DNA of 64,000 bases. Source: Vulcanimicrobiota bacterium (GTDB lineage: Bacteria; Vulcanimicrobiota; Vulcanimicrobiia; Eremiobacterales; Eremiobacteraceae). Below, piece after piece: positions 1-64,000 of the stretch. The stretch's first letter is position 1. Each line of letters begins with the position of its first letter. The notes beneath the pieces were generated by a model. It saw only the letters and a list, made by a program, of their open reading frames with translations. It was not told the origin of the DNA and did no database searches. Both the position numbers and the translations under genes were made by a program. Where the stretch lies: assembly GCA_963812135.1 (NCBI GenBank), contig CAWETU010000001.1, positions 1,120,001-1,184,000 on the forward strand, given 5' to 3'.

Positions 1-1
1 C

Positions 2-715
2 AAGTCAGGCGTCTACCGCCTCGATTCGCAAACGCCGCTCGTCGTGCCCGAAGCCAACGCCGACGACATCGGATCACATCGCCTCGTCGCCAATCCGAAT
101 TGTTCGACGATTCCCTTGGCCGTCACGCTTGCGCCGATCGAGCGCGAATTCGGTTTAGCGTGGGTGAGCGTCGCGACATATCAGTCCGTCTCCGGGGCAG
201 GCAAAAATGCACTGGCCGAATACGAAGCGCAGACGCGCGGCGGGCACGACGTGAAATTCTTGCCGCGGCAGATCGTCGGGAACGTCGTTCCCGAGAACGG
301 CCCGTTCGACGGCTCCGGGTACGGTGAAGAAGAGCGCAAGATCGCCGCGGAGCTCAAGAAGATCCTCAGCCGAGCGGACCTGCCGGTGTCGGCGACATCG
401 GTGCGCGTGCCGGTCGCAGTCGGCCACAGCGAAGCAGTTTCATTCGCCACGAAGCGCCCAGCAACACGTGAGCAGCTCGCGGAGCTGTGGCGCGGCGCGC
501 CAAGCGTCCGCTACTACGACGGCACCGCATACGCGACACCGCTGGAGATCGCCGGTAAAGGCGACGACGTGCACATTGGCAGGTTGCGCGAAGACACCGC
601 GCACGCCGGCGCCTTCCTGTGTTGGGTCGCGTGCGACAACTTGCGGAAGGGCGCGGCGACCAACGCGGTGCAGATCGTCGAGCATGCGCTCGCCACGACG
701 AAGGTGGCAGCGTGA
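2..715 (+). CDS. asd: Aspartate-semialdehyde dehydrogenase (5' truncated by window edge)
   Basis: Motifs PLVVPEAN, ANPNCST (catalytic Cys), TYQSVSGAG, RVPV..GHSE, DNLRKGAATNAVQI; frame open from window start. Confidence 0.96.
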   Translation, partial: KSGVYRLDSQTPLVVPEANADDIGSHRLVANPNCSTIPLAVTLAPIEREFGLAWVSVATYQSVSGAGKNALAEYEAQTRGGHDVKFLPRQIVGNVVPENGPFDGSGYGEEERKIAAELKKILSRADLPVSATSVRVPVAVGHSEAVSFATKRPATREQLAELWRGAPSVRYYDGTAYATPLEIAGKGDDVHIGRLREDTAHAGAFLCWVACDNLRKGAATNAVQIVEHALATTKVAA

Positions 716-1947
716 AGAACGCTGATTTCGGCCGAATGAATTCGGCCGCTACAGGGGCCGGCGAAGTCGTCGTCATGAAGTTCGGCGGCTCGTCGCTCGC
801 GACCGAGGAATTGCGCAAGACGGCACTCGAGCGCGTGAAAGACGAGATGCGCAACGGCAAACGGCCGGTCATCGTCGTGTCGGCGATGGGCCGGCGGCCC
901 GACCCCTATGCGACCGATACGCTGCTCGGGCTCGCTTCCGCAAAAGTAGGCGCCAATCGGGATCTCCTCGCGTCGGCCGGCGAGTCGATCAGCGCGGCGG
1001 TGTTCGCGACGCTGCTCGAAAAGAACGGCATCCAAGCGCGCGCCATGACCGGACCGCAAGCGGGCATCCACACCGACAAGCGCCATGGCGAAGCGCGCAT
1101 CGTGCGCGTGGACCCGAACCCGGTGCGCTCGCGGCTCGACGCGGGCCTCACGCCGGTTGTGGCGGGCTTCCAAGGACTCTCGCCGGATGGCTCCATCACG
1201 ACGCTCGGCCGCGGCGGCAGCGATCTGACCGCGGTCGCGCTCGCGCACGCGCTCGGTAACGCCCGCTGCGAGATCTTCACCGACGTCGACGGCGTCATGA
1301 CGGCCGATCCGAAACGCGTCGAGGGCGCGCACACCGTCGACGCGCTGACCTTTGAAGAAGTCGACGAACTCGCCGCCAACGGCGCGACGATCATGCACGA
1401 CCGCGCCGCGCAGCTCGCGCGCGAAGAGCAAACGCCGTATTCGGTGCGCGGCCTGCACTCGGGATCGGGGACCGACATCGATACGGAGCGTCCGATCGCG
1501 CCCGGCAAGCCCGTCACCGGCGTCGCGACCATCACGGGCTACGCGTTCCTGCACGCCGTGCCGGAAGCCGCCGGCATGCCCGGCGGGTGGGAGCTCGACG
1601 CGCTCGGGAAGCTCAAAGACGAGCAGATCAGCATCGACTGCGTCAACATCAACCGGGCGGGGCTGTTCTTCTGCGTGCGCGGCGACGATCTGCATCGCGC
1701 GCGTTTAGCGCTCGAAAAACTCCCGGTTTCGCTGGGCTTCAGGCGCGACTGCGCCAAGATCTCAATCGTCGGCGCCGGCATGCGCGGCACCCCAGGCGTC
1801 ATGTTCGCCGTGGTGCGCGCGCTGGTCGACGCCGGCGTGCCGATCATCCACAGCACGGACTCCAACATCACGATCTCGATCCTCGTGCCGGGTGCCGACG
1901 CTCCCACCGCCGAAACCGCGTTGCACAAGCACTTCGAACTAGGGTAG
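712..1947 (+). CDS. lysC: Aspartate kinase (DapG/LysC-like, C-terminal ACT domains)
   Basis: MKFGGSSL, VVVSAMG, TTLGRGGSDLTA, TDVDGVMTADP, KISIVGAGM; GTG overlaps the asd stop (GTGA); ATG 736 is an alternative start. Confidence 0.93.
   Translation: MKNADFGRMNSAATGAGEVVVMKFGGSSLATEELRKTALERVKDEMRNGKRPVIVVSAMGRRPDPYATDTLLGLASAKVGANRDLLASAGESISAAVFATLLEKNGIQARAMTGPQAGIHTDKRHGEARIVRVDPNPVRSRLDAGLTPVVAGFQGLSPDGSITTLGRGGSDLTAVALAHALGNARCEIFTDVDGVMTADPKRVEGAHTVDALTFEEVDELAANGATIMHDRAAQLAREEQTPYSVRGLHSGSGTDIDTERPIAPGKPVTGVATITGYAFLHAVPEAAGMPGGWELDALGKLKDEQISIDCVNINRAGLFFCVRGDDLHRARLALEKLPVSLGFRRDCAKISIVGAGMRGTPGVMFAVVRALVDAGVPIIHSTDSNITISILVPGADAPTAETALHKHFELG
729..752 (-). repeat. GTAG-type REP-like palindrome inside the lysC 5' end
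   Basis: Reverse complement GTAGCGGCCGAATTCATTCGGCCG; differs from the copy at 43285-43308 only by one compensatory base-pair change. Confidence 0.8.
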
Positions 1948-1953
1948 GTGGAT

Positions 1954-2850
1954 ATGGCTCGCTTTGGGCCCGTCGTCACCGCGATGATCACGCCGATGAA
2001 AGATGACGGCGCAGTCGACTTCGCCGAAGCACGGCGGCTCGCCGGCTGGTTGAGCGAACACGGCAGCACAGGGCTCGTGCTCGCCGGCACGACCGGCGAA
2101 GCGCCGACGCTCACCGACGCCGAGAAGACCAAGCTCTTCGGCGAAATCGTCGCAGAAGTGGGCGGCCGCACCAAAGTCATCGCCAACACCGGCACCAACG
2201 ACACGCATCATTCGATCGAGCTGAGCAAGCGGGCGCAGGCATCGGGCGTCGACGCGCTGCTGCTCGTCGGCCCATACTACAACAAACCGCCGCAAGCGGG
2301 GCTCATCGAGCATTTCACCGCGATCGCGGATGCTGCTGACGTCCCCATCATGATCTACAACATCCCGGGGCGCACCGCGGTGAACATCCTGCCTGAGACG
2401 ATCGCGACGCTGGCCGATCATCCGCGCATCAACGGCGTGAAAGAATCCAGCGGCGACCTCATGCAGATCGCCGAACTGATCGCCAAGGTGCCCAAGGACT
2501 TCGACGTCTATTCGGGCGACGATCACCTGACGTTGCCGATCATGGCGATCGGCGGTTGCGGCATCGTCAGCGTGGCGAGTCACGTCGCCGGCGACGACAT
2601 CGCTGACATGTGCGATTCATTCGCGAGCGGCGACATGCCGCGTGCCGCTCAGCTGCATCAAAATCTGCTGCCTCTCATCAAGGCGCTGTTCGCGGTGACT
2701 AGTCCGATCCCGGTGAAGGCGGCTATGCAGCGTTTTGGGTTTATGACCGGCCGGTGCCGCCCACCGCTGTGCGAGCTGACGCCGGAACAGGAGCACGCGC
2801 TCGATCACGCGTTGCAACCGTGGCGCGCTCGAGTGCACTCAGCCGTATGA
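1954..2850 (+). CDS. dapA: 4-hydroxy-tetrahydrodipicolinate synthase
   Basis: TAMITP, GTTGE, PYYNKP, YNIPGRT, GVKES (Schiff-base Lys), YSGDD; alternative GTG start at 1948. Confidence 0.95.
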   Translation: MARFGPVVTAMITPMKDDGAVDFAEARRLAGWLSEHGSTGLVLAGTTGEAPTLTDAEKTKLFGEIVAEVGGRTKVIANTGTNDTHHSIELSKRAQASGVDALLLVGPYYNKPPQAGLIEHFTAIADAADVPIMIYNIPGRTAVNILPETIATLADHPRINGVKESSGDLMQIAELIAKVPKDFDVYSGDDHLTLPIMAIGGCGIVSVASHVAGDDIADMCDSFASGDMPRAAQLHQNLLPLIKALFAVTSPIPVKAAMQRFGFMTGRCRPPLCELTPEQEHALDHALQPWRARVHSAV

Positions 2851-3635
2851 GCACGCCCGGGCTCCAGAGCCCGGGACCCAGCCCGTCCGCGCAGGTTCCA
2901 ATCGCGTCCGAATCCGTCTTGATCCTCGGCTGCCGCGTCGATCGCGTCGACGCGACGGGCGCGCAAACGCGGATCGCCGGCTACCTCGGCCGAGGCACGC
3001 CCGCGCATGTCGTGACCCTTGGCGCCGAGATGGCCAATCTCGCGTACGGCGACGAGCGTTATCGCGGCGTGATCAACGCGGCTGATCTCGTCGTGCCCGA
3101 CACCATCGGCATCGTGCTCGCATCGCGATGGCTTCGTGCGCCGCTGCCCGAGCGCGTCGCGGGCATCGATCTGCTCGAGCGCGTATGCGCCGATGCGGCC
3201 ACGCAAGGACACTCGGTCTATCTGCTCGGCGGAGTGGAGGGAGCCGCTGCAGCGGCGGCCGCCTCGCTCGCACAGCGCCACCCTGGTCTGCGCATCGCCG
3301 GCACGGAGCATGGCTACTTCGACGAAGCGCAAAACGCGGCGGTAATCGAACGCATCCGTTCGTCCGGCGCGCGCCTCGTCTTCGTCGGTCTGGGGTTTCC
3401 GCGCCAAGAGTTCTGGATCCACGACAACCTCGCGCGCCTCGGACCCGTTGTCTGCATCGGCGTCGGCGGATCATTCGATGTCTTATCCGGCCGGTTGCCG
3501 CGGGCGCCGTTGGCCGTCAGGCGCGCCGGGCTCGAATGGCTCTATCGACTCGCACGCGAACCGCGCCGGTTCCGCCGCCAGCTCGCGTTGCCGCTGTTCG
3601 CGGCGCGTGCGCTGCGTCAGTCTTTGCGCGGCTGA
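2847..3635 (+). CDS. WecB/TagA/CpsF family glycosyltransferase
   Basis: ERVAGIDL, HGYF, VGLGFPRQE, GVGGSFDV, GLEWLYRL..EPRR; ATGA overlap with the dapA stop. Confidence 0.92.
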   Translation: MSTPGLQSPGPSPSAQVPIASESVLILGCRVDRVDATGAQTRIAGYLGRGTPAHVVTLGAEMANLAYGDERYRGVINAADLVVPDTIGIVLASRWLRAPLPERVAGIDLLERVCADAATQGHSVYLLGGVEGAAAAAAASLAQRHPGLRIAGTEHGYFDEAQNAAVIERIRSSGARLVFVGLGFPRQEFWIHDNLARLGPVVCIGVGGSFDVLSGRLPRAPLAVRRAGLEWLYRLAREPRRFRRQLALPLFAARALRQSLRG

Positions 3636-3671
3636 GTAGGCGCAGCGCACGGCCGAGTCAAATAGCGGCGG

Positions 3672-6332
3672 ATGAGCCGCTTGCGTTTACCGGCTATTGG
3701 TTTTCTGTTGGCCATCCTATTGGCCGGCCTAGCGCAACGCGGTAGCGCCGACACAGGCGACGCGGTGACCGCGACGCTGGATAACGGCCTGCGCGTCGTC
3801 ATCGTACGCGACGCGCTCGCACCCGTCGTCACGACCGAAATGAGCTACCTCGTCGGGTCGGTCGACGAACCCGATGGCGCGCCCGGCCTCGCGCACGCCC
3901 AAGAGCACATGATGTTCCGTGACAGCAACGGCTTGACCGGCGATCAGATCGCGGTCATCAGCAGCGCGATGGGCGGCAAGATCAACGGCGACACGCAACA
4001 GACGGTGACGCAGTTCATCTTCACGGTCCCGTCGGAAGACGTCGACGTCGCGCTGCACGTCGAGGCGATGCGCATGCGTGGGGCGCTCGACCCAGACGAT
4101 CAATGGAACGCCGAGCGCGGTGCGATCGAACAAGAAGTCGCGATGCGCCGTTCAAGCGCGCTGTATCGCGCGCGCGCCGAAGCGCTGGCCAAAGTGTTCG
4201 AAGGGACTCCCTATGCGCACGACGCGCTCGGCACCGCAAGCTCGTTCGAGAACATCAACGGTCTGTCGCTGCGCACCTTCTACTCATTGTGGTATGCGCC
4301 GAACAACGCGATCCTCGTGATTACCGGCGATGTCGATCCGGCAAAGACCCTCGCGCAAGTGCATCAGCTGTTCGACCCGGTTCCGAAAGTCTCGCTGCCG
4401 CGCCACGGCGATTTCCGTTTGAGCCCGCTCGTCGCGTCGACGGTGACCGAGCCGAGCGATCTGCCGTTCTCGATGGCGTTCGTCGCATATCGGCTGCCCG
4501 GCGTCGAGGACAAAGATTATGCCGCCGGTCAGATCCTCGGCGACGCGCTCGCCAGCCGGCGCGCCGAGTTCGCTCAGCTCGAGCCGCGCGGCAAGGCGCT
4601 GACCGCGAGCTTCATCTACGAACCGCTGCCCAAGGCCAGTCTCGGGGTGGCGTTCGCGGCGATCGGCCCGAACGGGGATCTCAAAGCGACGGCCGATACG
4701 CTCCAGACCCTCGGCGACACGTATGCCCGCGACGGCGTGCCGGCCGAACTGGTGGACGCGGCGAAACGTCATGAGGTCTTGGACGCGCAATCCGCACGCA
4801 GCTCTATTCCCGGCCTCGCGCAAGTGTGGTCGCAAGCGCTCGCGGTCGAAGGCCGCAACTCGCCGGACGAGGACGCGATGGCGCTGCAAGCGGTCACCGT
4901 CGCCGACGTCAACCGCGTCGCCAAACAGTATCTCAATCGCACGAGCGCGGTCGTCGCCATGTTGCAGCGCGCCCAAGACGCCCAGCCGATGTCCGGTCAA
5001 GAAGGCGGCGGTCTGGCAGAATCGTTCTCGCGCACTCCAGGCGCGCGCGTCGCGATACCGTCGTGGGCGCAAAAGGTGCTCTCGTCGCTGACGCCGGGCG
5101 TGTCGTCCATCGATCCTCACGACGAACGGCTGCCGAACGGCGTGCGGCTCATCGTGCAGCGCGAATCCTCCGGCCCGATGGTCTACATCGTCGGTCAGGT
5201 GAAGACGAATGAGAGCCTTGAGGCGCCGCCCGGCAAAGAGGGCGTCTCGATGCTGCTTGATGAGATGTTCTCGAACGGCACCACGTCGATGGATGAGGTC
5301 GCGTTTCTCAAAGCGCTCGATGACGCGTCGGCCACGCTCGACAGCGGCGGCACCTTCTCCATGCAGCTGCCGGTGACGACGTTTGACCAAGGCATGGCGC
5401 TGCTGGCCGACTCGCTCGAACATCCTGCGTTGTCCGATCGCGCGTTCCAGCGCTTGCACAACGAGCTCATCGCCGTGTTCGGACCATATCTGCAGCGCCG
5501 CGGCCTCAACGGCCAGCAGATCCTCATGCAACATCTCTATCCTGCCGGCGACGCGATGCAACGTGTGCCGACGATGCAGTCGCTGGCCAGCATCACCGCC
5601 GCCGACGTCCACAGCTACTATCGCAAAGCGTTTAGGCCGGATGAGACGACGATCGTCGTAGTCGGCGACATCGCGCCTGAGACCGCGCGCGCGTCCGTCG
5701 ACAAATGGTTCGGCGGTTGGCGAGCGGACGGACCGAAGCCGCGCGTGGATGCCCCGCCCGTTCCCCCGAACAAGGGATTTCGCGGCGTGTACTACTCGAA
5801 TTCGCTGCAAGACCAGGTGCTTGAAGAAGAGACGATCGGGTTGAACCGTTCCAGCGGCGACTACTATCCGTTGGAGGTGGGCAACCAGGTGTTCGGGCGC
5901 GTGAGCTTCACCGCGCGTCTCTTCCAAGACTTGCGCGTCGACCGTGGACTCGTCTACTACGTCGACGGCGAACCGGTCTACAACGGTTCGCGCGCGACGT
6001 ATCGGCTGCGCTACGCGTGCGATCCATCGAACCTCGCCGCGAGCGAGGAGGTCGTGCGGCACGACATCGAGCTGATGCAGACCACGCTCGTCGGCCAGCA
6101 GGAGCTACGCGAAGCAAAAGCGCTGCTGGAGCGGGAGATTCCGCTCGCCGAGGCGTCGGAAGAAGACATCGCCGCCGCGCTCACGGCGCGCGCGATCGAC
6201 GGCGTCGCGTTGGACGAGCCGAGCCAGGCCGCGCAACGCTATCTGCGCGTGACTCCCGAAGACATCCGCGCGGCGTTCGCCAAGTGGCTGTCCGCCGATC
6301 GCATGGTCGAGCTGGTCAGGGCGCCGCGGTGA
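3672..6332 (+). CDS. Secreted M16 family zinc metallopeptidase (two-half, PqqL-like)
   Basis: Signal peptide; inverted zinc motif HAQEH; two L(D/P)NG starts; WYAPNNA and FRPDETTIVVVGD repeats. Confidence 0.9.
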   Translation: MSRLRLPAIGFLLAILLAGLAQRGSADTGDAVTATLDNGLRVVIVRDALAPVVTTEMSYLVGSVDEPDGAPGLAHAQEHMMFRDSNGLTGDQIAVISSAMGGKINGDTQQTVTQFIFTVPSEDVDVALHVEAMRMRGALDPDDQWNAERGAIEQEVAMRRSSALYRARAEALAKVFEGTPYAHDALGTASSFENINGLSLRTFYSLWYAPNNAILVITGDVDPAKTLAQVHQLFDPVPKVSLPRHGDFRLSPLVASTVTEPSDLPFSMAFVAYRLPGVEDKDYAAGQILGDALASRRAEFAQLEPRGKALTASFIYEPLPKASLGVAFAAIGPNGDLKATADTLQTLGDTYARDGVPAELVDAAKRHEVLDAQSARSSIPGLAQVWSQALAVEGRNSPDEDAMALQAVTVADVNRVAKQYLNRTSAVVAMLQRAQDAQPMSGQEGGGLAESFSRTPGARVAIPSWAQKVLSSLTPGVSSIDPHDERLPNGVRLIVQRESSGPMVYIVGQVKTNESLEAPPGKEGVSMLLDEMFSNGTTSMDEVAFLKALDDASATLDSGGTFSMQLPVTTFDQGMALLADSLEHPALSDRAFQRLHNELIAVFGPYLQRRGLNGQQILMQHLYPAGDAMQRVPTMQSLASITAADVHSYYRKAFRPDETTIVVVGDIAPETARASVDKWFGGWRADGPKPRVDAPPVPPNKGFRGVYYSNSLQDQVLEEETIGLNRSSGDYYPLEVGNQVFGRVSFTARLFQDLRVDRGLVYYVDGEPVYNGSRATYRLRYACDPSNLAASEEVVRHDIELMQTTLVGQQELREAKALLEREIPLAEASEEDIAAALTARAIDGVALDEPSQAAQRYLRVTPEDIRAAFAKWLSADRMVELVRAPR

Positions 6333-6336
6333 TCGC

Positions 6337-7323
6337 ATGCGAGGCATGATCCTGGCCGGCGGGCTGTCGACGCGACTGTACCCGCTGACCCTCAAGCTTC
6401 CCAAACCGCTGGTGCCTGTGCTCGATCGGCCGGTCGTCGCGCACGTGCTCGACTACCTGCGCCGCTTCGACGTGGACGACATCGCCATCAACATCCATTA
6501 TTTCTCGGACGCGGTGCGCCAGTTCGTCGGCGACGGCTCCGCGTGGGGCGCACAGGTCACGTATTTGCACGAGACCGAGCTCATGGGCAGCGCCGGCGCG
6601 GTCAAACAGCTCGCGGCGCGGTTCACCGAGACGTTCGCCGTGATCGGGTGCGACGACGTCACGACGCTTGATCTGCGCGCCGCGCTCGACTTCCACCGCG
6701 TGCGCAACGCCACCGCGACGATCGTGCTGGCGCGCGCCACGGATGTCAGCCAATACGGCGTCGTCGTCACTGACGACGATGGCCGCATCCGCAGCTTCCA
6801 AGAAAAGCCCGCGCCGGGCACCGAGCTAAGCAAGCTCGTGAACACCGGCGTCTACATCTTCGAACCGAGCGTGCTCGAGCACATCCCGGCGAACACGTTC
6901 TACGACTTCGGCAAACAGGTGTTTCCGCATCTGCTGCGCTCGCAAGAGCGTTTCTTCGGCATGGTCCAAGACGCGTACTGGTGCGACGTCGGCACGCCGG
7001 CAGAGTATCGCCGCGTGCATCGCGATGCGCTTGAGGGGCGGGTCAAGCTCACGCCGAGCGAAGGCGCGACGGTGAAGGACGGCGTGTTGATCGGGCACGG
7101 CGCGCGGGTCGATCCGAACGCGAACATCATCGCGCCGTCGTGCATCGGTCACGACGTGGCGATCGATGCCGGGGCGGTGGTCGACCGATCGATCGTGTGG
7201 AGCGGCGCCAAGATCGGTGCGGGAGCGCGCATCACGGACGCGGTGATCGGCAACGGCGTCAGCATCGAGCCCCGCGCGATTGTCGATGGCGGCGAACACG
7301 CGGCCGCGACACTGACCCGCTGA
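6337..7323 (+). CDS. Sugar-phosphate nucleotidyltransferase (mannose-1-P guanylyltransferase-like) with C-terminal hexapeptide repeats
   Basis: ILAGGLSTRLYPLT..PKPL, FQEKP, NTGVYIF, YWCDVGT. Confidence 0.88.
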   Translation: MRGMILAGGLSTRLYPLTLKLPKPLVPVLDRPVVAHVLDYLRRFDVDDIAINIHYFSDAVRQFVGDGSAWGAQVTYLHETELMGSAGAVKQLAARFTETFAVIGCDDVTTLDLRAALDFHRVRNATATIVLARATDVSQYGVVVTDDDGRIRSFQEKPAPGTELSKLVNTGVYIFEPSVLEHIPANTFYDFGKQVFPHLLRSQERFFGMVQDAYWCDVGTPAEYRRVHRDALEGRVKLTPSEGATVKDGVLIGHGARVDPNANIIAPSCIGHDVAIDAGAVVDRSIVWSGAKIGAGARITDAVIGNGVSIEPRAIVDGGEHAAATLTR

Positions 7324-8063
7324 TGCGGCGTCGCGCAGTCGGTCCCGCGCTCTTGAGCGCGGGCATCGGCGCACTCTTGTTCCTTGGGGTTGCGCCGGCG
7401 CGCGCCGAGACGACGATCGGCGTGCAACTCTTGGTGGTCAACGGCAAGCACAGCGAGATCAGCGGCAGCGTGCCCCTTTCCGGCGTTGCGCCGTTGCTTG
7501 AATTGCGCCAGCGCTGGCGCTGGATCGATCTGACGGTCGAGGGGCTACCGGCGGTCGGCGGCCAGGGCTATCTCGTCGTGCCCAGCGGCTACGTGCACCC
7601 ACTTACCAACGTCAGCATCTTCACGGCACTGACGCACGTGAGCATCGGCAAGACCGGCCGCTATTGGGTGGGCGGCGGCATCACGGTGCTCAACCAGATC
7701 ACATCGCTTGGGTCGCCGCCGCTCGCGGCGGCTTCGCGGGTCACCGGTGGACGCTACGAAGCACTCGCATTCTTGCCGTTGGGCGCGCACGGCGAGGTCG
7801 ATCTGCGGGCTGCGTACATGCCGGCGCTGCACGGCAACATCAGCTACCAGACCGGCTATTTCGCGCCGCTGCCGCCCGACAGCGAGACGGCTGAAGCGAC
7901 CGACCTCACGGCAGAGTATCTGCTGCACGTACATTCGGTCGCGCTCGGGCTTGGCGCGCGATCGATCAACTATGGAGCACATTTCGTCATGCCAGCCACG
8001 CTGGCAGATCGCAACACATCCTTCGGCCCGATCGTCGAAGCGCGCTTCAGGATCGCGAAGTGA
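7323..8063 (+). CDS. Hypothetical exported protein, probable small outer-membrane beta-barrel
   Basis: Signal peptide ending ARA; amphipathic beta-strand pattern; final strand GPIVEARFRI; TGATG overlap with upstream gene. Confidence 0.6.
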   Translation: MRRRAVGPALLSAGIGALLFLGVAPARAETTIGVQLLVVNGKHSEISGSVPLSGVAPLLELRQRWRWIDLTVEGLPAVGGQGYLVVPSGYVHPLTNVSIFTALTHVSIGKTGRYWVGGGITVLNQITSLGSPPLAAASRVTGGRYEALAFLPLGAHGEVDLRAAYMPALHGNISYQTGYFAPLPPDSETAEATDLTAEYLLHVHSVALGLGARSINYGAHFVMPATLADRNTSFGPIVEARFRIAK

Positions 8064-8064
8064 T

Positions 8065-9549
8065 CTACAGCCCCAGCGAGCGTTCGAGTCGAGCGCGATC
8101 GGCGCGCAGCGTCGCTGCGAGCTCGTGTTGCACGATCTTGCCGTGCTCGAGCACGTAGACGCGGTCAGCGACCGCGAGCGCGAGATCGACGTTCTGCTCG
8201 GCGAGCAACACCGTCTGACGGTCGTCGCGCAAAGCGACGATCGCTCGCCGTAACTCCTCGACGAGCGCCGGGCTCAGGCCTTCGCTCGGTTCGTCCATCA
8301 TGAGCAGCACCGGATTGCGAGCGAGCGCCCGTCCGATGGCGACCATTTGCTGCTCCCCGCCGGAAAGCGTTTCGCTGCGCTCGCGATAGCGGCGCGCGAG
8401 TTGCGGGAACAGCTGCATCACACGTTCGCGACTCCAGGGTCCGAGTCGCGCGCCCAGACTAAGCTCCTCGGCGACGCTCAGGCCTGCTAGCATGCGACGT
8501 CCCTGCGGAACCAACGCGATGCCGGCGCGCGCGCGCGCCAGCGTCGCAGAGGCGGAGAGATCGACGGCGCCCAGCTCGATGCGACCCGATCGCAGCGGAA
8601 CGAAGCCCATCAGCGTGTTAAGCAGCGTGCTCTTGCCCATCCCATTTCGTCCGAGCACCGCTACGACTTCGCCGCCCGCGACTTCCAGGCTGATGCCATC
8701 GAGCACCAAACCGGCGCCGTAACCGGACGAGACGTCGGACGCGACCAACAGCGGGGTCGCAGTAGCCGAGAGCGGCGGGATCGCGCGTTCGTCGGCGGTT
8801 TCGCGCGCTCGACCGCTCCCGACGTAGACGGCCTGCACGTCTTTGTTCTCGCGCACCTCACGCGGCGTTCCCTCGGCGAGCACGCGCCCTTGATCGAGCA
8901 CCGTCATCCGGTGCGCGAAGGATTGCGCGAAGTCGAGATCGTGTTCGATGAGCAGCACGGTGATGTTCGGCGGAAGCGCGAGCAAAAGCGCCCCGATGCG
9001 CTCACGTTCTGCGCCCGCCAAGCCGGCGAGCGGTTCGTCGAGCAGCAGCAGCGTCGGCCGCTGCACCAAGGCGCACGCGATCTCCAGCTGGCGCAGCTCG
9101 CCGTGCGACAGCATCATCGCGGTCTCCAGTATCTTGCCGGCAAGCCCGACGGTGGCTAGCGCGTCGCGCGCGGCGGCTTCGGTGTCCGCAATCGCATCGA
9201 GCGGTTGCACGATGTTCCATGCGTGTCCGGTGGTCTGCAGCGCGCATGCCCTGAGGTTGTCGAGTAGGCTGAGTTCGGGCAACACGTTGCCGGTCTGGAA
9301 CGTGCGCGCCACACCCAGACGCGCGATGCGCTCCGGCGGCATGCCGGTCGTGCGGCGTTGCGCGATCTCCACGTGACCGCGCGTCGGCGCGAGCTCCCCG
9401 CCGATGACGGCGAAGAGCGTGCTCTTGCCGGCGCCGTTCGGGCCGATGATAGCGCGGTGTTCGGCGCGCTCCACGCGCAGGCTCACGCCGTCGAGCGCGA
9501 GGACGCCGCCGAAGCGCTTGGTCACCGATTCGACGAGCAGCTCAGGCAT
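8065..9549 (-). CDS. Branched-chain amino acid-type ABC ATPase, fused LivG+LivF domains
   Basis: Two Walker A motifs (GPNGAGKS, GRNGMGKS), signatures LSHGE and LSGGEQQ, two DEP Walker B motifs. Confidence 0.9.
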   Translation of the reverse strand: MPELLVESVTKRFGGVLALDGVSLRVERAEHRAIIGPNGAGKSTLFAVIGGELAPTRGHVEIAQRRTTGMPPERIARLGVARTFQTGNVLPELSLLDNLRACALQTTGHAWNIVQPLDAIADTEAAARDALATVGLAGKILETAMMLSHGELRQLEIACALVQRPTLLLLDEPLAGLAGAERERIGALLLALPPNITVLLIEHDLDFAQSFAHRMTVLDQGRVLAEGTPREVRENKDVQAVYVGSGRARETADERAIPPLSATATPLLVASDVSSGYGAGLVLDGISLEVAGGEVVAVLGRNGMGKSTLLNTLMGFVPLRSGRIELGAVDLSASATLARARAGIALVPQGRRMLAGLSVAEELSLGARLGPWSRERVMQLFPQLARRYRERSETLSGGEQQMVAIGRALARNPVLLMMDEPSEGLSPALVEELRRAIVALRDDRQTVLLAEQNVDLALAVADRVYVLEHGKIVQHELAATLRADRARLERSLGL

Positions 9550-10450
9550 TGCGCGTCACCAAGCTCCAAAGGCCGCGGCGCGTGAACAGGACGATCGCGA
9601 TGAGCACCGCGCCGATGGCGAACATCTCCCACTTGTCGGTCTTGGAGCTGATCCACGCCTGCAGCAGCACGAAGACGGTCGCGCCGATCACACCGCCCCA
9701 GAGGCTGCGCACTCCGCCGAGCAGCACCATGACGAGCAAGACGACCGAGTTGGTCCAGTCGACGTCGGCGAGGCTGACGAAGTTGCGGTGGTGGGCGTGC
9801 AGCACGCCGGCCAGCCCGGTGATGCCGCCGGCGAGCACGAACGCCCAATACTTGTACCAAAACGCGGAGAGGCCCGACGCGCGAGCGCGCGTCTCGTTCT
9901 CGCGCACCGCTTCCAGCGCTAACCCGGCAGGCGAGCGCAACAGGCGTTGGAGCATGACGATCACGACGAGCAGCAGGCCGGCGGCAAGCAGATAGAACGC
10001 CGTGTCGCTCATCGGAAGCTTCGTCAGGGTCAAGCCGTCGCTGCCGCCTGACACCGCGTGCCATTTGTCGGCCGTCGCCCACACGAGCTGCGCAAACGCC
10101 AGCGTTATCATAAGGAAGAAGATGCCGGCGCTGCGCAGGGTCAGCGGCGCGGTGACCGCCGCGAACACCGCGGCCAGCGCAAAACCGGCCGCGAGCGTGA
10201 GCGCGATGTTCGGTCCGGCGTGCGAGCTCACAATAGCCGCCGCGTAGGCTCCGAGACCGAAGAACGCGGCTTGGCCGAGCGACACCAGACCAGCGTATCC
10301 GACGAGCAGATCGAGGGCCACCGCCGCGATCGCGTAGAGCACGACTTCGGTCGCGAGGTATAGGGCGTAGCCATGCAGCAGCGCCGGGGCGAGCGCCGCC
10401 AGCACGACGAGTGCGACGATGACAACCCGACGCGCGATCGGGCTAGCCAC
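9542..10450 (-). CDS. livM: ABC permease, LivM-like
   Basis: GYAGLVSLGQAAFFGLGAY, ITLAFAQ, AVRENE, MVLLGG. Confidence 0.88.
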   Translation of the reverse strand: MASPIARRVVIVALVVLAALAPALLHGYALYLATEVVLYAIAAVALDLLVGYAGLVSLGQAAFFGLGAYAAAIVSSHAGPNIALTLAAGFALAAVFAAVTAPLTLRSAGIFFLMITLAFAQLVWATADKWHAVSGGSDGLTLTKLPMSDTAFYLLAAGLLLVVIVMLQRLLRSPAGLALEAVRENETRARASGLSAFWYKYWAFVLAGGITGLAGVLHAHHRNFVSLADVDWTNSVVLLVMVLLGGVRSLWGGVIGATVFVLLQAWISSKTDKWEMFAIGAVLIAIVLFTRRGLWSLVTRNA

Positions 10451-11303
10451 GCTTGCCGAGCAACCCCTGCGGACGGAAGCCGAGCACGACGACCATCAGC
10501 GCGAAGATGAGAAACGGCGCGTATTCCGGATAGAGCAGGGTGCCGAAGCCGTTGACAAAGGCGACGATGATCGCGCCGACGAGCGCGCCCGCGACGCTCC
10601 CCAGCCCACCGACGACGACGACGACGAGTGCGAGGAGCATCATCTGGAGATCGAGTCCGGGCGCCAACGCGATGATCGGACCGCCGACGGCGCCGCCGAA
10701 CGCCGCGAGCGCGACCGACGCGGCGAACGTGAGTGCGGCGACCGAATCGGTCGGCACGCCGAGCGATGCTGCCACCTGCGGATCGCTCGTGACGGCGCGG
10801 ACGCGCGCCCCGATGGGGCTGCGCAGCACGGCCTGCACGGCGACGAACGCGACCGCGCCAAGACAGATCACGAATAATTGGTACGCCGGGTACTGTATGC
10901 TGAAGAGCGACACGAGGCCGCTCAACGCAGCGGGCGGCGATGACGAGCGGATGTCGGCGCCCCAGATCGCGCGGATCACGTCGGCGAGGATGAACGCCAA
11001 ACCGACGGTGAGCAGCACCTGATCGAGCTCGCGCCCGCGGAGCCGGCGCAGCAGCAGGCGCTCGACCAGCCACCCGAGCGTGCCGCCCAACAGCGGCGCG
11101 ACCACGAGCGATAACCAGAAATTGCCGGTCCGCTGGACGACCGTATAGCCGACATAGGCGCCGAGCATGTAGAACGTGCCGTGCGCGAGATTCGCGATGC
11201 GCCCGACGCCGTAGATCAGCGAGAAGCCGGCCGCTAAAAGGAACAACAGCATGGCGAACGCCAGGCTGTTGAGCCCTTGGAATTCAAGAAGTTGCGTCGG
11301 CAC
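10443..11303 (-). CDS. livH: ABC permease, LivH-like
   Basis: AAGFSLIYG..NLAHG.FYMLGAY, VVVVVGGLGS, FRPQGLLG. Confidence 0.88.
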   Translation of the reverse strand: MPTQLLEFQGLNSLAFAMLLFLLAAGFSLIYGVGRIANLAHGTFYMLGAYVGYTVVQRTGNFWLSLVVAPLLGGTLGWLVERLLLRRLRGRELDQVLLTVGLAFILADVIRAIWGADIRSSSPPAALSGLVSLFSIQYPAYQLFVICLGAVAFVAVQAVLRSPIGARVRAVTSDPQVAASLGVPTDSVAALTFAASVALAAFGGAVGGPIIALAPGLDLQMMLLALVVVVVGGLGSVAGALVGAIIVAFVNGFGTLLYPEYAPFLIFALMVVVLGFRPQGLLGKRG

Positions 11304-12488
11304 TCAGCCCGGGTCGCGGATGCGGCCGAGATCCGAGACGACTTTGTTGTGATCGCCCGTCGCCGTAAGCACGACCTCGCGCAGATAAACGTTTTGGATG
11401 ACGTTGTGCGTCACCGGGTCGAACTCGAACGCCCCGCGTGGGCTTGCGAAGCGCACGCTTTCGAACGCCTCGATGACCTTCTTCTTGTTGGACGTGTCGC
11501 CATCGAGCTTGTTGAGCGCTTCGACGATGGTTCGCGCGGTGTCGAAGCCGCGCATCGAATAGACGCTGGGATCCACGCCGAAACGGATCTGATAGTCCTG
11601 CACGAAGCGCTCGTTCTCCGGATTCTTCATGAGCAGCGCCCAATGCAGCGTGCTGTGCGCGCCTTCGGCCGCGTTGCCGATCGCGGCGAGCGTGTTCTCT
11701 TCGACCATGTCGCCGATGACCGCCAGCTTGATGGAGCGCGAGAGACCGAACTGTTGGAATTGGCGCAAGAAGATGGTGCCGTCGCTGCCGGCCAGGAAAC
11801 CGAACAGCACTTCGGGTTTCGCCGCCGCGATCTTCGCGATGTACGATGAGAAGTCTGGGCTGCCGAGCGGCGGATAGACCTCATCGATGACTTTGCCGCC
11901 CGCAGCAGTGAACGCGTCTTTGAATCCTGCCGCGCTTTCGCGGCCATACGCATAGTCGGCGGCGATCATGAACACTTGTTTGCTGAACTTGGTCGCGGTC
12001 CACGTGCCGAGCGGGTTAGCGAACTGCCACGCGGTGAAGCTCGTGCGGAAGATGTACGGGCTCTTGCGCGCGCGCGTCAGCGCGTTCCCGCCGGCGTTGG
12101 CGATGATGAGCGGCACCTGCGCATCGGTGACGAGATCGCGGATCGCGTATGCGGACGGCGTCGCGACGATGCCCGCGAGCAGGTCCACTTTGTCGGACTG
12201 GATGAGCTTGGTGGCTTTTGAGACTGCCACGCTTGGATCACTCGACTCGTTCTCGTTGATGATCACGATCTCGCGGCCGCCCGCCTTGTTGTGCACCTCG
12301 TCGAAATACAGCCGCATGCCTTTGCCGATCTGATCGCCCAGCTCTGCGTACACGCCGGACGACGGCAAGATCACGCCGATCTTCAGCGCATCTTTGGCGG
12401 CGGCCCTGGATGGAAAAGCTTGCGGCAGCAAGCTCAGGCCGCCGGCCGCGATGCCGGCCTTGATGAAATCGCGTCGCGTCGGGCTCAT
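11304..12488 (-). CDS. ABC substrate-binding protein (type I, Liv/aromatic-acid family) with Tat signal
   Basis: TRRDFIK twin-arginine motif; LKIGVILP.SG.YA..G; DYAYG; SPRG. Confidence 0.88.
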   Translation of the reverse strand: MSPTRRDFIKAGIAAGGLSLLPQAFPSRAAAKDALKIGVILPSSGVYAELGDQIGKGMRLYFDEVHNKAGGREIVIINENESSDPSVAVSKATKLIQSDKVDLLAGIVATPSAYAIRDLVTDAQVPLIIANAGGNALTRARKSPYIFRTSFTAWQFANPLGTWTATKFSKQVFMIAADYAYGRESAAGFKDAFTAAGGKVIDEVYPPLGSPDFSSYIAKIAAAKPEVLFGFLAGSDGTIFLRQFQQFGLSRSIKLAVIGDMVEENTLAAIGNAAEGAHSTLHWALLMKNPENERFVQDYQIRFGVDPSVYSMRGFDTARTIVEALNKLDGDTSNKKKVIEAFESVRFASPRGAFEFDPVTHNVIQNVYLREVVLTATGDHNKVVSDLGRIRDPG

Positions 12489-12593
12489 GCGAGTGTACCT
12501 CTTCCAATGAAGGGCGAGTTGAGGCCGTTCGTCGCGCTGCGTCGCGGCCCTGCGGGTCTTGTCCGGCCGTCAGCAAAGCGGGATAGCGCCTGC

Positions 12594-13238
12594 ATGCTCG
12601 ACGCCGTGCTCGACGTGCTCGCTCCTGCGCGATGCGCTGCGTGCGACGCGTATGCGCGGGGGCTGTGCGGAGATTGTCGCACGGCGATCGGCCAATCGCA
12701 CCCGGTAATACGCCGCGATATCCCCGGCGTTGAGCGTGTCGTCGCGCTCGGCGCATATGAAGGCACATTGCGGCGCGCCGTGCTCGCGCTCAAGTACGCC
12801 AACCGGCGCGACGTCGCGGCGGAGATCGCCGAACTGTACGCGCGCGCGGTCGAACCATTCGGCGAGTTGCTGGTGGCCGTGCCGCTGCATCCCGCGCGCC
12901 GGTCGAGGCGCGGCTTCAACCAAGCGGACGTGCTGGCTATGGCGCTCGAAGAAGCGTGGCGAGCGAGCCATGTCGTGCGGCCGCCCGTCGCGATTCAGAG
13001 TTCGCTGATCCGGGTGAAGGTGACCGCGCCGCAGAGCGGTCTTGCCAGCCGCGCACGAGAGGACAACGTTGCGCTGGCGTTCTCCGCGGGCTCGAATGCG
13101 GCCGCGGTCGATGGCCGCGTGGTCATCTTGGTCGATGACGTCGCGACCACGGGCGCAACGCTGCGTGCGTGCGCCCGGGTTTTGCGCGAATGCGGCGCCG
13201 CGCGCATCGCCGCGGCATGTGCTGCGGTGAAGCTTTGA
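12594..13238 (+). CDS. comF: ComF family phosphoribosyltransferase-like protein
   Basis: CxxC..CxxC N-terminus, VPLH..R..RRGFNQ, VILVDDVATTGAT. Confidence 0.88.
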   Translation: MLDAVLDVLAPARCAACDAYARGLCGDCRTAIGQSHPVIRRDIPGVERVVALGAYEGTLRRAVLALKYANRRDVAAEIAELYARAVEPFGELLVAVPLHPARRSRRGFNQADVLAMALEEAWRASHVVRPPVAIQSSLIRVKVTAPQSGLASRAREDNVALAFSAGSNAAAVDGRVVILVDDVATTGATLRACARVLRECGAARIAAACAAVKL

Positions 13239-13267
13239 GCACGGGTGAGGCTTGCCGACTTCGAGAA

Positions 13268-14497
13268 ATGCGCAGTATGTCTGATCCGGATGGTTCGCGG
13301 TTCATGCGGCGAGCGCTTACGCTCGCAGCGCGCGCGACCGGCGACACGAGTCCGAATCCACTCGTCGGTGCGGTCGTGGTGCGCGAGGGGCGCGTCGTCG
13401 GCGAGGGTTATCATCGACGCGCCGGCAGCGAACACGCGGAACGCGAAGCGCTGCGACGAGCGGGTTCGCGCGCGCGCGGCGCGACGCTCTATGTCACGCT
13501 CGAGCCGTGCGTCCATCGCGGTCGCACGCCGCCATGCGCCGACGCTATTGTCGTGGCTGGTATCGCGCGCGTCGTGGTCGCAATCGAAGATCCCGATGCG
13601 CGCGTTCGCGGACGCGGCATCCGCTTGCTGCAGCGAGCCGGCATCGACGTCGAAATCGGCGACGGCGCTGCGGCGGCGCGAGAGCAGAACCGCGCGTACA
13701 TCAAGCAGCGATCCACCGGATTGCCGTTCGTGACGCTGAAGATCGCGCAGTCGCTCGATGGTTTCGTGGCCGCGCGAAAAGGCGAACGCACGCCGATCAC
13801 CGGCGCCGCCGCTGCGCGTGAGACGCGACGCGAACGCATCGAAAACGATATCATCATGATCGGCGTCGATACCGCGATCGTCGACGATCCGCAGCTCACC
13901 GTGCGCCCGCCGCACGCGCGTGCCGTGCCCTATACCCGCGTCGTCGTCGATTCGCGCGGCAGAATCCCGTTGTCGTCGCGCCTCGTGTGCGATCAGCGCG
14001 TCGCTCGAACGATCGTCGCCACAACATCCGCGATGCCGCGCGCGGTGCGCGCCGCTCTCAAACGAAAGCGCGCGCAGGTCCTCGTCTGCAAAAACACGCG
14101 ACGCGGACGCGTCGATCTGCGCGATCTGCTCGCGAGGCTCGGAAGGCAAGGACACTTGAGCGTGCTCTGCGAAGCCGGGCCGACGCTCGCACGTGCGTTG
14201 CTCACCGCGCGCTGCGTCGACCGCATCCTTTGGTTCATCGCTCCCACGCGGCTTGACGGCACGAGGCCGGGATTCAAAGCGGTCGAGGCGCCGTCGGCTC
14301 CGCGCGCGCACATCGTCGGTGTGCGTCGCGTCGGACGCGACGTGCTCGTATCGGCGGTTCCGGAGGTGCAGCGATCTTCACCGGACTTATCTCGCACGAA
14401 GGCACGGTCGTCAGCGTCGGCTCGCAAGCAGGCGCGCGCCGGCTCGTCATCGAGAACGCGCATGTCAGCCAAAGCGAAACGCCGGGCGCAAGCATAA
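13268..14497 (+). CDS. ribD: Riboflavin biosynthesis deaminase/reductase; family-like sequence ends near 14371 and the frame runs on into ribE
   Basis: SPNPLVGAVVV, HAE, TLEPC.H.GRTPPC, SLDG, DDPQLTVR, EAG; alternative start 13277. Confidence 0.92.
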   Translation: MRSMSDPDGSRFMRRALTLAARATGDTSPNPLVGAVVVREGRVVGEGYHRRAGSEHAEREALRRAGSRARGATLYVTLEPCVHRGRTPPCADAIVVAGIARVVVAIEDPDARVRGRGIRLLQRAGIDVEIGDGAAAAREQNRAYIKQRSTGLPFVTLKIAQSLDGFVAARKGERTPITGAAAARETRRERIENDIIMIGVDTAIVDDPQLTVRPPHARAVPYTRVVVDSRGRIPLSSRLVCDQRVARTIVATTSAMPRAVRAALKRKRAQVLVCKNTRRGRVDLRDLLARLGRQGHLSVLCEAGPTLARALLTARCVDRILWFIAPTRLDGTRPGFKAVEAPSAPRAHIVGVRRVGRDVLVSAVPEVQRSSPDLSRTKARSSASARKQARAGSSSRTRMSAKAKRRAQA

Positions 14498-14973
14498 ACG
14501 TGAACGGCGTGTGCCTCACCGTTGTCCGCTCGCATAGTGGGAAACTCGAATTCGACGTCGTGCCCGAGACGTTGTCGCGCACGAATCTCGGTTCGCTCGA
14601 GCCCGGCGACGTCGTCAACCTCGAGCCGAGCCTGCGCCTCGGCGATCCGTTGGGCGGGCACATCGTCTACGGGCACGTCGACACCACGACGACGATCGAG
14701 AAGAAACTGCCCGAAGGACCAGGTTTTCGCATGTGGTGCTCAGTCCCGGCGAGCGTGAGGCCGATGATTGTAGCAAAGGGCTATGTGGCGCTCGACGGAG
14801 TGAGCCTCACGGTTGCCGAACTGAATACGAACCGGACGTCGTTCGCCGTCGCTCTCATCCCGGAGACGCTTGTGCGGACCAGATTCGGCAGCGCAGCCGA
14901 AGGCGACGTGGTGAACCTCGAAGTCGATCCGGTCGCGCGCTACGTCGCTGCGCTCCTCTCAAGCAAAGGTTAG
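14374..14973 (+). CDS. ribE: Riboflavin synthase (alpha chain), apparent ATC start
   Basis: (I)FTGLI at 14374 matches the conserved MFTG N-terminus; GGAGGT 6 nt upstream; SINVNGVCLT, NLE, GGHIVYGHVD, GVSLT, NLEVD. Confidence 0.9.
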   Translation: MFTGLISHEGTVVSVGSQAGARRLVIENAHVSQSETPGASINVNGVCLTVVRSHSGKLEFDVVPETLSRTNLGSLEPGDVVNLEPSLRLGDPLGGHIVYGHVDTTTTIEKKLPEGPGFRMWCSVPASVRPMIVAKGYVALDGVSLTVAELNTNRTSFAVALIPETLVRTRFGSAAEGDVVNLEVDPVARYVAALLSSKG

Positions 14974-14975
14974 AT

Positions 14976-16181
14976 ATGCCGCTCGCAAGCATCGAAGACG
15001 CCATCGCCGACATTCGCGCCGGCAAAATGATCGTCGTCATGGACGACGAGGATCGCGAGAACGAAGGCGACCTCACGATGGCGGCTCAGATGGTGACCGC
15101 CGATGCGATCAATTTCATGTCGAAACACGGCCGCGGTCTGATCTGCGTGCCGATCATCGGGCGGCGTCTTGACGAGTTGCACATCCCGATGATGGTGCAC
15201 GAGAACACGTCGCCGCTCGAGACCGCATTCACCGTCTCCGTCGAAGCAAAAGGCCGGACGACCACCGGCATCTCGGCACAGGACCGCGCCGCGACGATTT
15301 CGGCGCTGCTCGACCCGCGCTCCAAGCCGAGCGACTTCGTGTGTCCCGGCCACACCTTCCCGCTGCGCGCGCGCGAAGGCGGCGTGCTCGTGCGCGCCGG
15401 ACAGACCGAAGCCGGCGTCGATCTTGCGCAGCTCGCCGGTCTGTATCCCGCTGGCGTGGTGTGCGAGATCCTCGACGACGACGGGCGCATGATGCGCCGC
15501 CCGGCGCTCGAGCGTTTCTCGGCCGAACACGGGCTGAAGATGGTCACGGTGACCGACCTTATCGCCTATCGCATGCGCCACGAGAAGCTCGTGCAGCGCA
15601 TCGCGACTTTCAAAATGCCCACCCAGTTCGGCGATTTCACCGGCTACGCGTACGAATCGTCAGTCGACCACGCTTGTCACGTCGCGCTCGTCATGGGCGA
15701 GATCGGGGACGGCAAGGATGTGCCGGTGCGCGTGCACTCGGAATGCTTGACGGGCGATGCGCTCGGCAGCAAGCGGTGCGACTGCGCCGCGCAGCGCGAT
15801 GCCGCCCTTCAGATCATCGCCAAGTCTGGACGCGGCGTCTTCCTTTATCTTCACCAGGAAGGCCGAGGCATCGGGCTGGCCAACAAGCTGCGCGCCTATG
15901 AGCTCCAAGACAGCGGCGCGGATACGGTCGAGGCGAACCTCAAGCTGGGGCTGCCCGTCGACAGCCGCGAGTACGGCACCGGCTCGCAGATCCTGCACGA
16001 CCTCGGCGTGCGCGAGATGAAGATCATCACGAACAATCCGCGCAAGATCGTCGGGTTGGAAGGTTACGGCTTGAAGATGACCGGGCGCATACCGCTGATC
16101 ACCGACGGCGACGAGTACAACGCCGACTACTTGCGCGCCAAGAAAGAAAAACTCGGCCACCTCTTCGGGCCGCCCGCCTAA
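14976..16181 (+). CDS. ribBA: Bifunctional DHBP synthase / GTP cyclohydrolase II
   Basis: DDEDRENEGD, RVHSECLTGD..GS.RCDC, QEGRGIGL.NKL, TNNPRK. Confidence 0.96.
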   Translation: MPLASIEDAIADIRAGKMIVVMDDEDRENEGDLTMAAQMVTADAINFMSKHGRGLICVPIIGRRLDELHIPMMVHENTSPLETAFTVSVEAKGRTTTGISAQDRAATISALLDPRSKPSDFVCPGHTFPLRAREGGVLVRAGQTEAGVDLAQLAGLYPAGVVCEILDDDGRMMRRPALERFSAEHGLKMVTVTDLIAYRMRHEKLVQRIATFKMPTQFGDFTGYAYESSVDHACHVALVMGEIGDGKDVPVRVHSECLTGDALGSKRCDCAAQRDAALQIIAKSGRGVFLYLHQEGRGIGLANKLRAYELQDSGADTVEANLKLGLPVDSREYGTGSQILHDLGVREMKIITNNPRKIVGLEGYGLKMTGRIPLITDGDEYNADYLRAKKEKLGHLFGPPA

Positions 16182-16193
16182 ACGCCGTCCGCT

Positions 16194-16677
16194 TTGCGAT
16201 TCGCCGTCGTCAGAAGCCTCTTCAACGCGCAGGTGACCCAAGCGCTGCTCGACGGCGCCAAGCGCGGCTTTGCCGACGCCAAGATCGAGCAGGATCTGGT
16301 GGACGCCTTCGACGTCCCCGGCGCATTCGAGCTGCCCCTTGCAGCGTTGTGGCTGGCGCAGACCAAAAAGTACAACGCAGTGGTATGCCTTGGCTGTGTG
16401 ATCCGTGGGCAGACGCCGCACTTCGAGTATGTCGCGGCTGCAAGCGGCGCGCGGCATTGCAGATGTGGCGCTGCGCACCGGCATTCCGGTGATCTTCGGC
16501 GTGCTGACGACCGATACGTTGGAACAGGCGCTCGCGCGTGCCGACACAAGCGCGGGCAGCAGCGGCGGGCACGGCGCGGACGAACGGTCGACTAAAGCCG
16601 AGCGCTACAACAAAGGGTACGAGGCCGCGCAAAGCGCGATCGCCATGGCGCAACTGCGAAGGAAGTTCGACATCTGA
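16194..16677 (+). CDS. ribH: Lumazine synthase, split by a single-base insertion near 16441-16443 (probable sequencing error)
   Basis: [22 protein letters not shown] in one frame; [22 protein letters not shown] in the +1 frame. Confidence 0.9.
16585..16608 (-). repeat. Degenerate GTAG-type REP-like palindrome inside ribH
   Basis: Reverse complement GTAGCGCTCGGCTTTAGTCGACCG; lies in an extra loop between ARA and NKG. Confidence 0.62.
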
Positions 16678-19600
16678 TGGACGCGATCGACGACGCGAAG
16701 CTGCAGGCGATCCTCGCAGGCACCGCGCTCCACCTGCCGGGCGAGGGCGCCGATGACGCGCGCATCGTGCGCGCGGAGTGGATCATCGAAGCGGTGCGTC
16801 TTGGGATCGCCGTCGACATCGACAACGCGATCATCGCGGGACCGCTCGATCTCGAGGGCCGTTACATCCCGGCGCCGTTCTCGATCACCCACTCGCGCCT
16901 CGCCGGCATCTCATTGCGCGAGACGCGCTTCCTACAGCCCGCGCGCTTCGACGGAAGTGCGTTCGAAGGACGCGCGGAACTTCAAGGGCTGCGGACTGAG
17001 AGCGATGTCTCGTTCGCAGGCGCGCGCTTCAACACCGATATCGATCTGACGGGCGTCGCGGTCGGCGGCGCGCTCACGCTGACGGGTGTCGCGATCGCGG
17101 GCTCGATGACCGGCGCCGGCGCGCGATTGGTCGGCTCACTGCTCGCGACCGAGCTGAGCGTGCGCGGCGGCATCGCGCTCGATGAGCTGCAGGTCGGCGC
17201 CGATCTGATGCTCGACGGCGCGCGCGTGGACGGCGCCGCGCGTTTCCGCGAATTGTCAGTCATCCGCCATCTGAGCGCGAAGAGCGCGACTTTCAAGGGC
17301 GACCTCAGCCTCGAACGCGCGCAGGTCGGCGGGCAGCTCGACATGAGCGAGGCGACCTGCCGTGGGCGCGTGGTGTTCGCGGCGGCGCGCATCGCCGACG
17401 CGATGCTTGCCGGCGCCGCGGTCTTCGATGGCGACGTGAACTTCGACGCGGCGCAGCTGGGCGAGCTGACGCTGTCCAATATCTCGTTCCGAGGAGCCGT
17501 CTCGCTAAGAGAAGCGCGCGTCGCGCGCCGGTTCGTATGCCTTCAGACGAGTTTCGAGCGCGACGCGACCTTCATCGGGTTCGGCGCCGGCGGCGACGTC
17601 GATCTCGAAGACGCGTCGTTCAAGGGCGCGGCGCAATTCCGCGGCGTCGACATCGGCGGCGCGGTCGGCTTCGAATCCGCGAGCTTCGAGCAAGGCGCCG
17701 ACTTCTCCGAGGCACGCGTGGCCAAAGCGGCCGACTACACGCACGCGGTGTTCCGCGGCCCGGCGCTGTTCTCGAGCGCGCGCATCGGCCGGCTCGATCT
17801 CACCCGCGCGGTTTTCGAGAACGATATCGAGCTCGCCAACGTGCAAGTCGAAGGGCCCGTGTGCTTCGCGTGGACAAATTTCCGCGGCGAAGCGCATTGC
17901 CAGGGTTTGCGAGGCGGTTCCATCGCTGCCGCGCACGCGACGTTCGCGGGCTGCGCCGATCTCTCGGGCGTCGAAAGCGCGGGCGACCTCGACCTCGTTG
18001 GTGTATCCTTCGAAGGGGAGGCGCAATGCGCCAACATGTCGGTAAAGGCCGACCTCATCGCCACCGAATCGCGCTTCGCATCGGATGCGACGTTTGCCGG
18101 CGCGAAGATCGGCGGCACCGCGCGGTTCGAGCGCGCGGCGCATGGCGGGCCGGCGGTGTTCCGAGCGGTGGTGACCGGCGGCGCCTTCAACGCGGCGGGC
18201 GCGACCTTCGCGCGAGGCGTCAATCTCGGCGTGGCGCGTGTCGGCGGAGCGCTCGACTTCAGCGGAGCGCACGTGGCGGGCGAGGCGCAGTTTGGAGCGC
18301 TCACCGTGGGTGCCTTCCTGAACTGCGCCAACGCGGGGTTCGACGGCATCGCGGATCTGCGCTCGGCGCGCGTCGGAGGGACGGCAGCGTTCGTCAAGGC
18401 GGCGTTCGCCGGCAACGCGCTGCTCGACGGGCTTGAGACGCGCGGCGCGCTGGACCTGAGCGGCGCCGCGTTCCACGGCGAGTTGCGGTGCAACGACGTG
18501 ACGATCGGCGGCGCGCTGGCGGCAAGCGCGGCGATGTTTGCCGGGCCGGCGCTGTTCCATCGCGTGAGCGCCTCGCGCCGTGCGACCTTCGAGGGCGCGC
18601 GCTTCTCGCGCGGCGCCGAATTCTCAGGCGCGATCTTCGGCGAGGTGCTCATCGGCGCCACCGCCGCGTTCGGCGAGCGTGCCGACTTCGAAGGGGTGAA
18701 CGTCCGCGCGGACGTGGAGTTCGCGAACGCGACGTTTGCCGGCGATGCCCGATTCGACGCGATGCACGCCGGCGGACATGCCGATCTGTCAGGCTGCTCG
18801 TTCGGGCAGCGCGCGATCTTCGACGGCGCCGACGTTGGCGCGGATCTCTCGTTCGAGCGCGCCGCTTTCGCGGCTGAAGCGCGGTTCGTCGGCGCGCGCG
18901 TCGGCGGGCAAGCGATTTTCAGCGACGCGACGTTCGGCGCGCCGGTGGACTTGCGATGGATGCATTTCCGGCGCCTTGAGCTCGGCGAGCGAGCGACCGA
19001 GGTCGCTCGCGCTCCCAAGCCCGTCGGCCGATCCAACGGCGAGCTGGCGCAGGCGCCTGCGGCCCCCCGGTCACGCGATCGTGGGATCACGCTCGACTTG
19101 CGCGGCGGACATTTCACCGTCTTGCAATCCGCGGCGCACGCGCCGGATGAGAACGCCTTCCCCGCTAAACGCCTGGACAAGCCGGCTCGCGGTCAGTCGC
19201 AATCCGGCCGCGCGAATTCGCGCATGAGCACCGATGCGTTCTATCTGCGCCGCACGCTCGAGGGCGACGCGATCGATCCGCGACGCTATCCCGTTTTGTC
19301 GGCCGCGTTCTGGGCCGAGCTGCTGCGTTTGGTGGGCGACCGCACGGCGCGCACGATCACCGGCTATGGCGTACGGCCATGGCGTATGGCGTGGTGGCTG
19401 GTCATGCCTATTCTGCTCGCGACGCTTTTCTTCGTGGCTATTCCAGGCATGACCGTAGCGCCGCCGTCGATGAATCCGACGCCAGGCGCGTGCGACGCGC
19501 GACCGCCGGCGCTTGACGCGGCGGCGTTGAGCCTCGCTGTGTTCGCCTCGCTCGATCCAGCGCCGCTCACGGCGTGGCGCGTGTCGGCGTGCTCGATCGG

Positions 19601-19724
19601 CGGTTCGCCGGTGACATCGTGGGATGTCGCCAACTCGGAGCACATCATCGGATGGTTCTTGATCCCGCTCGCGCTGTTGACGTTCACCGGCGTGCTGCGC
19701 CGGCTCCTCGGTTATCGTTCGTAG
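16677..19724 (+). CDS. Large pentapeptide-repeat protein with C-terminal membrane domain
   Basis: About 700 aa of A.F.G.A.F-type repeats, then GYGVRPWR and 2-3 hydrophobic segments; TGATG overlap with ribH. Confidence 0.8.
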   Translation: MDAIDDAKLQAILAGTALHLPGEGADDARIVRAEWIIEAVRLGIAVDIDNAIIAGPLDLEGRYIPAPFSITHSRLAGISLRETRFLQPARFDGSAFEGRAELQGLRTESDVSFAGARFNTDIDLTGVAVGGALTLTGVAIAGSMTGAGARLVGSLLATELSVRGGIALDELQVGADLMLDGARVDGAARFRELSVIRHLSAKSATFKGDLSLERAQVGGQLDMSEATCRGRVVFAAARIADAMLAGAAVFDGDVNFDAAQLGELTLSNISFRGAVSLREARVARRFVCLQTSFERDATFIGFGAGGDVDLEDASFKGAAQFRGVDIGGAVGFESASFEQGADFSEARVAKAADYTHAVFRGPALFSSARIGRLDLTRAVFENDIELANVQVEGPVCFAWTNFRGEAHCQGLRGGSIAAAHATFAGCADLSGVESAGDLDLVGVSFEGEAQCANMSVKADLIATESRFASDATFAGAKIGGTARFERAAHGGPAVFRAVVTGGAFNAAGATFARGVNLGVARVGGALDFSGAHVAGEAQFGALTVGAFLNCANAGFDGIADLRSARVGGTAAFVKAAFAGNALLDGLETRGALDLSGAAFHGELRCNDVTIGGALAASAAMFAGPALFHRVSASRRATFEGARFSRGAEFSGAIFGEVLIGATAAFGERADFEGVNVRADVEFANATFAGDARFDAMHAGGHADLSGCSFGQRAIFDGADVGADLSFERAAFAAEARFVGARVGGQAIFSDATFGAPVDLRWMHFRRLELGERATEVARAPKPVGRSNGELAQAPAAPRSRDRGITLDLRGGHFTVLQSAAHAPDENAFPAKRLDKPARGQSQSGRANSRMSTDAFYLRRTLEGDAIDPRRYPVLSAAFWAELLRLVGDRTARTITGYGVRPWRMAWWLVMPILLATLFFVAIPGMTVAPPSMNPTPGACDARPPALDAAALSLAVFASLDPAPLTAWRVSACSIGGSPVTSWDVANSEHIIGWFLIPLALLTFTGVLRRLLGYRS

Positions 19725-19730
19725 CGCGTC

Positions 19731-20372
19731 TTAGATAAGGCCCCGGCGCAAGGCGATCACCGCGGCGTGGGTCCGATCCGACGCTGACAGTTTCTCCATA
19801 AGATCGCGGATGTGTCCCTTGACCGTGCCTAACCCGATGCCGAGCTGTTGCGCGATGTCGGCATTGCTCGTGCCGCCCGCGATCAGCTGGAGTATCTCGG
19901 TCTCTCGCGGCGACAGCGGCGAGCCGGCCGCCGATGCGGCCACTTCAGGGTGATTGAACGCGCGCAGCACGACGTGCGCGATGCCGGGATCGAAATACGC
20001 GCCGCCCGACGCGGCGGCTTTCACCGCATCGACGATGCGTTCCGGATCGGCCGACTTGAGGCAGTACGCGTCCGCGCCGGCCGCGAGCGTCGCGATGACC
20101 TCATCTTCCATATCGTGCATCGTGAGGATCAGCACTTTCGTCTTCGGCAGATCGCGCCGGATGCGGCGCGTCAGCTCGATGCCGTCGATGCCGGGCAGAC
20201 CGATGTCGACGACCGCCACATCGGGTTTGAGACGCAGCGCTTCTTCTAGTCCAGCTTCGCCGTCGCTCGCCTCGCCGACGACTTCGAGCGATGCGTTGCA
20301 ATCCAACGCGGTACGCAATCCCGTGCGCGTCAGCGCGTGGTCTTCGACGATGAGAACCTTGATCTTAGCCAT
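19731..20372 (-). CDS. NarL/LuxR family response regulator
   Basis: VLIVEDH, VVDIGLPGIDG receiver; LSPRETEILQL..G.SN..IA..L....TVK.H HTH. Confidence 0.93.
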   Translation of the reverse strand: MAKIKVLIVEDHALTRTGLRTALDCNASLEVVGEASDGEAGLEEALRLKPDVAVVDIGLPGIDGIELTRRIRRDLPKTKVLILTMHDMEDEVIATLAAGADAYCLKSADPERIVDAVKAAASGGAYFDPGIAHVVLRAFNHPEVAASAAGSPLSPRETEILQLIAGGTSNADIAQQLGIGLGTVKGHIRDLMEKLSASDRTHAAVIALRRGLI

Positions 20373-21957
20373 GCGGCGCCTGCACGGGAGCGGCTGCGAG
20401 CGGCAGGCTCAGCGTGAACACGCTGCCACGTGGCGACGATGGCGCGTATGAGATCGAGCCGCCGTGACTCTCGGCGATGCGGCGCACGATGTACAGGCCA
20501 AGTCCCGTGCCGCCGCCGCGGCGCGCGGTACCGTCACCGTGAAAGCGTTGGAACAGCGTCGCGCGCTCGCTCTCCGGCACGCCGAAACCGTCGTCCTTGA
20601 CGGCGACGACCGCTTCGCCGGCTCGTTCCTCGACCTGCACGAGAATCGTGCCGCCCTCGGGCGTCCATGTGACGGCGTTGGCGATCAGGTTGATCAGCGC
20701 GCGGCGCACTTCGCTCTCGTCGACAAGGCCGAAGGCGCCTTCGCCCTCGACGCGGCACTCGATCTGCCGCGAGCGCCACAGCGACTCAAGTTCGGCCACG
20801 ACGGAGCGGGCGAGCTTGGCGAGATCCGTCGGCCGGCGCTGCTTCGATTCTTCGCGCGATTCGTAACGCGCGACGAGCAGCAACGTTTGCGCGAGCCGTT
20901 CGAGCTCTTCATTCGAGCCCAGCGAACGACGCAACACTTCGACGTACTCCGCCGGCAGGCGGCCGTAGGCGCCCGACAGTGCTTGGCGCATCGTCATGCC
21001 GGCTGCCATCAACGGCGTGCGCAAATCGTGCGAGAGCGCATAGACGATGTCGCGGATGACCTGATTGCGTTCCACGAGTTCGGCGTTGGCCGACTGCACT
21101 TGATCGTTGGTGGACGCGAGCGCCTCGACCAGCCGCGCTTGTTCGATCGCGCGCGCGCCTTGATCGGCAAAGGCCTGGACGAGCGTCTCCAGTTCGCGAT
21201 CGAATTCGCGATCGCGGTCGCGCCATTCGACGAGCAGCACTGCGACCGGCTCCGACCCGGAACCGAGCGGTGCGATAAGCGCCGCCTGCGCGCCGATGTT
21301 TCCGAGCGTGAAACGCGCCAGCGCGTCGGCTTGATTCAAGAACACGATATTGCGATCGTCGAACGCTTTCTGCAGCGCCGTCGACACACCAGGCCCCGGA
21401 CGCTCCGTGCGCGTCTCGACGTCGCCGGACCCACGCGTCACCGCGAACGACGCGCCCGTCAGGCGGCCGCCCTCGACCGGGAACAGCGTCGCAGCATCGC
21501 TGTCGAGCAGCGCGATCGCCTGGCGGACCACTTCACGCCACACCAGCTCGAGGCTGAGCGATTCGCGCATCCGCTCGCCCGCCCGGCGCAACGCGTTCGC
21601 GCGCTTGGCGATCTGGTCGCGCGTCGCCGACTCGCCGGCAAGGCGCGCCGCGCCTTGCGTCGCGACTGCCAGTCCGCCGACGAGCACCGTCGAAAGACCG
21701 GCGAGCACCCGGTCGAGCGTTGCGATCGGATCGTAGTGCCCTTCGTGCAGGCCGTTGTACCAGCCAGCGACAGCGTTAAGGACGAGGCACAGGCCGACCA
21801 TGCCCCACGTGAAGCGCCGGTTGAGCGCCAACGCCGTCAGCGCGACCGGTGCATCGAACAAGATCGCCGCCACGAAGAGCTGCGGCGTGAACAAGTCGAT
21901 GACAAAGGCTGCCAACACCAGCGCGAAACACGCATAAGGTATCCAAGAACGTGGCAC
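20365..21957 (-). CDS. Membrane sensor histidine kinase (about 4 TM + GAF + HisKA + HATPase)
   Basis: N-terminal hydrophobic helices; H-box SHDLRTPL; NLIANA, DDGFG, GGTGLGL; start GTG 21957 is inferred (ORF open to 22083). Confidence 0.88.
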   Translation of the reverse strand: MPRSWIPYACFALVLAAFVIDLFTPQLFVAAILFDAPVALTALALNRRFTWGMVGLCLVLNAVAGWYNGLHEGHYDPIATLDRVLAGLSTVLVGGLAVATQGAARLAGESATRDQIAKRANALRRAGERMRESLSLELVWREVVRQAIALLDSDAATLFPVEGGRLTGASFAVTRGSGDVETRTERPGPGVSTALQKAFDDRNIVFLNQADALARFTLGNIGAQAALIAPLGSGSEPVAVLLVEWRDRDREFDRELETLVQAFADQGARAIEQARLVEALASTNDQVQSANAELVERNQVIRDIVYALSHDLRTPLMAAGMTMRQALSGAYGRLPAEYVEVLRRSLGSNEELERLAQTLLLVARYESREESKQRRPTDLAKLARSVVAELESLWRSRQIECRVEGEGAFGLVDESEVRRALINLIANAVTWTPEGGTILVQVEERAGEAVVAVKDDGFGVPESERATLFQRFHGDGTARRGGGTGLGLYIVRRIAESHGGSISYAPSSPRGSVFTLSLPLAAAPVQAPHG

Positions 21958-22030
21958 ATGCCCGGCTTCGGTGGAGGGCGGTTCGACCCATGCGCATGGA
22001 CGGCGTTTAGCGAGCGCGAACACGCCAAAC

Positions 22031-24154
22031 GTGGATGCCATAGACTCGCGCGCTAAAACCGCCGCCGCCCTCCTGTCCGACATCGGCGAAGGACCGCGCC
22101 TCCGGGTCTATCTCGGCATCGCACCGGGCGCCGGTAAGACGCGCCGGATGCTCGAGGACGCGCTCGCGTTGAAAAAGAGCGGGCGGCGCGTCTACATCGG
22201 GGCTCTTGAGACCAAGGGCCGGCCCGACCTCACCGAGCTCGCGGCGTCGCTGCCGCGCATCCCGCCGCGTCAAGTCAACATGTCCGGCTCGACGTTCGAA
22301 GAGTTCGATTTCGATGCAGCGCTCGCAGCGAAGCCGGACATCGTCGTGCTCGACGAGCTCGCGCATTCGAACCTTCCCGGATCGCGACACGCGAAGCGCT
22401 GGCAAGACGCTGCGACGCTGATCAAAAACGGCATCGGCGTGCTTGGGGCGGTCAACGTGCAGCACATCGAATCGGTTGCGCCGACCGCGGAGCGCATCAT
22501 CGGTTTCCCAGTCCGGGAAATCGTGCCGATGTCGTTCGTCAAAGACGTGGATCAACTGGTCGCCGTCGACGTATCTCCGGACCAGTTGCAAGCGCGGCTG
22601 CGTGAAGGCAAGATCGTGAGGAAGGAAGACATCGACCGAGCGCTCGCCGGACCATTCCGGCTTGCCGCCCTCACATCGATGCGCGAACTGATGCTGCGCC
22701 TGGTCGATGACTTCACGATTCCCGAAGTGGCTCCGACGCGCGTGTCAACCGTCGTCGCCTTGCTCACCGACGGCGTCGACGCGAATGCGTACTTGAGGCG
22801 CGTCGCAGCGATCGGTTCCGTTTTCGATCTGATCGTCGAGGTCGCGTGCGAACCGGACATGAACCGCGACGTCTGCGAAGCGGCGACTGCGAAATGCGGC
22901 GCAAAGAGCGTCGCGTGGCCCTCCGGTGGTGCGACGCCGCAGGTCGAGTCGCTCTCCGGCGCATTGATCGCGATGCCGCATGGCGATCTCGCCCGCACGC
23001 TGTTGAGCCGCGGCGTCGACCGCGACATCCTCGTCGCGAGCGATCGGCCGTTGGCGAACAGCGGCAGCGCGGCGAACGAGGCAGCGCCCAGCGCGCAACG
23101 CGGCGAGAACAAGTTGCGCAGTGCGTACGGCCGGCTCACGATCTATCTCGGATCTGCCGCGGGCAGCGGGAAGACCTACGCGATGCTCGATCGCGCCCAT
23201 CAGCTTAAAGACGCGGGCATCGACGTCGTGGTCGGCTACGTCGAGACGCACAAACGCGCCGAGACGGCGCGCAAGCTCGAAGGCCTCGAAGTGGTGCCGC
23301 GCAAGCTCAGCATCTTCAACGGCATCGAGTACGAAGAGATGGATCGGGCCGCGATCATCGCTCGCCATCCGCAGGTCGCGCTCGTCGACGAACTCGCGCA
23401 TACGAACGCGCCGGGCAGCATTTCCACGAAGCGCTATATGGACGTGTTCGCGCTGCAAGCGGCCGGCATCTCCGTGCTGACGACGCTCAACATCCAGCAT
23501 CTCGAAGGACTCGGCGATTCCGTGACTCGGCTGACGGGCGTCACGGTGCGCGAGACGGTGCCCGATTGGATCCTCGAGATGGCGGACGACCTCATCCTGA
23601 TCGACGTCTCACCGGAGATCCTGCGCGAGCGCCTTCGCGCCGGCTTCATCTATCCGACCAATCGCATCGAAGCGTCGTTGTCGAACTTCTTCCGGACGGA
23701 GAATCTCGCGGCGCTGCGCGAACTCGCCTTGCGCGAGACGCTGCGCACGCGGACATTGGAACCGAAACCGTCGCCGGTCGACGCGCTCGTGCTCGGGGTG
23801 GGGCCGCGCCAGCGCGACGTGAAGCTCATCTTACGCGGCGCGAAACTGCAGGCCCGGCTCGACGCGGAGTACACCGTTGTGCACATCCAGGAGAAGGGAC
23901 GAGTGACACCACCAGCCGTGCTGGCCGATCTCAAGGCCGCGGCGGAGGCGGTGCAGGCGCGTTGGATCTATGCGAGTGCGGCCGATGCCGCCAAAGCGAT
24001 CGTGCCGCTCGCCCGCGAGCGCAACGCACTGCTGGCCGTCGAAGGTGCGCGCGCCACGCCGCGCTGGCCGCGCGGCCCGACGTTTGCGCGGCGCGTGCTC
24101 GAAGCCGGAGCGCGTGAGCTGCTCGTGCTCGCGCCGCCGCCGAGCGCGTCTTAG
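22031..24154 (+). CDS. Soluble protein with two tandem KdpD N-terminal (K+/ATP-sensing) domains, each followed by a USP-like domain; no TM or kinase domain
   Basis: LRVYLGIAPGAGKT..DELAHSN..KRWQD..NVQHIES and LTIYLGSAAGSGKT..DELAHTN..KRYMD..NIQHLE..NFF..NL.ALRELAL. Confidence 0.87.
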   Translation: MDAIDSRAKTAAALLSDIGEGPRLRVYLGIAPGAGKTRRMLEDALALKKSGRRVYIGALETKGRPDLTELAASLPRIPPRQVNMSGSTFEEFDFDAALAAKPDIVVLDELAHSNLPGSRHAKRWQDAATLIKNGIGVLGAVNVQHIESVAPTAERIIGFPVREIVPMSFVKDVDQLVAVDVSPDQLQARLREGKIVRKEDIDRALAGPFRLAALTSMRELMLRLVDDFTIPEVAPTRVSTVVALLTDGVDANAYLRRVAAIGSVFDLIVEVACEPDMNRDVCEAATAKCGAKSVAWPSGGATPQVESLSGALIAMPHGDLARTLLSRGVDRDILVASDRPLANSGSAANEAAPSAQRGENKLRSAYGRLTIYLGSAAGSGKTYAMLDRAHQLKDAGIDVVVGYVETHKRAETARKLEGLEVVPRKLSIFNGIEYEEMDRAAIIARHPQVALVDELAHTNAPGSISTKRYMDVFALQAAGISVLTTLNIQHLEGLGDSVTRLTGVTVRETVPDWILEMADDLILIDVSPEILRERLRAGFIYPTNRIEASLSNFFRTENLAALRELALRETLRTRTLEPKPSPVDALVLGVGPRQRDVKLILRGAKLQARLDAEYTVVHIQEKGRVTPPAVLADLKAAAEAVQARWIYASAADAAKAIVPLARERNALLAVEGARATPRWPRGPTFARRVLEAGARELLVLAPPPSAS

Positions 24155-25344
24155 AGCTGCACGCCGGCCTCGACAGCCGTGCGGAACTGGCTCGCGCTGG
24201 TGCCGAACGTCAGTCCAGGCGTGTAGTAGCCCGGCCACGCGTCCGAAAAGTCGACCCGCGCGAACACCGGTCCATTCTTCCATTCGGGCGTGAGCGTCAG
24301 CGTGTTGACGCCGCTGCCTGGACCGTAGCCGACGAGGTCAGCGTTCAGGCTGGTGGCACCTGGCATGCTCGAGTTGTGCAACGTCTCATAGCGCAGCGCC
24401 GTCGACCACTTGCTCGAAAAGCTCATCTGGGCGAGCAGCGCTGCGCCAAACGCACTTTCAGAGCTCGTATATCCGAGGCCCGGTGCTGCCGGGGAGTTGG
24501 CCCACAGGACATACGGCGCGATCTGCAGCTTCCCGAGCGTGCGCGTATAGACGAGATTGAATAGCTGCTTGTTCGCGACCGATGCGGTCGGGTTCGGTGG
24601 CGTCTGTGCGTTGGGCAGGAGCGCGACGAACAATAACGACTCGTTCGAATCGGGCACGTAGTTGAGCGCGCCCTCCGCCGCCACCCAGCTCCCCGAATAG
24701 AAGCCATCGTTCGCGCCGGCGGTCACGGTGAGTTTGCCAGTCGTGAAGTTCGCGCGCACGCCGCGGCTCACCGCGTTCTCGACATTCCACACGGCGCCGC
24801 GCTGAATGTTCCAGTCCTCGTACGTGAAGGTGGATTCCGCGCCGGTCAGCGTCGCGAGGACGCCGGCGCTGACGTTGAAGTTCGAGCTCGGCACGTACTC
24901 GAGATATGCCAGCGGTACCGGTCCGTACAGGCCGGTGTTCGCGTTGCTCGCGATCGTTTTATTACCCGCGAAGCCGACCACCGGAATGCTGTATGCGCCT
25001 GCCTGCAGCGCGTACTGCAGCGTCCCTTGGGTCTTCGTCAAGATGGCGAACGCATTGCTGACGTTGAAACGCGATGCGACGTCGGCACCGCTCGGCGTGT
25101 CGAAGCTGCCCGTCACGTTGACGCCGCTGGTGAAGATCTCCGTTGCGCTGAACACACCGTGCAGTTGGACGGCTGGAGAGGGTGATGGCGAAGGCGTAGG
25201 CGCGGGTGTGGGTGTGGGCGGCGGCGTTGCCGAGTAGTGGATCGGCGACGGGCTGGCGGCTGGGGCCGCCGGTTGGTCCGCAAGTGCGAGCGCCGGGAAG
25301 GCGGCGCCTGCGATGGTCGCTGCCAGGAGGGTCAGGATGCGCAT
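24151..25344 (-). CDS. Outer-membrane beta-barrel porin-like protein, last gene of the kdp operon
   Basis: Signal peptide (ALA), Pro-rich linker, beta-strand pattern with GAES.F.Y..WN..RG, C-terminal strand AVEAGVQL; 8 nt after kdpC. Confidence 0.72.
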   Translation of the reverse strand: MRILTLLAATIAGAAFPALALADQPAAPAASPSPIHYSATPPPTPTPAPTPSPSPSPAVQLHGVFSATEIFTSGVNVTGSFDTPSGADVASRFNVSNAFAILTKTQGTLQYALQAGAYSIPVVGFAGNKTIASNANTGLYGPVPLAYLEYVPSSNFNVSAGVLATLTGAESTFTYEDWNIQRGAVWNVENAVSRGVRANFTTGKLTVTAGANDGFYSGSWVAAEGALNYVPDSNESLLFVALLPNAQTPPNPTASVANKQLFNLVYTRTLGKLQIAPYVLWANSPAAPGLGYTSSESAFGAALLAQMSFSSKWSTALRYETLHNSSMPGATSLNADLVGYGPGSGVNTLTLTPEWKNGPVFARVDFSDAWPGYYTPGLTFGTSASQFRTAVEAGVQL

Positions 25345-25352
25345 TATTCGAG

Positions 25353-25952
25353 CTATCGCTTTCCAGCGTCGAGCGCCAGGTTGAGTTCTAGGACGTTGAC
25401 GCGCGGCTCGCCCAGAAATCCGAGCGTGCGCGGCTGCACGTGCTGGTCGATGATGGCGCGGACTTGCGCCAGCGTCATGCCGCGCGCGGCCGCCACGCGC
25501 GGCGCTTCGTAATATGCCGCGTCTGGACTGATGTCCGGATCGATGCCGCTCGCGCTCGAGGTCACGAGGTCCATCGGGATCGGACCCGTGGCTTGAGGGT
25601 TCTCCTTGCGCAGCGCGACGATCGCCGCTCTAGTCGAATCGATGAGCTTCTTGGACGTCGGTGCGAGGTTGGTCGCGCCGGTCGACGTCGGGTCGTAGCC
25701 CTTGCCCGCAGCAGACGGTCGACCGTGGAAATATTGTGGTTTAGTCCACAGCTGCCCAATGATGGACGATGCGACCGGCTTGCCGTTGACGTACACAAAC
25801 GACCCGTTGGCTTGGTTGTGGAAGAGCAGCTGCGCGACGACCGTCATGACGAGAGGATACACGAGCCCGAGCAACACGACGCTGAGGGCCGTGTAGATCA
25901 AAGCGGTGAGCAGATGGCTCGCGGTGTTGTCTTTGATTTCTTGCGCGTTCAT
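25353..25952 (-). CDS. kdpC: K+-transporting ATPase subunit C
   Basis: YPL..T...Q..F..QANGS, YFHGRPSA, SASGIDPDIS, GEPRVNVLELNLALD. Confidence 0.97.
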   Translation of the reverse strand: MNAQEIKDNTASHLLTALIYTALSVVLLGLVYPLVMTVVAQLLFHNQANGSFVYVNGKPVASSIIGQLWTKPQYFHGRPSAAGKGYDPTSTGATNLAPTSKKLIDSTRAAIVALRKENPQATGPIPMDLVTSSASGIDPDISPDAAYYEAPRVAAARGMTLAQVRAIIDQHVQPRTLGFLGEPRVNVLELNLALDAGKR

Positions 25953-25965
25953 CGTCGTACGATCC

Positions 25966-28014
25966 TTACGTGAAGTGGAGCAGCGCGAGCAGCATGTCGA
26001 TCGCCTTGATGCCGATGAAGGGGACGATCACGCCACCGACGCCGTAGAGAAGAACATTGTTGCGCAGCACGATGTTCGCGCCGATCGGCCGGTACGCGAC
26101 GCCGCGCAGCGCGAGCGGGATCAACGCCACGATGATGAGGGCGTTGAAGATGACCGCTGAGAGGATCGCGCTCGACGGATTCAACCGCATAATGTTAAGC
26201 GCGTTGATCACCGGATACGCGACGCCGAACATGACGGGCAAGATCGCGAAGTATTTCGCCACGTCGTTGGCGATCGAGAACGTCGTCAGCGCGCCGCGCG
26301 TCATCAGCAGCTGTTTGCCGATCTCGACGATCTCGATGAGCTTGGTGGGATCGGAATCCAGATCCACCATGTTGGCCGCTTCTTTGGCCGCCTGCGTGCC
26401 CGAGTTCATCGCGACGCCGACGTCCGCTTGGGCGAGCGCGGGCGCGTCGTTCGTGCCGTCGCCGGTCATGGCGACGAGCCGGCCGCTCTCCTGCTCGCGC
26501 TTGATCAACGACATCTTGGTCTCGGGCGTGGCTTCAGCGAGGAAGTCGTCGACGCCTGACTCGCGCGCGATCGTGCCCGCGGTGAGCGGGTTGTCGCCCG
26601 TGATCATGATCGTGCGGATGCCCATGGCGCGCAGCCGGTCGAAGCGCTGCTGCATCGCGGGCTTGAGGATGTCTTTGAGCTGGATGACGGCCAGCACTTT
26701 GCCGTCTTGCGCCAGCAATAACGGAGTGCCGCCGGCGCGCGCGATGCGCTCGACGTCGGCGCCGAGCACGTCGCCGCTGTCGCCGCCGCGCTCGCGCGCC
26801 CACGCGCGGATCGCGTCGGGCGCGCCCTTGCGGATGGAGGGTCCGCCCGCGATGTCGACGCCGCTCATGCGCGTGTACGCGGAGAACGTCACGAACGTCG
26901 CCTCTTGCGGCTTGCCGGCGAGCGCCGCGCCGAACTGCTCCGCGAGCACGACGATCGAGCGGCCTTCCGGGGTCTCGTCCGACAGCGAGGAAAGGTACGC
27001 CGCGCGTGCGACGTCTTCAATGGCCACGCCGGGCGCCGGCAAGAACTCCGTGGCTTGCCGATTGCCGAGGGTGATCGTGCCGGTCTTGTCGAGCAACAGA
27101 GTGTCGACGTCGCCGGCGGCTTCCACTGCGCGGCCGCTCATCGCAAGCACGTTGCGCTGCAGCACGCGATCCATGCCGGCGATGCCAATGGCCGAGAGCA
27201 GACCGCCGATGGTGGTCGGGATCAAGCACACGAGCAGGGCGATCAGCACGGTGACCGATTGCGCCGTGCCGGCATAGAGGGAGAACGGCGACAGCGTCGC
27301 GACCGCGACGAGGAAGATGATCGTGAGGCCAGAGATCAGGATCGACAGCGCGATCTCGTTCGGCGTCTTCTGGCGCTTGGCGCCTTCGACCAACGCGATC
27401 ATGCGGTCGAGGAACGCCTCGCCGGGATTGGCGGTGACTTGTACCAGGATTGCATCCGAAAGCACTCGCGTGCCGCCCGTCACCGAACTGCGATCGCCGC
27501 CCGCTTCGCGGATGACGGGCGCAGACTCGCCGGTGATCGCCGATTCGTCGACCGTCGCCGCACCCTCGACCACGTCCCCGTCGGCCGCGATCAGTTCGCC
27601 CGCGACCACGCGGAACACGTCGCCTTTGTGCAGGTCGGTCGAGCTGACGGTCTCCTCGCGGCCGTCGACGATGCGCCGCGCCTTGGTGTCGGTCTTGGTG
27701 CGCCGCAAGAAGTCGGCCTGGGCCTTGCCGCGTCCTTCGGCGACGGCCTCGGCGAAGTTCGCGAACAAGACGGTGAACCACAGCCAGATCGAGATGGCGA
27801 AATCAAAGCCTGCCGGACCGTGCGTGCGCAGATCGCGGAAGAAGAACCCCAGCGTGACGAGCGCGCCGATCTCGCAGACGAACATGACCGGATTGCGGAA
27901 CTGCCAGCGCGGATCGAGCTTGCGGAACGAATCGACGACCGCGCGCGTCAGGATCGCGCGGTCGAAGAGCGAGCGCGCTTTGGGCCGGCGCTCGAGCCGT
28001 CGCTCCGAGATCAT
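25966..28014 (-). CDS. kdpB: K+-transporting ATPase subunit B
   Basis: [40 protein letters not shown]. Confidence 0.98.
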
Positions 28015-29715
28015 CTAAAACGTCTTTCCTTGCAGCATGAGGAGATGTTCCACGATCGGGCCGAGCGCGTCGGCTGGGAAGAACGTGAGCGCGCCGACGA
28101 TGACGATCACGCCGAGGAGCAGGCCGACGAAGATCGGCGAGTGCGTCTGGAACGTGCCGGTGGTCTCCGGCGTCCGCGGCTTGCCGGCGAGCGATCCCGC
28201 CAGCAGCACCGCCGGGATGAGGAACAAGAATCTGCCGCACAGCATCACGACGCCCATCACGATGTTGAAGTACAGGTTGCCGCCCAGACCGGCGAACGCG
28301 CTGCCGTTGTTCTCGGTGGTCGACGTGAAACCGTAGAGCAGCTCCGAGAACCCGTGCGCGCTCGCGTTTCCGAGCGTGGCAGTACCGGCCGGCACCAACA
28401 CCGAGATCGCGACCGGAATAAGCGCGAAGAACGGCAGCACGAGTGCTCCGAGGATCGCGAGCTGCACTTGGTTGCGCTCGATCTTCTTGCCGAGATACTC
28501 AGGCGTGCGCCCGACCATCAGTCCGGCGATGAACACCGTGAGCACGACGAAAAGGATCATGCCGTACAAGCCCGTGCCGACGCCGCCAAATACCACCTCG
28601 CCCAACTGCATGTTCACAAGCGGCACGAGGCCGCCGAGCGGCGTGAACGAGTCGTGCATCGAGTTGACCGCGCCGCACGACGTATCCGTGGTGACCGTCG
28701 CGAACAGCGAAGATGCGCCGATGCCGAAGCGGCACTCTTTGCCTTCCATGTTGCCGCCGGCGACACCGAGCGCGTGAACCGTCGGATTGCCCGCTGCTTC
28801 AGCGGCGTACGCGACCGCGAATCCGGCGGCGAACAGGATCGCCATCGCGACGAACAGCGCCCAGCCCTGGCGCTGATCCTTCGCGTAGCGGCCGTAGGTG
28901 TACGTCAGCCCCGCGCCGATCGCGAAGATGAGGAACATCTCGAACAGGTTGCTGAACGGCGTCGGGTTCTCGTTGGGCGACGCGGAGTTCGCGTTGACGA
29001 AGCCGCCGCCGTTGGTGCCGAGCTCCTTGATCACTTCTTGCGACGCCATCGGCCCGCCGGTCAGCGACTGCTTGAAGCCTTCGATCGAGGCGACGTCCTG
29101 ATAGGAATGGAAGTTCTGCGGCACGCCCTGCCACACGAGCAGCAGACAGCCCACCACGCTGATGGGCACTAAGATGTAGAGCGCCGCGCGCGTGACGTCC
29201 ACCCAGAAGTTGCCGACCGTCGTCTTATCCGTGCGGCACACGCCGCGGATGACCGCGATCGCGATCGTGATGCCGACCGCTGCGGATGCGAAGTTGTGCC
29301 AGGCGAGACCGGCCATCTGCGAGAGATAGCTCATCGTGCTCTCGCCCGAATAGAACTGCCAGTTCGTGTTCGTCGTGAAGCTGACCGCGACGTTCCAGGC
29401 GTTGTCTGGGGTGAGATTGTCGAAGTGTTGCGGATTGAGCGGCAGCCATTTCTGAGTGCGCAGCAGCGCGTACAGATATGCGAGGCCGACGAGGCTAAAC
29501 GCGAGCGTTGCGAGCAAATAGGATGCCGCCGACATCTCCTTGGCCGGGTCGACGCGACACATGCGATAGATGAGCCGCTCGACCGGCGCGAGCACAGGCG
29601 TCAGAAGGGTGCGCCCGCCCTCGAACACGCGCTCCATGTACGATCCAAGCACGGGCGTGACCAGCACGACGAGCGCGAAAAAGACGAGGGCCTGAAGCCA
29701 GCCGTAGACGCTCAT
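28015..29715 (-). CDS. kdpA: K+-transporting ATPase subunit A
   Basis: SFTTNTNWQ.YSGE, KELGTNGGG, GAVNSMHDS, GRTPEYLGKKI, NNGSAF. Confidence 0.98.
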   Translation of the reverse strand: MSVYGWLQALVFFALVVLVTPVLGSYMERVFEGGRTLLTPVLAPVERLIYRMCRVDPAKEMSAASYLLATLAFSLVGLAYLYALLRTQKWLPLNPQHFDNLTPDNAWNVAVSFTTNTNWQFYSGESTMSYLSQMAGLAWHNFASAAVGITIAIAVIRGVCRTDKTTVGNFWVDVTRAALYILVPISVVGCLLLVWQGVPQNFHSYQDVASIEGFKQSLTGGPMASQEVIKELGTNGGGFVNANSASPNENPTPFSNLFEMFLIFAIGAGLTYTYGRYAKDQRQGWALFVAMAILFAAGFAVAYAAEAAGNPTVHALGVAGGNMEGKECRFGIGASSLFATVTTDTSCGAVNSMHDSFTPLGGLVPLVNMQLGEVVFGGVGTGLYGMILFVVLTVFIAGLMVGRTPEYLGKKIERNQVQLAILGALVLPFFALIPVAISVLVPAGTATLGNASAHGFSELLYGFTSTTENNGSAFAGLGGNLYFNIVMGVVMLCGRFLFLIPAVLLAGSLAGKPRTPETTGTFQTHSPIFVGLLLGVIVIVGALTFFPADALGPIVEHLLMLQGKTF

Positions 29716-29725
29716 GCCGGCGCTC

Positions 29726-29812
29726 CTAGAACTTCTCGGGGCGCAGCATCGCGTACGCCAAGTACCACAAGCCGAGCAGCGTGAGCACGAGCCCGATGAT
29801 CTGGTCGACCAC
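29726..29812 (-). CDS. kdpF: KdpF peptide, MVDQIIGLVLTLLGLWYLAYAMLRPEKF (28 aa)
   Basis: Translated by hand; YL..AML.PE.F signature; directly upstream of kdpA. Confidence 0.92.
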   Translation of the reverse strand: MVDQIIGLVLTLLGLWYLAYAMLRPEKF

Positions 29813-29896
29813 TTAGAGCCGCTCCAAGCCGACCGTGTAGCGGTCGAACGCGTAGAAGATCACGACGGTGCACACGATGAGGATGAGGTCGAGCAT
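29813..29896 (-). CDS. Small hydrophobic peptide upstream of kdpF, MLDLILIVCTVVIFYAFDRYTVGLERL (27 aa)
   Basis: Single TM segment; stop abuts the kdpF start; resembles extra kdp-operon peptides ending Y...ERL. Confidence 0.7.
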   Translation of the reverse strand: MLDLILIVCTVVIFYAFDRYTVGLERL

Positions 29897-29931
29897 GCTG
29901 AAAACCCCGGCGGAGAATTTTGTCCACACGC

Positions 29932-29940
29932 ATCCTACCA
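29932..29940 (-). promoter_or_regulatory. Putative extended -10 element of the kdp operon (TGgTAGGAT)
   Basis: TGn + TAnnnT about 35 nt upstream of the first small ORF. Confidence 0.4.
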
Positions 29941-30055
29941 CGCGGCGTGCGGCGGGGCCATCCGCCGAACGGTTCATCCATTTGGACGCCTGCTGCAAGC
30001 GCACCGGATGGGACGCGGGGACAAGCCGTCGAGCGCGCAGAAATGGCCTCGCGTA

Positions 30056-31366
30056 ATGGCAAAAGTGACCAGCAAGAACGCGGCGCGCAAGGCCGCTTAT
30101 CTCATGGACTGCGCCAAGACCTACTATCCCGAGCCGATCACGCTCGTCTCGGGCGATGGCGCGTACGTCATCGACGACGAGGGCCGCCGTTACCTCGATT
30201 TCTTCGCGGGCATCGCAGTGCTGGTCGCCGGGCACAACCATCCGAAGGTCACCGCTGCGGTGCACGATCAGGTCGACAAGATCGTCCACACCTCGACGCT
30301 ATATCTGAACGAACCGATGCTCGACCTGGCCGAGAAGCTCTCCGAACTCTCGCCGCCTGGGTTGGACAAAGTGTTCGTCGGCAACTCAGGCACCGAGGCG
30401 AACGAGCTCGCCGCCGTGCTCGCCCGCCACTTCACGAAGAACTCCGAATTCATCGCGCTCGCGCACGCCTATCACGGGCGCTCGGCGTGGACCGTCGGCA
30501 TCACCGGGCTCTCGGCGTGGCGCAACTTCGGCGGCGAGCCTTCCAAGATCGTGTTCGCGCCGAACGCGTACTGCTATCGCTGCCCGCTGAACCTGACCTA
30601 TCCGTCGTGCGAGATCGCCTGCGCCAAAGCGATCGAAGTGATCATCAAGACCGAAACATCAGGGCGCGTCGCCGGTTACTTCGCGGAGACCATCCAAGGC
30701 GTCGGCGGCATCATCACGCCGCCGCCGGAGTACTACGGCGTCGTCAAAGAGATTTTGGACCGGCACGGCATCCTGTTCATCGCGGATGAGGTGCAAACGG
30801 CTTGGGGCCGTCTCGGACACAACCTCTTCGGCATCAGCGATTGGGGCGTGACGCCCGACATCGTCACCTCCGCCAAGGGCCTGGGCAACGGGCTGCCGAT
30901 CTCGGTGGTCATCGCGCGCCGCGAGATCGCGGATGCCTATCAGGGTCCGCATATCAACACGTTCGGCGGCAACCCGCTGTCGTCGCGCGCGGCGGCGGCC
31001 ACCCTCGACGTCATCGAAACAGAAGGATTGACGGAGAACGCGCGCAGGGTCGGCGACCGATTGATGTCGCGGCTGCGCGCGCTTGGAGAGAAGCACGCGA
31101 TCGTCGGCGAGGTCCGCGGCCGCGGTTTGATGCTCGGCGTCGAGCTCGTGCGGGACCGCAAGACCAAGGAACCTGCGGGCGACGCGGCCGAGCGCGTGCT
31201 CAACGTCTGCAAGGACAAGGGACTGTTGATCGGGCGCGGCGGGTTGTATTCGAGCACGCTGCGGATCCAGCCGCCGCTGATCGTCAGCGCCGAACAGGCG
31301 GACGAAGCGGCGCGCATCTTCGACGAGGCGCTCGGCATCGCGTCAAAAGAGTTCGCACGCGCGTGA
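30056..31366 (+). CDS. Class III PLP aminotransferase (AGXT2/GabT-like)
   Basis: YLDFFAGI, GHNHP, NSGTEANE, YHG, ETIQG.GG, IADEVQT.WGR, AKGLGNG, NTFGGNP. Confidence 0.9.
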   Translation: MAKVTSKNAARKAAYLMDCAKTYYPEPITLVSGDGAYVIDDEGRRYLDFFAGIAVLVAGHNHPKVTAAVHDQVDKIVHTSTLYLNEPMLDLAEKLSELSPPGLDKVFVGNSGTEANELAAVLARHFTKNSEFIALAHAYHGRSAWTVGITGLSAWRNFGGEPSKIVFAPNAYCYRCPLNLTYPSCEIACAKAIEVIIKTETSGRVAGYFAETIQGVGGIITPPPEYYGVVKEILDRHGILFIADEVQTAWGRLGHNLFGISDWGVTPDIVTSAKGLGNGLPISVVIARREIADAYQGPHINTFGGNPLSSRAAAATLDVIETEGLTENARRVGDRLMSRLRALGEKHAIVGEVRGRGLMLGVELVRDRKTKEPAGDAAERVLNVCKDKGLLIGRGGLYSSTLRIQPPLIVSAEQADEAARIFDEALGIASKEFARA

Positions 31367-32463
31367 GCGGTTCGCCCGCCGAGCGGCGCACGCCGCACAT
31401 CGCCTACGAGCGCGGCGTGCTGCGGATCGTCGATCAGACCAAGCTGCCCGAAAGCGTCGAGGTGCTCTCGCTCGACTCCGCTCCTGCGGTCGCTGAGGCG
31501 ATCCGCGCGATGCGCGTGCGCGGCGCGCCGGCGATCGGCATCGCGGCGGCGTACGGCTTGGCGATCGCGTCGCTGGACGCGGCGGCGAAAGCGGACAGCC
31601 CCGATCACTTCCTCGGGCTCCTCTCGGACGCGGCGCAGGTGCTTGCCACCGCGAGACCCACCGCGGTGAATCTCACGTGGGCGGTCAACGGGTTGCTCAA
31701 CGAGGCGAAACGAGAGATCAACGCCGGCAACGCGCCGGCCGCCGTCGCCGCTCGGCTCGAAAAACACGCGGTACTGCTGCACGAAGAGGACGTCGCCGCG
31801 TGCCGGCGGATCGGCGACGCCGGGGAGGCGTTGTTGCCGGACGGCGTGACCGTCCTGACGCACTGCAACACAGGCGACTACGCGACCGGCGGCTATGGTA
31901 CCGCGCTGGGCGTGATCCGCTCGGCGTGGCGCTCGCGCAAGCTGCGCGCAGTGTTCGTCAACGAGACGCGCCCGCAACTTCAAGGCGCGCGGCTCACCGC
32001 ATACGAGCTGTTGCAAGACGGCATACCGTTCACGCTGATCGCCGATGTCATGGCCGGTCACTTCATGCGCCGCGGGGAGATCGGGGCCGTCGTCGTCGGC
32101 GCCGACCGCATCGCGACCAACGGCGACACCGCGAACAAGATCGGCACGTATTCGCTGGCGGTGTTGGCGCACGAGAACGGCATCCCGTTCTACGTCGCGG
32201 CACCGCGCTCGACGTTCGACCCCGATCTCGCGTCGGGCGACGACATCATCATCGAAGAGCGCGACCCCGATGAAGTGCGCACCGTCCGCGGTGTTGCGTT
32301 GGCGCCGGCGCAGACACCCGTGGCGAATCCGGCCTTCGACGTGACGCCGGCGCGTTACATCACCGCGTTCATCACCGACAACGGTGTGCTCCAGCCGCCG
32401 TACCAAACATCGATCGCCGCAATGCTCGAAGCCGGTCAGCTTTCGGAGACGCATGCCCGCTAA
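31363..32463 (+). CDS. mtnA: Methylthioribose-1-phosphate isomerase
   Basis: VRGAPAIG, RPTAVNL, THCNTG..AT..GTALG, ETRP.LQGARLT, GADRI..NGDTANKIGT, NPAFDVTP. Confidence 0.95.
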   Translation: MSGSPAERRTPHIAYERGVLRIVDQTKLPESVEVLSLDSAPAVAEAIRAMRVRGAPAIGIAAAYGLAIASLDAAAKADSPDHFLGLLSDAAQVLATARPTAVNLTWAVNGLLNEAKREINAGNAPAAVAARLEKHAVLLHEEDVAACRRIGDAGEALLPDGVTVLTHCNTGDYATGGYGTALGVIRSAWRSRKLRAVFVNETRPQLQGARLTAYELLQDGIPFTLIADVMAGHFMRRGEIGAVVVGADRIATNGDTANKIGTYSLAVLAHENGIPFYVAAPRSTFDPDLASGDDIIIEERDPDEVRTVRGVALAPAQTPVANPAFDVTPARYITAFITDNGVLQPPYQTSIAAMLEAGQLSETHAR

Positions 32464-33475
32464 GAAGGCGTCCGGTAAGATCGGCTATCTGCAGTTCATC
32501 GATGCGCCCGTCAGCGAGCCGCCGCGGCTCGTCATCATCGCCGGCAAGGAGCCGATCTTGGCCGACGACGTCATGGCGCGTTTGGTGGCTGCTGCGCTGC
32601 CCGACGAGTCGATGCGCGCGCTCAACCTGGATGTCATCGACGCGCGCGCGACCGACGACTTCAACGGGATCGAAGAGAAGACCAGCGCGTTGCCATTCCT
32701 CGCTGGCCGTCGCGTGGTGACGGTACGCGGCACGATCGACCTCAAGAAGGAACAGCGTGACGAGATCGTCGCGGGAGCGGAGACGGTGCCCGAGCAAGCG
32801 TTGCTCATCATCGATCACAGCGGCAAGCCTGCCAGACCTCAGGGCCGCAAACCGATGGATGAAGCCGCGGCATTCGCGAAGGCATCGCCGGATTCGATGA
32901 TCGTCGACGTCACGCTCAACGCCGCCGGTTGCGAACGGTATATCCAGACGCGCGCCGCCGAGCTGGGAGTGAAGCTCGACGTGGCTGCGGTCGGCGCGCT
33001 CGGCTCGCTCGAGAACGTCACCGAGATCAAGAACGCGCTCGATCTGCTCTCGTTGCTCAAGAAACAGATCACCGAGGCCGACGTGCGCCAGTACGCGCTG
33101 CCGAGCACCGACGTGAAGTTCTGGGATCTGGCGGGCGCGATCAACGATCGCGACGCCGAGCTCGCGTTGCGGCTGGCCAAAGAGCTCGTCTCCGAGCCGA
33201 GCGACGCGATCGGGCCGCTCATCTGGCTCGCCGGCGAACAGCAGATCATCTGGGAATTGCGCAACGGCGCGCGCGGCACCGAATATGCTGCAGCCACGGG
33301 GCAAAACGCGTGGCGGGTCAACAAGCTGCTCGGCGTCGGCCGAGACCTATCGAAAAAAGAGCTGAAAGATCGCGTCGACGTCACCATGGCGGCGCTGGAG
33401 CGCTCGATCACCGGCCGGCGCCAGGCCGATCAGGCGCTCGAAGAAGTGATCGTGCGGCTCGCCAGCAAGAAGTAA
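32453..33475 (+). CDS. holA: DNA polymerase III subunit delta
   Basis: G.E..L, LPFLAGRRVVTV, FWDL..AI..RD, typical size and C-terminal LEE.I..L. Confidence 0.75.
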   Translation: MPAKKASGKIGYLQFIDAPVSEPPRLVIIAGKEPILADDVMARLVAAALPDESMRALNLDVIDARATDDFNGIEEKTSALPFLAGRRVVTVRGTIDLKKEQRDEIVAGAETVPEQALLIIDHSGKPARPQGRKPMDEAAAFAKASPDSMIVDVTLNAAGCERYIQTRAAELGVKLDVAAVGALGSLENVTEIKNALDLLSLLKKQITEADVRQYALPSTDVKFWDLAGAINDRDAELALRLAKELVSEPSDAIGPLIWLAGEQQIIWELRNGARGTEYAAATGQNAWRVNKLLGVGRDLSKKELKDRVDVTMAALERSITGRRQADQALEEVIVRLASKK

Positions 33476-33489
33476 ACCCACTCAAGCCG

Positions 33490-33519
33490 CCAGGCGCGGC
33501 CCTTGCGACGCCTGGGTTT
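33490..33519 (+). terminator. Hairpin after holA, possible weak terminator
   Basis: CCAGGCG...CGCCTGG stem followed by GTTT. Confidence 0.3.
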
Positions 33520-33545
33520 CCACGATTTGAATAGGTCAGATAGGC

Positions 33546-33575
33546 TTGACAACCGCCTGGTAAATGTGGTATTTA
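33546..33575 (+). promoter_or_regulatory. Putative sigma70 promoter of the DUF1326-TetR operon
   Basis: Perfect TTGACA at 33546-33551, 18-nt spacer, TGg-TATTTA at 33567-33575; AT-rich intergenic region. Confidence 0.55.
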
Positions 33576-33601
33576 GTCAAGTGACCAAGGCGTGTGACTA
33601 A
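33573..33601. promoter_or_regulatory. Candidate TetR operator
   Basis: Inverted repeat TTAGTCA-ag-TGACCAA (33573-33588) over the -10/+1 region plus extra half-site TGACTAA (33595-33601). Confidence 0.5.
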
Positions 33602-33657
33602 CCCGGTATGGGGTGAACAAGCCTCTGGTTTCCCACTGCCCAAAAGGAGAGGTCAAA

Positions 33658-34383
33658 ATGAAGCGCACCGGATTCTTGACCGTTCTGGGCGGGGCGGCCG
33701 TGGCCGTTCCTCTCATAACCCAGAAGATAGAAGCTCAGACGGTCACAGTCGCAGATACCCAGACGAAGGCCCAGGGTAAGACCTATCAGCTCGCCGGCAC
33801 GCTGCTCGAGGCGTGCTCGTGCCGGACGCTGTGCCGTTGCTGGATCGGGGAAGACCCGGACGGCGGCGCGTGCAACGCGTTCAACGCCTATCACATCGAC
33901 AAGGGCACGATCAACGGGATCGACGTGTCCGGACTCACCTACGTGCAGGCCGTCAAGATCCCCGGCAACGTGCTCGTGCCCAAGAGCTGGACCCGCGTCA
34001 CCTTGCTCGATTCCAAAGCGACGCCGGCGCAGCGGCAAGCGCTGCTCGACGCCTACCATGGAAAGCTCGGCGGTCCGCTCGCAGACCTCAACGGGCTCAT
34101 CAAAGAAGATCTTGCGGTCTACGACGCGCCCATCACCCACCAGCTCGCCGGCGGCAAAGGCACAATCGTCGTCGGCGACAAGATCAGCGCGACGATGGCC
34201 CCCTACAAGAGCGCGTACGGCACCGCGACGACGTTGCGCGACAGCGTATTCAGCACGATCGCCGGAGCGCCGGCCTACGTCTCAAAAGCGACAGAGCACA
34301 TCGTGAACATCCCGGAGCATGGTATGGTGTGGACCTTCCACGACCGCAACGCCATTCAGGGCGACTTCAAGATGGAGGCATAG
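33658..34383 (+). CDS. DUF1326-family Cys-rich protein with Tat-like signal
   Basis: G..LEACSC...C.C..G..P..G.C motif; SD AGGAG; N-terminus MKRTGFL plus hydrophobic stretch. Confidence 0.82.
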   Translation: MKRTGFLTVLGGAAVAVPLITQKIEAQTVTVADTQTKAQGKTYQLAGTLLEACSCRTLCRCWIGEDPDGGACNAFNAYHIDKGTINGIDVSGLTYVQAVKIPGNVLVPKSWTRVTLLDSKATPAQRQALLDAYHGKLGGPLADLNGLIKEDLAVYDAPITHQLAGGKGTIVVGDKISATMAPYKSAYGTATTLRDSVFSTIAGAPAYVSKATEHIVNIPEHGMVWTFHDRNAIQGDFKMEA

Positions 34384-34386
34384 CAC

Positions 34387-35175
34387 ATGGCGACGATCGC
34401 GGCACGCACAGCGTCACCAGACACCGGCTACTACCGCACGCTTGCGGTCCTGGCGGCAGCGATCATTGCGGCGTGGGGCGCCTGTGTGTGGGCGGAGTGG
34501 AGCGGCATCGCCGCTTCGCTCCACCACCACGCGCTCTACGAGAGCGGGCGGCCGTTTTGGATGTCGGCACTGGTGGTGCTTGGCGCCTGGCAGGTGATGA
34601 CGGCGGCGATGATGCTGCCATCATCGCTTGGCTTTATCCGCATGTACGCGGCGGCGGCACGCAACGCTCCGGAATTCCCGAAAGCGCTTGCGCTGTTCCT
34701 CACCGCCTACTTCGCGGTGTGGTCCGCGTTCGCGCTGCTCGCATTCGCAGGCGATATGCAGCTGCACCGATTGGTGGAAGCGTGGGCGTGGCTTGGCGCG
34801 CATTCGCAGTACGTGCTCGCCGGCACGCTCGGCTTCGCGGCGGTCTACCAGCTCACGCCGCTCAAAGATGCGTGCTTGAAAGCATGCCGCCATCCCGGCA
34901 TGTATCTCGCGCGCCATTATCAGCGCGGCGTGGCGAACGGCTTGTGGATCGGTCTTGGGCACGCCCTGTTCTGCCTGGGCTGCTGCTGGGCGCTCATGCT
35001 CGTGATGTTCGCGGCGGGTGTCGCGCATCTGGCATGGATGGGCGTTCTCGGCGTGGTGATGCTGGTAGAGAAAGGCTTCCCCAACGGCGATCGCGCGGTG
35101 GTGCCAGTGGGAATCGCGCTCGGAGCGCTCGCCGTTGTCGCCGCATTCGCCCCGCACGCGATACCAGGACTGTAG
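34387..35175 (+). CDS. DUF2182-family predicted metal-binding membrane protein
   Basis: W.VM..AMMLPS, YQLTPLK.ACL..CR.P, CLGCCWALM, EK; usual partner of DUF1326. Confidence 0.87.
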   Translation: MATIAARTASPDTGYYRTLAVLAAAIIAAWGACVWAEWSGIAASLHHHALYESGRPFWMSALVVLGAWQVMTAAMMLPSSLGFIRMYAAAARNAPEFPKALALFLTAYFAVWSAFALLAFAGDMQLHRLVEAWAWLGAHSQYVLAGTLGFAAVYQLTPLKDACLKACRHPGMYLARHYQRGVANGLWIGLGHALFCLGCCWALMLVMFAAGVAHLAWMGVLGVVMLVEKGFPNGDRAVVPVGIALGALAVVAAFAPHAIPGL

Positions 35176-35213
35176 CGGTCCGGACGAGCAACGCACTAGC
35201 GGAGGACCTGACC

Positions 35214-35855
35214 ATCAAATCGACACCACGGCAACGAGTCGGCATCACGCCGGCGCGCGAAGACGCTGAAAAAGCGTTCCTCGACGCGGCGGAGCGGCTG
35301 CTTGTCCGAGTCGGATATGCCGGCATCACGACGCGCAAACTCGCCGAAGAGGCAGGGCTCAACCACGGGCTGGTCCACTACTATTTCGGCTCCATGCAAG
35401 AGCTGCTCTTGCGGGTGCTCGAGCGTCACACCGAACGGCTCATCGCCCGGCAGAAAGAGATGTACGCTGCGCCGGGCCCGTTCATCGAGAAGTGGCGGAC
35501 CGCGATGCGCTACCTCGTCGAAGATGAAAGCAGCGGCTACGCCAAGATGTGGTTCGAGCTGCAAGCGATGGGGTGGAACGACCCCGAGATGCGCAAGCGC
35601 GTGGTCAACGTCGACCGCGCGTGGACCAAGGTCATCACCGACGCGCTCGACAAAGCGATGGCGGAATATGGCCTGGACCGCAGCCAGTTTCCGCTCGACG
35701 CCGTGGTGACGCTCGTCGGCACCTTCAATGAAGGCATCCATCTGCAGCGCTTGTCCGGCATCCATTCCGGGCACCGCGCGTTGCTCGACGCGATCGACCG
35801 CTGGCTCGAAGGCCTCGAGCAGCGCAAGAAGTCGCGCGGTGCGGCTGCGCAATGA
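35214..35855 (+). CDS. TetR family regulator, apparent non-canonical (ATC) start
   Basis: HTH FLDAAERLL...GY..ITTRKLAEEAGLNHGLVHYYFGS; no in-frame ATG/GTG/TTG between upstream stop and HTH; GGAGG 8 nt before ATC. Confidence 0.85.
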   Translation: MKSTPRQRVGITPAREDAEKAFLDAAERLLVRVGYAGITTRKLAEEAGLNHGLVHYYFGSMQELLLRVLERHTERLIARQKEMYAAPGPFIEKWRTAMRYLVEDESSGYAKMWFELQAMGWNDPEMRKRVVNVDRAWTKVITDALDKAMAEYGLDRSQFPLDAVVTLVGTFNEGIHLQRLSGIHSGHRALLDAIDRWLEGLEQRKKSRGAAAQ

Positions 35856-38017
35856 GAGCCCGGCTGCCCGATCGCGAGGGATACGCGACGCGAGATGGGA
35901 TCAAGATCTTCTACGAGGTCTTCGGCGATGGACCGCAGACCATTCTGTTGCTGCCTCCGTGGGCGATCAACCACTCGCGGACGTGGAAGGGACAGGTCCC
36001 GTACCTCGCGCGTCATTTCCGCGTCGTCACGTATGATCCAGTCGGCAACGGGCGTTCTGACCGCCCCCAAGACCCAAACGAATATACCGATTGGAAGCGC
36101 GTCGCGGACGCGATCGCGGTCATGGATGCGACGGACACGCCGCAGGCGGTCGTCGTGGGCATCTGCACCGAAGCGTGGGTCGCGACGCTGCTCGCCGGCG
36201 AGCATCCGCAGCGCGCCAACGGCCTCGTGTTCTTCTCGCCGGTTTCGCCGTATGGTGAATCCATGCCCGAGCGCGAGGGTTTCTCGTTCGACGAACCGCG
36301 CGACACGTACGAAGGCTGGGCGAAAGAGAACCGCCACTACTGGCTGAGCAACTACAAAGATTTCCTCGAATTCTTCTTCAGTCAGGGTCTCGATGAGCCG
36401 CATTCGACCAAGCAGATCGAAGACTCGGTCGAGTGGGGATTGGAGACCGACCCGAAGACGCTGCTCGCGACGGTGGACGCACCCGAATTTCTCGCGACCT
36501 TGACGGCGTCGGACCCGCAAGTGGCCGAGCTCTATCGGAAGATCGAGTGTCCGGTGCTCGTCATCCACGGAGAGAAGGATCGGCTCGTTTCGCCGACGCG
36601 CGGCGAAGCGGTCGCACGCGCGACCGGCGGGGAGCTCGCCGTCATCGAGGGAGGCTGCCACGTCCTGTGGGGCCGCCATCCCGTCAAGATCAATCTGTTG
36701 CTGCGAGGCTTCGCTGAAAGGATCGCGTCCATGGGATCCCCGACATCAGGTAACGGAGCGCCGGCGGCGGAACGCGGACCGATGAAAGAGCAGCGTTGGG
36801 CGACCGCGCGCAGCCGCAAGCGCCGCGCGCTCTACATCTCTTCGCCCATCGGGCTCGGCCATGCGCAACGCGACGTCGCGATCGCGCGCGAGCTGCGCCG
36901 CTTGCGACCCGACCTCGAGATCGACTGGTTGGCGCAAGACCCGGTCACCCGCGTGCTCGAGGCGGAAGGCGAGCGCATCCATCCTGCCAGTCGCTTCCTC
37001 GCAAGCGAGAGCAAGCACATCGAGAGCGAGTCGGCTGAGCACGATCTGCATGCGTTCCAAGCGGTGCGCCGCATGGACGAGATCCTGGTCAACAACTTCA
37101 TGGTGTTTCACGATATCGTGCGCGACGATCCGTACGACCTGTGGATCGGCGACGAGGCCTGGGAGCTGGATTATTTCCTCCACGAGAATCCGGAAGAGAA
37201 GCGCGCCGCCTACGTGTGGATGACCGACTTCGTGGGATGGGTCCCGATGCCGGACGGCGGCGAGCGCGAGGCGTTCCTGACGACGGACTACAACGCCGAG
37301 ATGATCGAGCACATCGCGCGGTTCCCGCGCCTGCGCGATCGGTCCATCTTCGTCGGGAATCCCGATGACATCGTGCCCGAAAGCCTCGGCAAGGATCTGC
37401 CGATGATCGCAGACTGGACGCGCGAGCACTTCGATTTCTCCGGATATATCACGGGGTTCGATCCGGCCGCATTCGCCGACCGCTCGGCGCTGCGCGCCGA
37501 GCTCGGCTACAAGCCGGACGAAACCGTCTGCATCGTGACCGTCGGCGGATCAGGTGTCGGTGGAGCTCTGCTGCGTCGCGTGATCGAGTCGTTCCCAGCG
37601 GCCAAGCGTCTCGTGCCGAGCTTGCGGATGATCGCGGTCGCGGGGCCGCGCATCGATCCCGCTTCGCTTCACGCGGCTGACGGGCTCGAGATCCGGGCAT
37701 ACGTCCACGAATTGTACCGCCATCTGGCGGCGTGCGACATCGCGGTTGTACAGGGCGGACTATCGACCACGATGGAGCTGACCGCGAATCGCCGGCCGTT
37801 CTTGTACTTCCCGCTGCGCCACCACTTCGAGCAGAACTTCCACGTCCGCCACCGGCTCGAACGCTACGGTGCCGGCCGCTGTATGGATTTTGCTACCGCG
37901 ACGCCGGACGTCATCGCGGCGGCGATTGCCAGCGAGCTCAAGCGGCCGGTGGCGTACAGGCCCGTCGAAACTGACGGCGCCGCACGCGCCGCGGCGCGTA
38001 TCGCCGAGCTGCTATGA
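35852..38017 (+). CDS. Fusion of alpha/beta hydrolase and GT-B glycosyltransferase
   Basis: N-half YD..GNG.S.RP, PVLVIHG..D, GGCH; C-half SSPIGLGH..RD, VTVGGSG, ACD.AVVQGGLSTTMEL, HFEQ. Confidence 0.82.
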   Translation: MRARLPDREGYATRDGIKIFYEVFGDGPQTILLLPPWAINHSRTWKGQVPYLARHFRVVTYDPVGNGRSDRPQDPNEYTDWKRVADAIAVMDATDTPQAVVVGICTEAWVATLLAGEHPQRANGLVFFSPVSPYGESMPEREGFSFDEPRDTYEGWAKENRHYWLSNYKDFLEFFFSQGLDEPHSTKQIEDSVEWGLETDPKTLLATVDAPEFLATLTASDPQVAELYRKIECPVLVIHGEKDRLVSPTRGEAVARATGGELAVIEGGCHVLWGRHPVKINLLLRGFAERIASMGSPTSGNGAPAAERGPMKEQRWATARSRKRRALYISSPIGLGHAQRDVAIARELRRLRPDLEIDWLAQDPVTRVLEAEGERIHPASRFLASESKHIESESAEHDLHAFQAVRRMDEILVNNFMVFHDIVRDDPYDLWIGDEAWELDYFLHENPEEKRAAYVWMTDFVGWVPMPDGGEREAFLTTDYNAEMIEHIARFPRLRDRSIFVGNPDDIVPESLGKDLPMIADWTREHFDFSGYITGFDPAAFADRSALRAELGYKPDETVCIVTVGGSGVGGALLRRVIESFPAAKRLVPSLRMIAVAGPRIDPASLHAADGLEIRAYVHELYRHLAACDIAVVQGGLSTTMELTANRRPFLYFPLRHHFEQNFHVRHRLERYGAGRCMDFATATPDVIAAAIASELKRPVAYRPVETDGAARAAARIAELL

Positions 38018-38961
38018 GAGCGCGCGAGCCGGACGCGTCCGGCTATGTCGAGCGCACGGACGCACGGATCTACTATGAGGTCTTCGGCTCGGGCCCGCAG
38101 ACGCTGCTCTTCTTGCCGACCTGGTCGCTCGTCCACTCACGCGTGTGGAAATTGCAGGTGCCGTACTTCGCGAGACATTATCGCGTGATCACGTTCGACG
38201 GGCGCGGCAACGGCAAATCGAGCCGCCCGAGCGACGCGAGCGCATACACGTATCAAGCGTTCGTCGACGATGCGCTCGCGGTGATGGACGCGACGGCGAC
38301 GCCGCGCGCGACGATAGTCGGCTACTCGATGGGCGGCGTCCGCCTGGCGATGCTCGCAACGCATCACGCCGAAAGAGTAGAGGGCGCCGTCTTCATCGGG
38401 CCGGTTTCGCCGTTTGCCGAACCGACGCGGCCCGGCGCCGGTTCGTATTCGTGGGACGAACCGCTCGAGACGACCGAAGGTTGGGCGAAGCACAACAAGT
38501 ACTACTGGCGCCAAAATTATGCCGATTGGCTCGAATTCTTCGCGGGCAAGCTGTTCACCGAACCGCACTCGACCAAAGCCATCGAAGATGTGATCGGATG
38601 GGGAAACGAGACGAATGCGGAGACCTTGATCGCGACGTATGAGTCGCCGCGATCTGCGGACCAGCCGCCGCCGGACCGTGAAGCTGCAACCGAGTACTAC
38701 GCCGGGATCCGCTGCCCGGTGCTCGTCATCCACGGCAGCGATGACGCCGTACTGCCGCACTCAATGGGCGCCGGCGTCGCACGGGCGACCGGCGGCACGC
38801 TCGTGACGATCGAGGGCGGCGGCCACACGCCGCACGTGCGCCACCCAGTGAAAGTGAATATTCTCATCCGGCGCTTCATGGATGAGGTCGTCGCACCGCG
38901 CGCGCAGCGCGAGAAACAAAGAGCTTCGCTAGACGTCGAGCGGCTCGAAGTTCGCAAATAG
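38014..38961 (+). CDS. Alpha/beta hydrolase, paralog of the upstream N-terminal domain
   Basis: FDGRGNG.S, GYSMGG nucleophile elbow, IHG.DD, GGGH; shared MRAR.PD..GY and EPHSTK.IED motifs. Confidence 0.9.
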   Translation: MRAREPDASGYVERTDARIYYEVFGSGPQTLLFLPTWSLVHSRVWKLQVPYFARHYRVITFDGRGNGKSSRPSDASAYTYQAFVDDALAVMDATATPRATIVGYSMGGVRLAMLATHHAERVEGAVFIGPVSPFAEPTRPGAGSYSWDEPLETTEGWAKHNKYYWRQNYADWLEFFAGKLFTEPHSTKAIEDVIGWGNETNAETLIATYESPRSADQPPPDREAATEYYAGIRCPVLVIHGSDDAVLPHSMGAGVARATGGTLVTIEGGGHTPHVRHPVKVNILIRRFMDEVVAPRAQREKQRASLDVERLEVRK

Positions 38962-39249
38962 CTCAGAGCACTCGGGGACCGTCGCGAGCGGCACGTATTC
39001 GCACGCCTCGTTGAAGCGCCCCCAGAGCTTGGCCACCTGTGGATTCGAATGCGCCTGCTCGATCGCCTCATCCGACTTCCACTCAAAGACTTCGACGATC
39101 GTGCCGTCCTCCGCGCGCATCGCCTGCGCCGGACGGTTGGTGATGAGGTTCTCGGCGCGCAACACCGCCATGTGATCGGTGACGGCGTCGAGCAGCAATG
39201 TCTCCTTGCCCTTGCGCGGCCGATATGCCGCAATTGAAAATACACCCAT
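38929..39249 (-). CDS. Small hypothetical protein, probable dimeric alpha-beta barrel (ABM-like)
   Basis: 106 aa; YRP..GKE, VEVFEW.S.EAI..AH..P.V..LW pattern. Confidence 0.65.
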   Translation of the reverse strand: MGVFSIAAYRPRKGKETLLLDAVTDHMAVLRAENLITNRPAQAMRAEDGTIVEVFEWKSDEAIEQAHSNPQVAKLWGRFNEACEYVPLATVPECSELFANFEPLDV

Positions 39250-39307
39250 GCGTGTGAACGTTCGCCCAAAAGGGCGTTCGCGTCCCGCGACGAACGAGCA
39301 AAGTACC

Positions 39308-40726
39308 GTGACGAATTCGTACTCCTCCCCGTTTTCTTGGCGATACGGTCGTCCCGCTATGCGCGCGCTCTTCTCGGAAGAGACCAAACGGCGCATGTGG
39401 CGGCGGATGTGGCTCGCGCTCGCCCAAGCCCAGGGCAGGGCGGGGTTGGTCAGCAACGAGGAGATCGCCGACCTGCGCCGGTTCGTCGATGCGGTCGATT
39501 TGGCCGCCGCGCACGAGCTCGAAAAAGACATCCATCACGACCTGATGGCCGAGCTGCGCGTGTACGCAAGCCAGGCGAAGCTCGGAGGCGGCAAGCTCCA
39601 TTTGGGCGCGACGTCGATGGACATCGAAGACAACGTCGAGACCGCGCGCATGAAAGTGGCGCTCTCGATGCTCGACGATTCGCTGCGCTCCTTGCTCGAC
39701 GCGTTCGCGGGCCAGATCGACAAGTACGCCGACCTGGCGTGCATGGCATACACGCACCTGCAAGCGGCCGAACCCACGACGCTCGGCTATCGCATGAGCC
39801 TGTGGGCGCACGATTTTTATCTCGACTACGAAAATCTCAAGTGCCTGGCGGCGTGGCTGCCGAGCAAAGGCTTGCGCGGCGCGGTCGGCACCTCCGCGTC
39901 GTATGCGGCGTTGCTCGACGGGACCGGCGTTTCTACCGAGGATGTCGAGCGCGAAGTCTTGTCCTCGTTCGGTCTGACGGCCGCGATGATCACGGGCCAG
40001 ACATATTCGCGGCGACTCGACTACATCGTCGTCTCGGCGGTCGCAGCGCTGGCGGCGACGGCGAGCAAGTTCGCGTTCGACATCCGCATCCTCGCGAGCA
40101 GCGGGTTCGGCGAGCTGGGCGAACCATTCGGCGAAAAGCAGGTCGGCTCGTCTGCCATGCCCTTCAAGCGCAACCCCATCATGAGCGAGCGCATCTGCTC
40201 GCTCGCGCGCCTCGTCAGCGCAAACGCCGGCGTCATGTGGCAAAACGCCGCCGACAATCTGCTGGAGCGAACGCTTGACGACTCCGCGAACCGGCGCTCG
40301 GTCATCGCCGAGACCTTTTTGGCTGCCGACGAGCTCATCGCCCTGGCGAACAAGATCGTGAGCGGATTGCGCGTTGACGAGCAGCGCATCGAGGGGAACC
40401 TGCGGCGCTTCGGGCCGTTCGCAGCGACTGAGGCGGTCCTGATGGCCGCCGCGCGGCGCGGCGGGGATCGCCAGGCGCTGCACGAGCGATTGCGAGAAGT
40501 GTCGATGCGCGCGTGGGAAGCGCTCGAGACCGATGAGAAAAACCCATTGCCGGACCTCATCGCCGCGGACCCGGCGTTCGCGGAGTACATCGAGCCGGCC
40601 GAGCTTCGAGCGCTGATGGACCCGAAGGCCCATACGGGGCTGGCCGCCGAGCGGGCGAAGCTCTTCGCAGCAAAAGTGCGCGCGCTCGAAACACCGGCGC
40701 CGCTGACATTGGAGTCGATATTGTGA
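39308..40726 (+). CDS. purB: Adenylosuccinate lyase
   Basis: Y.SP...RY, HD.MA, HLGATS, THLQ.A.PTT.G, GSSAMPFKRNP, LERTLDDSA; start inferred. Confidence 0.94.
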   Translation: MTNSYSSPFSWRYGRPAMRALFSEETKRRMWRRMWLALAQAQGRAGLVSNEEIADLRRFVDAVDLAAAHELEKDIHHDLMAELRVYASQAKLGGGKLHLGATSMDIEDNVETARMKVALSMLDDSLRSLLDAFAGQIDKYADLACMAYTHLQAAEPTTLGYRMSLWAHDFYLDYENLKCLAAWLPSKGLRGAVGTSASYAALLDGTGVSTEDVEREVLSSFGLTAAMITGQTYSRRLDYIVVSAVAALAATASKFAFDIRILASSGFGELGEPFGEKQVGSSAMPFKRNPIMSERICSLARLVSANAGVMWQNAADNLLERTLDDSANRRSVIAETFLAADELIALANKIVSGLRVDEQRIEGNLRRFGPFAATEAVLMAAARRGGDRQALHERLREVSMRAWEALETDEKNPLPDLIAADPAFAEYIEPAELRALMDPKAHTGLAAERAKLFAAKVRALETPAPLTLESIL

Positions 40727-42000
40727 TGAAAAAAGGATCGGAAGTCGCGCGCGGCAAGACCAAAGTGCTCTACCAGCATCCGGATCAACCGGACGCGGTG
40801 ATCGTCTCGTCACAAGACAGCATCACCGCCGGCGACGGCGCGAAGCGCAATACCATCGAGGGCAAAGGGCGCCTCGCCGCGCTGACCACGGCGCGCATCT
40901 ACCGGCTGCTCAATGCGTGCGGTTTGCCGACCCACTATCTCAGCGGCGGCGAAGACGAAGACGGCAACGAGATGATCGTGCGCCGCTGCGAGATGATCCC
41001 GATCGAAGTCGTCGTACGCGGGGTCGCCGCCGGTTCGTATCTCAAGCGCAACCCAGGCGTCAAAGAGGGCACGGTGTTCGCCCCACGTCTCGTCGAGTAT
41101 TTCTTCAAAGACGACGCGCGCCACGACCCGCAGTACACCGCAGAGCAGATCATCGTCGAGAACCTGGCGACGCCGGCCGAGCTCGTCGAGATGACCGACA
41201 TCGCGCGGCTCGTCTTCGAGATCCTCGGTCATGCGTGGAAACTGCAGACGGTGCTGCTCATCGACCTCAAGGTCGAGTTCGGACGCTGCAAAGCGGCCGA
41301 CGGCACCACGCAGATCCTGCTCGCCGACGTCATCGACAATGACTCGTGGCGCATCTGGCCGGGCGGCGACAAAGAGCGCATGCTCGACAAACAGATCTAC
41401 CGCAATATGGCGACGCCCAAAGACAGCGAGCTGAGCCTCGTCAAGGAGAAGTACGAAGAGGTCGCCGAGCGGGTCGCGCAATTCCAGAAGAGCATCGGCG
41501 GATTCGTCGCCATCATCATGGGCTCGTCGGCGGACGCGGCGCATGCCGAGCGCATCGGCAAAGCGCTTTCCGCGTTCGGCATTCCGAGCACCAAGCACGT
41601 GGCGTCGGCGCACAAGACGCCACTGTACGCCCTGGCCCGCGTCCAGCAGACGGACAGCGCCATGGGTCACGTCGTCTATATCACGATCGCGGGGCGCAGC
41701 AACGCGCTGTCGGCGTTCGTCGACGCGGCGACGCCGAACCCGGTGATCGCGTGCCCGGTCATCGGCTCGAACTGGGCGGGAATGGAAGTGCTCTCCAGCC
41801 TGCAACTGCCCTCGGGTGTGGCGAGCGTCGTGGTGCTCGAGCCTGAGAACGCCGCGCTGGCGGCGGCCAAGATCCTTGGCGTGGACGATACGGTTCTGTA
41901 CGGCAGGGTGCTTGTGTCGCAGTACCGCAGCCGGCGTAACGTCATCGATTCGGACGCGCGGCTGAGCGCGCCGCCCGGCAACGGCAAAGCGGGCGCGTGA
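40723..42000 (+). CDS. purC: Bifunctional SAICAR synthetase / AIR carboxylase (PurC::PurE, PAICS-like)
   Basis: GKTK, TAGDG, IPIEVVVR...GSY.KR, D.KVEFG, DVIDNDSWR.W, DKQ; C-terminal IIMGS.AD, SAHKT, AGRSNAL, PVIACP. Confidence 0.92.
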   Translation: MMKKGSEVARGKTKVLYQHPDQPDAVIVSSQDSITAGDGAKRNTIEGKGRLAALTTARIYRLLNACGLPTHYLSGGEDEDGNEMIVRRCEMIPIEVVVRGVAAGSYLKRNPGVKEGTVFAPRLVEYFFKDDARHDPQYTAEQIIVENLATPAELVEMTDIARLVFEILGHAWKLQTVLLIDLKVEFGRCKAADGTTQILLADVIDNDSWRIWPGGDKERMLDKQIYRNMATPKDSELSLVKEKYEEVAERVAQFQKSIGGFVAIIMGSSADAAHAERIGKALSAFGIPSTKHVASAHKTPLYALARVQQTDSAMGHVVYITIAGRSNALSAFVDAATPNPVIACPVIGSNWAGMEVLSSLQLPSGVASVVVLEPENAALAAAKILGVDDTVLYGRVLVSQYRSRRNVIDSDARLSAPPGNGKAGA

Positions 42001-44400
42001 CGGAAGGCGTTTCGTACTCGGCTGAAAAGCTCGCCGTCAGCGGCGCAGGAGACGACCAATTGCAGCGCCTCGCCCGCAGCGAGGCGCTTGCGCTTTCTGC
42101 CTCGGAACTCCGCGACATCGCGCAGCGCATCGGCCGCGATCCGACGCGCGCCGAGGCGCACGCATTTGCGATCCAGTGGAGCGAGCACTGCTCGTACAAG
42201 AGCAGCCGTCCTTTGTTGAAGCGGCTCCCCACGCGCAGCGCCGACGTGCTCGTCGGCGTCGGTGAGGACGCCGGCATCTTGCGCGCGGGCACTGTCGACG
42301 GCGTCGAGTATGGCGTCGTGGTCGCACACGAAAGCCACAACCATCCCTCCCAGGTCGTGCCGTTCGAGGGCGCGGCGACGGGCGTCGGCGGCATTCTGCG
42401 CGACGTGCTGTGCATGGGCGCGGAGGTCGTGGCCAGCGCGGATCCGCTGCGCTTCGGGCCGATCGCGGCGGGTTCGCATGCGGCGTATGTCGCGGCCGCG
42501 GCGGTCGATGGGATTTCTGCGTACGGCAATGCGGTCGGCGTGCCGAACATCGCCGGCGACGTCTACTTCCACGAGTCGTTCGCCGAGAATTGCCTGGTCA
42601 ACGTCGTCGCGGTCGGCACCGTGCGGGCCGATCGCATCATCCACAGCCGCGTGCCGCCCGACGGCGCCGGCTACGATCTCGTACTGGTGGGCAAGGCGAC
42701 TGATGCATCGGGCTTCGGAGGTGCCGCGTTCGCATCGCTCGTACTTGACGCGTCGCTCGCACAGGCGAACAAGAGCGCCGTGCAAGTGCCCGACCCCTTT
42801 CTCAAGAGCGTGATCATGCGCGCGAGCTATGCGGTTTTCGAAGAGGTACGTGCGCGCGGACTCCAGGTCGGCTACAAGGATCTGGGCGCAGGCGGCATCA
42901 TGGGCAGCTCGTGTGAGATTAGCGCCGCGGGTGGTTTCGGTGCCCAGATCGACATCGACGCGGTGCCGCAAGCAATCGCCGGCTTGCCGCCATTCGTGCT
43001 CGCGTGTGCCGAGACCCAAGAGCGCATGCTCTGGGCCGTGCCCCCGACGTTCACGCCGACGCTGTTGAAGATCTACAACGAACAGTTCACGTTGCCGGAA
43101 GTGTCTTCGAACGCTCGCGCCGCGGTGATCGGCAAAGTCACCGCTGAGAAGCGGTATGTCGTCCGCTCGGCCGGCGAGGCCGTCATCGACGTGCCGATCG
43201 ACGTGTTGGCCGGTCCGATCGTTGTGCAACGCACTGCGGCGCCTGAAAGTAGCGGCCGAGTTTACGCGGCTGGTTCCAGTGAAGGTAGCGGTCGAATTCA
43301 TTCGACCGGTCGAGCAAGCTCGACCGGTACGACCCTCTTGGAGGTGCTCGCTCATCCCGACGTCTGCAGCCGGCGGCCGCTCATCGAGCATTACGACCGC
43401 TTCGTGCGCGGGGCGACCGTCATCCCATCCGGTTACGCCGACGCCGGCGTCTTCATCATCAAGCGCGGCGCGCGCGCCGGCATCGCGCTTTCGGTCGATG
43501 GCAATCCACGCTATGGCGCGCTCTCAGCCAGACTCGCCGCCGCGCACGCCGTGGTCGAGTCAGCTCGCAACGTCGCTGCCGTCGGGGCGCAACCGATCGG
43601 CCTCACCGATTGCCTCAACTACGGGAATCCCGAAGATCCCGTGGCGTACCGCCAGCTCGTCGACGGCATCGAAGGACTTGCAGAAGCCGCCAACGCGCTG
43701 CAGCTCAACGAGGCCGGCGAGCCGCTACCATTTGTGAGCGGCAACGTCAGCTTATACAACGAGTCGGCGGCGGGCGCATCCATCGCACCGTCGGCGATTG
43801 TCGCATGCGTCGGGCGCGTGGACGACATCGGTAAGGTCGTGACCATGAAGCTGACAGGCGCCGGTAAGCACTTGTTCCTGTTCGGGCGGCGCACGCCGAA
43901 TCTAGCAGGCTCAATCCTCGAAGCGCTGGGGCGCGCGACATCGGGCGCGGACGAGTTGCCGCCGCTCGACTATGCTGAAGCAAACGCATCGATCCGGGCG
44001 GTCGTCACCGGCATCCGGCGCGGCGCCATTAGTGCAGCGCACGATATCTCGGACGGCGGTCTGCTCGCGTGCGTCGCGGAGATGTGCCTGGGCGGCGACG
44101 CCGATGGGACGATCGGCGCGCATATCGATGATCCGGGCGAATGGGCGCCCGGCTTGCCGCCTGATGCGGCGCTCTTCGGCGAGACGCCAGGGTTTGTGGT
44201 CGAGGTCGCCGCTCGATCAGCTAGCGGCATTCCACGAGATATGCAAGAGCGTTGGTGCGGACGCGATGCTCATCGGCGCGATCGGCGGCGCTCGCATCAT
44301 CGTCGAGGGGGCCGAATGCGACGTCGCGCTCAGCGACGCGGCAAACGCCTGGAGCGCGACGCTTGAGGGAGCTCTATGCCTGACCCAAAAGTCGCTGTGA
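41997..44400 (+). CDS. purL: FGAM synthase large subunit; single-base insertion near 44209 (probable error)
   Basis: WSEHCSYKSS, ESHNHPS, GAATGVGG, DLGAGG, ETQERM, TDCLNYGNP, SGNVSLYN, HDISDGG, LFGE; natural C-terminus continues in +1 frame. Confidence 0.93.
43249..43330. repeat. Cluster of three GTAG-type REP-like palindromes inside purL (one decayed copy plus an inverted doublet)
   Basis: 43249-43272 GTAGCGGCCGAGTTTACGCGGCTG; 43285-43308 GTAGCGGTCGAATTCATTCGACCG; 43307-43330 reverse complement GTACCGGTCGAGCTTGCTCGACCG. Confidence 0.82.
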
Positions 44401-45116
44401 TCGTGTTCCCGGGCACCAACTCGGAAGTGGAGACGGTCGATGCGTGCCGCGACGCGGGCATGGACGCCCGCTTGTTCTGGTGGTCCGAAGACCCCGAGAC
44501 GCTACGGGATTTCGATGCGTACGTCATCGCAGGCGGCTTCGCGCACGAGGACCGCGTGCGCGCTGGGGCCATCGCCGCGAAGAGCCCGATCGTCGCCGTT
44601 ATAAAGGAAGAAGCTGAGAAGGGCAAGCTCGTGCTGGGGCTGTGCAACGGCGCACAGGTGCTGGCCGAGGCGGGCATGCTCGGCGAAGTCGCGCTAGCCC
44701 ACAATCTGCCGGCGCATCATTTTCAGGGGCTCATGGTTGACGTGGTCGTCGACCGGGAGCCGCAGCGCTGCGCGTTCACGCAAGCCATGGCTCCTGGCAC
44801 ATCCATGACGATGGCGCTTGCGCACGGCGAGGGCCGCTTCACCGGCGCGCCCGAGGTCTTCGAAGATCTCGAAGAACATAGCCGCATCGTCCTGCGCTAC
44901 GCCAGCCGCTCGCCCAATGGCGCCGAGCATAGCGCTGCGGGCATCTGCAATGAACGAGGCAACGTGCTCGCGCTCATGCCGCACCCGGAACGTGCGGCGT
45001 GGAACCTCAACGTCGCGTACGCGAAGCCCGAGCTGCGAGCGGGCGATCCAAATACACCCGCCGGCGCGCACGCGATCTTCGCGAGCATGGCGGAGGCGCT
45101 GCGCGAATCCCTATGA
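44376..45116 (+). CDS. purQ: FGAM synthase glutaminase subunit
   Basis: FPGTN, GGF..ED..RAG, GLCNG.Q, AHGEG, SPNG, MPHPER. Confidence 0.95.
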   Translation: MPDPKVAVIVFPGTNSEVETVDACRDAGMDARLFWWSEDPETLRDFDAYVIAGGFAHEDRVRAGAIAAKSPIVAVIKEEAEKGKLVLGLCNGAQVLAEAGMLGEVALAHNLPAHHFQGLMVDVVVDREPQRCAFTQAMAPGTSMTMALAHGEGRFTGAPEVFEDLEEHSRIVLRYASRSPNGAEHSAAGICNERGNVLALMPHPERAAWNLNVAYAKPELRAGDPNTPAGAHAIFASMAEALRESL

Positions 45117-45685
45117 AGACCACGGCGCCGGTTTGGTATACAATCGGCGCGCTGGTGATCATCGTCGGCATGACGGCCAGCGTTATCGGCGTCATCAATG
45201 ACTTCCGCACGCTTGAGACAGCATTTGTCAGATTTGTCGCGCCAGGTCAGAGCACGCTCGACCTCACCAAGCCCGGTCTGCACGAGATCTATTACGAGTA
45301 TCGCAGCGTCGTGAACGGCGAGATATTCGACACGGCGGAGACAACCGACATCAAATGCACGATCAAAGGTCGCGACGGCCGCTTGCTGGAGATCTCGTCA
45401 GCGGGCCTGACCGCCGAATACGATTTCGGCGGCCACGCGGGTAAAGCAGTGGCGCAGTTCTCGGTGCCGGCGCCGGGTTCGTACGTGATCGATTGCCGCC
45501 ATCCCGACGGGAAGGGCGAACGCATCGCGCTTGCGATCGCTCCACTCGTCGCAGCAGATTTCTTCATCTCGCTGCTCAAATGGCTTGCGGTTGCGTTCGC
45601 CAGCATCGGCATCGGCTTGGTCATCCTCATCGTGACCCTGGTGCGACGCGCAGTCCCAACGCGCCCGGTCCCGCCGCTGGCATGA
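45113..45685 (+). CDS. Hypothetical membrane protein (2 TM flanking a beta-rich extracytoplasmic domain)
   Basis: Hydrophobic N- and C-terminal helices; ATGA-coupled on both sides. Confidence 0.65.
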   Translation: MKTTAPVWYTIGALVIIVGMTASVIGVINDFRTLETAFVRFVAPGQSTLDLTKPGLHEIYYEYRSVVNGEIFDTAETTDIKCTIKGRDGRLLEISSAGLTAEYDFGGHAGKAVAQFSVPAPGSYVIDCRHPDGKGERIALAIAPLVAADFFISLLKWLAVAFASIGIGLVILIVTLVRRAVPTRPVPPLA

Positions 45686-46209
45686 TCGAGTTGGAGATCG
45701 CGATCGATCTGATCGTGCCGGACAATACGGCATACACCGTGTTGGTCGCGCTCCGCCAGCTCGGCTACAAGGAACTCGAGCGCGTCGAGCGGTCGGAGAT
45801 CGTGGTGCTGGGGCTTGACGCCGCTCCGAGCGACGTCGAGCGCATCGTGGCGCGCATCGCCCATGCGGAGATACTCTTCAATCCCAACAAGCACCGCATG
45901 AGCTACGTCCTTGCCGCAAGCCGATCGGACGAAGGCAAAGCGGACGGCGCGCAGTGGGAAGCGCTCGTCACCGATCGGGACGATAACACGTCCGCCCTGG
46001 TGAAGCTGCTGGCCGGCCCGTTCGGTTTGCGCGAATTGCGGTCGCTGTCGCGTGGCGTCGCGTGGCGGCTCTACGAAAAAGGTGGCGATGCGCCGCGCGA
46101 GCGCGTCGAATGGGCGTGCCGCGAACTGCTGGCCAATCCATACTCGCAACGTTTTCGCGTGCGACCAAACATCGCGCGAACGGCGGCGGGAATCGGCGCA
46201 GTGGAGTAG
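45682..46209 (+). CDS. purS: Tandem (two-domain) PurS-like protein
   Basis: Two units of about 80 aa ending LFNP..H and C..LLANP..Q; D....V..AL..LG...V.R pattern; purL/purQ context. Confidence 0.68.
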   Translation: MIELEIAIDLIVPDNTAYTVLVALRQLGYKELERVERSEIVVLGLDAAPSDVERIVARIAHAEILFNPNKHRMSYVLAASRSDEGKADGAQWEALVTDRDDNTSALVKLLAGPFGLRELRSLSRGVAWRLYEKGGDAPRERVEWACRELLANPYSQRFRVRPNIARTAAGIGAVE

Positions 46210-46226
46210 AAGTAGAACAGGCAAGA

Positions 46227-47342
46227 ATGGCACGCAAATCGTCCGCGCAACTCCCCGAGCTGTACACCATCGCCACGCTCGGCAGCCACTCCGCGCTGCA
46301 GATCCTCAAGGGAGCCAAGGACGAAGGCTTCCATACGCTCGCAGTCACCACGCCCCAGAACGAAAGTCTCTACGCGAGCTTCGGCTTCGTCGACGAAGTC
46401 ATGGTGATCCCGCGGTATAGCGATTTTCCCAAAGTCGAAAAAGAGCTCAACAAACGCAAGATCGTGCTCGTGCCGCACGGCTCGTTCGTGGCGTATCTGT
46501 CCCTCGAAGAGCACAAGGCCATGACGACGCCGTACTTCGGCAACAAGGCCGTGCTCGACGTTGAAGCCGATCGCATGCGCCAACGCGAGTGGCTGCTCGC
46601 AGCGGGCCTCAAGATGCCGCGCCAATTCACCAAGGCGAGCGACATCGACCGCCCCGTAATCGTCAAGTTGTACGGCGCGCAAGGCGGCAAGGGATATCTG
46701 TTCGTCAAGAATGCCGAAGATTTCCATAAACGCGCGGCGCATCTCGTCGAGCAGAAGCACATCATGCAGGAGTACGTCATCGGCGTGCCCGTGTACATCC
46801 ATTACTTCTACTCGCCGCTCACCGGCAAGCTCGAGATTATGTCGATGGATCGGCGCTACGAGAGCAACGTCGATTCGCTCGGTCGCATTCCGTCCGCGAG
46901 TCAAGAGGGCTGGGATATCCAGCCGAGTTACGTCGTCATCGGCAACCAGCCGATCAGTCTGCGCGAATCGCTGCTCGCCGAAGCGTTCCACATGGGCGAA
47001 GCGGTCGTGCGCGTGAGCCGCGAGCTGTGCCCGGAGCGCGGTTTGTTCGGCGCGTTTTGCCTCGAGACGATCGTCACGCCCGAAGCTGAGTTCTTCTTGA
47101 TGGAGATTTCCGCGCGCATCGTTGCCGGCACAAATCTGTTCATCGACGGTTCGCCGTATTCGTATCTGAACTACACCGAGCCGATGTCGACCGGTCGGCG
47201 CATCGCGCGCGAGATCAAAAACGCACTGTTGTCGAACAGCTTGTCGCTCGTGCTCGATCAGTCGAGCAGGCTGCGAGTCGAGGAAGCCAATGGCATACCG
47301 CCGTTGGCGCGCATTCCGGGACCCGGAGTCCCGGCGAATTGA
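46227..47342 (+). CDS. purP: PurP-type formate-dependent FAICAR synthetase (ATP-grasp)
   Basis: IATLGSHSALQILKGAKDEGF, PHGSF..Y, GGKGY, DRRYESNVD, GN.P..LRESLL, EISARIVAGTN, GSPYS, MSTGRRIAREI. Confidence 0.9.
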   Translation: MARKSSAQLPELYTIATLGSHSALQILKGAKDEGFHTLAVTTPQNESLYASFGFVDEVMVIPRYSDFPKVEKELNKRKIVLVPHGSFVAYLSLEEHKAMTTPYFGNKAVLDVEADRMRQREWLLAAGLKMPRQFTKASDIDRPVIVKLYGAQGGKGYLFVKNAEDFHKRAAHLVEQKHIMQEYVIGVPVYIHYFYSPLTGKLEIMSMDRRYESNVDSLGRIPSASQEGWDIQPSYVVIGNQPISLRESLLAEAFHMGEAVVRVSRELCPERGLFGAFCLETIVTPEAEFFLMEISARIVAGTNLFIDGSPYSYLNYTEPMSTGRRIAREIKNALLSNSLSLVLDQSSRLRVEEANGIPPLARIPGPGVPAN

Positions 47343-48472
47343 CGGCGGGCGTCGACGACGTCCTCGCCGGTTACAACCACGACAATCTGACGCTCTGCTG
47401 CATCGGCAGCCATTCCGCGCTGGACGTGTGTTTGGGCGCGAAGCGCGAGCATCTGCGCAATCTCGTCGTCACCGTGAAGGGGCGCGAGCGGACGTACGCC
47501 GTTTATTACGCCTCACGCGCCGACGGCGCGGGTTGCGTCGACGAAACGTTAATGGTGGGCCATTTCGCGGATGTCGTCTTAGAGAGCGTACAGGCCGAGC
47601 TGCTGCGACGCAATTGCATCTTCGTCCCCAACCGTTCGTTCGAGGTGTACGCGCGCCAGCGTCATTCGTATGAGGAGATCGAGCGCGGCATGCGCGTGCC
47701 GTTTTTCGGATCTCGCTACCTGCTGCGCGCCGAGGAGCGCGACGAGCCCGACAACCAGTACCGGCTGCTCGAAGCGGCCGGTCTTCGCTTTCCGCGCCGT
47801 CTGAAGTCGCCGGACGAGATCGACGGCCTCACGCTGATCAAAGCGCCGCACGCCAAGGTGACGTTCGAGCGCGCGTTTTTTGTCGCGGCGTCACCCGAGC
47901 AATACAAACGCCGGTCTGAGACGCTGCTGCGTGCCGGCGTGATCAGCGAAGCCGGCCTTGCCGGCGCGGTTCTCGAGGAGTACGTCCTTGGGCCGACGGT
48001 CAACCTGAATTTCTTCTATTCGCCGATCCTCGACGAGCTCGAACTGCTCGGGACCGATACTCGCCGACAGACCAACATCGACGGCGCGCGTGCGTTGCTG
48101 GCCATCGAGCAGGCGTCGCTCGGCGGCGCGTTCATGCCTTCAATGGAAGAAGCTGGCCACATCGCTGCGACGCTTACCGAATCGATGCTCGAACAAGCCT
48201 TCGACATAGGCGAGCGCTTCGTGAAAGCCGCCCGTGCGGCGCGCGCTCCGGGTATCATCGGGCCCTTTGCGTTGCAATGCGTCGTGGCGGCCGGACCGCC
48301 CAAGTCGTTCGTTGTGTACGACGTCAGTTTACGTATCCCGGGATCGCCAGGCACGAAGTACACGCCGTACTCGGCGTATCGCTGGGGACGCGAGATCTCG
48401 GTGGGCGAGCGCATCGCAAAGGAAGTCGTCATGGCACGCGACGCAAAACGTCTCAAAGAGGTTCTCACCTGA
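47339..48472 (+). CDS. Second PurP-like ATP-grasp paralog
   Basis: IGSHSALDV..GAK.E, PNRSF.VY, FG.R.LLRAEER, ERAFF, D.RRQTNIDG, GH...T..ES.LE, GIIGPFALQ, DVS.RIPGSPG. Confidence 0.87.
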   Translation: MTAGVDDVLAGYNHDNLTLCCIGSHSALDVCLGAKREHLRNLVVTVKGRERTYAVYYASRADGAGCVDETLMVGHFADVVLESVQAELLRRNCIFVPNRSFEVYARQRHSYEEIERGMRVPFFGSRYLLRAEERDEPDNQYRLLEAAGLRFPRRLKSPDEIDGLTLIKAPHAKVTFERAFFVAASPEQYKRRSETLLRAGVISEAGLAGAVLEEYVLGPTVNLNFFYSPILDELELLGTDTRRQTNIDGARALLAIEQASLGGAFMPSMEEAGHIAATLTESMLEQAFDIGERFVKAARAARAPGIIGPFALQCVVAAGPPKSFVVYDVSLRIPGSPGTKYTPYSAYRWGREISVGERIAKEVVMARDAKRLKEVLT

Positions 48473-48493
48473 AATCAGGAATAATGTGATGCG

Positions 48494-50076
48494 ATGAAGC
48501 CTTCACCCGTTGTCGAGCAGTCGGTACCGCAACAGCCCGCGCAGGAAACCGTCGTCATCCTCGACTTTGGCGCGCAATACAGCCAGCTCATCGCCAGGCG
48601 CGTGCGCGAAGAGCACGTCTACTCCGAGGTCCTGCCCTACGATACGCCATGGCCGGAAGTCGAAAAGCGGAATCCGAGCGCGTTCATCCTCACTGGCGGG
48701 CCTGAGAGCGTGGTGGCGCCGGATGCGCCGCACCTGCCGCCGCAGTTGCTGGAAGCCGGCAAACCGATACTCGGCATCTGTTACGGGTTGCAAGACCTCG
48801 TACGCGCGCTCGGCGGCACGGTCGTTCCCGGTGAGACCCGCGAATTCGGCAAAGCCGAGCTGGTCGTCGACGCCGTGCATTCACCGCTGCTCGACGGACT
48901 GCCGACCCACTCGCAAGCGTGGATGAGCCACGGCGATACCGTGACCGAACTCCCTGCGGGGTTCCACTCGCTGGCGCACACCGGCAGCATGCGCTCAAGC
49001 TGCCGTCGGCGATCCGAGCAAGCGGTGGTATGGGGTCCAGTTCCATCCTGAAGTCAAGCACACCGAAGCATGGCAAGCGCGTCTTGCACAATTTCTTGCG
49101 CAACGTGGCGGGCATCTCCGAAAAGTGGGAGATGTCATCGTTCATCGAGCGCAGCGTCGAGCAGATCCGTGCCCAGGTCGGCGACGCGAAGGCGGTCTGC
49201 GGCCTTTCAGGCGGCGTGGACAGCGCGGTCGCGGCCACGCTGGTCGCGCGGGCGATCGGCGATCGCCTGACCTGTATCTTCGTCGATCACGGCTTGCTGC
49301 GCCAGGATGAGGCTGCCCAAGTCGTCGAGGCGTTCCGCGAGGTGCTGCATCTGAATCTCGTGCACGTCGATGCGAGCGATCGGTTCCTCACCGCGCTCGC
49401 CGGCGTCAGCGACCCCGAGGAGAAGCGCCGGATCATCGGCCGCGAGTTCATCGCAGTGTTCGAAGAAGAAGCGCAAAAAATCGCAGGCGTCGAGTTCCTG
49501 GTCCAGGGAACGCTCTATCCGGACGTCATCGAAAGCAAGACGCCGCAGAGCAAAGCCGGCGCTAAGATCAAGACGCATCACAACGTCGGCGGCCTGCCGG
49601 CCACGATGGCGCTCGGTCTGGTCGAGCCCTTGCGATCGCTGTTCAAAGATGAAGTGCGCGAGCTCGGCCGCGAGCTCGGATTGCCCGAACCCATCGTCAA
49701 TCGGCAGCCGTTCCCCGGTCCGGGTTTAGCGGTGCGTGTGTTGGGCGCCGTTACGAAAGACCGGCTGGACATCTTGCGCCGCGCGGATGCGATCGCGCGT
49801 GAAGAGATCGAAAAAGAGCCAGAGCATCCGTGGCAATACTTCGCGGTGCTCACGCCGCTGCAAAGCGTCGGCGTGATGGGCGACGGCCGGACTTACGCCA
49901 ATATCGTGGCCATCCGCGCCGTGACGAGCGACGACGGCATGACCGCCGATTGGGCGCGCCTGGCGCCCGACACGCTGGCGCGCATCGCAACGCGGATCGT
50001 CAACGAAGTGCCGGGCGTGAACCGCATCGTCTACGACATCACGAGCAAGCCGCCCGCGACCATTGAGTGGGAGTGA
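48494..50076 (+). CDS. guaA: GMP synthase; two single-base insertions near 48985 and 49066 (probable errors)
   Basis: LDFGAQY.QLIARR, GICYG, MSHGD | YGVQFHPEV (middle frame) | [34 protein letters not shown]. Confidence 0.94.
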
Positions 50077-51725
50077 CTTCCAGGTCCACGGGCGTCGCTC
50101 TCGCGGTGATCATGCTTGCATCGCTTGTCGCACCAGGCTGCACGAAGATATCGAACCAGACCGGTATCGGCAAGACCAATCCCTGGACGACGCCGGGCGT
50201 TCTGCGGGTCGGCATCCGCCAGGAGCCTGACAACCTCAATCCCGTGTTGAGCTCGCAGTCGATCGGGCTGGACATCGCGATGTTCTGGGCGGGTTTCTTG
50301 CTCGACTACGATGATAAAGGCCGGTTTGTGCCCGATGTCGCGGTCGCACTGCCGACCGTAGAAAACGGCGGGATCAGCAAAGACGGCCGAACGATCACGT
50401 ATCATTTGCGGACCGGCGTCACGTGGCAGGACGGCGCGCCGTTCAGCGCAGACGACGTGATATTCACCTGGCGCGCCATCATGAATCCGCGCAATGAGGT
50501 GCCGAACCGCATCGGCTTCGAAGAGATCACGTCCATCACAAAGATCGATGCGCGCACGATCGCAGTGCACTTGAGACGCCCGTACGCGCCGTTCATCGCC
50601 GATTTCTTCACGCCCGCCGGAATCAACAACTTCGTCATCTTGCCGAGCCACTTGCTTGCGCGCTATCCGGACATCAATCGCACGCCGTTCAACCGGTTGC
50701 CAGTCGGCCTCGGCCCGTACCGCGTGGAGCACTACGATCCTGACAGTCTCATCCACTTGGTTGCGAATCCGAAATACTGGCGCGGCGTGCCCGGTTTGCG
50801 AGAGATCGACATCCACATCGTCCCTAACGACAACACGCTCGCGACCATGATCCGCAGCCATGAGATCGACCTCTACTATCGCGTGCCGCACAAGATCAGC
50901 CGAGAACTGCAAGGGCTGCAGGGCACGGCGATCGTCAGCGCCTGGTTCACTCGTTACACCGACATCGGCTTCAACACGACGAGCCCGATCTTGTCGGACG
51001 TCCGCGTACGTCGAGCGCTTGCATACGCGACCGACAAAACGGCGATCATCCAAAAAGTGACCTTTGGCGCGGACGTGCCGGCCGACAGCGACCAGCCGTC
51101 TTCGTTGTGGGCGCACAGCGCGTCCGTGCCGATCTATCACTACGATCCCGCGCGGGCAGCGACGCTGCTCGAATCCGCGGGCTGGCGTGTCGGACCAGAT
51201 GGCGTTCGTGAGAAGGCCGGTATGCGTCTGCAGATCGGGCTCGCGGGCGTGGCGGGCGACTCGGTCTCCACGGCGACGCGCGAGGTGTTACAGGACCAAT
51301 GGCGTCAGGTGGGCGTGGATGCGCAGATCAAATCCTATCCGTCAAGCGTGCTCTTCGCGCCGTCAAGCGCCGGAGGCATCGAACGGGCCGGACGCTTCGA
51401 TGCGGTCATGCACAGCTGGGCGAATGGCGCTGATCCGGACGATTCGGACCTCTTCGAATGCCGTTGGATAGCGCCCGCCGGCGACAACGTCTACCGTTTT
51501 TGCGATCCGGCCGTTGATGCCGCAGAGCACGCCGCGCTCGCCAGCAATGACATCGCCGTCAGAAAAGCCGCCTATGTGCGGATCCAGGACATCGTGGCGA
51601 CGCAGGTGCCACTGCTCATGCTGTGGTTCGATCGCTATGATTACGCGGTGAACTCAGATTTGCGAGGCTTCACGCCCGCGCACGTCGGCTCTCCGTTTTG
51701 GAACACCTGGCAGTGGCAGATCTAA
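50073..51725 (+). CDS. Peptide/nickel (family 5) ABC substrate-binding lipoprotein
   Basis: Lipobox-like APGC; EPDNLNP, TYHLR.GV.WQDG.PFSADDV.FTW, PVG.GPY, VRRAL. Confidence 0.88.
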
Positions 51726-51744
51726 GCGCGCTTCGCGGGTTCCG

Positions 51745-52323
51745 CTAAGCTGACTTCCCGCTGTTCGCCGATTCTTGCTGATCGATCGCGAGCCAGCGAT
51801 CGGGCGGCGCGATGCGGGGCAAGTTCTTCGGGTAGACGCTCTGGTTGCGCTTGAGGTAGCGCACGCTCAAGAGGGCGAGGTATTCGAAGTTCTCAAGGAG
51901 TTCGGGCCCGCGCGAACGCCGCATTACGACAATGGTGTCGGCCATGTTGTCCCACACGCCTTGGATGACGGGTGCCCACAGGTCGCAGACCATGTCGGCA
52001 TCAAGTATGCCGCGATTGACGTAGAATCCGAACAACTCGTAGAGACGCCCGACGCGATGAATCGGGTAGAACTCCTCCGGCAACGCGTCGCTTTCGAGCA
52101 AGGCGCGGAACTCGCGATCGCCGACCTTGGACGGCAGCGCGTAGATGAACTCCATTGCCGCGCGGAATTCTGGATCTTCCGTCGCGATGCGAAAGTCATT
52201 GAGGATCGCGATTTGGTTGCTCGAGCGCAGATGGTAGAGCTGGATGACGGCGGCGATCGCGGTCGCGGTGATCACGACGAACGTGCCAACGGAGGCGATC
52301 GTGCTCCAAAGCTCGAGGCTCAT
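51745..52323 (-). CDS. Hypothetical protein with N-terminal TM helix (DUF4760-like)
   Basis: WST..S..TF.VI.ATAIAA..QL; YE..G..V..G..D; ENFEYL. Confidence 0.65.
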   Translation of the reverse strand: MSLELWSTIASVGTFVVITATAIAAVIQLYHLRSSNQIAILNDFRIATEDPEFRAAMEFIYALPSKVGDREFRALLESDALPEEFYPIHRVGRLYELFGFYVNRGILDADMVCDLWAPVIQGVWDNMADTIVVMRRSRGPELLENFEYLALLSVRYLKRNQSVYPKNLPRIAPPDRWLAIDQQESANSGKSA

Positions 52324-52361
52324 GAGAGGTCAGTTCGCGCCGCAGCCATAACCGCCTCGTC

Positions 52362-53643
52362 GTGAACGTTCTTGTCGTTGGATCGGGCGCGCGCGAGCAC
52401 GCGCTCGCGTGGAAGATTGCCAAAGCGCCGCAGGTGAGCGAGCTGCACGCTGCGCCCGGCAACGCCGGCACGGCGCAGCTCGGCACGAACTGGTCCGAGA
52501 TCTCGGCCACCGATACCCACGGAATCGTCGCGCGCGCAAAAGAGTCGCAAATCGGTCTCGCGGTCATCGGCCCCGAAGCAGCGCTTGCCGCCGGGCGTCG
52601 CGGACGCGTTGCGGACGGCGGGCATCCCGGCGTTCGGGCCGGGCCGCGCCGGGGCGCGGCTCGAGTCGAGCAAAGCGTTCGCCAAGCAGTGGATGACGCG
52701 TTTCGGCATCCCGACCGCCGCGTTCAAAGTCGCGCACGATCGCAAGCAAGCGCTGCGCGCGCTCAACGATTGGAAAGGCGGGGTCGTCCTCAAAGCGGAC
52801 GGGCTCGCCGCCGGCAAGGGCGTCATCGTGGTCGACTCGCCGGACGCCGCGCGGCCGGTCATCGAGCAGTGGTACGATACCCGGTCGCTGCCCGGCGGCG
52901 GCACGACGCTCGTGCTCGAGGAGCGGCTTGAGGGCAAGGAAGTCTCGGTGATGGCCGTGACCAACGGAACGCAGCTCCATGTTCTCGCCCCGGCGTGCGA
53001 CTACAAGCGCGCGCTCGACGGCGACGAAGGGCCGAACACCGGGGGCATGGGGGCCTACTCACCCGCCGCGGACGTGGTCGACGACGCGATGAACGCCCGT
53101 ATCAACCGGGACGTCATCGAGCGGGTGCGCCAAGGAATGGCACGCGACGGCATGGACTATCGCGGTTGCATCTACGCCGGCTTGATGATCACCAAACGCG
53201 GTCCGTACGTGCTCGAATTCAACGCCCGTTTCGGCGATCCGGAAACGCAAGTGGTCCTTCCGCGCCTCGAATCCGACCTCTTCGAACTCCTTAACGCGGT
53301 CGCGAACGGGACCGACGTGCCGGCGCCGGCGTTCTCACGTGACGCGTGCGTCGGCGTGGTGATGGTCAGCGAGCGCTACCCGGAGCGCTCCGAACCTGTG
53401 GATAACCTGCCAGTGCCGCCGGAGATGGACGACATCGCCTGGTTTTGGGGAGGGTCGACGCTCGCGGATGGGAAGGTCCGCGCCGCCGGCGGGCGCGTGC
53501 TCACGGCCACCGCGCGCGGTGCAAGCATCGCGCAGGCGCGCGAGCGGGCGTACGCAGCTTGCTCGGCATACGCCGCGCTCTCGCCGCCGACCGCTCGACT
53601 GCGCTATCGCAGCGACATCGCGCAACGAGCCGCCGACGGGTGA
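52362..53643 (+). CDS. purD: Phosphoribosylamine-glycine ligase; extra G near 52593-52595 (probable error)
   Basis: VLVVGSGAREHAL, APGNAG, IGPE..L..G | FGP..A.LESSK, KADGLAAGKGV, GPNTGGMGAY, EFNARFGDPE, GGRVL. Confidence 0.94.
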
Positions 53644-53675
53644 GGGTGCAACGGGGTGCAGCAATTGGCGCGCTA

Positions 53676-53691
53676 TGGTAAAATGAAGGCA
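53676..53691 (+). promoter_or_regulatory. Extended -10 promoter placing +1 on the purF ATG (leaderless)
   Basis: TGgTAAAAT-gaaggc-ATG. Confidence 0.55.
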
Positions 53692-55154
53692 TGAAGCGCA
53701 CCGTCCCGCCGTTCAAATCGCCTTACGACGGCTGGCAGGCGAAGGCCGGCGACGATGCCATCCGCGACGCCTGCGGCGTTTGCGGGATATTCGCACCGGG
53801 CGAGGACGTCGCCCGGTCTACGTTTTTCGCGCTCTACTCGCTGCAACATCGCGGCCAAGAAAGCGCCGGCATCGCGGTCTCCGATGGTCAGACCCTGCGC
53901 TGCCACAAAGACATGGGACTCATCTCGCAGATCTTCACCGAGGAGATGCTCGAGTCGCTGCCCGGCCATCTGTCGGTCGGGCACACGCGTTATTCCACCA
54001 CCGGCTCATCCATCGTGTACAACGCGCAGCCGCTGCTCACGCACACCGAGATCGGCCAGTTCGCGCTCGCGCACAACGGCAATCTCGTCAACACCGAAGC
54101 GCTGCGGGAGGAGCTCCAAGACACGCTCGTGCCGACCTCGAACTCGGACTCTGAAGTCATGGCGCGCCTCATCTCGTCGGCGGCCCATGGCTCCATGGAA
54201 GAGCGCATCGAAGCCGCCATGAAGCGCTGCATCGGCGCGTTCTCGATCGTGCTCGCCACCGAGACCCAGCTGTTCGGATTCCGCGATCCGTGGGGCGTTC
54301 GCCCGCTGTGCATCGGGCGCTACGGCAGCGGCTACGTGCTCGCGTCCGAGTCGTGCGCGCTGCTGACGATCGGCGCGGAGTACATACGCGAAGTCAAGCC
54401 TGGCGAGATCGCGATCATCGATAAGGATGGCCTGCGCAGCCGCATGCTCGAGACGGACATCAAGTCCGCGAACTGCATCTTCGAGTACATCTATTTCTCG
54501 CGTCCAGACAGCCAGGTCGCCGGCCGCGAGCTGTACTTGGCGCGCTATCAGATGGGGCGCAACATCGCCAAAGAAGCGCCGGTCGAAGCCGACGTCGTCA
54601 TGGGCGTGCCCGACAGCGCCACCGCCGCGGCCATCGGCTACTCCGACGAGTCCGGCATCCCGTACATCGAAGGGCTGATGAAGAACCGTTACATCGGGCG
54701 CACCTTCATCAATCCCGACCACCGCATGCGCGTGCAAGGCGTGAAGCTCAAATTCAATCCGTTGCACGCGAATCTCGCCGGCAAGCGCGTGATCCTCATC
54801 GACGACTCGATCGTGCGCGGTACCACGACCAAGCAACTCGTCGCGCTCTTGCGCAAGGCCGGCGCGAAAGAAGTGCACGTCCGCGTGACCTGTCCGCCGA
54901 TGCGCCATCCGTGCTTCCTCGGCGTGGATACCGCGACGTACGAGGAACTGATCGCCGCGAACCTGAGCGTGCCGGAGATCCAACAGGCCATCAACGCGGA
55001 TTCGCTCGCGTATCTCAGCGAGGAAGGCCTCGTCGCCTCGACGGCGCGCGAACGCAAAGAGTTCTGCATGGGGTGCTTCACCGGCCGCTATCCCGAGGGC
55101 ATCCACGAAGAGCTGACCGGCCGCGTGCGCGAGCCCGAAAAGGTCAAGGCCTGA
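53691..55154 (+). CDS. purF: Amidophosphoribosyltransferase with N-terminal propeptide
   Basis: ACGVCG, LQHRGQESAG, GHTRYST, HNGNL, CIFEYIYF.RPDS, DDSIVRGTT, C..CF.G.YP. Confidence 0.96.
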   Translation: MKRTVPPFKSPYDGWQAKAGDDAIRDACGVCGIFAPGEDVARSTFFALYSLQHRGQESAGIAVSDGQTLRCHKDMGLISQIFTEEMLESLPGHLSVGHTRYSTTGSSIVYNAQPLLTHTEIGQFALAHNGNLVNTEALREELQDTLVPTSNSDSEVMARLISSAAHGSMEERIEAAMKRCIGAFSIVLATETQLFGFRDPWGVRPLCIGRYGSGYVLASESCALLTIGAEYIREVKPGEIAIIDKDGLRSRMLETDIKSANCIFEYIYFSRPDSQVAGRELYLARYQMGRNIAKEAPVEADVVMGVPDSATAAAIGYSDESGIPYIEGLMKNRYIGRTFINPDHRMRVQGVKLKFNPLHANLAGKRVILIDDSIVRGTTTKQLVALLRKAGAKEVHVRVTCPPMRHPCFLGVDTATYEELIAANLSVPEIQQAINADSLAYLSEEGLVASTARERKEFCMGCFTGRYPEGIHEELTGRVREPEKVKA

Positions 55155-55840
55155 AGCAGGGTCAGGAGGCCCAAGGCGCGGCCGCCGTAGGGCACCTTGA
55201 CGATGCTCCGCCGCGGGCATACCGGTATCTCTTCTTCGCGCTTCTTGGGTTGACGATGAGCGCCGGCCTGGAAGCCGGCAACCCATACCACCGACTGGTG
55301 ATGCTAGCGCTGTCGTTGATAGTGTTCAGCATTGCCGTGTGGGCGATGTGGTTGCGACCGATCGTGCGCTACCTCGCCCTTTTCCTCGCGGTCCTTTCGA
55401 TTGCCGCGATTGGGATCGATGCCTTTGCACCCGACCAGCCCGCGTTGCGGGCGCTGCTGACGTCCAGTTCGGCTTTTTTCGCGCTCACGATCTACCGGGT
55501 ATTGCGTCGCGTGCTCAACGTCTCAACCGTGACGCAGGAGTCGCTCTTCGGCGCCGGATCAGTCTATCTGTTGATCGGCCTGGCTTTCTCAACGATCTAT
55601 TACGTCGTCTGGAAAGCGGTGCCCACCGCATTTCTTTTCGATCCGGCGCGCACAACTGCGACGCATGGCTGGCCGGACTTCGTCTATTTCAGCTTCACGA
55701 CGCTGGCGACGGTCGGATTCGGCGACATCGTGCCGGTCATGCCGATCGTGCGGTCCCTTGTCGTATTGGAGATCATAACCGGAGTGTTCTTCGTCGCGGT
55801 GATCATCTCGAAGTTGGTAAGTCTGTATCGAATGAAGTAG
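55151..55840 (+). CDS. Potassium channel family membrane protein; start uncertain (CTG 55151 or TTG/ATG near 55250-55256)
   Basis: YFSFTTLATVGFGDI selectivity-filter motif; about 6 TM segments. Confidence 0.8.
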   Translation: MKQGQEAQGAAAVGHLDDAPPRAYRYLFFALLGLTMSAGLEAGNPYHRLVMLALSLIVFSIAVWAMWLRPIVRYLALFLAVLSIAAIGIDAFAPDQPALRALLTSSSAFFALTIYRVLRRVLNVSTVTQESLFGAGSVYLLIGLAFSTIYYVVWKAVPTAFLFDPARTTATHGWPDFVYFSFTTLATVGFGDIVPVMPIVRSLVVLEIITGVFFVAVIISKLVSLYRMK

Positions 55841-55851
55841 GCGAAAAAATA

Positions 55852-58800
55852 TCACCCGCGCGGCGGCGGGCCCTGGCCCTGGTCTTGTGGTCGCACCAAG
55901 TACAACCCGAGCGATGGGCTGTAGTTCAATGATGGGGGCCGTGCGAAATCCAGTTTCTTCGCTTTGATCTCATCGGGCGTACCGGTCGACACGTGACCGC
56001 AGTTCAACACCGCGGGGAAGCGTGAGATGTCGGCGAGTTGCAGCTCGACCCAATAGGTGCCACCGCTCTTGTGCGGCGTCGCGGTCCAACCGTCTGGCGC
56101 TGCGGCCGGCGGACTGTTCGGATCGAAGCTGGCGAAGTACGTCTGCAACGCGCTGAGCAAGGCGACGGCCGTCGGCTTGACCTCGTCGGTGCACGCGGTG
56201 CCGCCCGAAAGCGCGAACGGCTGGGCGGGCGGCGCCGTCGGCAGCTTGTACAGACGGAAATTCTCGCGTCCTGCCACTTGCGGCTGGCGCACGAGATACA
56301 AGCCCGCCTCAGGCGCATACGCGAGTGGGAATCGGTTGAAAGCGCTCGTCGGCGGGATATACAGGTTCAGCGATTTGGCGTCGTCTGCTGAGCCGATGTG
56401 GATCGGCGCGCATGAGACGAAGGCGCGGATCGAACCGGCTTTTGTCTGCGTGAACGTGAGCGCGTACGAGGCCGCCGTCTTGTGATACGCGACGTTGATA
56501 CCGTCGATCGCCGGCGCGCCCGCGGGCGCAGCGTCCGGGTAGCCGCTCGCGGTCTTGGCCGCCTCGACTGCAGCGACGTACGCCTTGATCTGGTCGAGCA
56601 CCGGTTTCACGCTCTTGGCGTTGTCGGAGGTGCAGGACTGGCGCGTCGTGTCGGGATCGAGCGGGTTCGCGGGCGATGCGTTGGAGAGCGCCGGCAACGA
56701 GGCGAGGAATCCGCCCGCGCCTCCCGGTCCCTGACCGCCGCCACGCGGACCGCCGCCGCCCGGACCCTGGCTAGTCTGCGCTAGCAACGTCGGCGTCAGA
56801 TTGCTTTGCGGCACGTTGCCGAGCTTTACTGTGTAGGTCACCGAGAGCTGGCGCGGTGAGAGCGGGCGCGCGACCGTCGGCACGAGCGAGCCGCCCGCAG
56901 TCTCCAACGGCACCGAGTTCGCAGGCGAGGCGAAGTCGTAGCCATATTTATTGAAGATGTTCGTCATGGCGACCGTGACCGTGCCCTTGGTCATGGTCAT
57001 CGCCACGCCCGCATCCGCGGTGACATAGCCCGGCAGATTGTTGGCGTTGTTGGCCGAGACAAAATTGCCGTTGAGCAGACCTTCGACCGCGGAGTGCGGC
57101 GCCTTGTAGTCCAGCGTCAATCCGCCGCGGTGCATCGGGATGTTCGGGACCTGGACGCCCGAGATGACGAGCGAATACGGATTGTCGATGCGCGGATCGG
57201 TCGAGTTCGCAATGGTCTCTGTGATGTTGTAGTATGGCTCGGCGACCAGGTTCTGGCCGATTCGAAAACCGCCCGTGAACTGTGCGCCTTGATAGACTCG
57301 CCGGACGTTCGCCACTGGCTGGGTGATATAGAGGTTGGTAGGCCCGAACGGCAACGCGACGCCGCAACCCGAAGTCGATTGGTAGATCGCTTGCGCGAGC
57401 GGGAAATAGCCCGGCGGGAAGTAGGCGGGCGGTAGCACCGACCCATTGACGAGCGTGTTCAAAAGGACGTCGTTTTGCAGTTGCTGATACAGCGTGATCG
57501 ACAGCTGGCCCGTCTTGATACGCCGCTGGTATGTCAGGCGATACGACGTCGAGCTGGTGGGTCCGGGTTGATCGCCTGGCCCTGCGCCGTAGCCGGCGCC
57601 GGCGTTGCAATCGAAGCGCAGCGAGGCGGGGTCAGTCAGCGGCACCGCGCGGGATAGGCCAGCGCCGGCGCCGCCTATGTCGACCGAACCGACGTATGTG
57701 TCGTACGATGTCGGCGTCCATGTCGCGCTGGCACCGCCGATGATCGAGTTCGAAGTCTGCGGCGAGAAGCTCATGCCCAATCGCGCGCCGAGCGTGAGCT
57801 TCGGGCTCGAATTGATCTTATCGCTCAGCTGCACGGTGCTGTAGTCGGAGAAGCTCGACGCGTTCGAAAACGGCGACGACGATGAGAGGACGCCGGCTGT
57901 GTCGATGGACGCGTGGGTCGTCGTCGCTTGGATCGACAGCGTGTGGCGCTCTCGCGACGGCAGCATGGCGTTGAGCGATGCACCGCGCGAGCGGCTATCC
58001 GTCACCGTGCCGAACGGCGCGGGGATGCCTGCGACAAATCGGTTCAACAGATCGCGGTTATACGTCGAATCGGTTCCGAACAGAGAGAACTGCAAACCGA
58101 CCGAGCCGAGCAGCGCGGTGTCGGTGAGGGTTGCCAGCGTCAAGTGCCGGTCGCTGAAGTTGCCTGGACCATAGCCGCACGGCACGGGCCCGGTGAAACG
58201 AGTGCACAACAGGTCGTCGTATCCGTTGGTGCTCACATACGTCGCGGAGATCGTCTGCGCGGCACCGAGCGGCGCGCGCAGCTTGAGCAGTGTGCCGCCG
58301 GTTTGCGAAGCACCGTTGTGGAGATAGTCCAGACCGCTCGCGTCCAAATACGTCTGGTCGTTGAGCGGACTGTACGCGCCGCGCGACGCTTGCGTCAAAG
58401 CGACGCCGACCCTGCCCGCCGTTCCCGAGAGCGAAAAGATGCCCGCGAGGTTGCCGTACGTGCCGACCGACGTCGTCAGCTTGCCCTGCCAGGTCAGCGT
58501 CGGCTCAACCGAGCGGAACCCGACGCTGCCGCCGAGCGACCCGGCGCTTGGGCCGAAGTTGACGCTCGCGCTGCTGAACAGATCCGTATTGATGGAACGC
58601 AGATCGCCCGCGACGCCGGGCGCGTTGAGCGGCACGCCGTCCAGCGTCAGCCCGGTCTGCGACGGATCGTGCCCTTCCAACGACACCGTCACCTGTGCGT
58701 CGGACGAGCCGTTCGGGTCGGAGCTGATCGTGACGCCGGAGAGTTTGCCGAGCGCGTCCGTCAGCGTGTCGGAGAGCTTGCGCACGGCGCTGTTCTCGTT

Positions 58801-59214
58801 CACGGTGTTGGAGCTGACGACCGCGGTAGAGCGCACCGTGACCGTGCCGAGCGACCGGACCGCGGGTTTGACGAGCGCCACCGACACGGTGACACCGCCG
58901 CCCTCGAGCACTTCGAATTGCGCCGACGTGACCGGATTATAGCCGCTCTTCACCACGCGCGCGCGATAAATGCCGCTCGGCACGTCCGTGAACACGACTT
59001 TGCCGTCCGGCGACGACAGTTCGCTTGTGATGACCGGGCCGTCAAGGAGCACGCGCGCAAGGCCGAGCGGCGTCTGCGTGGCATTGTCGACGACGGTGAT
59101 CGTGATGGTGCCGGTCTGGTCAGCCGCGGCTGGCGCGCACGCGCCCATATAGATGAAGGACGCGAGCACGGCGGCAACGACGCCAAGAGAGGATCGGGGG
59201 ACGCGCGGACCCAT
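55852..59214 (-). CDS. TonB-dependent-receptor-like outer-membrane protein with N-terminal carboxypeptidase-regulatory-like domain and duplicated C-terminal domain
   Basis: Signal peptide; G.I...V.D..T..PL..A.V; plug DAL..L.GV, VSL.G..P..T...LDG.PL, LGG.V.FR; barrel strands ending PRQ.SVTY. Confidence 0.72.
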   Translation of the reverse strand: MGPRVPRSSLGVVAAVLASFIYMGACAPAAADQTGTITITVVDNATQTPLGLARVLLDGPVITSELSSPDGKVVFTDVPSGIYRARVVKSGYNPVTSAQFEVLEGGGVTVSVALVKPAVRSLGTVTVRSTAVVSSNTVNENSAVRKLSDTLTDALGKLSGVTISSDPNGSSDAQVTVSLEGHDPSQTGLTLDGVPLNAPGVAGDLRSINTDLFSSASVNFGPSAGSLGGSVGFRSVEPTLTWQGKLTTSVGTYGNLAGIFSLSGTAGRVGVALTQASRGAYSPLNDQTYLDASGLDYLHNGASQTGGTLLKLRAPLGAAQTISATYVSTNGYDDLLCTRFTGPVPCGYGPGNFSDRHLTLATLTDTALLGSVGLQFSLFGTDSTYNRDLLNRFVAGIPAPFGTVTDSRSRGASLNAMLPSRERHTLSIQATTTHASIDTAGVLSSSSPFSNASSFSDYSTVQLSDKINSSPKLTLGARLGMSFSPQTSNSIIGGASATWTPTSYDTYVGSVDIGGAGAGLSRAVPLTDPASLRFDCNAGAGYGAGPGDQPGPTSSTSYRLTYQRRIKTGQLSITLYQQLQNDVLLNTLVNGSVLPPAYFPPGYFPLAQAIYQSTSGCGVALPFGPTNLYITQPVANVRRVYQGAQFTGGFRIGQNLVAEPYYNITETIANSTDPRIDNPYSLVISGVQVPNIPMHRGGLTLDYKAPHSAVEGLLNGNFVSANNANNLPGYVTADAGVAMTMTKGTVTVAMTNIFNKYGYDFASPANSVPLETAGGSLVPTVARPLSPRQLSVTYTVKLGNVPQSNLTPTLLAQTSQGPGGGGPRGGGQGPGGAGGFLASLPALSNASPANPLDPDTTRQSCTSDNAKSVKPVLDQIKAYVAAVEAAKTASGYPDAAPAGAPAIDGINVAYHKTAASYALTFTQTKAGSIRAFVSCAPIHIGSADDAKSLNLYIPPTSAFNRFPLAYAPEAGLYLVRQPQVAGRENFRLYKLPTAPPAQPFALSGGTACTDEVKPTAVALLSALQTYFASFDPNSPPAAAPDGWTATPHKSGGTYWVELQLADISRFPAVLNCGHVSTGTPDEIKAKKLDFARPPSLNYSPSLGLYLVRPQDQGQGPPPRG

Positions 59215-59227
59215 GCCCCGGATTTTA
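59214..59227 (-). promoter_or_regulatory. -10 hexamer 7 nt before the ATG (possible leaderless transcript)
   Basis: Minus strand TAAAAT-ccggggc-ATG, no SD. Confidence 0.45.
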
Positions 59228-59287
59228 CCCTACGATGCTGAGCGCATCTTGAGCTTCCGGGCGAAACTCGGGCGTTCTACAGCTGTT

Positions 59288-60907
59288 CTAATGGGCGCGT
59301 TTGCGGGTGCGGACCCGGCCGCTTGATTGCCCGTTGCCGCGATGGGACACCGACTTGCTCGCTGCGCCGTCCAAGAGACGGCGGTGCGCCGCTTCGTCCG
59401 CGCGACCGTGCACCGCGTGCTCGCTGAGCAGTTCAGCCAGCCGCACGAGCGGACGCAACGCGACCGCGCTTGGGCCCTTGACGAGCGGGCCTGAATCTCG
59501 CTCAGCCCACGACGTGCCCGCGATATCGAGATGGATCCACGGCGTATGGTCGACGAACTCCTTGAGGAACATCGCGCCGTAGATCGTGCCGGCCGGCCGC
59601 CCGCCGCTGTTCTTCATGTCGGCGATCGGGCTCTTGATGAGATCCGCGTACTCGGGGAAGAGCGGCAGTTCCCAGTAGCGCTCGCCATACGGCTCGGTCG
59701 CGCGGTGGAACAGATCCACGAGCTCGCGATCGTTGCTCATGACGCCCGTCGAGGTGTGGCCCAACGCCGTCACGACTGCACCCGTGAGCGTCGCGATGTC
59801 GACGAGATGGGTCGCGCCAAGCTTGCGCGCGTACACCAGTCCGTCGGCGAGCACGAGGCGGCCTTCCGCGTCCGTGTTGATGACCTCGATCGTCTTGCCG
59901 TTCATCGCGCGCACGACGTCGCCGGGTTTGGTCGCTTTGCCTGAGGGCATGTTCTCGGTCGCAACCACGATGCCGACGACGTTGATCTTGGGTTTCAACC
60001 GCGCGATGGCGTCAAGCGTCGCGATGACGGTTGCGCCGCCGGCCATGTCGCCCTTCATGGCATCCATGTCGAGCGCAGGTTTGAGCGAAATGCCGCCGGT
60101 GTCGAACGTGATGCCCTTACCGACCAGGCCAAGCTTGGTCCTCGAATCCTTGTCGCCGATGTACTCGAGCGCGATGATCTTGGGCGGCTCATCGCTGCCC
60201 GCCGCCACCGAGAGGAACGAACCCATCCCGAGTTTCTTCATCGCCGGCGTGTCGAGCACGGTGACTTTGAGGCCGTCTCGTTTGGCGAGGTCCTTTGAGA
60301 TCGCGGCAAGATGCGACGGCGTCATGTCGTTGGCCGGCGTGTTGACCATCACGCGTGCCGCGTTGGCGGCCTCGCCGAGGATAACGCCGCGCGCGATGCC
60401 TTTTTTAATCGCGGCATCCGCAGCACCGCTCGGCACGATCAGCGTCACCGTCGACACCTCGTGGCGCGGCGTCTCGTCCTTGGTCCGATACGACGCCGGA
60501 TTGAAGGTCGCCATCAGGGCGCCTTCGGCGAACAGCTCACCGATCTGCGCGGGATCAACGCCCTTGAGGTCGGGCAGGACGAACGCGAGCGACTTGAAAC
60601 CGCGGCGCTGCGCCGCGCGGACCGCGGTGCCGGCGAAGCGTGCCATCGCTGCGGCCCTACGATTGGACGCGGGTCCGAGGCCGATGACCAGCACGCGCTT
60701 TGCCTTCAGCTTGGGCGACGGCAACACGTGCAGTTCGTCTTCGCGCCCGCGGATCTCACCGCCGCGGTACATGTCTCTGATGACGTGGCCCAGCGGCTTG
60801 TCGAGGGCCTTGACGGTGTCGGGAACCTCGCCGTCCGAGAACACTGGGATGGCGATCGCATCGGCGGCGACGCGCAGCGGGCTCTCCGCGCGAACTTGGA
60901 TCTTCAT
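59288..60907 (-). CDS. pepA: Leucyl aminopeptidase (M17)
   Basis: VGKGITFDTGG, MKGDMAG, ENMPSG, NTDAEGRL.LAD, ATLTGA, WIHLDIAG. Confidence 0.95.
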   Translation of the reverse strand: MKIQVRAESPLRVAADAIAIPVFSDGEVPDTVKALDKPLGHVIRDMYRGGEIRGREDELHVLPSPKLKAKRVLVIGLGPASNRRAAAMARFAGTAVRAAQRRGFKSLAFVLPDLKGVDPAQIGELFAEGALMATFNPASYRTKDETPRHEVSTVTLIVPSGAADAAIKKGIARGVILGEAANAARVMVNTPANDMTPSHLAAISKDLAKRDGLKVTVLDTPAMKKLGMGSFLSVAAGSDEPPKIIALEYIGDKDSRTKLGLVGKGITFDTGGISLKPALDMDAMKGDMAGGATVIATLDAIARLKPKINVVGIVVATENMPSGKATKPGDVVRAMNGKTIEVINTDAEGRLVLADGLVYARKLGATHLVDIATLTGAVVTALGHTSTGVMSNDRELVDLFHRATEPYGERYWELPLFPEYADLIKSPIADMKNSGGRPAGTIYGAMFLKEFVDHTPWIHLDIAGTSWAERDSGPLVKGPSAVALRPLVRLAELLSEHAVHGRADEAAHRRLLDGAASKSVSHRGNGQSSGRVRTRKRAH

Positions 60908-61047
60908 CTGGAAAGCATGGCCTTTCAATGAAAAAGACGCGACAAATCGGTGTGGGGCGCCGTGAGCAGTCGCGTTTCGCCGCACCCAACGCGCGAACCT
61001 GGAAGAAGCGCGTAGGGGGCGGCACGGCCGGAGCGAAACGAAGCTGC

Positions 61048-62055
61048 GTGACTGACGCGTACGCAAAAGCCGGTGTGAACATCGATGCCGGCAATGACGC
61101 CGTCGCGCGCTACAGGGAAGTCCTTCCTAAACAGCGCGATCCGCGCGTCCTCGAAGGCATCGGCGGATTCGGCGGCTGCTTCGCGCTGACGGGCTTCGCG
61201 GATCCAGTCCTGGTGGCTTCGACGGACGGCGTCGGCACGAAATTGCTGGTGGCGGCCGAGTTGCGGCGCTACGACACCATCGGCCGCGATCTTGTCAACC
61301 ACTGCATCAACGATATCTTGTGCCTCAACGCGGGTCCGCTGTTCTTCTTGGACTATCTCGCGGTCGGCCGGCTCGATCCGGTAATGGCGGCGGCCATCGT
61401 CGGCGGGATCGGCGCTGCGTGCGCGGACAACGGGATGGCATTGCTCGGCGGTGAGACGGCTGAGATGCCCGGGCTCTATCAACCAACACATTTCGACCTT
61501 GCCGGCACGATCGTCGGCGGCGTCGAGCGGGCGCAGTTGATCGACGTGGCGCGCGTCGCGATCGGCGATGTCGTCATCGGTCTGCTCGCCAACGGCTTTC
61601 ACACGAACGGCTACTCGCTCGTGCGGCATACGCTGCCCTCGTCGCGCTGGAGCGAGCGCCTTGATGGCGGCTCGATCGCCGACGCGCTGCTCGCGGTGCA
61701 TCCTTCCTATCTGGCAGTGATCAGAGGCGCGCAGTCGGCGGGCGTCGACATCAAAGCGATGGCGCACATCACCGGCGGCGGTCTGATCGACAACCTGCCG
61801 CGGGCGCTCCCGGCAGGTGTTGCCGCACGCCTCCATCCGCAGCGTTGGCGTGTGCCGCCGATCATGGAGCTCGTCGTGCGCGAAGCGAAGCTCGAGCGAA
61901 AGGTCGCATTCCGCACGTTCAACATGGGCATCGGCTTTTGCGCGATCGTGCCGGCTGGCCAGCTCGAGAAGGCGCTCGCCGCGATGCCGGGATCGGTTGC
62001 GATCGGCGACGTCGTCGCGCACGAGGCTGACGCGCCGCGCGTGGTCATCGCGTGA
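61048..62055 (+). CDS. purM: AIR synthetase
   Basis: Y..AGVNI, GGFGG, STDGVGTK, FFLDY, GGETAEMPG, G.HTNGYSL, HITGGG, TFNMGIG. Confidence 0.96.
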   Translation: MTDAYAKAGVNIDAGNDAVARYREVLPKQRDPRVLEGIGGFGGCFALTGFADPVLVASTDGVGTKLLVAAELRRYDTIGRDLVNHCINDILCLNAGPLFFLDYLAVGRLDPVMAAAIVGGIGAACADNGMALLGGETAEMPGLYQPTHFDLAGTIVGGVERAQLIDVARVAIGDVVIGLLANGFHTNGYSLVRHTLPSSRWSERLDGGSIADALLAVHPSYLAVIRGAQSAGVDIKAMAHITGGGLIDNLPRALPAGVAARLHPQRWRVPPIMELVVREAKLERKVAFRTFNMGIGFCAIVPAGQLEKALAAMPGSVAIGDVVAHEADAPRVVIA

Positions 62056-62714
62056 CCGCTGCGGGCGGAGCCGCTGCGAAATATCCGACCGCGATCCTCG
62101 CTTCAGGCAGCGGCACCAATCTGCAGGCCGTGATTGATCAGGCAGATGCGGGCACGCTGCCGCTCGACATACGTCTGGTGGTGTCAAACCGGTCCGACGC
62201 GTACGCGCTCGAGCGCGCGCGTACGGCGGATATCGCGACGCTGGTGATGACGTTCTCGCCCGGATTCGAGTCGCGCGCCCGCTACTCGCGCGAGCTCGCC
62301 GCCGCGCTGAAAGCGAGCGGAGCACAACTCGTGTTGCTGCTCGGCTGGATGCTCGTGTTGACGCCAGAGTTCTTAGAGGCGGGTTTTGCCGGCGTGCTCA
62401 ACTTGCATCCATCGTTTCTCCCCGACGATCCGTCTGCCGACCAAGTGACATTGCCGGACGGCAGCTCGTCGCGCGTCTTCCGCGGTGCGCACGCGCTGCG
62501 CGACGCCATCGAAGCGGATGTCCGCACGACCGGCGCCACGCTGATCGAGATCACGCCCGCGGTGGACCGGGGTCCGGTGTTGGCGCGCCGCACCTTCGAC
62601 CTGCGCCCCGGTGACACGGTGGCGTCGGCGTTGGAGCGCCTGCATCTCGTAGAACAGGAAGTCGTGCGCGACGGCGTCTTGGCCTGGCTCGCAAGCAACG
62701 TAGCATCCAGATGA
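62052..62714 (+). CDS. purN: Phosphoribosylglycinamide formyltransferase
   Basis: LASGSGTNLQA, VVSN, GWM.VL, NLHPS.LP, F.G, VD.GP. Confidence 0.88.
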   Translation: MTAAGGAAAKYPTAILASGSGTNLQAVIDQADAGTLPLDIRLVVSNRSDAYALERARTADIATLVMTFSPGFESRARYSRELAAALKASGAQLVLLLGWMLVLTPEFLEAGFAGVLNLHPSFLPDDPSADQVTLPDGSSSRVFRGAHALRDAIEADVRTTGATLIEITPAVDRGPVLARRTFDLRPGDTVASALERLHLVEQEVVRDGVLAWLASNVASR

Positions 62715-64000
62715 TCGACCGCATCCGGCGCACGAAGATCGTCGCGACGCTCGGCCCGAGCTGCCGGGCGCCGGGCGTGCTCGATCAGCTCGTCGCTGCG
62801 GGCGTCGACGTCTTCCGGGTCAACCTTTCGCATGCGACGCTCGCAGAACTGGACGAGTGGGTCCGCCTCGTGCGCGCGTCCGCCACGGCGCACGACCGCA
62901 CCATCGGCGTGCTGGCGGACCTGCAAGGTCCGAAGCTTCGCATCGGAGGTCTGGCCGGACACCAGCCGGTAACGCTTGCCACCGGCAGCGTCGTCGAGAT
63001 CACGACGCGCGACGTCGAGGGGACGAGCGAGCGACTCTCCACGCGTTATGCGGCGCTCCCGAGAGACGTGAATCCGGGCGACCGCATCTTGCTCGCCGAC
63101 GGCACGGTGGAGCTGCGGGTCGAGGCGATCGACGGCGACAGCGTACGCTGCGTGGTCGTGCACGGCGGCACGATCAAGGAACACGCGGGCATGAACCTAC
63201 CCGGCGTCGCCGTGTCGTCGCCGGCGCTCACGGAGAAAGACCGAGTCGACCTCGAGCACGCGGTGCGTGCCGGCGTCGACTTCATCGCGCTCTCGTTCGT
63301 GCGCAAGCCAAACGATATCGTCGAAGCCAAGACCGCGGTCGCAGCGGCAGGCGGCGACACGCCGGTGATCGCCAAGATCGAACGCCCCGAAGCGATCGAC
63401 CAGCTCGATGACATCATCAATGCGTCGGACGCGGTCATGGTCGCGCGCGGCGACCTCGGCGTCGAGATGTTGCCCGAGCGCGTGCCGATGCTGCAGAAGC
63501 TCATCATCAAACGCGCCGGCGCGCTGCTCAAACCGGTCATCACCGCGACCCAGATGCTCGAGTCGATGGTGCACTCGACGCGCCCGACGCGCGCCGAGGC
63601 ATCCGACGTCGCCAACGCGATCATCGACGGCACCGACGCGACCATGTTGTCGGAAGAGACCGCCGCCGGCGAATACCCGCTCGAAGCGGTCGAGACGATG
63701 GTGCGCATCGCCCTCGAGACGGAGGAGTTCTTCCCGCCGCGCGTGCGGCGCAGCCTGCGCGTGGACAGCGACTCACACGCCATCTCGCATGCCGCCTGCA
63801 GCATCACCGAGAGCATCGACGTGCGCTGCATCGCCGCGTTCACGAGTTCAGGTTTTTCCGCGCGCATCGTCAGCAAAGACCGGCCCAGGGTCCCGATCTA
63901 CGCCTTCGCGCCGAACGAGACGATCGGTAGGCGGCTGTGCCTGGATTGGGGCGTCATCCCATGTCTCGCGACGTTTCGCGGTACGACCGAAAAGCTGATC
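62711..64000 (+). CDS. pyk: Pyruvate kinase (3' truncated by window edge)
   Basis: Hand translation: RRTKIVATLGP, RVNLSH, DLQGPK.R, AKIE, MVARGDLGVE, ATQMLESM, PTRAE.SDVANA, MLS.ETA.G.YP. Confidence 0.96.
   Translation, partial: MIDRIRRTKIVATLGPSCRAPGVLDQLVAAGVDVFRVNLSHATLAELDEWVRLVRASATAHDRTIGVLADLQGPKLRIGGLAGHQPVTLATGSVVEITTRDVEGTSERLSTRYAALPRDVNPGDRILLADGTVELRVEAIDGDSVRCVVVHGGTIKEHAGMNLPGVAVSSPALTEKDRVDLEHAVRAGVDFIALSFVRKPNDIVEAKTAVAAAGGDTPVIAKIERPEAIDQLDDIINASDAVMVARGDLGVEMLPERVPMLQKLIIKRAGALLKPVITATQMLESMVHSTRPTRAEASDVANAIIDGTDATMLSEETAAGEYPLEAVETMVRIALETEEFFPPRVRRSLRVDSDSHAISHAACSITESIDVRCIAAFTSSGFSARIVSKDRPRVPIYAFAPNETIGRRLCLDWGVIPCLATFRGTTEKLI

Follow-up and report, generated by a model that had tools for sequence, protein, structure and literature searches.

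In-frame copies of a GTAG REP family in loops, linkers and termini of core enzymes of a Vulcanimicrobiota bacterium

Five 24-nt units in lysC, ribH and purL, within a 64,000-nt stretch of the genome (the window), belong to a GTAG-type REP family that is dispersed throughout the genome. We consider it probable, at about 0.85, that the five are copies of this one family, tolerated in frame as short loop or linker inserts. REP copies that enter coding DNA would survive only if they are a multiple of three nucleotides long or, in an array, spaced by such a multiple. They would also have to leave the frame open and to lie at a terminus, in a linker between domains or in a loop on the protein surface, and they would then be read as short, mostly hydrophilic peptide inserts. 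We infer that the inserts are translated, and their effect on the host proteins is probably near-neutral.

Results

REP copies in lysC, ribH and purL

The five units had been picked out by a first-pass annotation of the window, and all of them are present. Those at 729-752 (minus strand) and 43285-43308 (plus strand) follow the motif it proposed exactly, while the other three have one mismatch each. The translations it gave, GRMNSAAT in lysC, RSTKAERY in ribH and SGRIHSTGRASST across the REP region of purL, are likewise as described.

The lysC gene (712-1947, plus strand) encodes an aspartokinase with AA_kinase and ACT domains and starts at a GTG at 712. Its REP copy, GTAGCGGCCGAATTCATTCGGCCG (729-752, minus strand), departs from the genome consensus at three positions, two of them a compensatory pair, and forms a perfect 8-bp hairpin. 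Read on the plus strand, it supplies lysC codons 7-14 in the frame that yields GRINSTAT from the consensus. The GTG overlaps the TGA of the upstream ORF (713-715), and a Shine-Dalgarno-like AAGGTGG lies at 701-707. All five congeners compared have the start at this position and the same 4-nt overlap. The extension ahead of VVMKFGG measures 7, 7, 13, 13, 21 and 18 codons in the six genomes, whole codons throughout, and is therefore always in frame. The lysC copy is thus probably coding, the alternative being translation from a conserved ATG at 775. A search for related loci with LysC gave only matches of 34-42% identity, spread over many phyla, and a protein atlas likewise gave a mixture of phyla.

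The copy in ribH, GTAGCGCTCGGCTTTAGTCGACCG (16585-16608, minus strand), is decayed: it has four mismatches, and its hairpin is weak. Read in frame, it contributes RSTKAERY to a genus-specific RibH loop between ...AG and NKGYEAA. The gene itself (lumazine synthase, DMRL_synthase domain; 16194-16677, plus strand) has one extra base near 16439, which places it in two frames; a related strain does not have this base in its run X3 contig, which shows 17 differences over 386 nt. Contigs assembled from the short reads of run X1 extend over 16560-16649, REP included, with one to two differences, and the RNA contigs of run X18 at ribH cover 16150-16264 and 16628-16700 only, leaving the REP itself uncovered.

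The three remaining copies lie at amino acids 418-445 of the FGAM synthase subunit encoded by purL (41997-44366, plus strand), in a hypervariable inter-domain linker that is found in 13 of 13 aligned orthologues. A decayed copy (43249-43272, plus strand; six mismatches), read as SGRVYAAG, is followed by a near-consensus copy with one mismatch and a perfect hairpin (43285-43308, plus strand), read as SGRIHST. The third, of the GAGCTTGCTC loop subtype (43307-43330, minus strand), carries GTAC for GTAG and has five mismatches and a perfect hairpin; it is read as GRASSTGT. It is inverted relative to the second and overlaps it by 2 nt. Over its final ~50 codons purL departs from the frame of its orthologues, indicating at least one indel after about 44215. 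Both ribH and purL are thus frameshifted in the assembly, and if these shifts are real the two genes would be pseudogenes.

As the first-pass annotation had noticed, a compensatory pair is all that separates the lysC copy from the central purL copy: positions 8 and 21 are C-G in one and T-A in the other. Three of the five window copies form a clean DNA hairpin with an 8-bp stem and a 4-nt loop, at -8.5 to -9.8 kcal/mol (z of -4.8 to -6.1 for intact copies), equalled by none of 200 shuffles. The two decayed copies, that of ribH and the first in purL, fold no better than shuffles.

With up to two mismatches allowed, the pattern GTAGCGGYCG-N8-CGRCCG occurs seven times in the window against 1.23 expected, a number reached by none of 100 shuffles. 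The matches at 28885 and 54300, with two mismatches each, were rejected as REPs, being absent from the set within six mismatches of the genome consensus. Three further sites in the window are empty where a congener carries a REP: the spots orthologous to 14955-14974 and 32378-32453 each hold a perfect copy in G006, and that orthologous to 62687-62712 holds a perfect copy and a half-copy in G005. An Rfam scan of the 64-kb window returned no family at gathering score.

A covarying hairpin in 222 loci

The consensus of the family is (T)GTAGCGGTCGAATTTATTCGACCG. The unit is composed of the GTAG tag, an 8-bp stem and a 4-nt loop, together 24 nt or exactly eight codons, and is stop-free in four of its six reading frames. 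We counted copies by an exhaustive scan of the genome by mismatches to this consensus. The scan gave 57, 48, 39, 36, 33, 55 and 73 raw matches at zero to six mismatches, 341 in total, compared with 0, 0, 0, 0, 0, 0 and 3 in a Markov-2 control. There are 222 non-overlapping loci with up to six mismatches in 2.79 Mb, distributed over four of the six contigs. The genome-wide search that had been suggested, for GTAGCGGYCG-N8-CGRCCG, yielded 130 exact matches.

The GTAG tag is kept at 174 of the 222 loci, GGAG being the next commonest variant (17 loci). All eight stem pairs are Watson-Crick, each in 195-211 loci. Double substitutions occur at two pairs: pair 8-21 is TA in 190 loci and CG in 15, and pair 12-17 is AT in 163 and GC in 38. 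The REP signature first recognised from a few units, GTAG plus a hairpin, extends to the whole genome as GTAG plus a covarying hairpin. The family combines the GTAG tag with a compensated palindrome, a high dispersed copy number and a predominantly extragenic location, as expected of REPs.

Most loci are singletons. Among neighbours no more than 120 nt apart there are 25 direct pairs versus three inverted ones, so the inverted doublet that serves as the replicating unit of REPINs is not the prevailing arrangement; the purL copies at 43285 and 43307 are among the few inverted pairs. The strand preference of the REPs switches near 1.1-1.2 Mb and gene-strand bias switches elsewhere, near 0.33 and 1.55 Mb. 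On contig C1, GC skew is not strong enough to locate the origin or terminus.

Position relative to genes

Our own gene finder, a crude one, called 2,628 genes and put coding DNA at 88.7%. By this measure 106 REP loci are intergenic, 45 lie across a gene edge, 25 are no more than 60 nt from a gene end and 46 lie deeper inside. The intragenic counts depend on this gene finder, and many of the deep copies, 23-40 codons from a predicted start, may be extragenic. Intergenic or edge-straddling loci make up 151 of the 222, compared with about 11% of the genome that is non-coding, and 71 lie wholly in predicted ORFs. The earlier statement that no intact intergenic copy exists thus holds for the window but not for the genome.

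A strict intragenic set comprises 28 copies in 17 genes. Ordinary Pfam domains flank or surround the REP in 19 of 20 deep hosts scanned. The deep hosts include SelB, ETF, NuoC, FabH, CarB, ValRS, CysRS, an E2-E1 fusion, PBP1 and a UvrD-like protein, and inter-domain linkers hold many of the copies (purL, E2, ValRS, CysRS, SelB and rubrerythrin-VIT1). Tandem copies within genes are spaced at 27, 33, 36 and 39 nt. The encoded peptides, such as GRINSTAT, SGRIYST, VAVEFIRP and RSNKFDRY, are mostly hydrophilic. One frame, the antisense GRINSTAT frame, is in excess (28 of 46 deep copies). Five of the eight codons in this frame are rare: ATA, CGA, GCT and GGT account for 2.9%, 6.1%, 5.5% and 11% of their synonymous sets in a genome with a GC3 of 0.83.

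Comparison with congeners and solved structures

The REP family pervades this genome (G000) and three of six congeners searched. Orthologues in G000 were compared with those in G001, G002, G003, G005 and G006 in eight cases: the purL linker, the ribH loop, the lysC N-terminus, NuoC, CarB, ValRS, FabH and the E2 linkers of a 2-oxoglutarate dehydrogenase fusion. In all eight, REPs are found in the REP-rich species and none in G002 or G003, which have unrelated sequence in their place. The presence and absence of REPs at the same loops and N-terminus of LysC, RibH and PurL in close relatives, a check that had been proposed for the three proteins, is part of this pattern. ValRS gives a clean 7-aa presence/absence difference between congeners. 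Comparison with solved homologues also places the REP residues as insertions, with 30 residues of FabH standing in place of six in chain 4ryb_A and the NuoC REP peptide lying opposite a gap in 2fug_5. In CarB and the E2 linkers, the same element occupies one loop and is read in a different frame in different species. REP orientation differs between species in ValRS and at one intergenic site.

Sites were also mapped from the perfect copies of G005 and G006, and 18 of 27 are occupied in G000. The REPs at the 18 shared sites differ by 16 mismatches in 432 nt (96.3% identity), whereas their mostly coding flanks are 72-90% identical, about 81% overall; this comparison started from perfect copies in the relatives by design and is biased accordingly. 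Flank mapping was unreliable for L152 and L157, of which L157 was left out and L152 was counted as occupied from the presence of the REP alone. The NuoC copy is identical at 24 of 24 positions in three species, against 394 invariant columns of 519 in its flanks. Pure neutrality predicts neither this excess of identity in the REPs nor the retention of rare codons.

RAYT genes and mobility

A six-frame Pfam search for PF01797 (Y1_Tnp) in G000, an assembly of six contigs that is 98.4% complete, gave no matches, and the control was positive in six of 14 genomes. No RAYT (PF01797) was found in G005 or G006 either, both of which carry the REP family. Eight HxH-motif ORFs from loci of relatives, six of them RAYT-like, were used as tblastn queries. 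One match in G000 (29% identity, E 3e-4) was rejected as a RAYT, lying inside a GT4-type glycosyltransferase ORF, and a second was rejected because its query was a non-RAYT ORF of L009. The genes between inverted REPs in G000 encode MreB, an SPFH/Band 7 protein and a glyoxalase fragment, and none resembles a transposase. The first-pass annotation had suggested looking for a RAYT gene flanked by the same repeat, and none was found in G000. Such an arrangement was seen only for a sister variant of the REP: in G015, of the related genus g10, inverted GTAGCGGYCG...CGRCCG copies lie on either side of a RAYT-like ORF.

Since no RAYT was found in G000, the present copies are mostly inherited, and current mobility in this genome is unsupported. 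Of the proposal that a mobile palindrome adds peptide loops to proteins, the in-frame loops are borne out, while the word mobile applies only as an inference about the past. E. coli REPs offer a precedent for RAYT-type single-strand transposition. By analogy with these, and given the sister variant around the RAYT-like ORF of G015, the copies probably arose by RAYT-type (Y1 HUH) single-strand transposition.

Discussion

Instead of being tolerated, the intragenic copies could be kept by selection at the nucleotide level, for a hairpin role at domain boundaries or as arrays recruited as flexible linkers. The hairpin might then act in translational pausing, in mRNA stability or in the binding of gyrase or another protein. 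The conservation at the 18 of 27 shared sites (96.3% against 72-90% in the flanks), the NuoC copy that is unchanged in three species beside flanks invariant in 394 of 519 columns, the persistence of rare GRINSTAT codons and the placement of many copies exactly in inter-domain linkers all favor such selection. We nevertheless regard it as unlikely. The choice of perfect copies in the relatives biases the comparison, and gene conversion among about 200 copies, or reinsertion at the same site, would explain the conservation equally well; reinsertion is possible because orientation differs between species in ValRS and at one intergenic site. Linkers are the most permissive sites anyway, and REP-poor congeners manage without REPs. 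That the CarB and E2 linkers read one element in differing frames across species argues against a function of the peptide. Active maintenance of intragenic REPs at the nucleotide level in a genome that yielded no RAYT gene is similarly doubtful. If true, it would imply RAYT-independent homogenization, by gene conversion among dispersed hairpins, or an mRNA hairpin function at domain boundaries, and such maintenance would have left its footprint in the surplus of copies in the antisense GRINSTAT frame (28 of 46).

The in-frame appearance might also be an artefact of annotation, the copies being extragenic and lying in 5' leaders, in spurious ORFs or between two genes that assembly errors have fused. 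Of the 46 deep copies, eleven are only 23-40 codons from a start chosen by rule, assembly indels make ORF boundaries unreliable, lysC has the conserved internal ATG at 775, and Di Nocera and colleagues, in the part of their paper used here, deem most N-terminal REPs probably not codogenic (PMC3733652). This reading is nonetheless very improbable, as purL, ribH, NuoC, CarB, ValRS, FabH and the E2 fusion have conserved protein and Pfam domains in the same frame on both sides of the REP. For lysC, the start, the Shine-Dalgarno-like motif, the 4-nt overlap and the in-frame variable extension are common to six genomes. We give equally little credence to the possibility that ribH and purL are decaying pseudogenes, whose REPs would be uninformative on what functional proteins tolerate. 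The +1 frameshift near 16439 in ribH and the out-of-frame last ~50 codons of purL would suit decay. However, the related-strain contig of run X3 has no extra base in ribH, and, these shifts apart, ribH and purL are full-length and share 80-86% identity with intact congener genes that carry REPs too. Seventeen other REP hosts are intact.

Tolerance of in-frame REP copies, the reading we prefer, would provide a well-resolved new case, from an uncultured lineage of soil bacteria, of a selfish 24-nt hairpin that remodels loops and linkers in at least 20 core enzymes. For annotation it is a warning that genes with REPs should not be taken for broken ones, nor REP-encoded residues for homologous protein sequence. 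As a natural experiment, it also marks positions in LysC, RibH, PurL, FabH, ValRS, CarB and NuoC that accept 8-30 extra residues. Two quantitative leads follow, the bias in frame and orientation and the sequence conservation without RAYT.

Rickettsia are obligate intracellular alphaproteobacteria, and their RPE-1 element is roughly 100-150 bp long. RPE are palindromes that lie in frame in functional Rickettsia genes and add peptide segments (Ogata et al. 2000/2002, as described in PMC3733652). The REPs described here resemble them in being inserted with the frame preserved, in the eight host genes checked, which is shared behaviour and not membership. Both would also be selfish DNA that loops can tolerate. 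The unit here is 24 nt and GTAG-tagged, whereas RPE are long (RPE-1) or CGTC-tagged, the latter being the class to which the same source assigns the short intragenic RPE-4 and RPE-6 of Rickettsia conorii.

The first-pass annotation held that in-frame palindromes are known mainly from Rickettsia, which understates the record, as many intragenic GTAG REPs are listed by Di Nocera, De Gregorio and Rocco (2013, BMC Genomics 14:522; PMC3733652). In the passages drawn on here, their GTAG REPs have hundreds of copies, mostly intergenic, and the TAG of GTAG donates stop codons. A subset lies wholly inside ORFs of known proteins, as single or grouped units of 7-30 residues; hosts in Opitutus terrae include phosphoribosylformylglycinamidine synthase, two E2 subunits, an NADH dehydrogenase subunit, helicases and UvrA. 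Common to both sets are the GTAG tag with a short GC-rich hairpin, the intragenic subset and hosts among purL, E2 and NADH dehydrogenase. The stem and loop differ, the strings GGTCGA and GTAGCGG being absent from the main text of that paper, figures aside. In contrast to those REPs, the present family is mostly single or in direct tandem, not in inverted dimers, and no RAYT was found in the genome.

A similar comparison applies to the REP/RAYT systems, as far as these are covered by the parts of Nunvar 2010 (PMC2817692) and Bertels and Rainey 2011 (PMC3116915) used here. Unlike them, G000, G005 and G006 yielded no RAYT, and the inverted doublets of REPIN architecture are rare. Shared with them are the units of GTAG plus hairpin, the RAYT flanked by inverted REPs (a REPtron), here in G015 for the sister variant, and vertical inheritance at orthologous sites. 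The principle of in-frame palindromes is already in print, since 2013 for GTAG REPs (PMC3733652) and since 2000 for Rickettsia. Frame bias and cross-species conservation of intragenic copies do not appear in the passages of PMC3733652 drawn on here, and the points that are possibly new are the bias to one frame, GRINSTAT, and the far better conservation of REPs than of their flanks at orthologous sites.

REP family in the genome

The genome under study (G000; 2.79 Mb in six contigs, 64% G+C, 98.4% complete), in which the window spans C1:1120001–1184000, contains 130 exact matches to GTAGCGGYCG-N8-CGRCCG, the pattern that the first-pass annotation had drawn from five 24-nt units in the window. 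By information content, the REP unit is compact, (T)GTAGCGGTCGAATTTATTCGACCG(t), and its flanks are random. An exhaustive scan of the genome at 0 to 6 mismatches to the consensus returned 57, 48, 39, 36, 33, 55 and 73 matches, respectively, versus 0, 0, 0, 0, 0, 0 and 3 in a Markov-2 random genome control. Merging overlapping matches (≤6 mismatches) yielded 222 REP loci, 174 of which retain GTAG. The stem covaries, with pair 8–21 being TA at 190 loci and CG at 15, and pair 12–17 AT at 163 and GC at 38. The 24-nt repeat is a genuine REP family of the GTAG type.

All five units in the window lie where they had been placed, at 729–752 (−) in lysC, 16585–16608 (−) in ribH, and 43249–43272 (+), 43285–43308 (+) and 43307–43330 (−) in purL. 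The lysC and central purL copies do differ solely by a compensatory pair, T-A to C-G. With up to two mismatches, the pattern gave seven matches in the window against 1.23 expected, a number reached in 0 of 100 shuffles; the two of these seven that are not among the five units do not belong to the family. For the units at 729–752, 43285–43308 and 43307–43330, DNA folding gives clean hairpins with an 8-bp stem and a 4-nt loop (−8.5 to −9.8 kcal/mol), which none of 200 shuffles matched. The other two units, the one in ribH and the first in purL, are decayed by the same measure.

Other elements were also seen. A second GTAG REP family, (T)GTAG-N-ACCCGAGCG(C/A)AGCTCGGGT, occupies about 28 loci (56 strand-wise palindrome matches), among them C1:86267, 604197, 1025417, 1841104 and 1944445 on the contig that carries the window. 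An isolated GTAG with a 6-bp hairpin, GTAGCGCCCGATGCACAGCGGGCG, lies at 54300–54323 (−) inside the ORF at 53691–55154; its folding energy of −7.7 kcal/mol was matched by 4 of 200 shuffles. It belongs to neither GTAG REP family of this genome and may be a chance occurrence. Rfam gave no family at gathering score across the 64 kb, including upstream of the riboflavin genes (~12.5–16.7 kb).

Position relative to genes

Genes were predicted with a home-made, crude codon-likelihood gene finder (2,628 genes, 88.7% coding), on which all position counts depend. The 222 loci comprise 106 intergenic copies, 45 across a gene edge, 25 at most 60 nt from a gene end and 46 deeper in ORFs (deep copies). The TAG of GTAG is the stop codon of 27 genes, and the opposite-strand TAA of the loop that of another 11. 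A strict set, defined by at least 60 codons to either gene end and a strong gene score, comprises 28 copies from 17 genes, a minimum figure that leaves out ribH, NuoC and the triple REP array at C1:2159925–2160026.

Of 20 hosts of deep copies, 19 were recognised by Pfam as ordinary named proteins. They include SelB, an ETF subunit, a ferredoxin, an HhH-GPD glycosylase, a rubrerythrin-VIT1 fusion, FabH, a TPR protein, ValRS, CysRS, an E2-E1 2-oxoglutarate dehydrogenase fusion, a DUF255 thioredoxin-like protein and a UvrD-like helicase. About 12 sites fall between or beyond domains and about seven within a domain envelope, the latter in NuoC, CarB, a PMT-type glycosyltransferase, an amine oxidase, a class A PBP, an AMP-binding enzyme and an RluD-like pseudouridine synthase.

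Host genes compared with congeners

In all six genus genomes, the lysC start (ATG or GTG, then K) has a 4-nt overlap with the stop of the preceding ORF and follows an AGGTG-type Shine-Dalgarno motif, with an open frame common to all. The extension ahead of the conserved VVMKFGG measures 7, 7, 13, 13, 21 and 18 codons across the six. The window lysC has a GTG start at 712 and its REP codes for residues 7–14, GRMNSAAT; initiation at the conserved ATG 775 instead is possible. At this site the congener G001 has a different REP copy, and G005 and G006 have none.

RibH has a genus-wide extra loop between ...AG and NKGYEAA. In the window this loop is a decayed REP with four mismatches, in G001 it holds two copies, one perfect (GRINSTAT) and one with four mismatches, and in G002, G003, G005 and G006 the REP is absent. 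The REP region (16560–16649) is confirmed by near-identical contigs of sequencing run X1. The purL REPs fill a hypervariable linker that all 13 aligned orthologues have at similar length (the alignment includes row L020, on which no result rests). This linker carries REPs oriented +, + and − in the window, one perfect antisense copy and a remnant in G006, an inverted pair in G005, and none in G002, G003 and G004. In the orthologues of LysC, RibH and PurL, REPs are thus present in some congeners and absent in others.

The window ribH is split by a single extra base near 16439, which is missing from a related strain's contig (run X3), and the final ~50 codons of purL are out of frame with the orthologues. 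Single-base indels at 16430–16445 and ~44215–44400 (the purL 3' end) disrupt both genes in comparison with five congeners, which hints at systematic indel errors in this assembly.

Further hosts vary similarly. In NuoC, G000, G005 and G006 share a perfect REP at one loop, where G001–G003 have unrelated sequence; in alignment, the REP peptide falls where Thermus Nqo5 (chain 2fug_5) has a gap. ValRS shows clean presence or absence of seven residues, with the REP antisense in G000 and G001, sense in G005 and missing from G002 and G003. A same-strand copy in CarB is read as ERSNSFDR in G000 versus SGRI(H/Y)ST in G005 and G006. FabH carries REPs in G000, G005 and G006, with 30 residues in place of six of the solved FabH 4ryb_A. 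The E2 linkers of G000 hold five REP copies in the VEQARPLQ reading; G005 and G006 have GRINSTAP-frame copies, and G002 and G003 lack REPs. The 2-oxoglutarate dehydrogenase concerned (C1:1750082–1754122) is an E2-E1 fusion in a single 1,346-aa ORF with lipoyl, E3-binding, acyltransferase and E1 domains, and its Pro/Ala-rich linkers are largely made of the five copies at 39-nt spacing. Family abundance and presence or absence among congeners together support the earlier inference of a palindrome that adds in-frame peptide loops.

Age, frame and orientation of copies

Thirty perfect copies from G005 and G006 were mapped onto G000; 28 were placed, and 27 were counted after the dubious locus L157 was dropped. 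Eighteen of the 27 sites are occupied in G000, at 96.3% identity (16 mismatches over 432 nt), and nine are empty, three of them within the window. The flanks are 72–90% identical, a comparison biased by the choice of perfect copies. Given this occupancy and identity, most REP copies are older than the species splits and still near consensus. Hairpin constraint, gene conversion and re-insertion are possible causes. At C1:639268–639291 and the corresponding G005 locus (L145), a perfect REP occupies the same intergenic site, after the stop of one gene and ahead of the ribosome-binding site of the next, in opposite orientation in the two species: the hairpin keeps its place and GTAG switches sides. 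The same reversal separates G000 and G005 at ValRS.

Four of the six frames of the consensus are open. The GRINSTAT frame, antisense to the gene, accounts for 28 of 46 deep copies (binomial versus 0.25, p = 3e-7), 14 of 28 in the strict set (p = 0.004) and 9 of 18 when counted by gene (p = 0.02). Because same-gene copies are non-independent and starts uncertain, this bias is a lead. SGRIYST, the near-mirror sense frame, is equally hydrophilic and numbers only 4 of the 46; overall, 36 deep copies are antisense versus 10 sense. The GRINSTAT excess therefore resembles an effect of orientation more than one of peptide selection. Several of the GRINSTAT codons are rare in their synonymous sets (ATA 2.9%, CGA 6.1%, GCT 5.5%, GGT 11%; GC3 0.83).

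Strand asymmetry was also strong along contig C1, with 43 plus and 37 minus copies below 1.2 Mb and 10 plus and 100 minus above. In G005, 18 of 19 perfect copies share one strand of their contigs. Gene orientation does not explain the asymmetry, and GC skew is too weak for placing the origin or terminus.

Distribution and RAYT genes

Among 30 relatives, the pattern is abundant in three of the six congeners (G001, 20 matches; G005, 46; G006, 52), and the family is absent or nearly so in G002–G004. A loop variant, GTAGCGGYCGCGCTTGCGCGRCCG, has 244 copies in G015, which represents another genus within the taxonomic family. Of 31 genomes, 11 have RAYT (Y1_Tnp) matches; the profile search gave none in G000, G005 and G006. 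In G015, a RAYT-like ORF is flanked on both sides by inverted copies of its own REP variant, a classical REPtron. The genus's only RAYT-like gene, at 1349–1982 of locus L009 (G001:C3:118200–121500), has a different REP, TGTAGGGGCCGATCTTTAGATCGGCCC, on both sides, a sequence with no full copy in G000. Neither tblastn nor the genes between inverted REPs yielded a RAYT substitute in G000. A RAYT flanked by the same repeat, as envisaged in the first-pass annotation, was thus not found there, and the G015 REPtron carries the loop variant.

Comparison with known intragenic REPs

Our literature search returned nothing on this REP sequence, lineage or frame bias, which does not prove absence. Di Nocera, De Gregorio and Rocco (2013; PMC3733652) define GTAG- and CGTC-tagged REP superfamilies and report REPs entirely within ORFs in several species, with the largest number in Opitutus terrae. 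They also describe TAG stop donation by REPs, doubt N-terminal intragenic cases and give RPE-4 and RPE-6 as the short intragenic repeats of R. conorii. Their host table includes a phosphoribosylformylglycinamidine synthase, two E2 subunits and an NADH dehydrogenase subunit, as well as UvrA, helicases and tRNA-modifying enzymes. The hosts in their table are of the same kinds as in G000. The in-frame REPs of G000 are a further case of this already published phenomenon and no separate kind.
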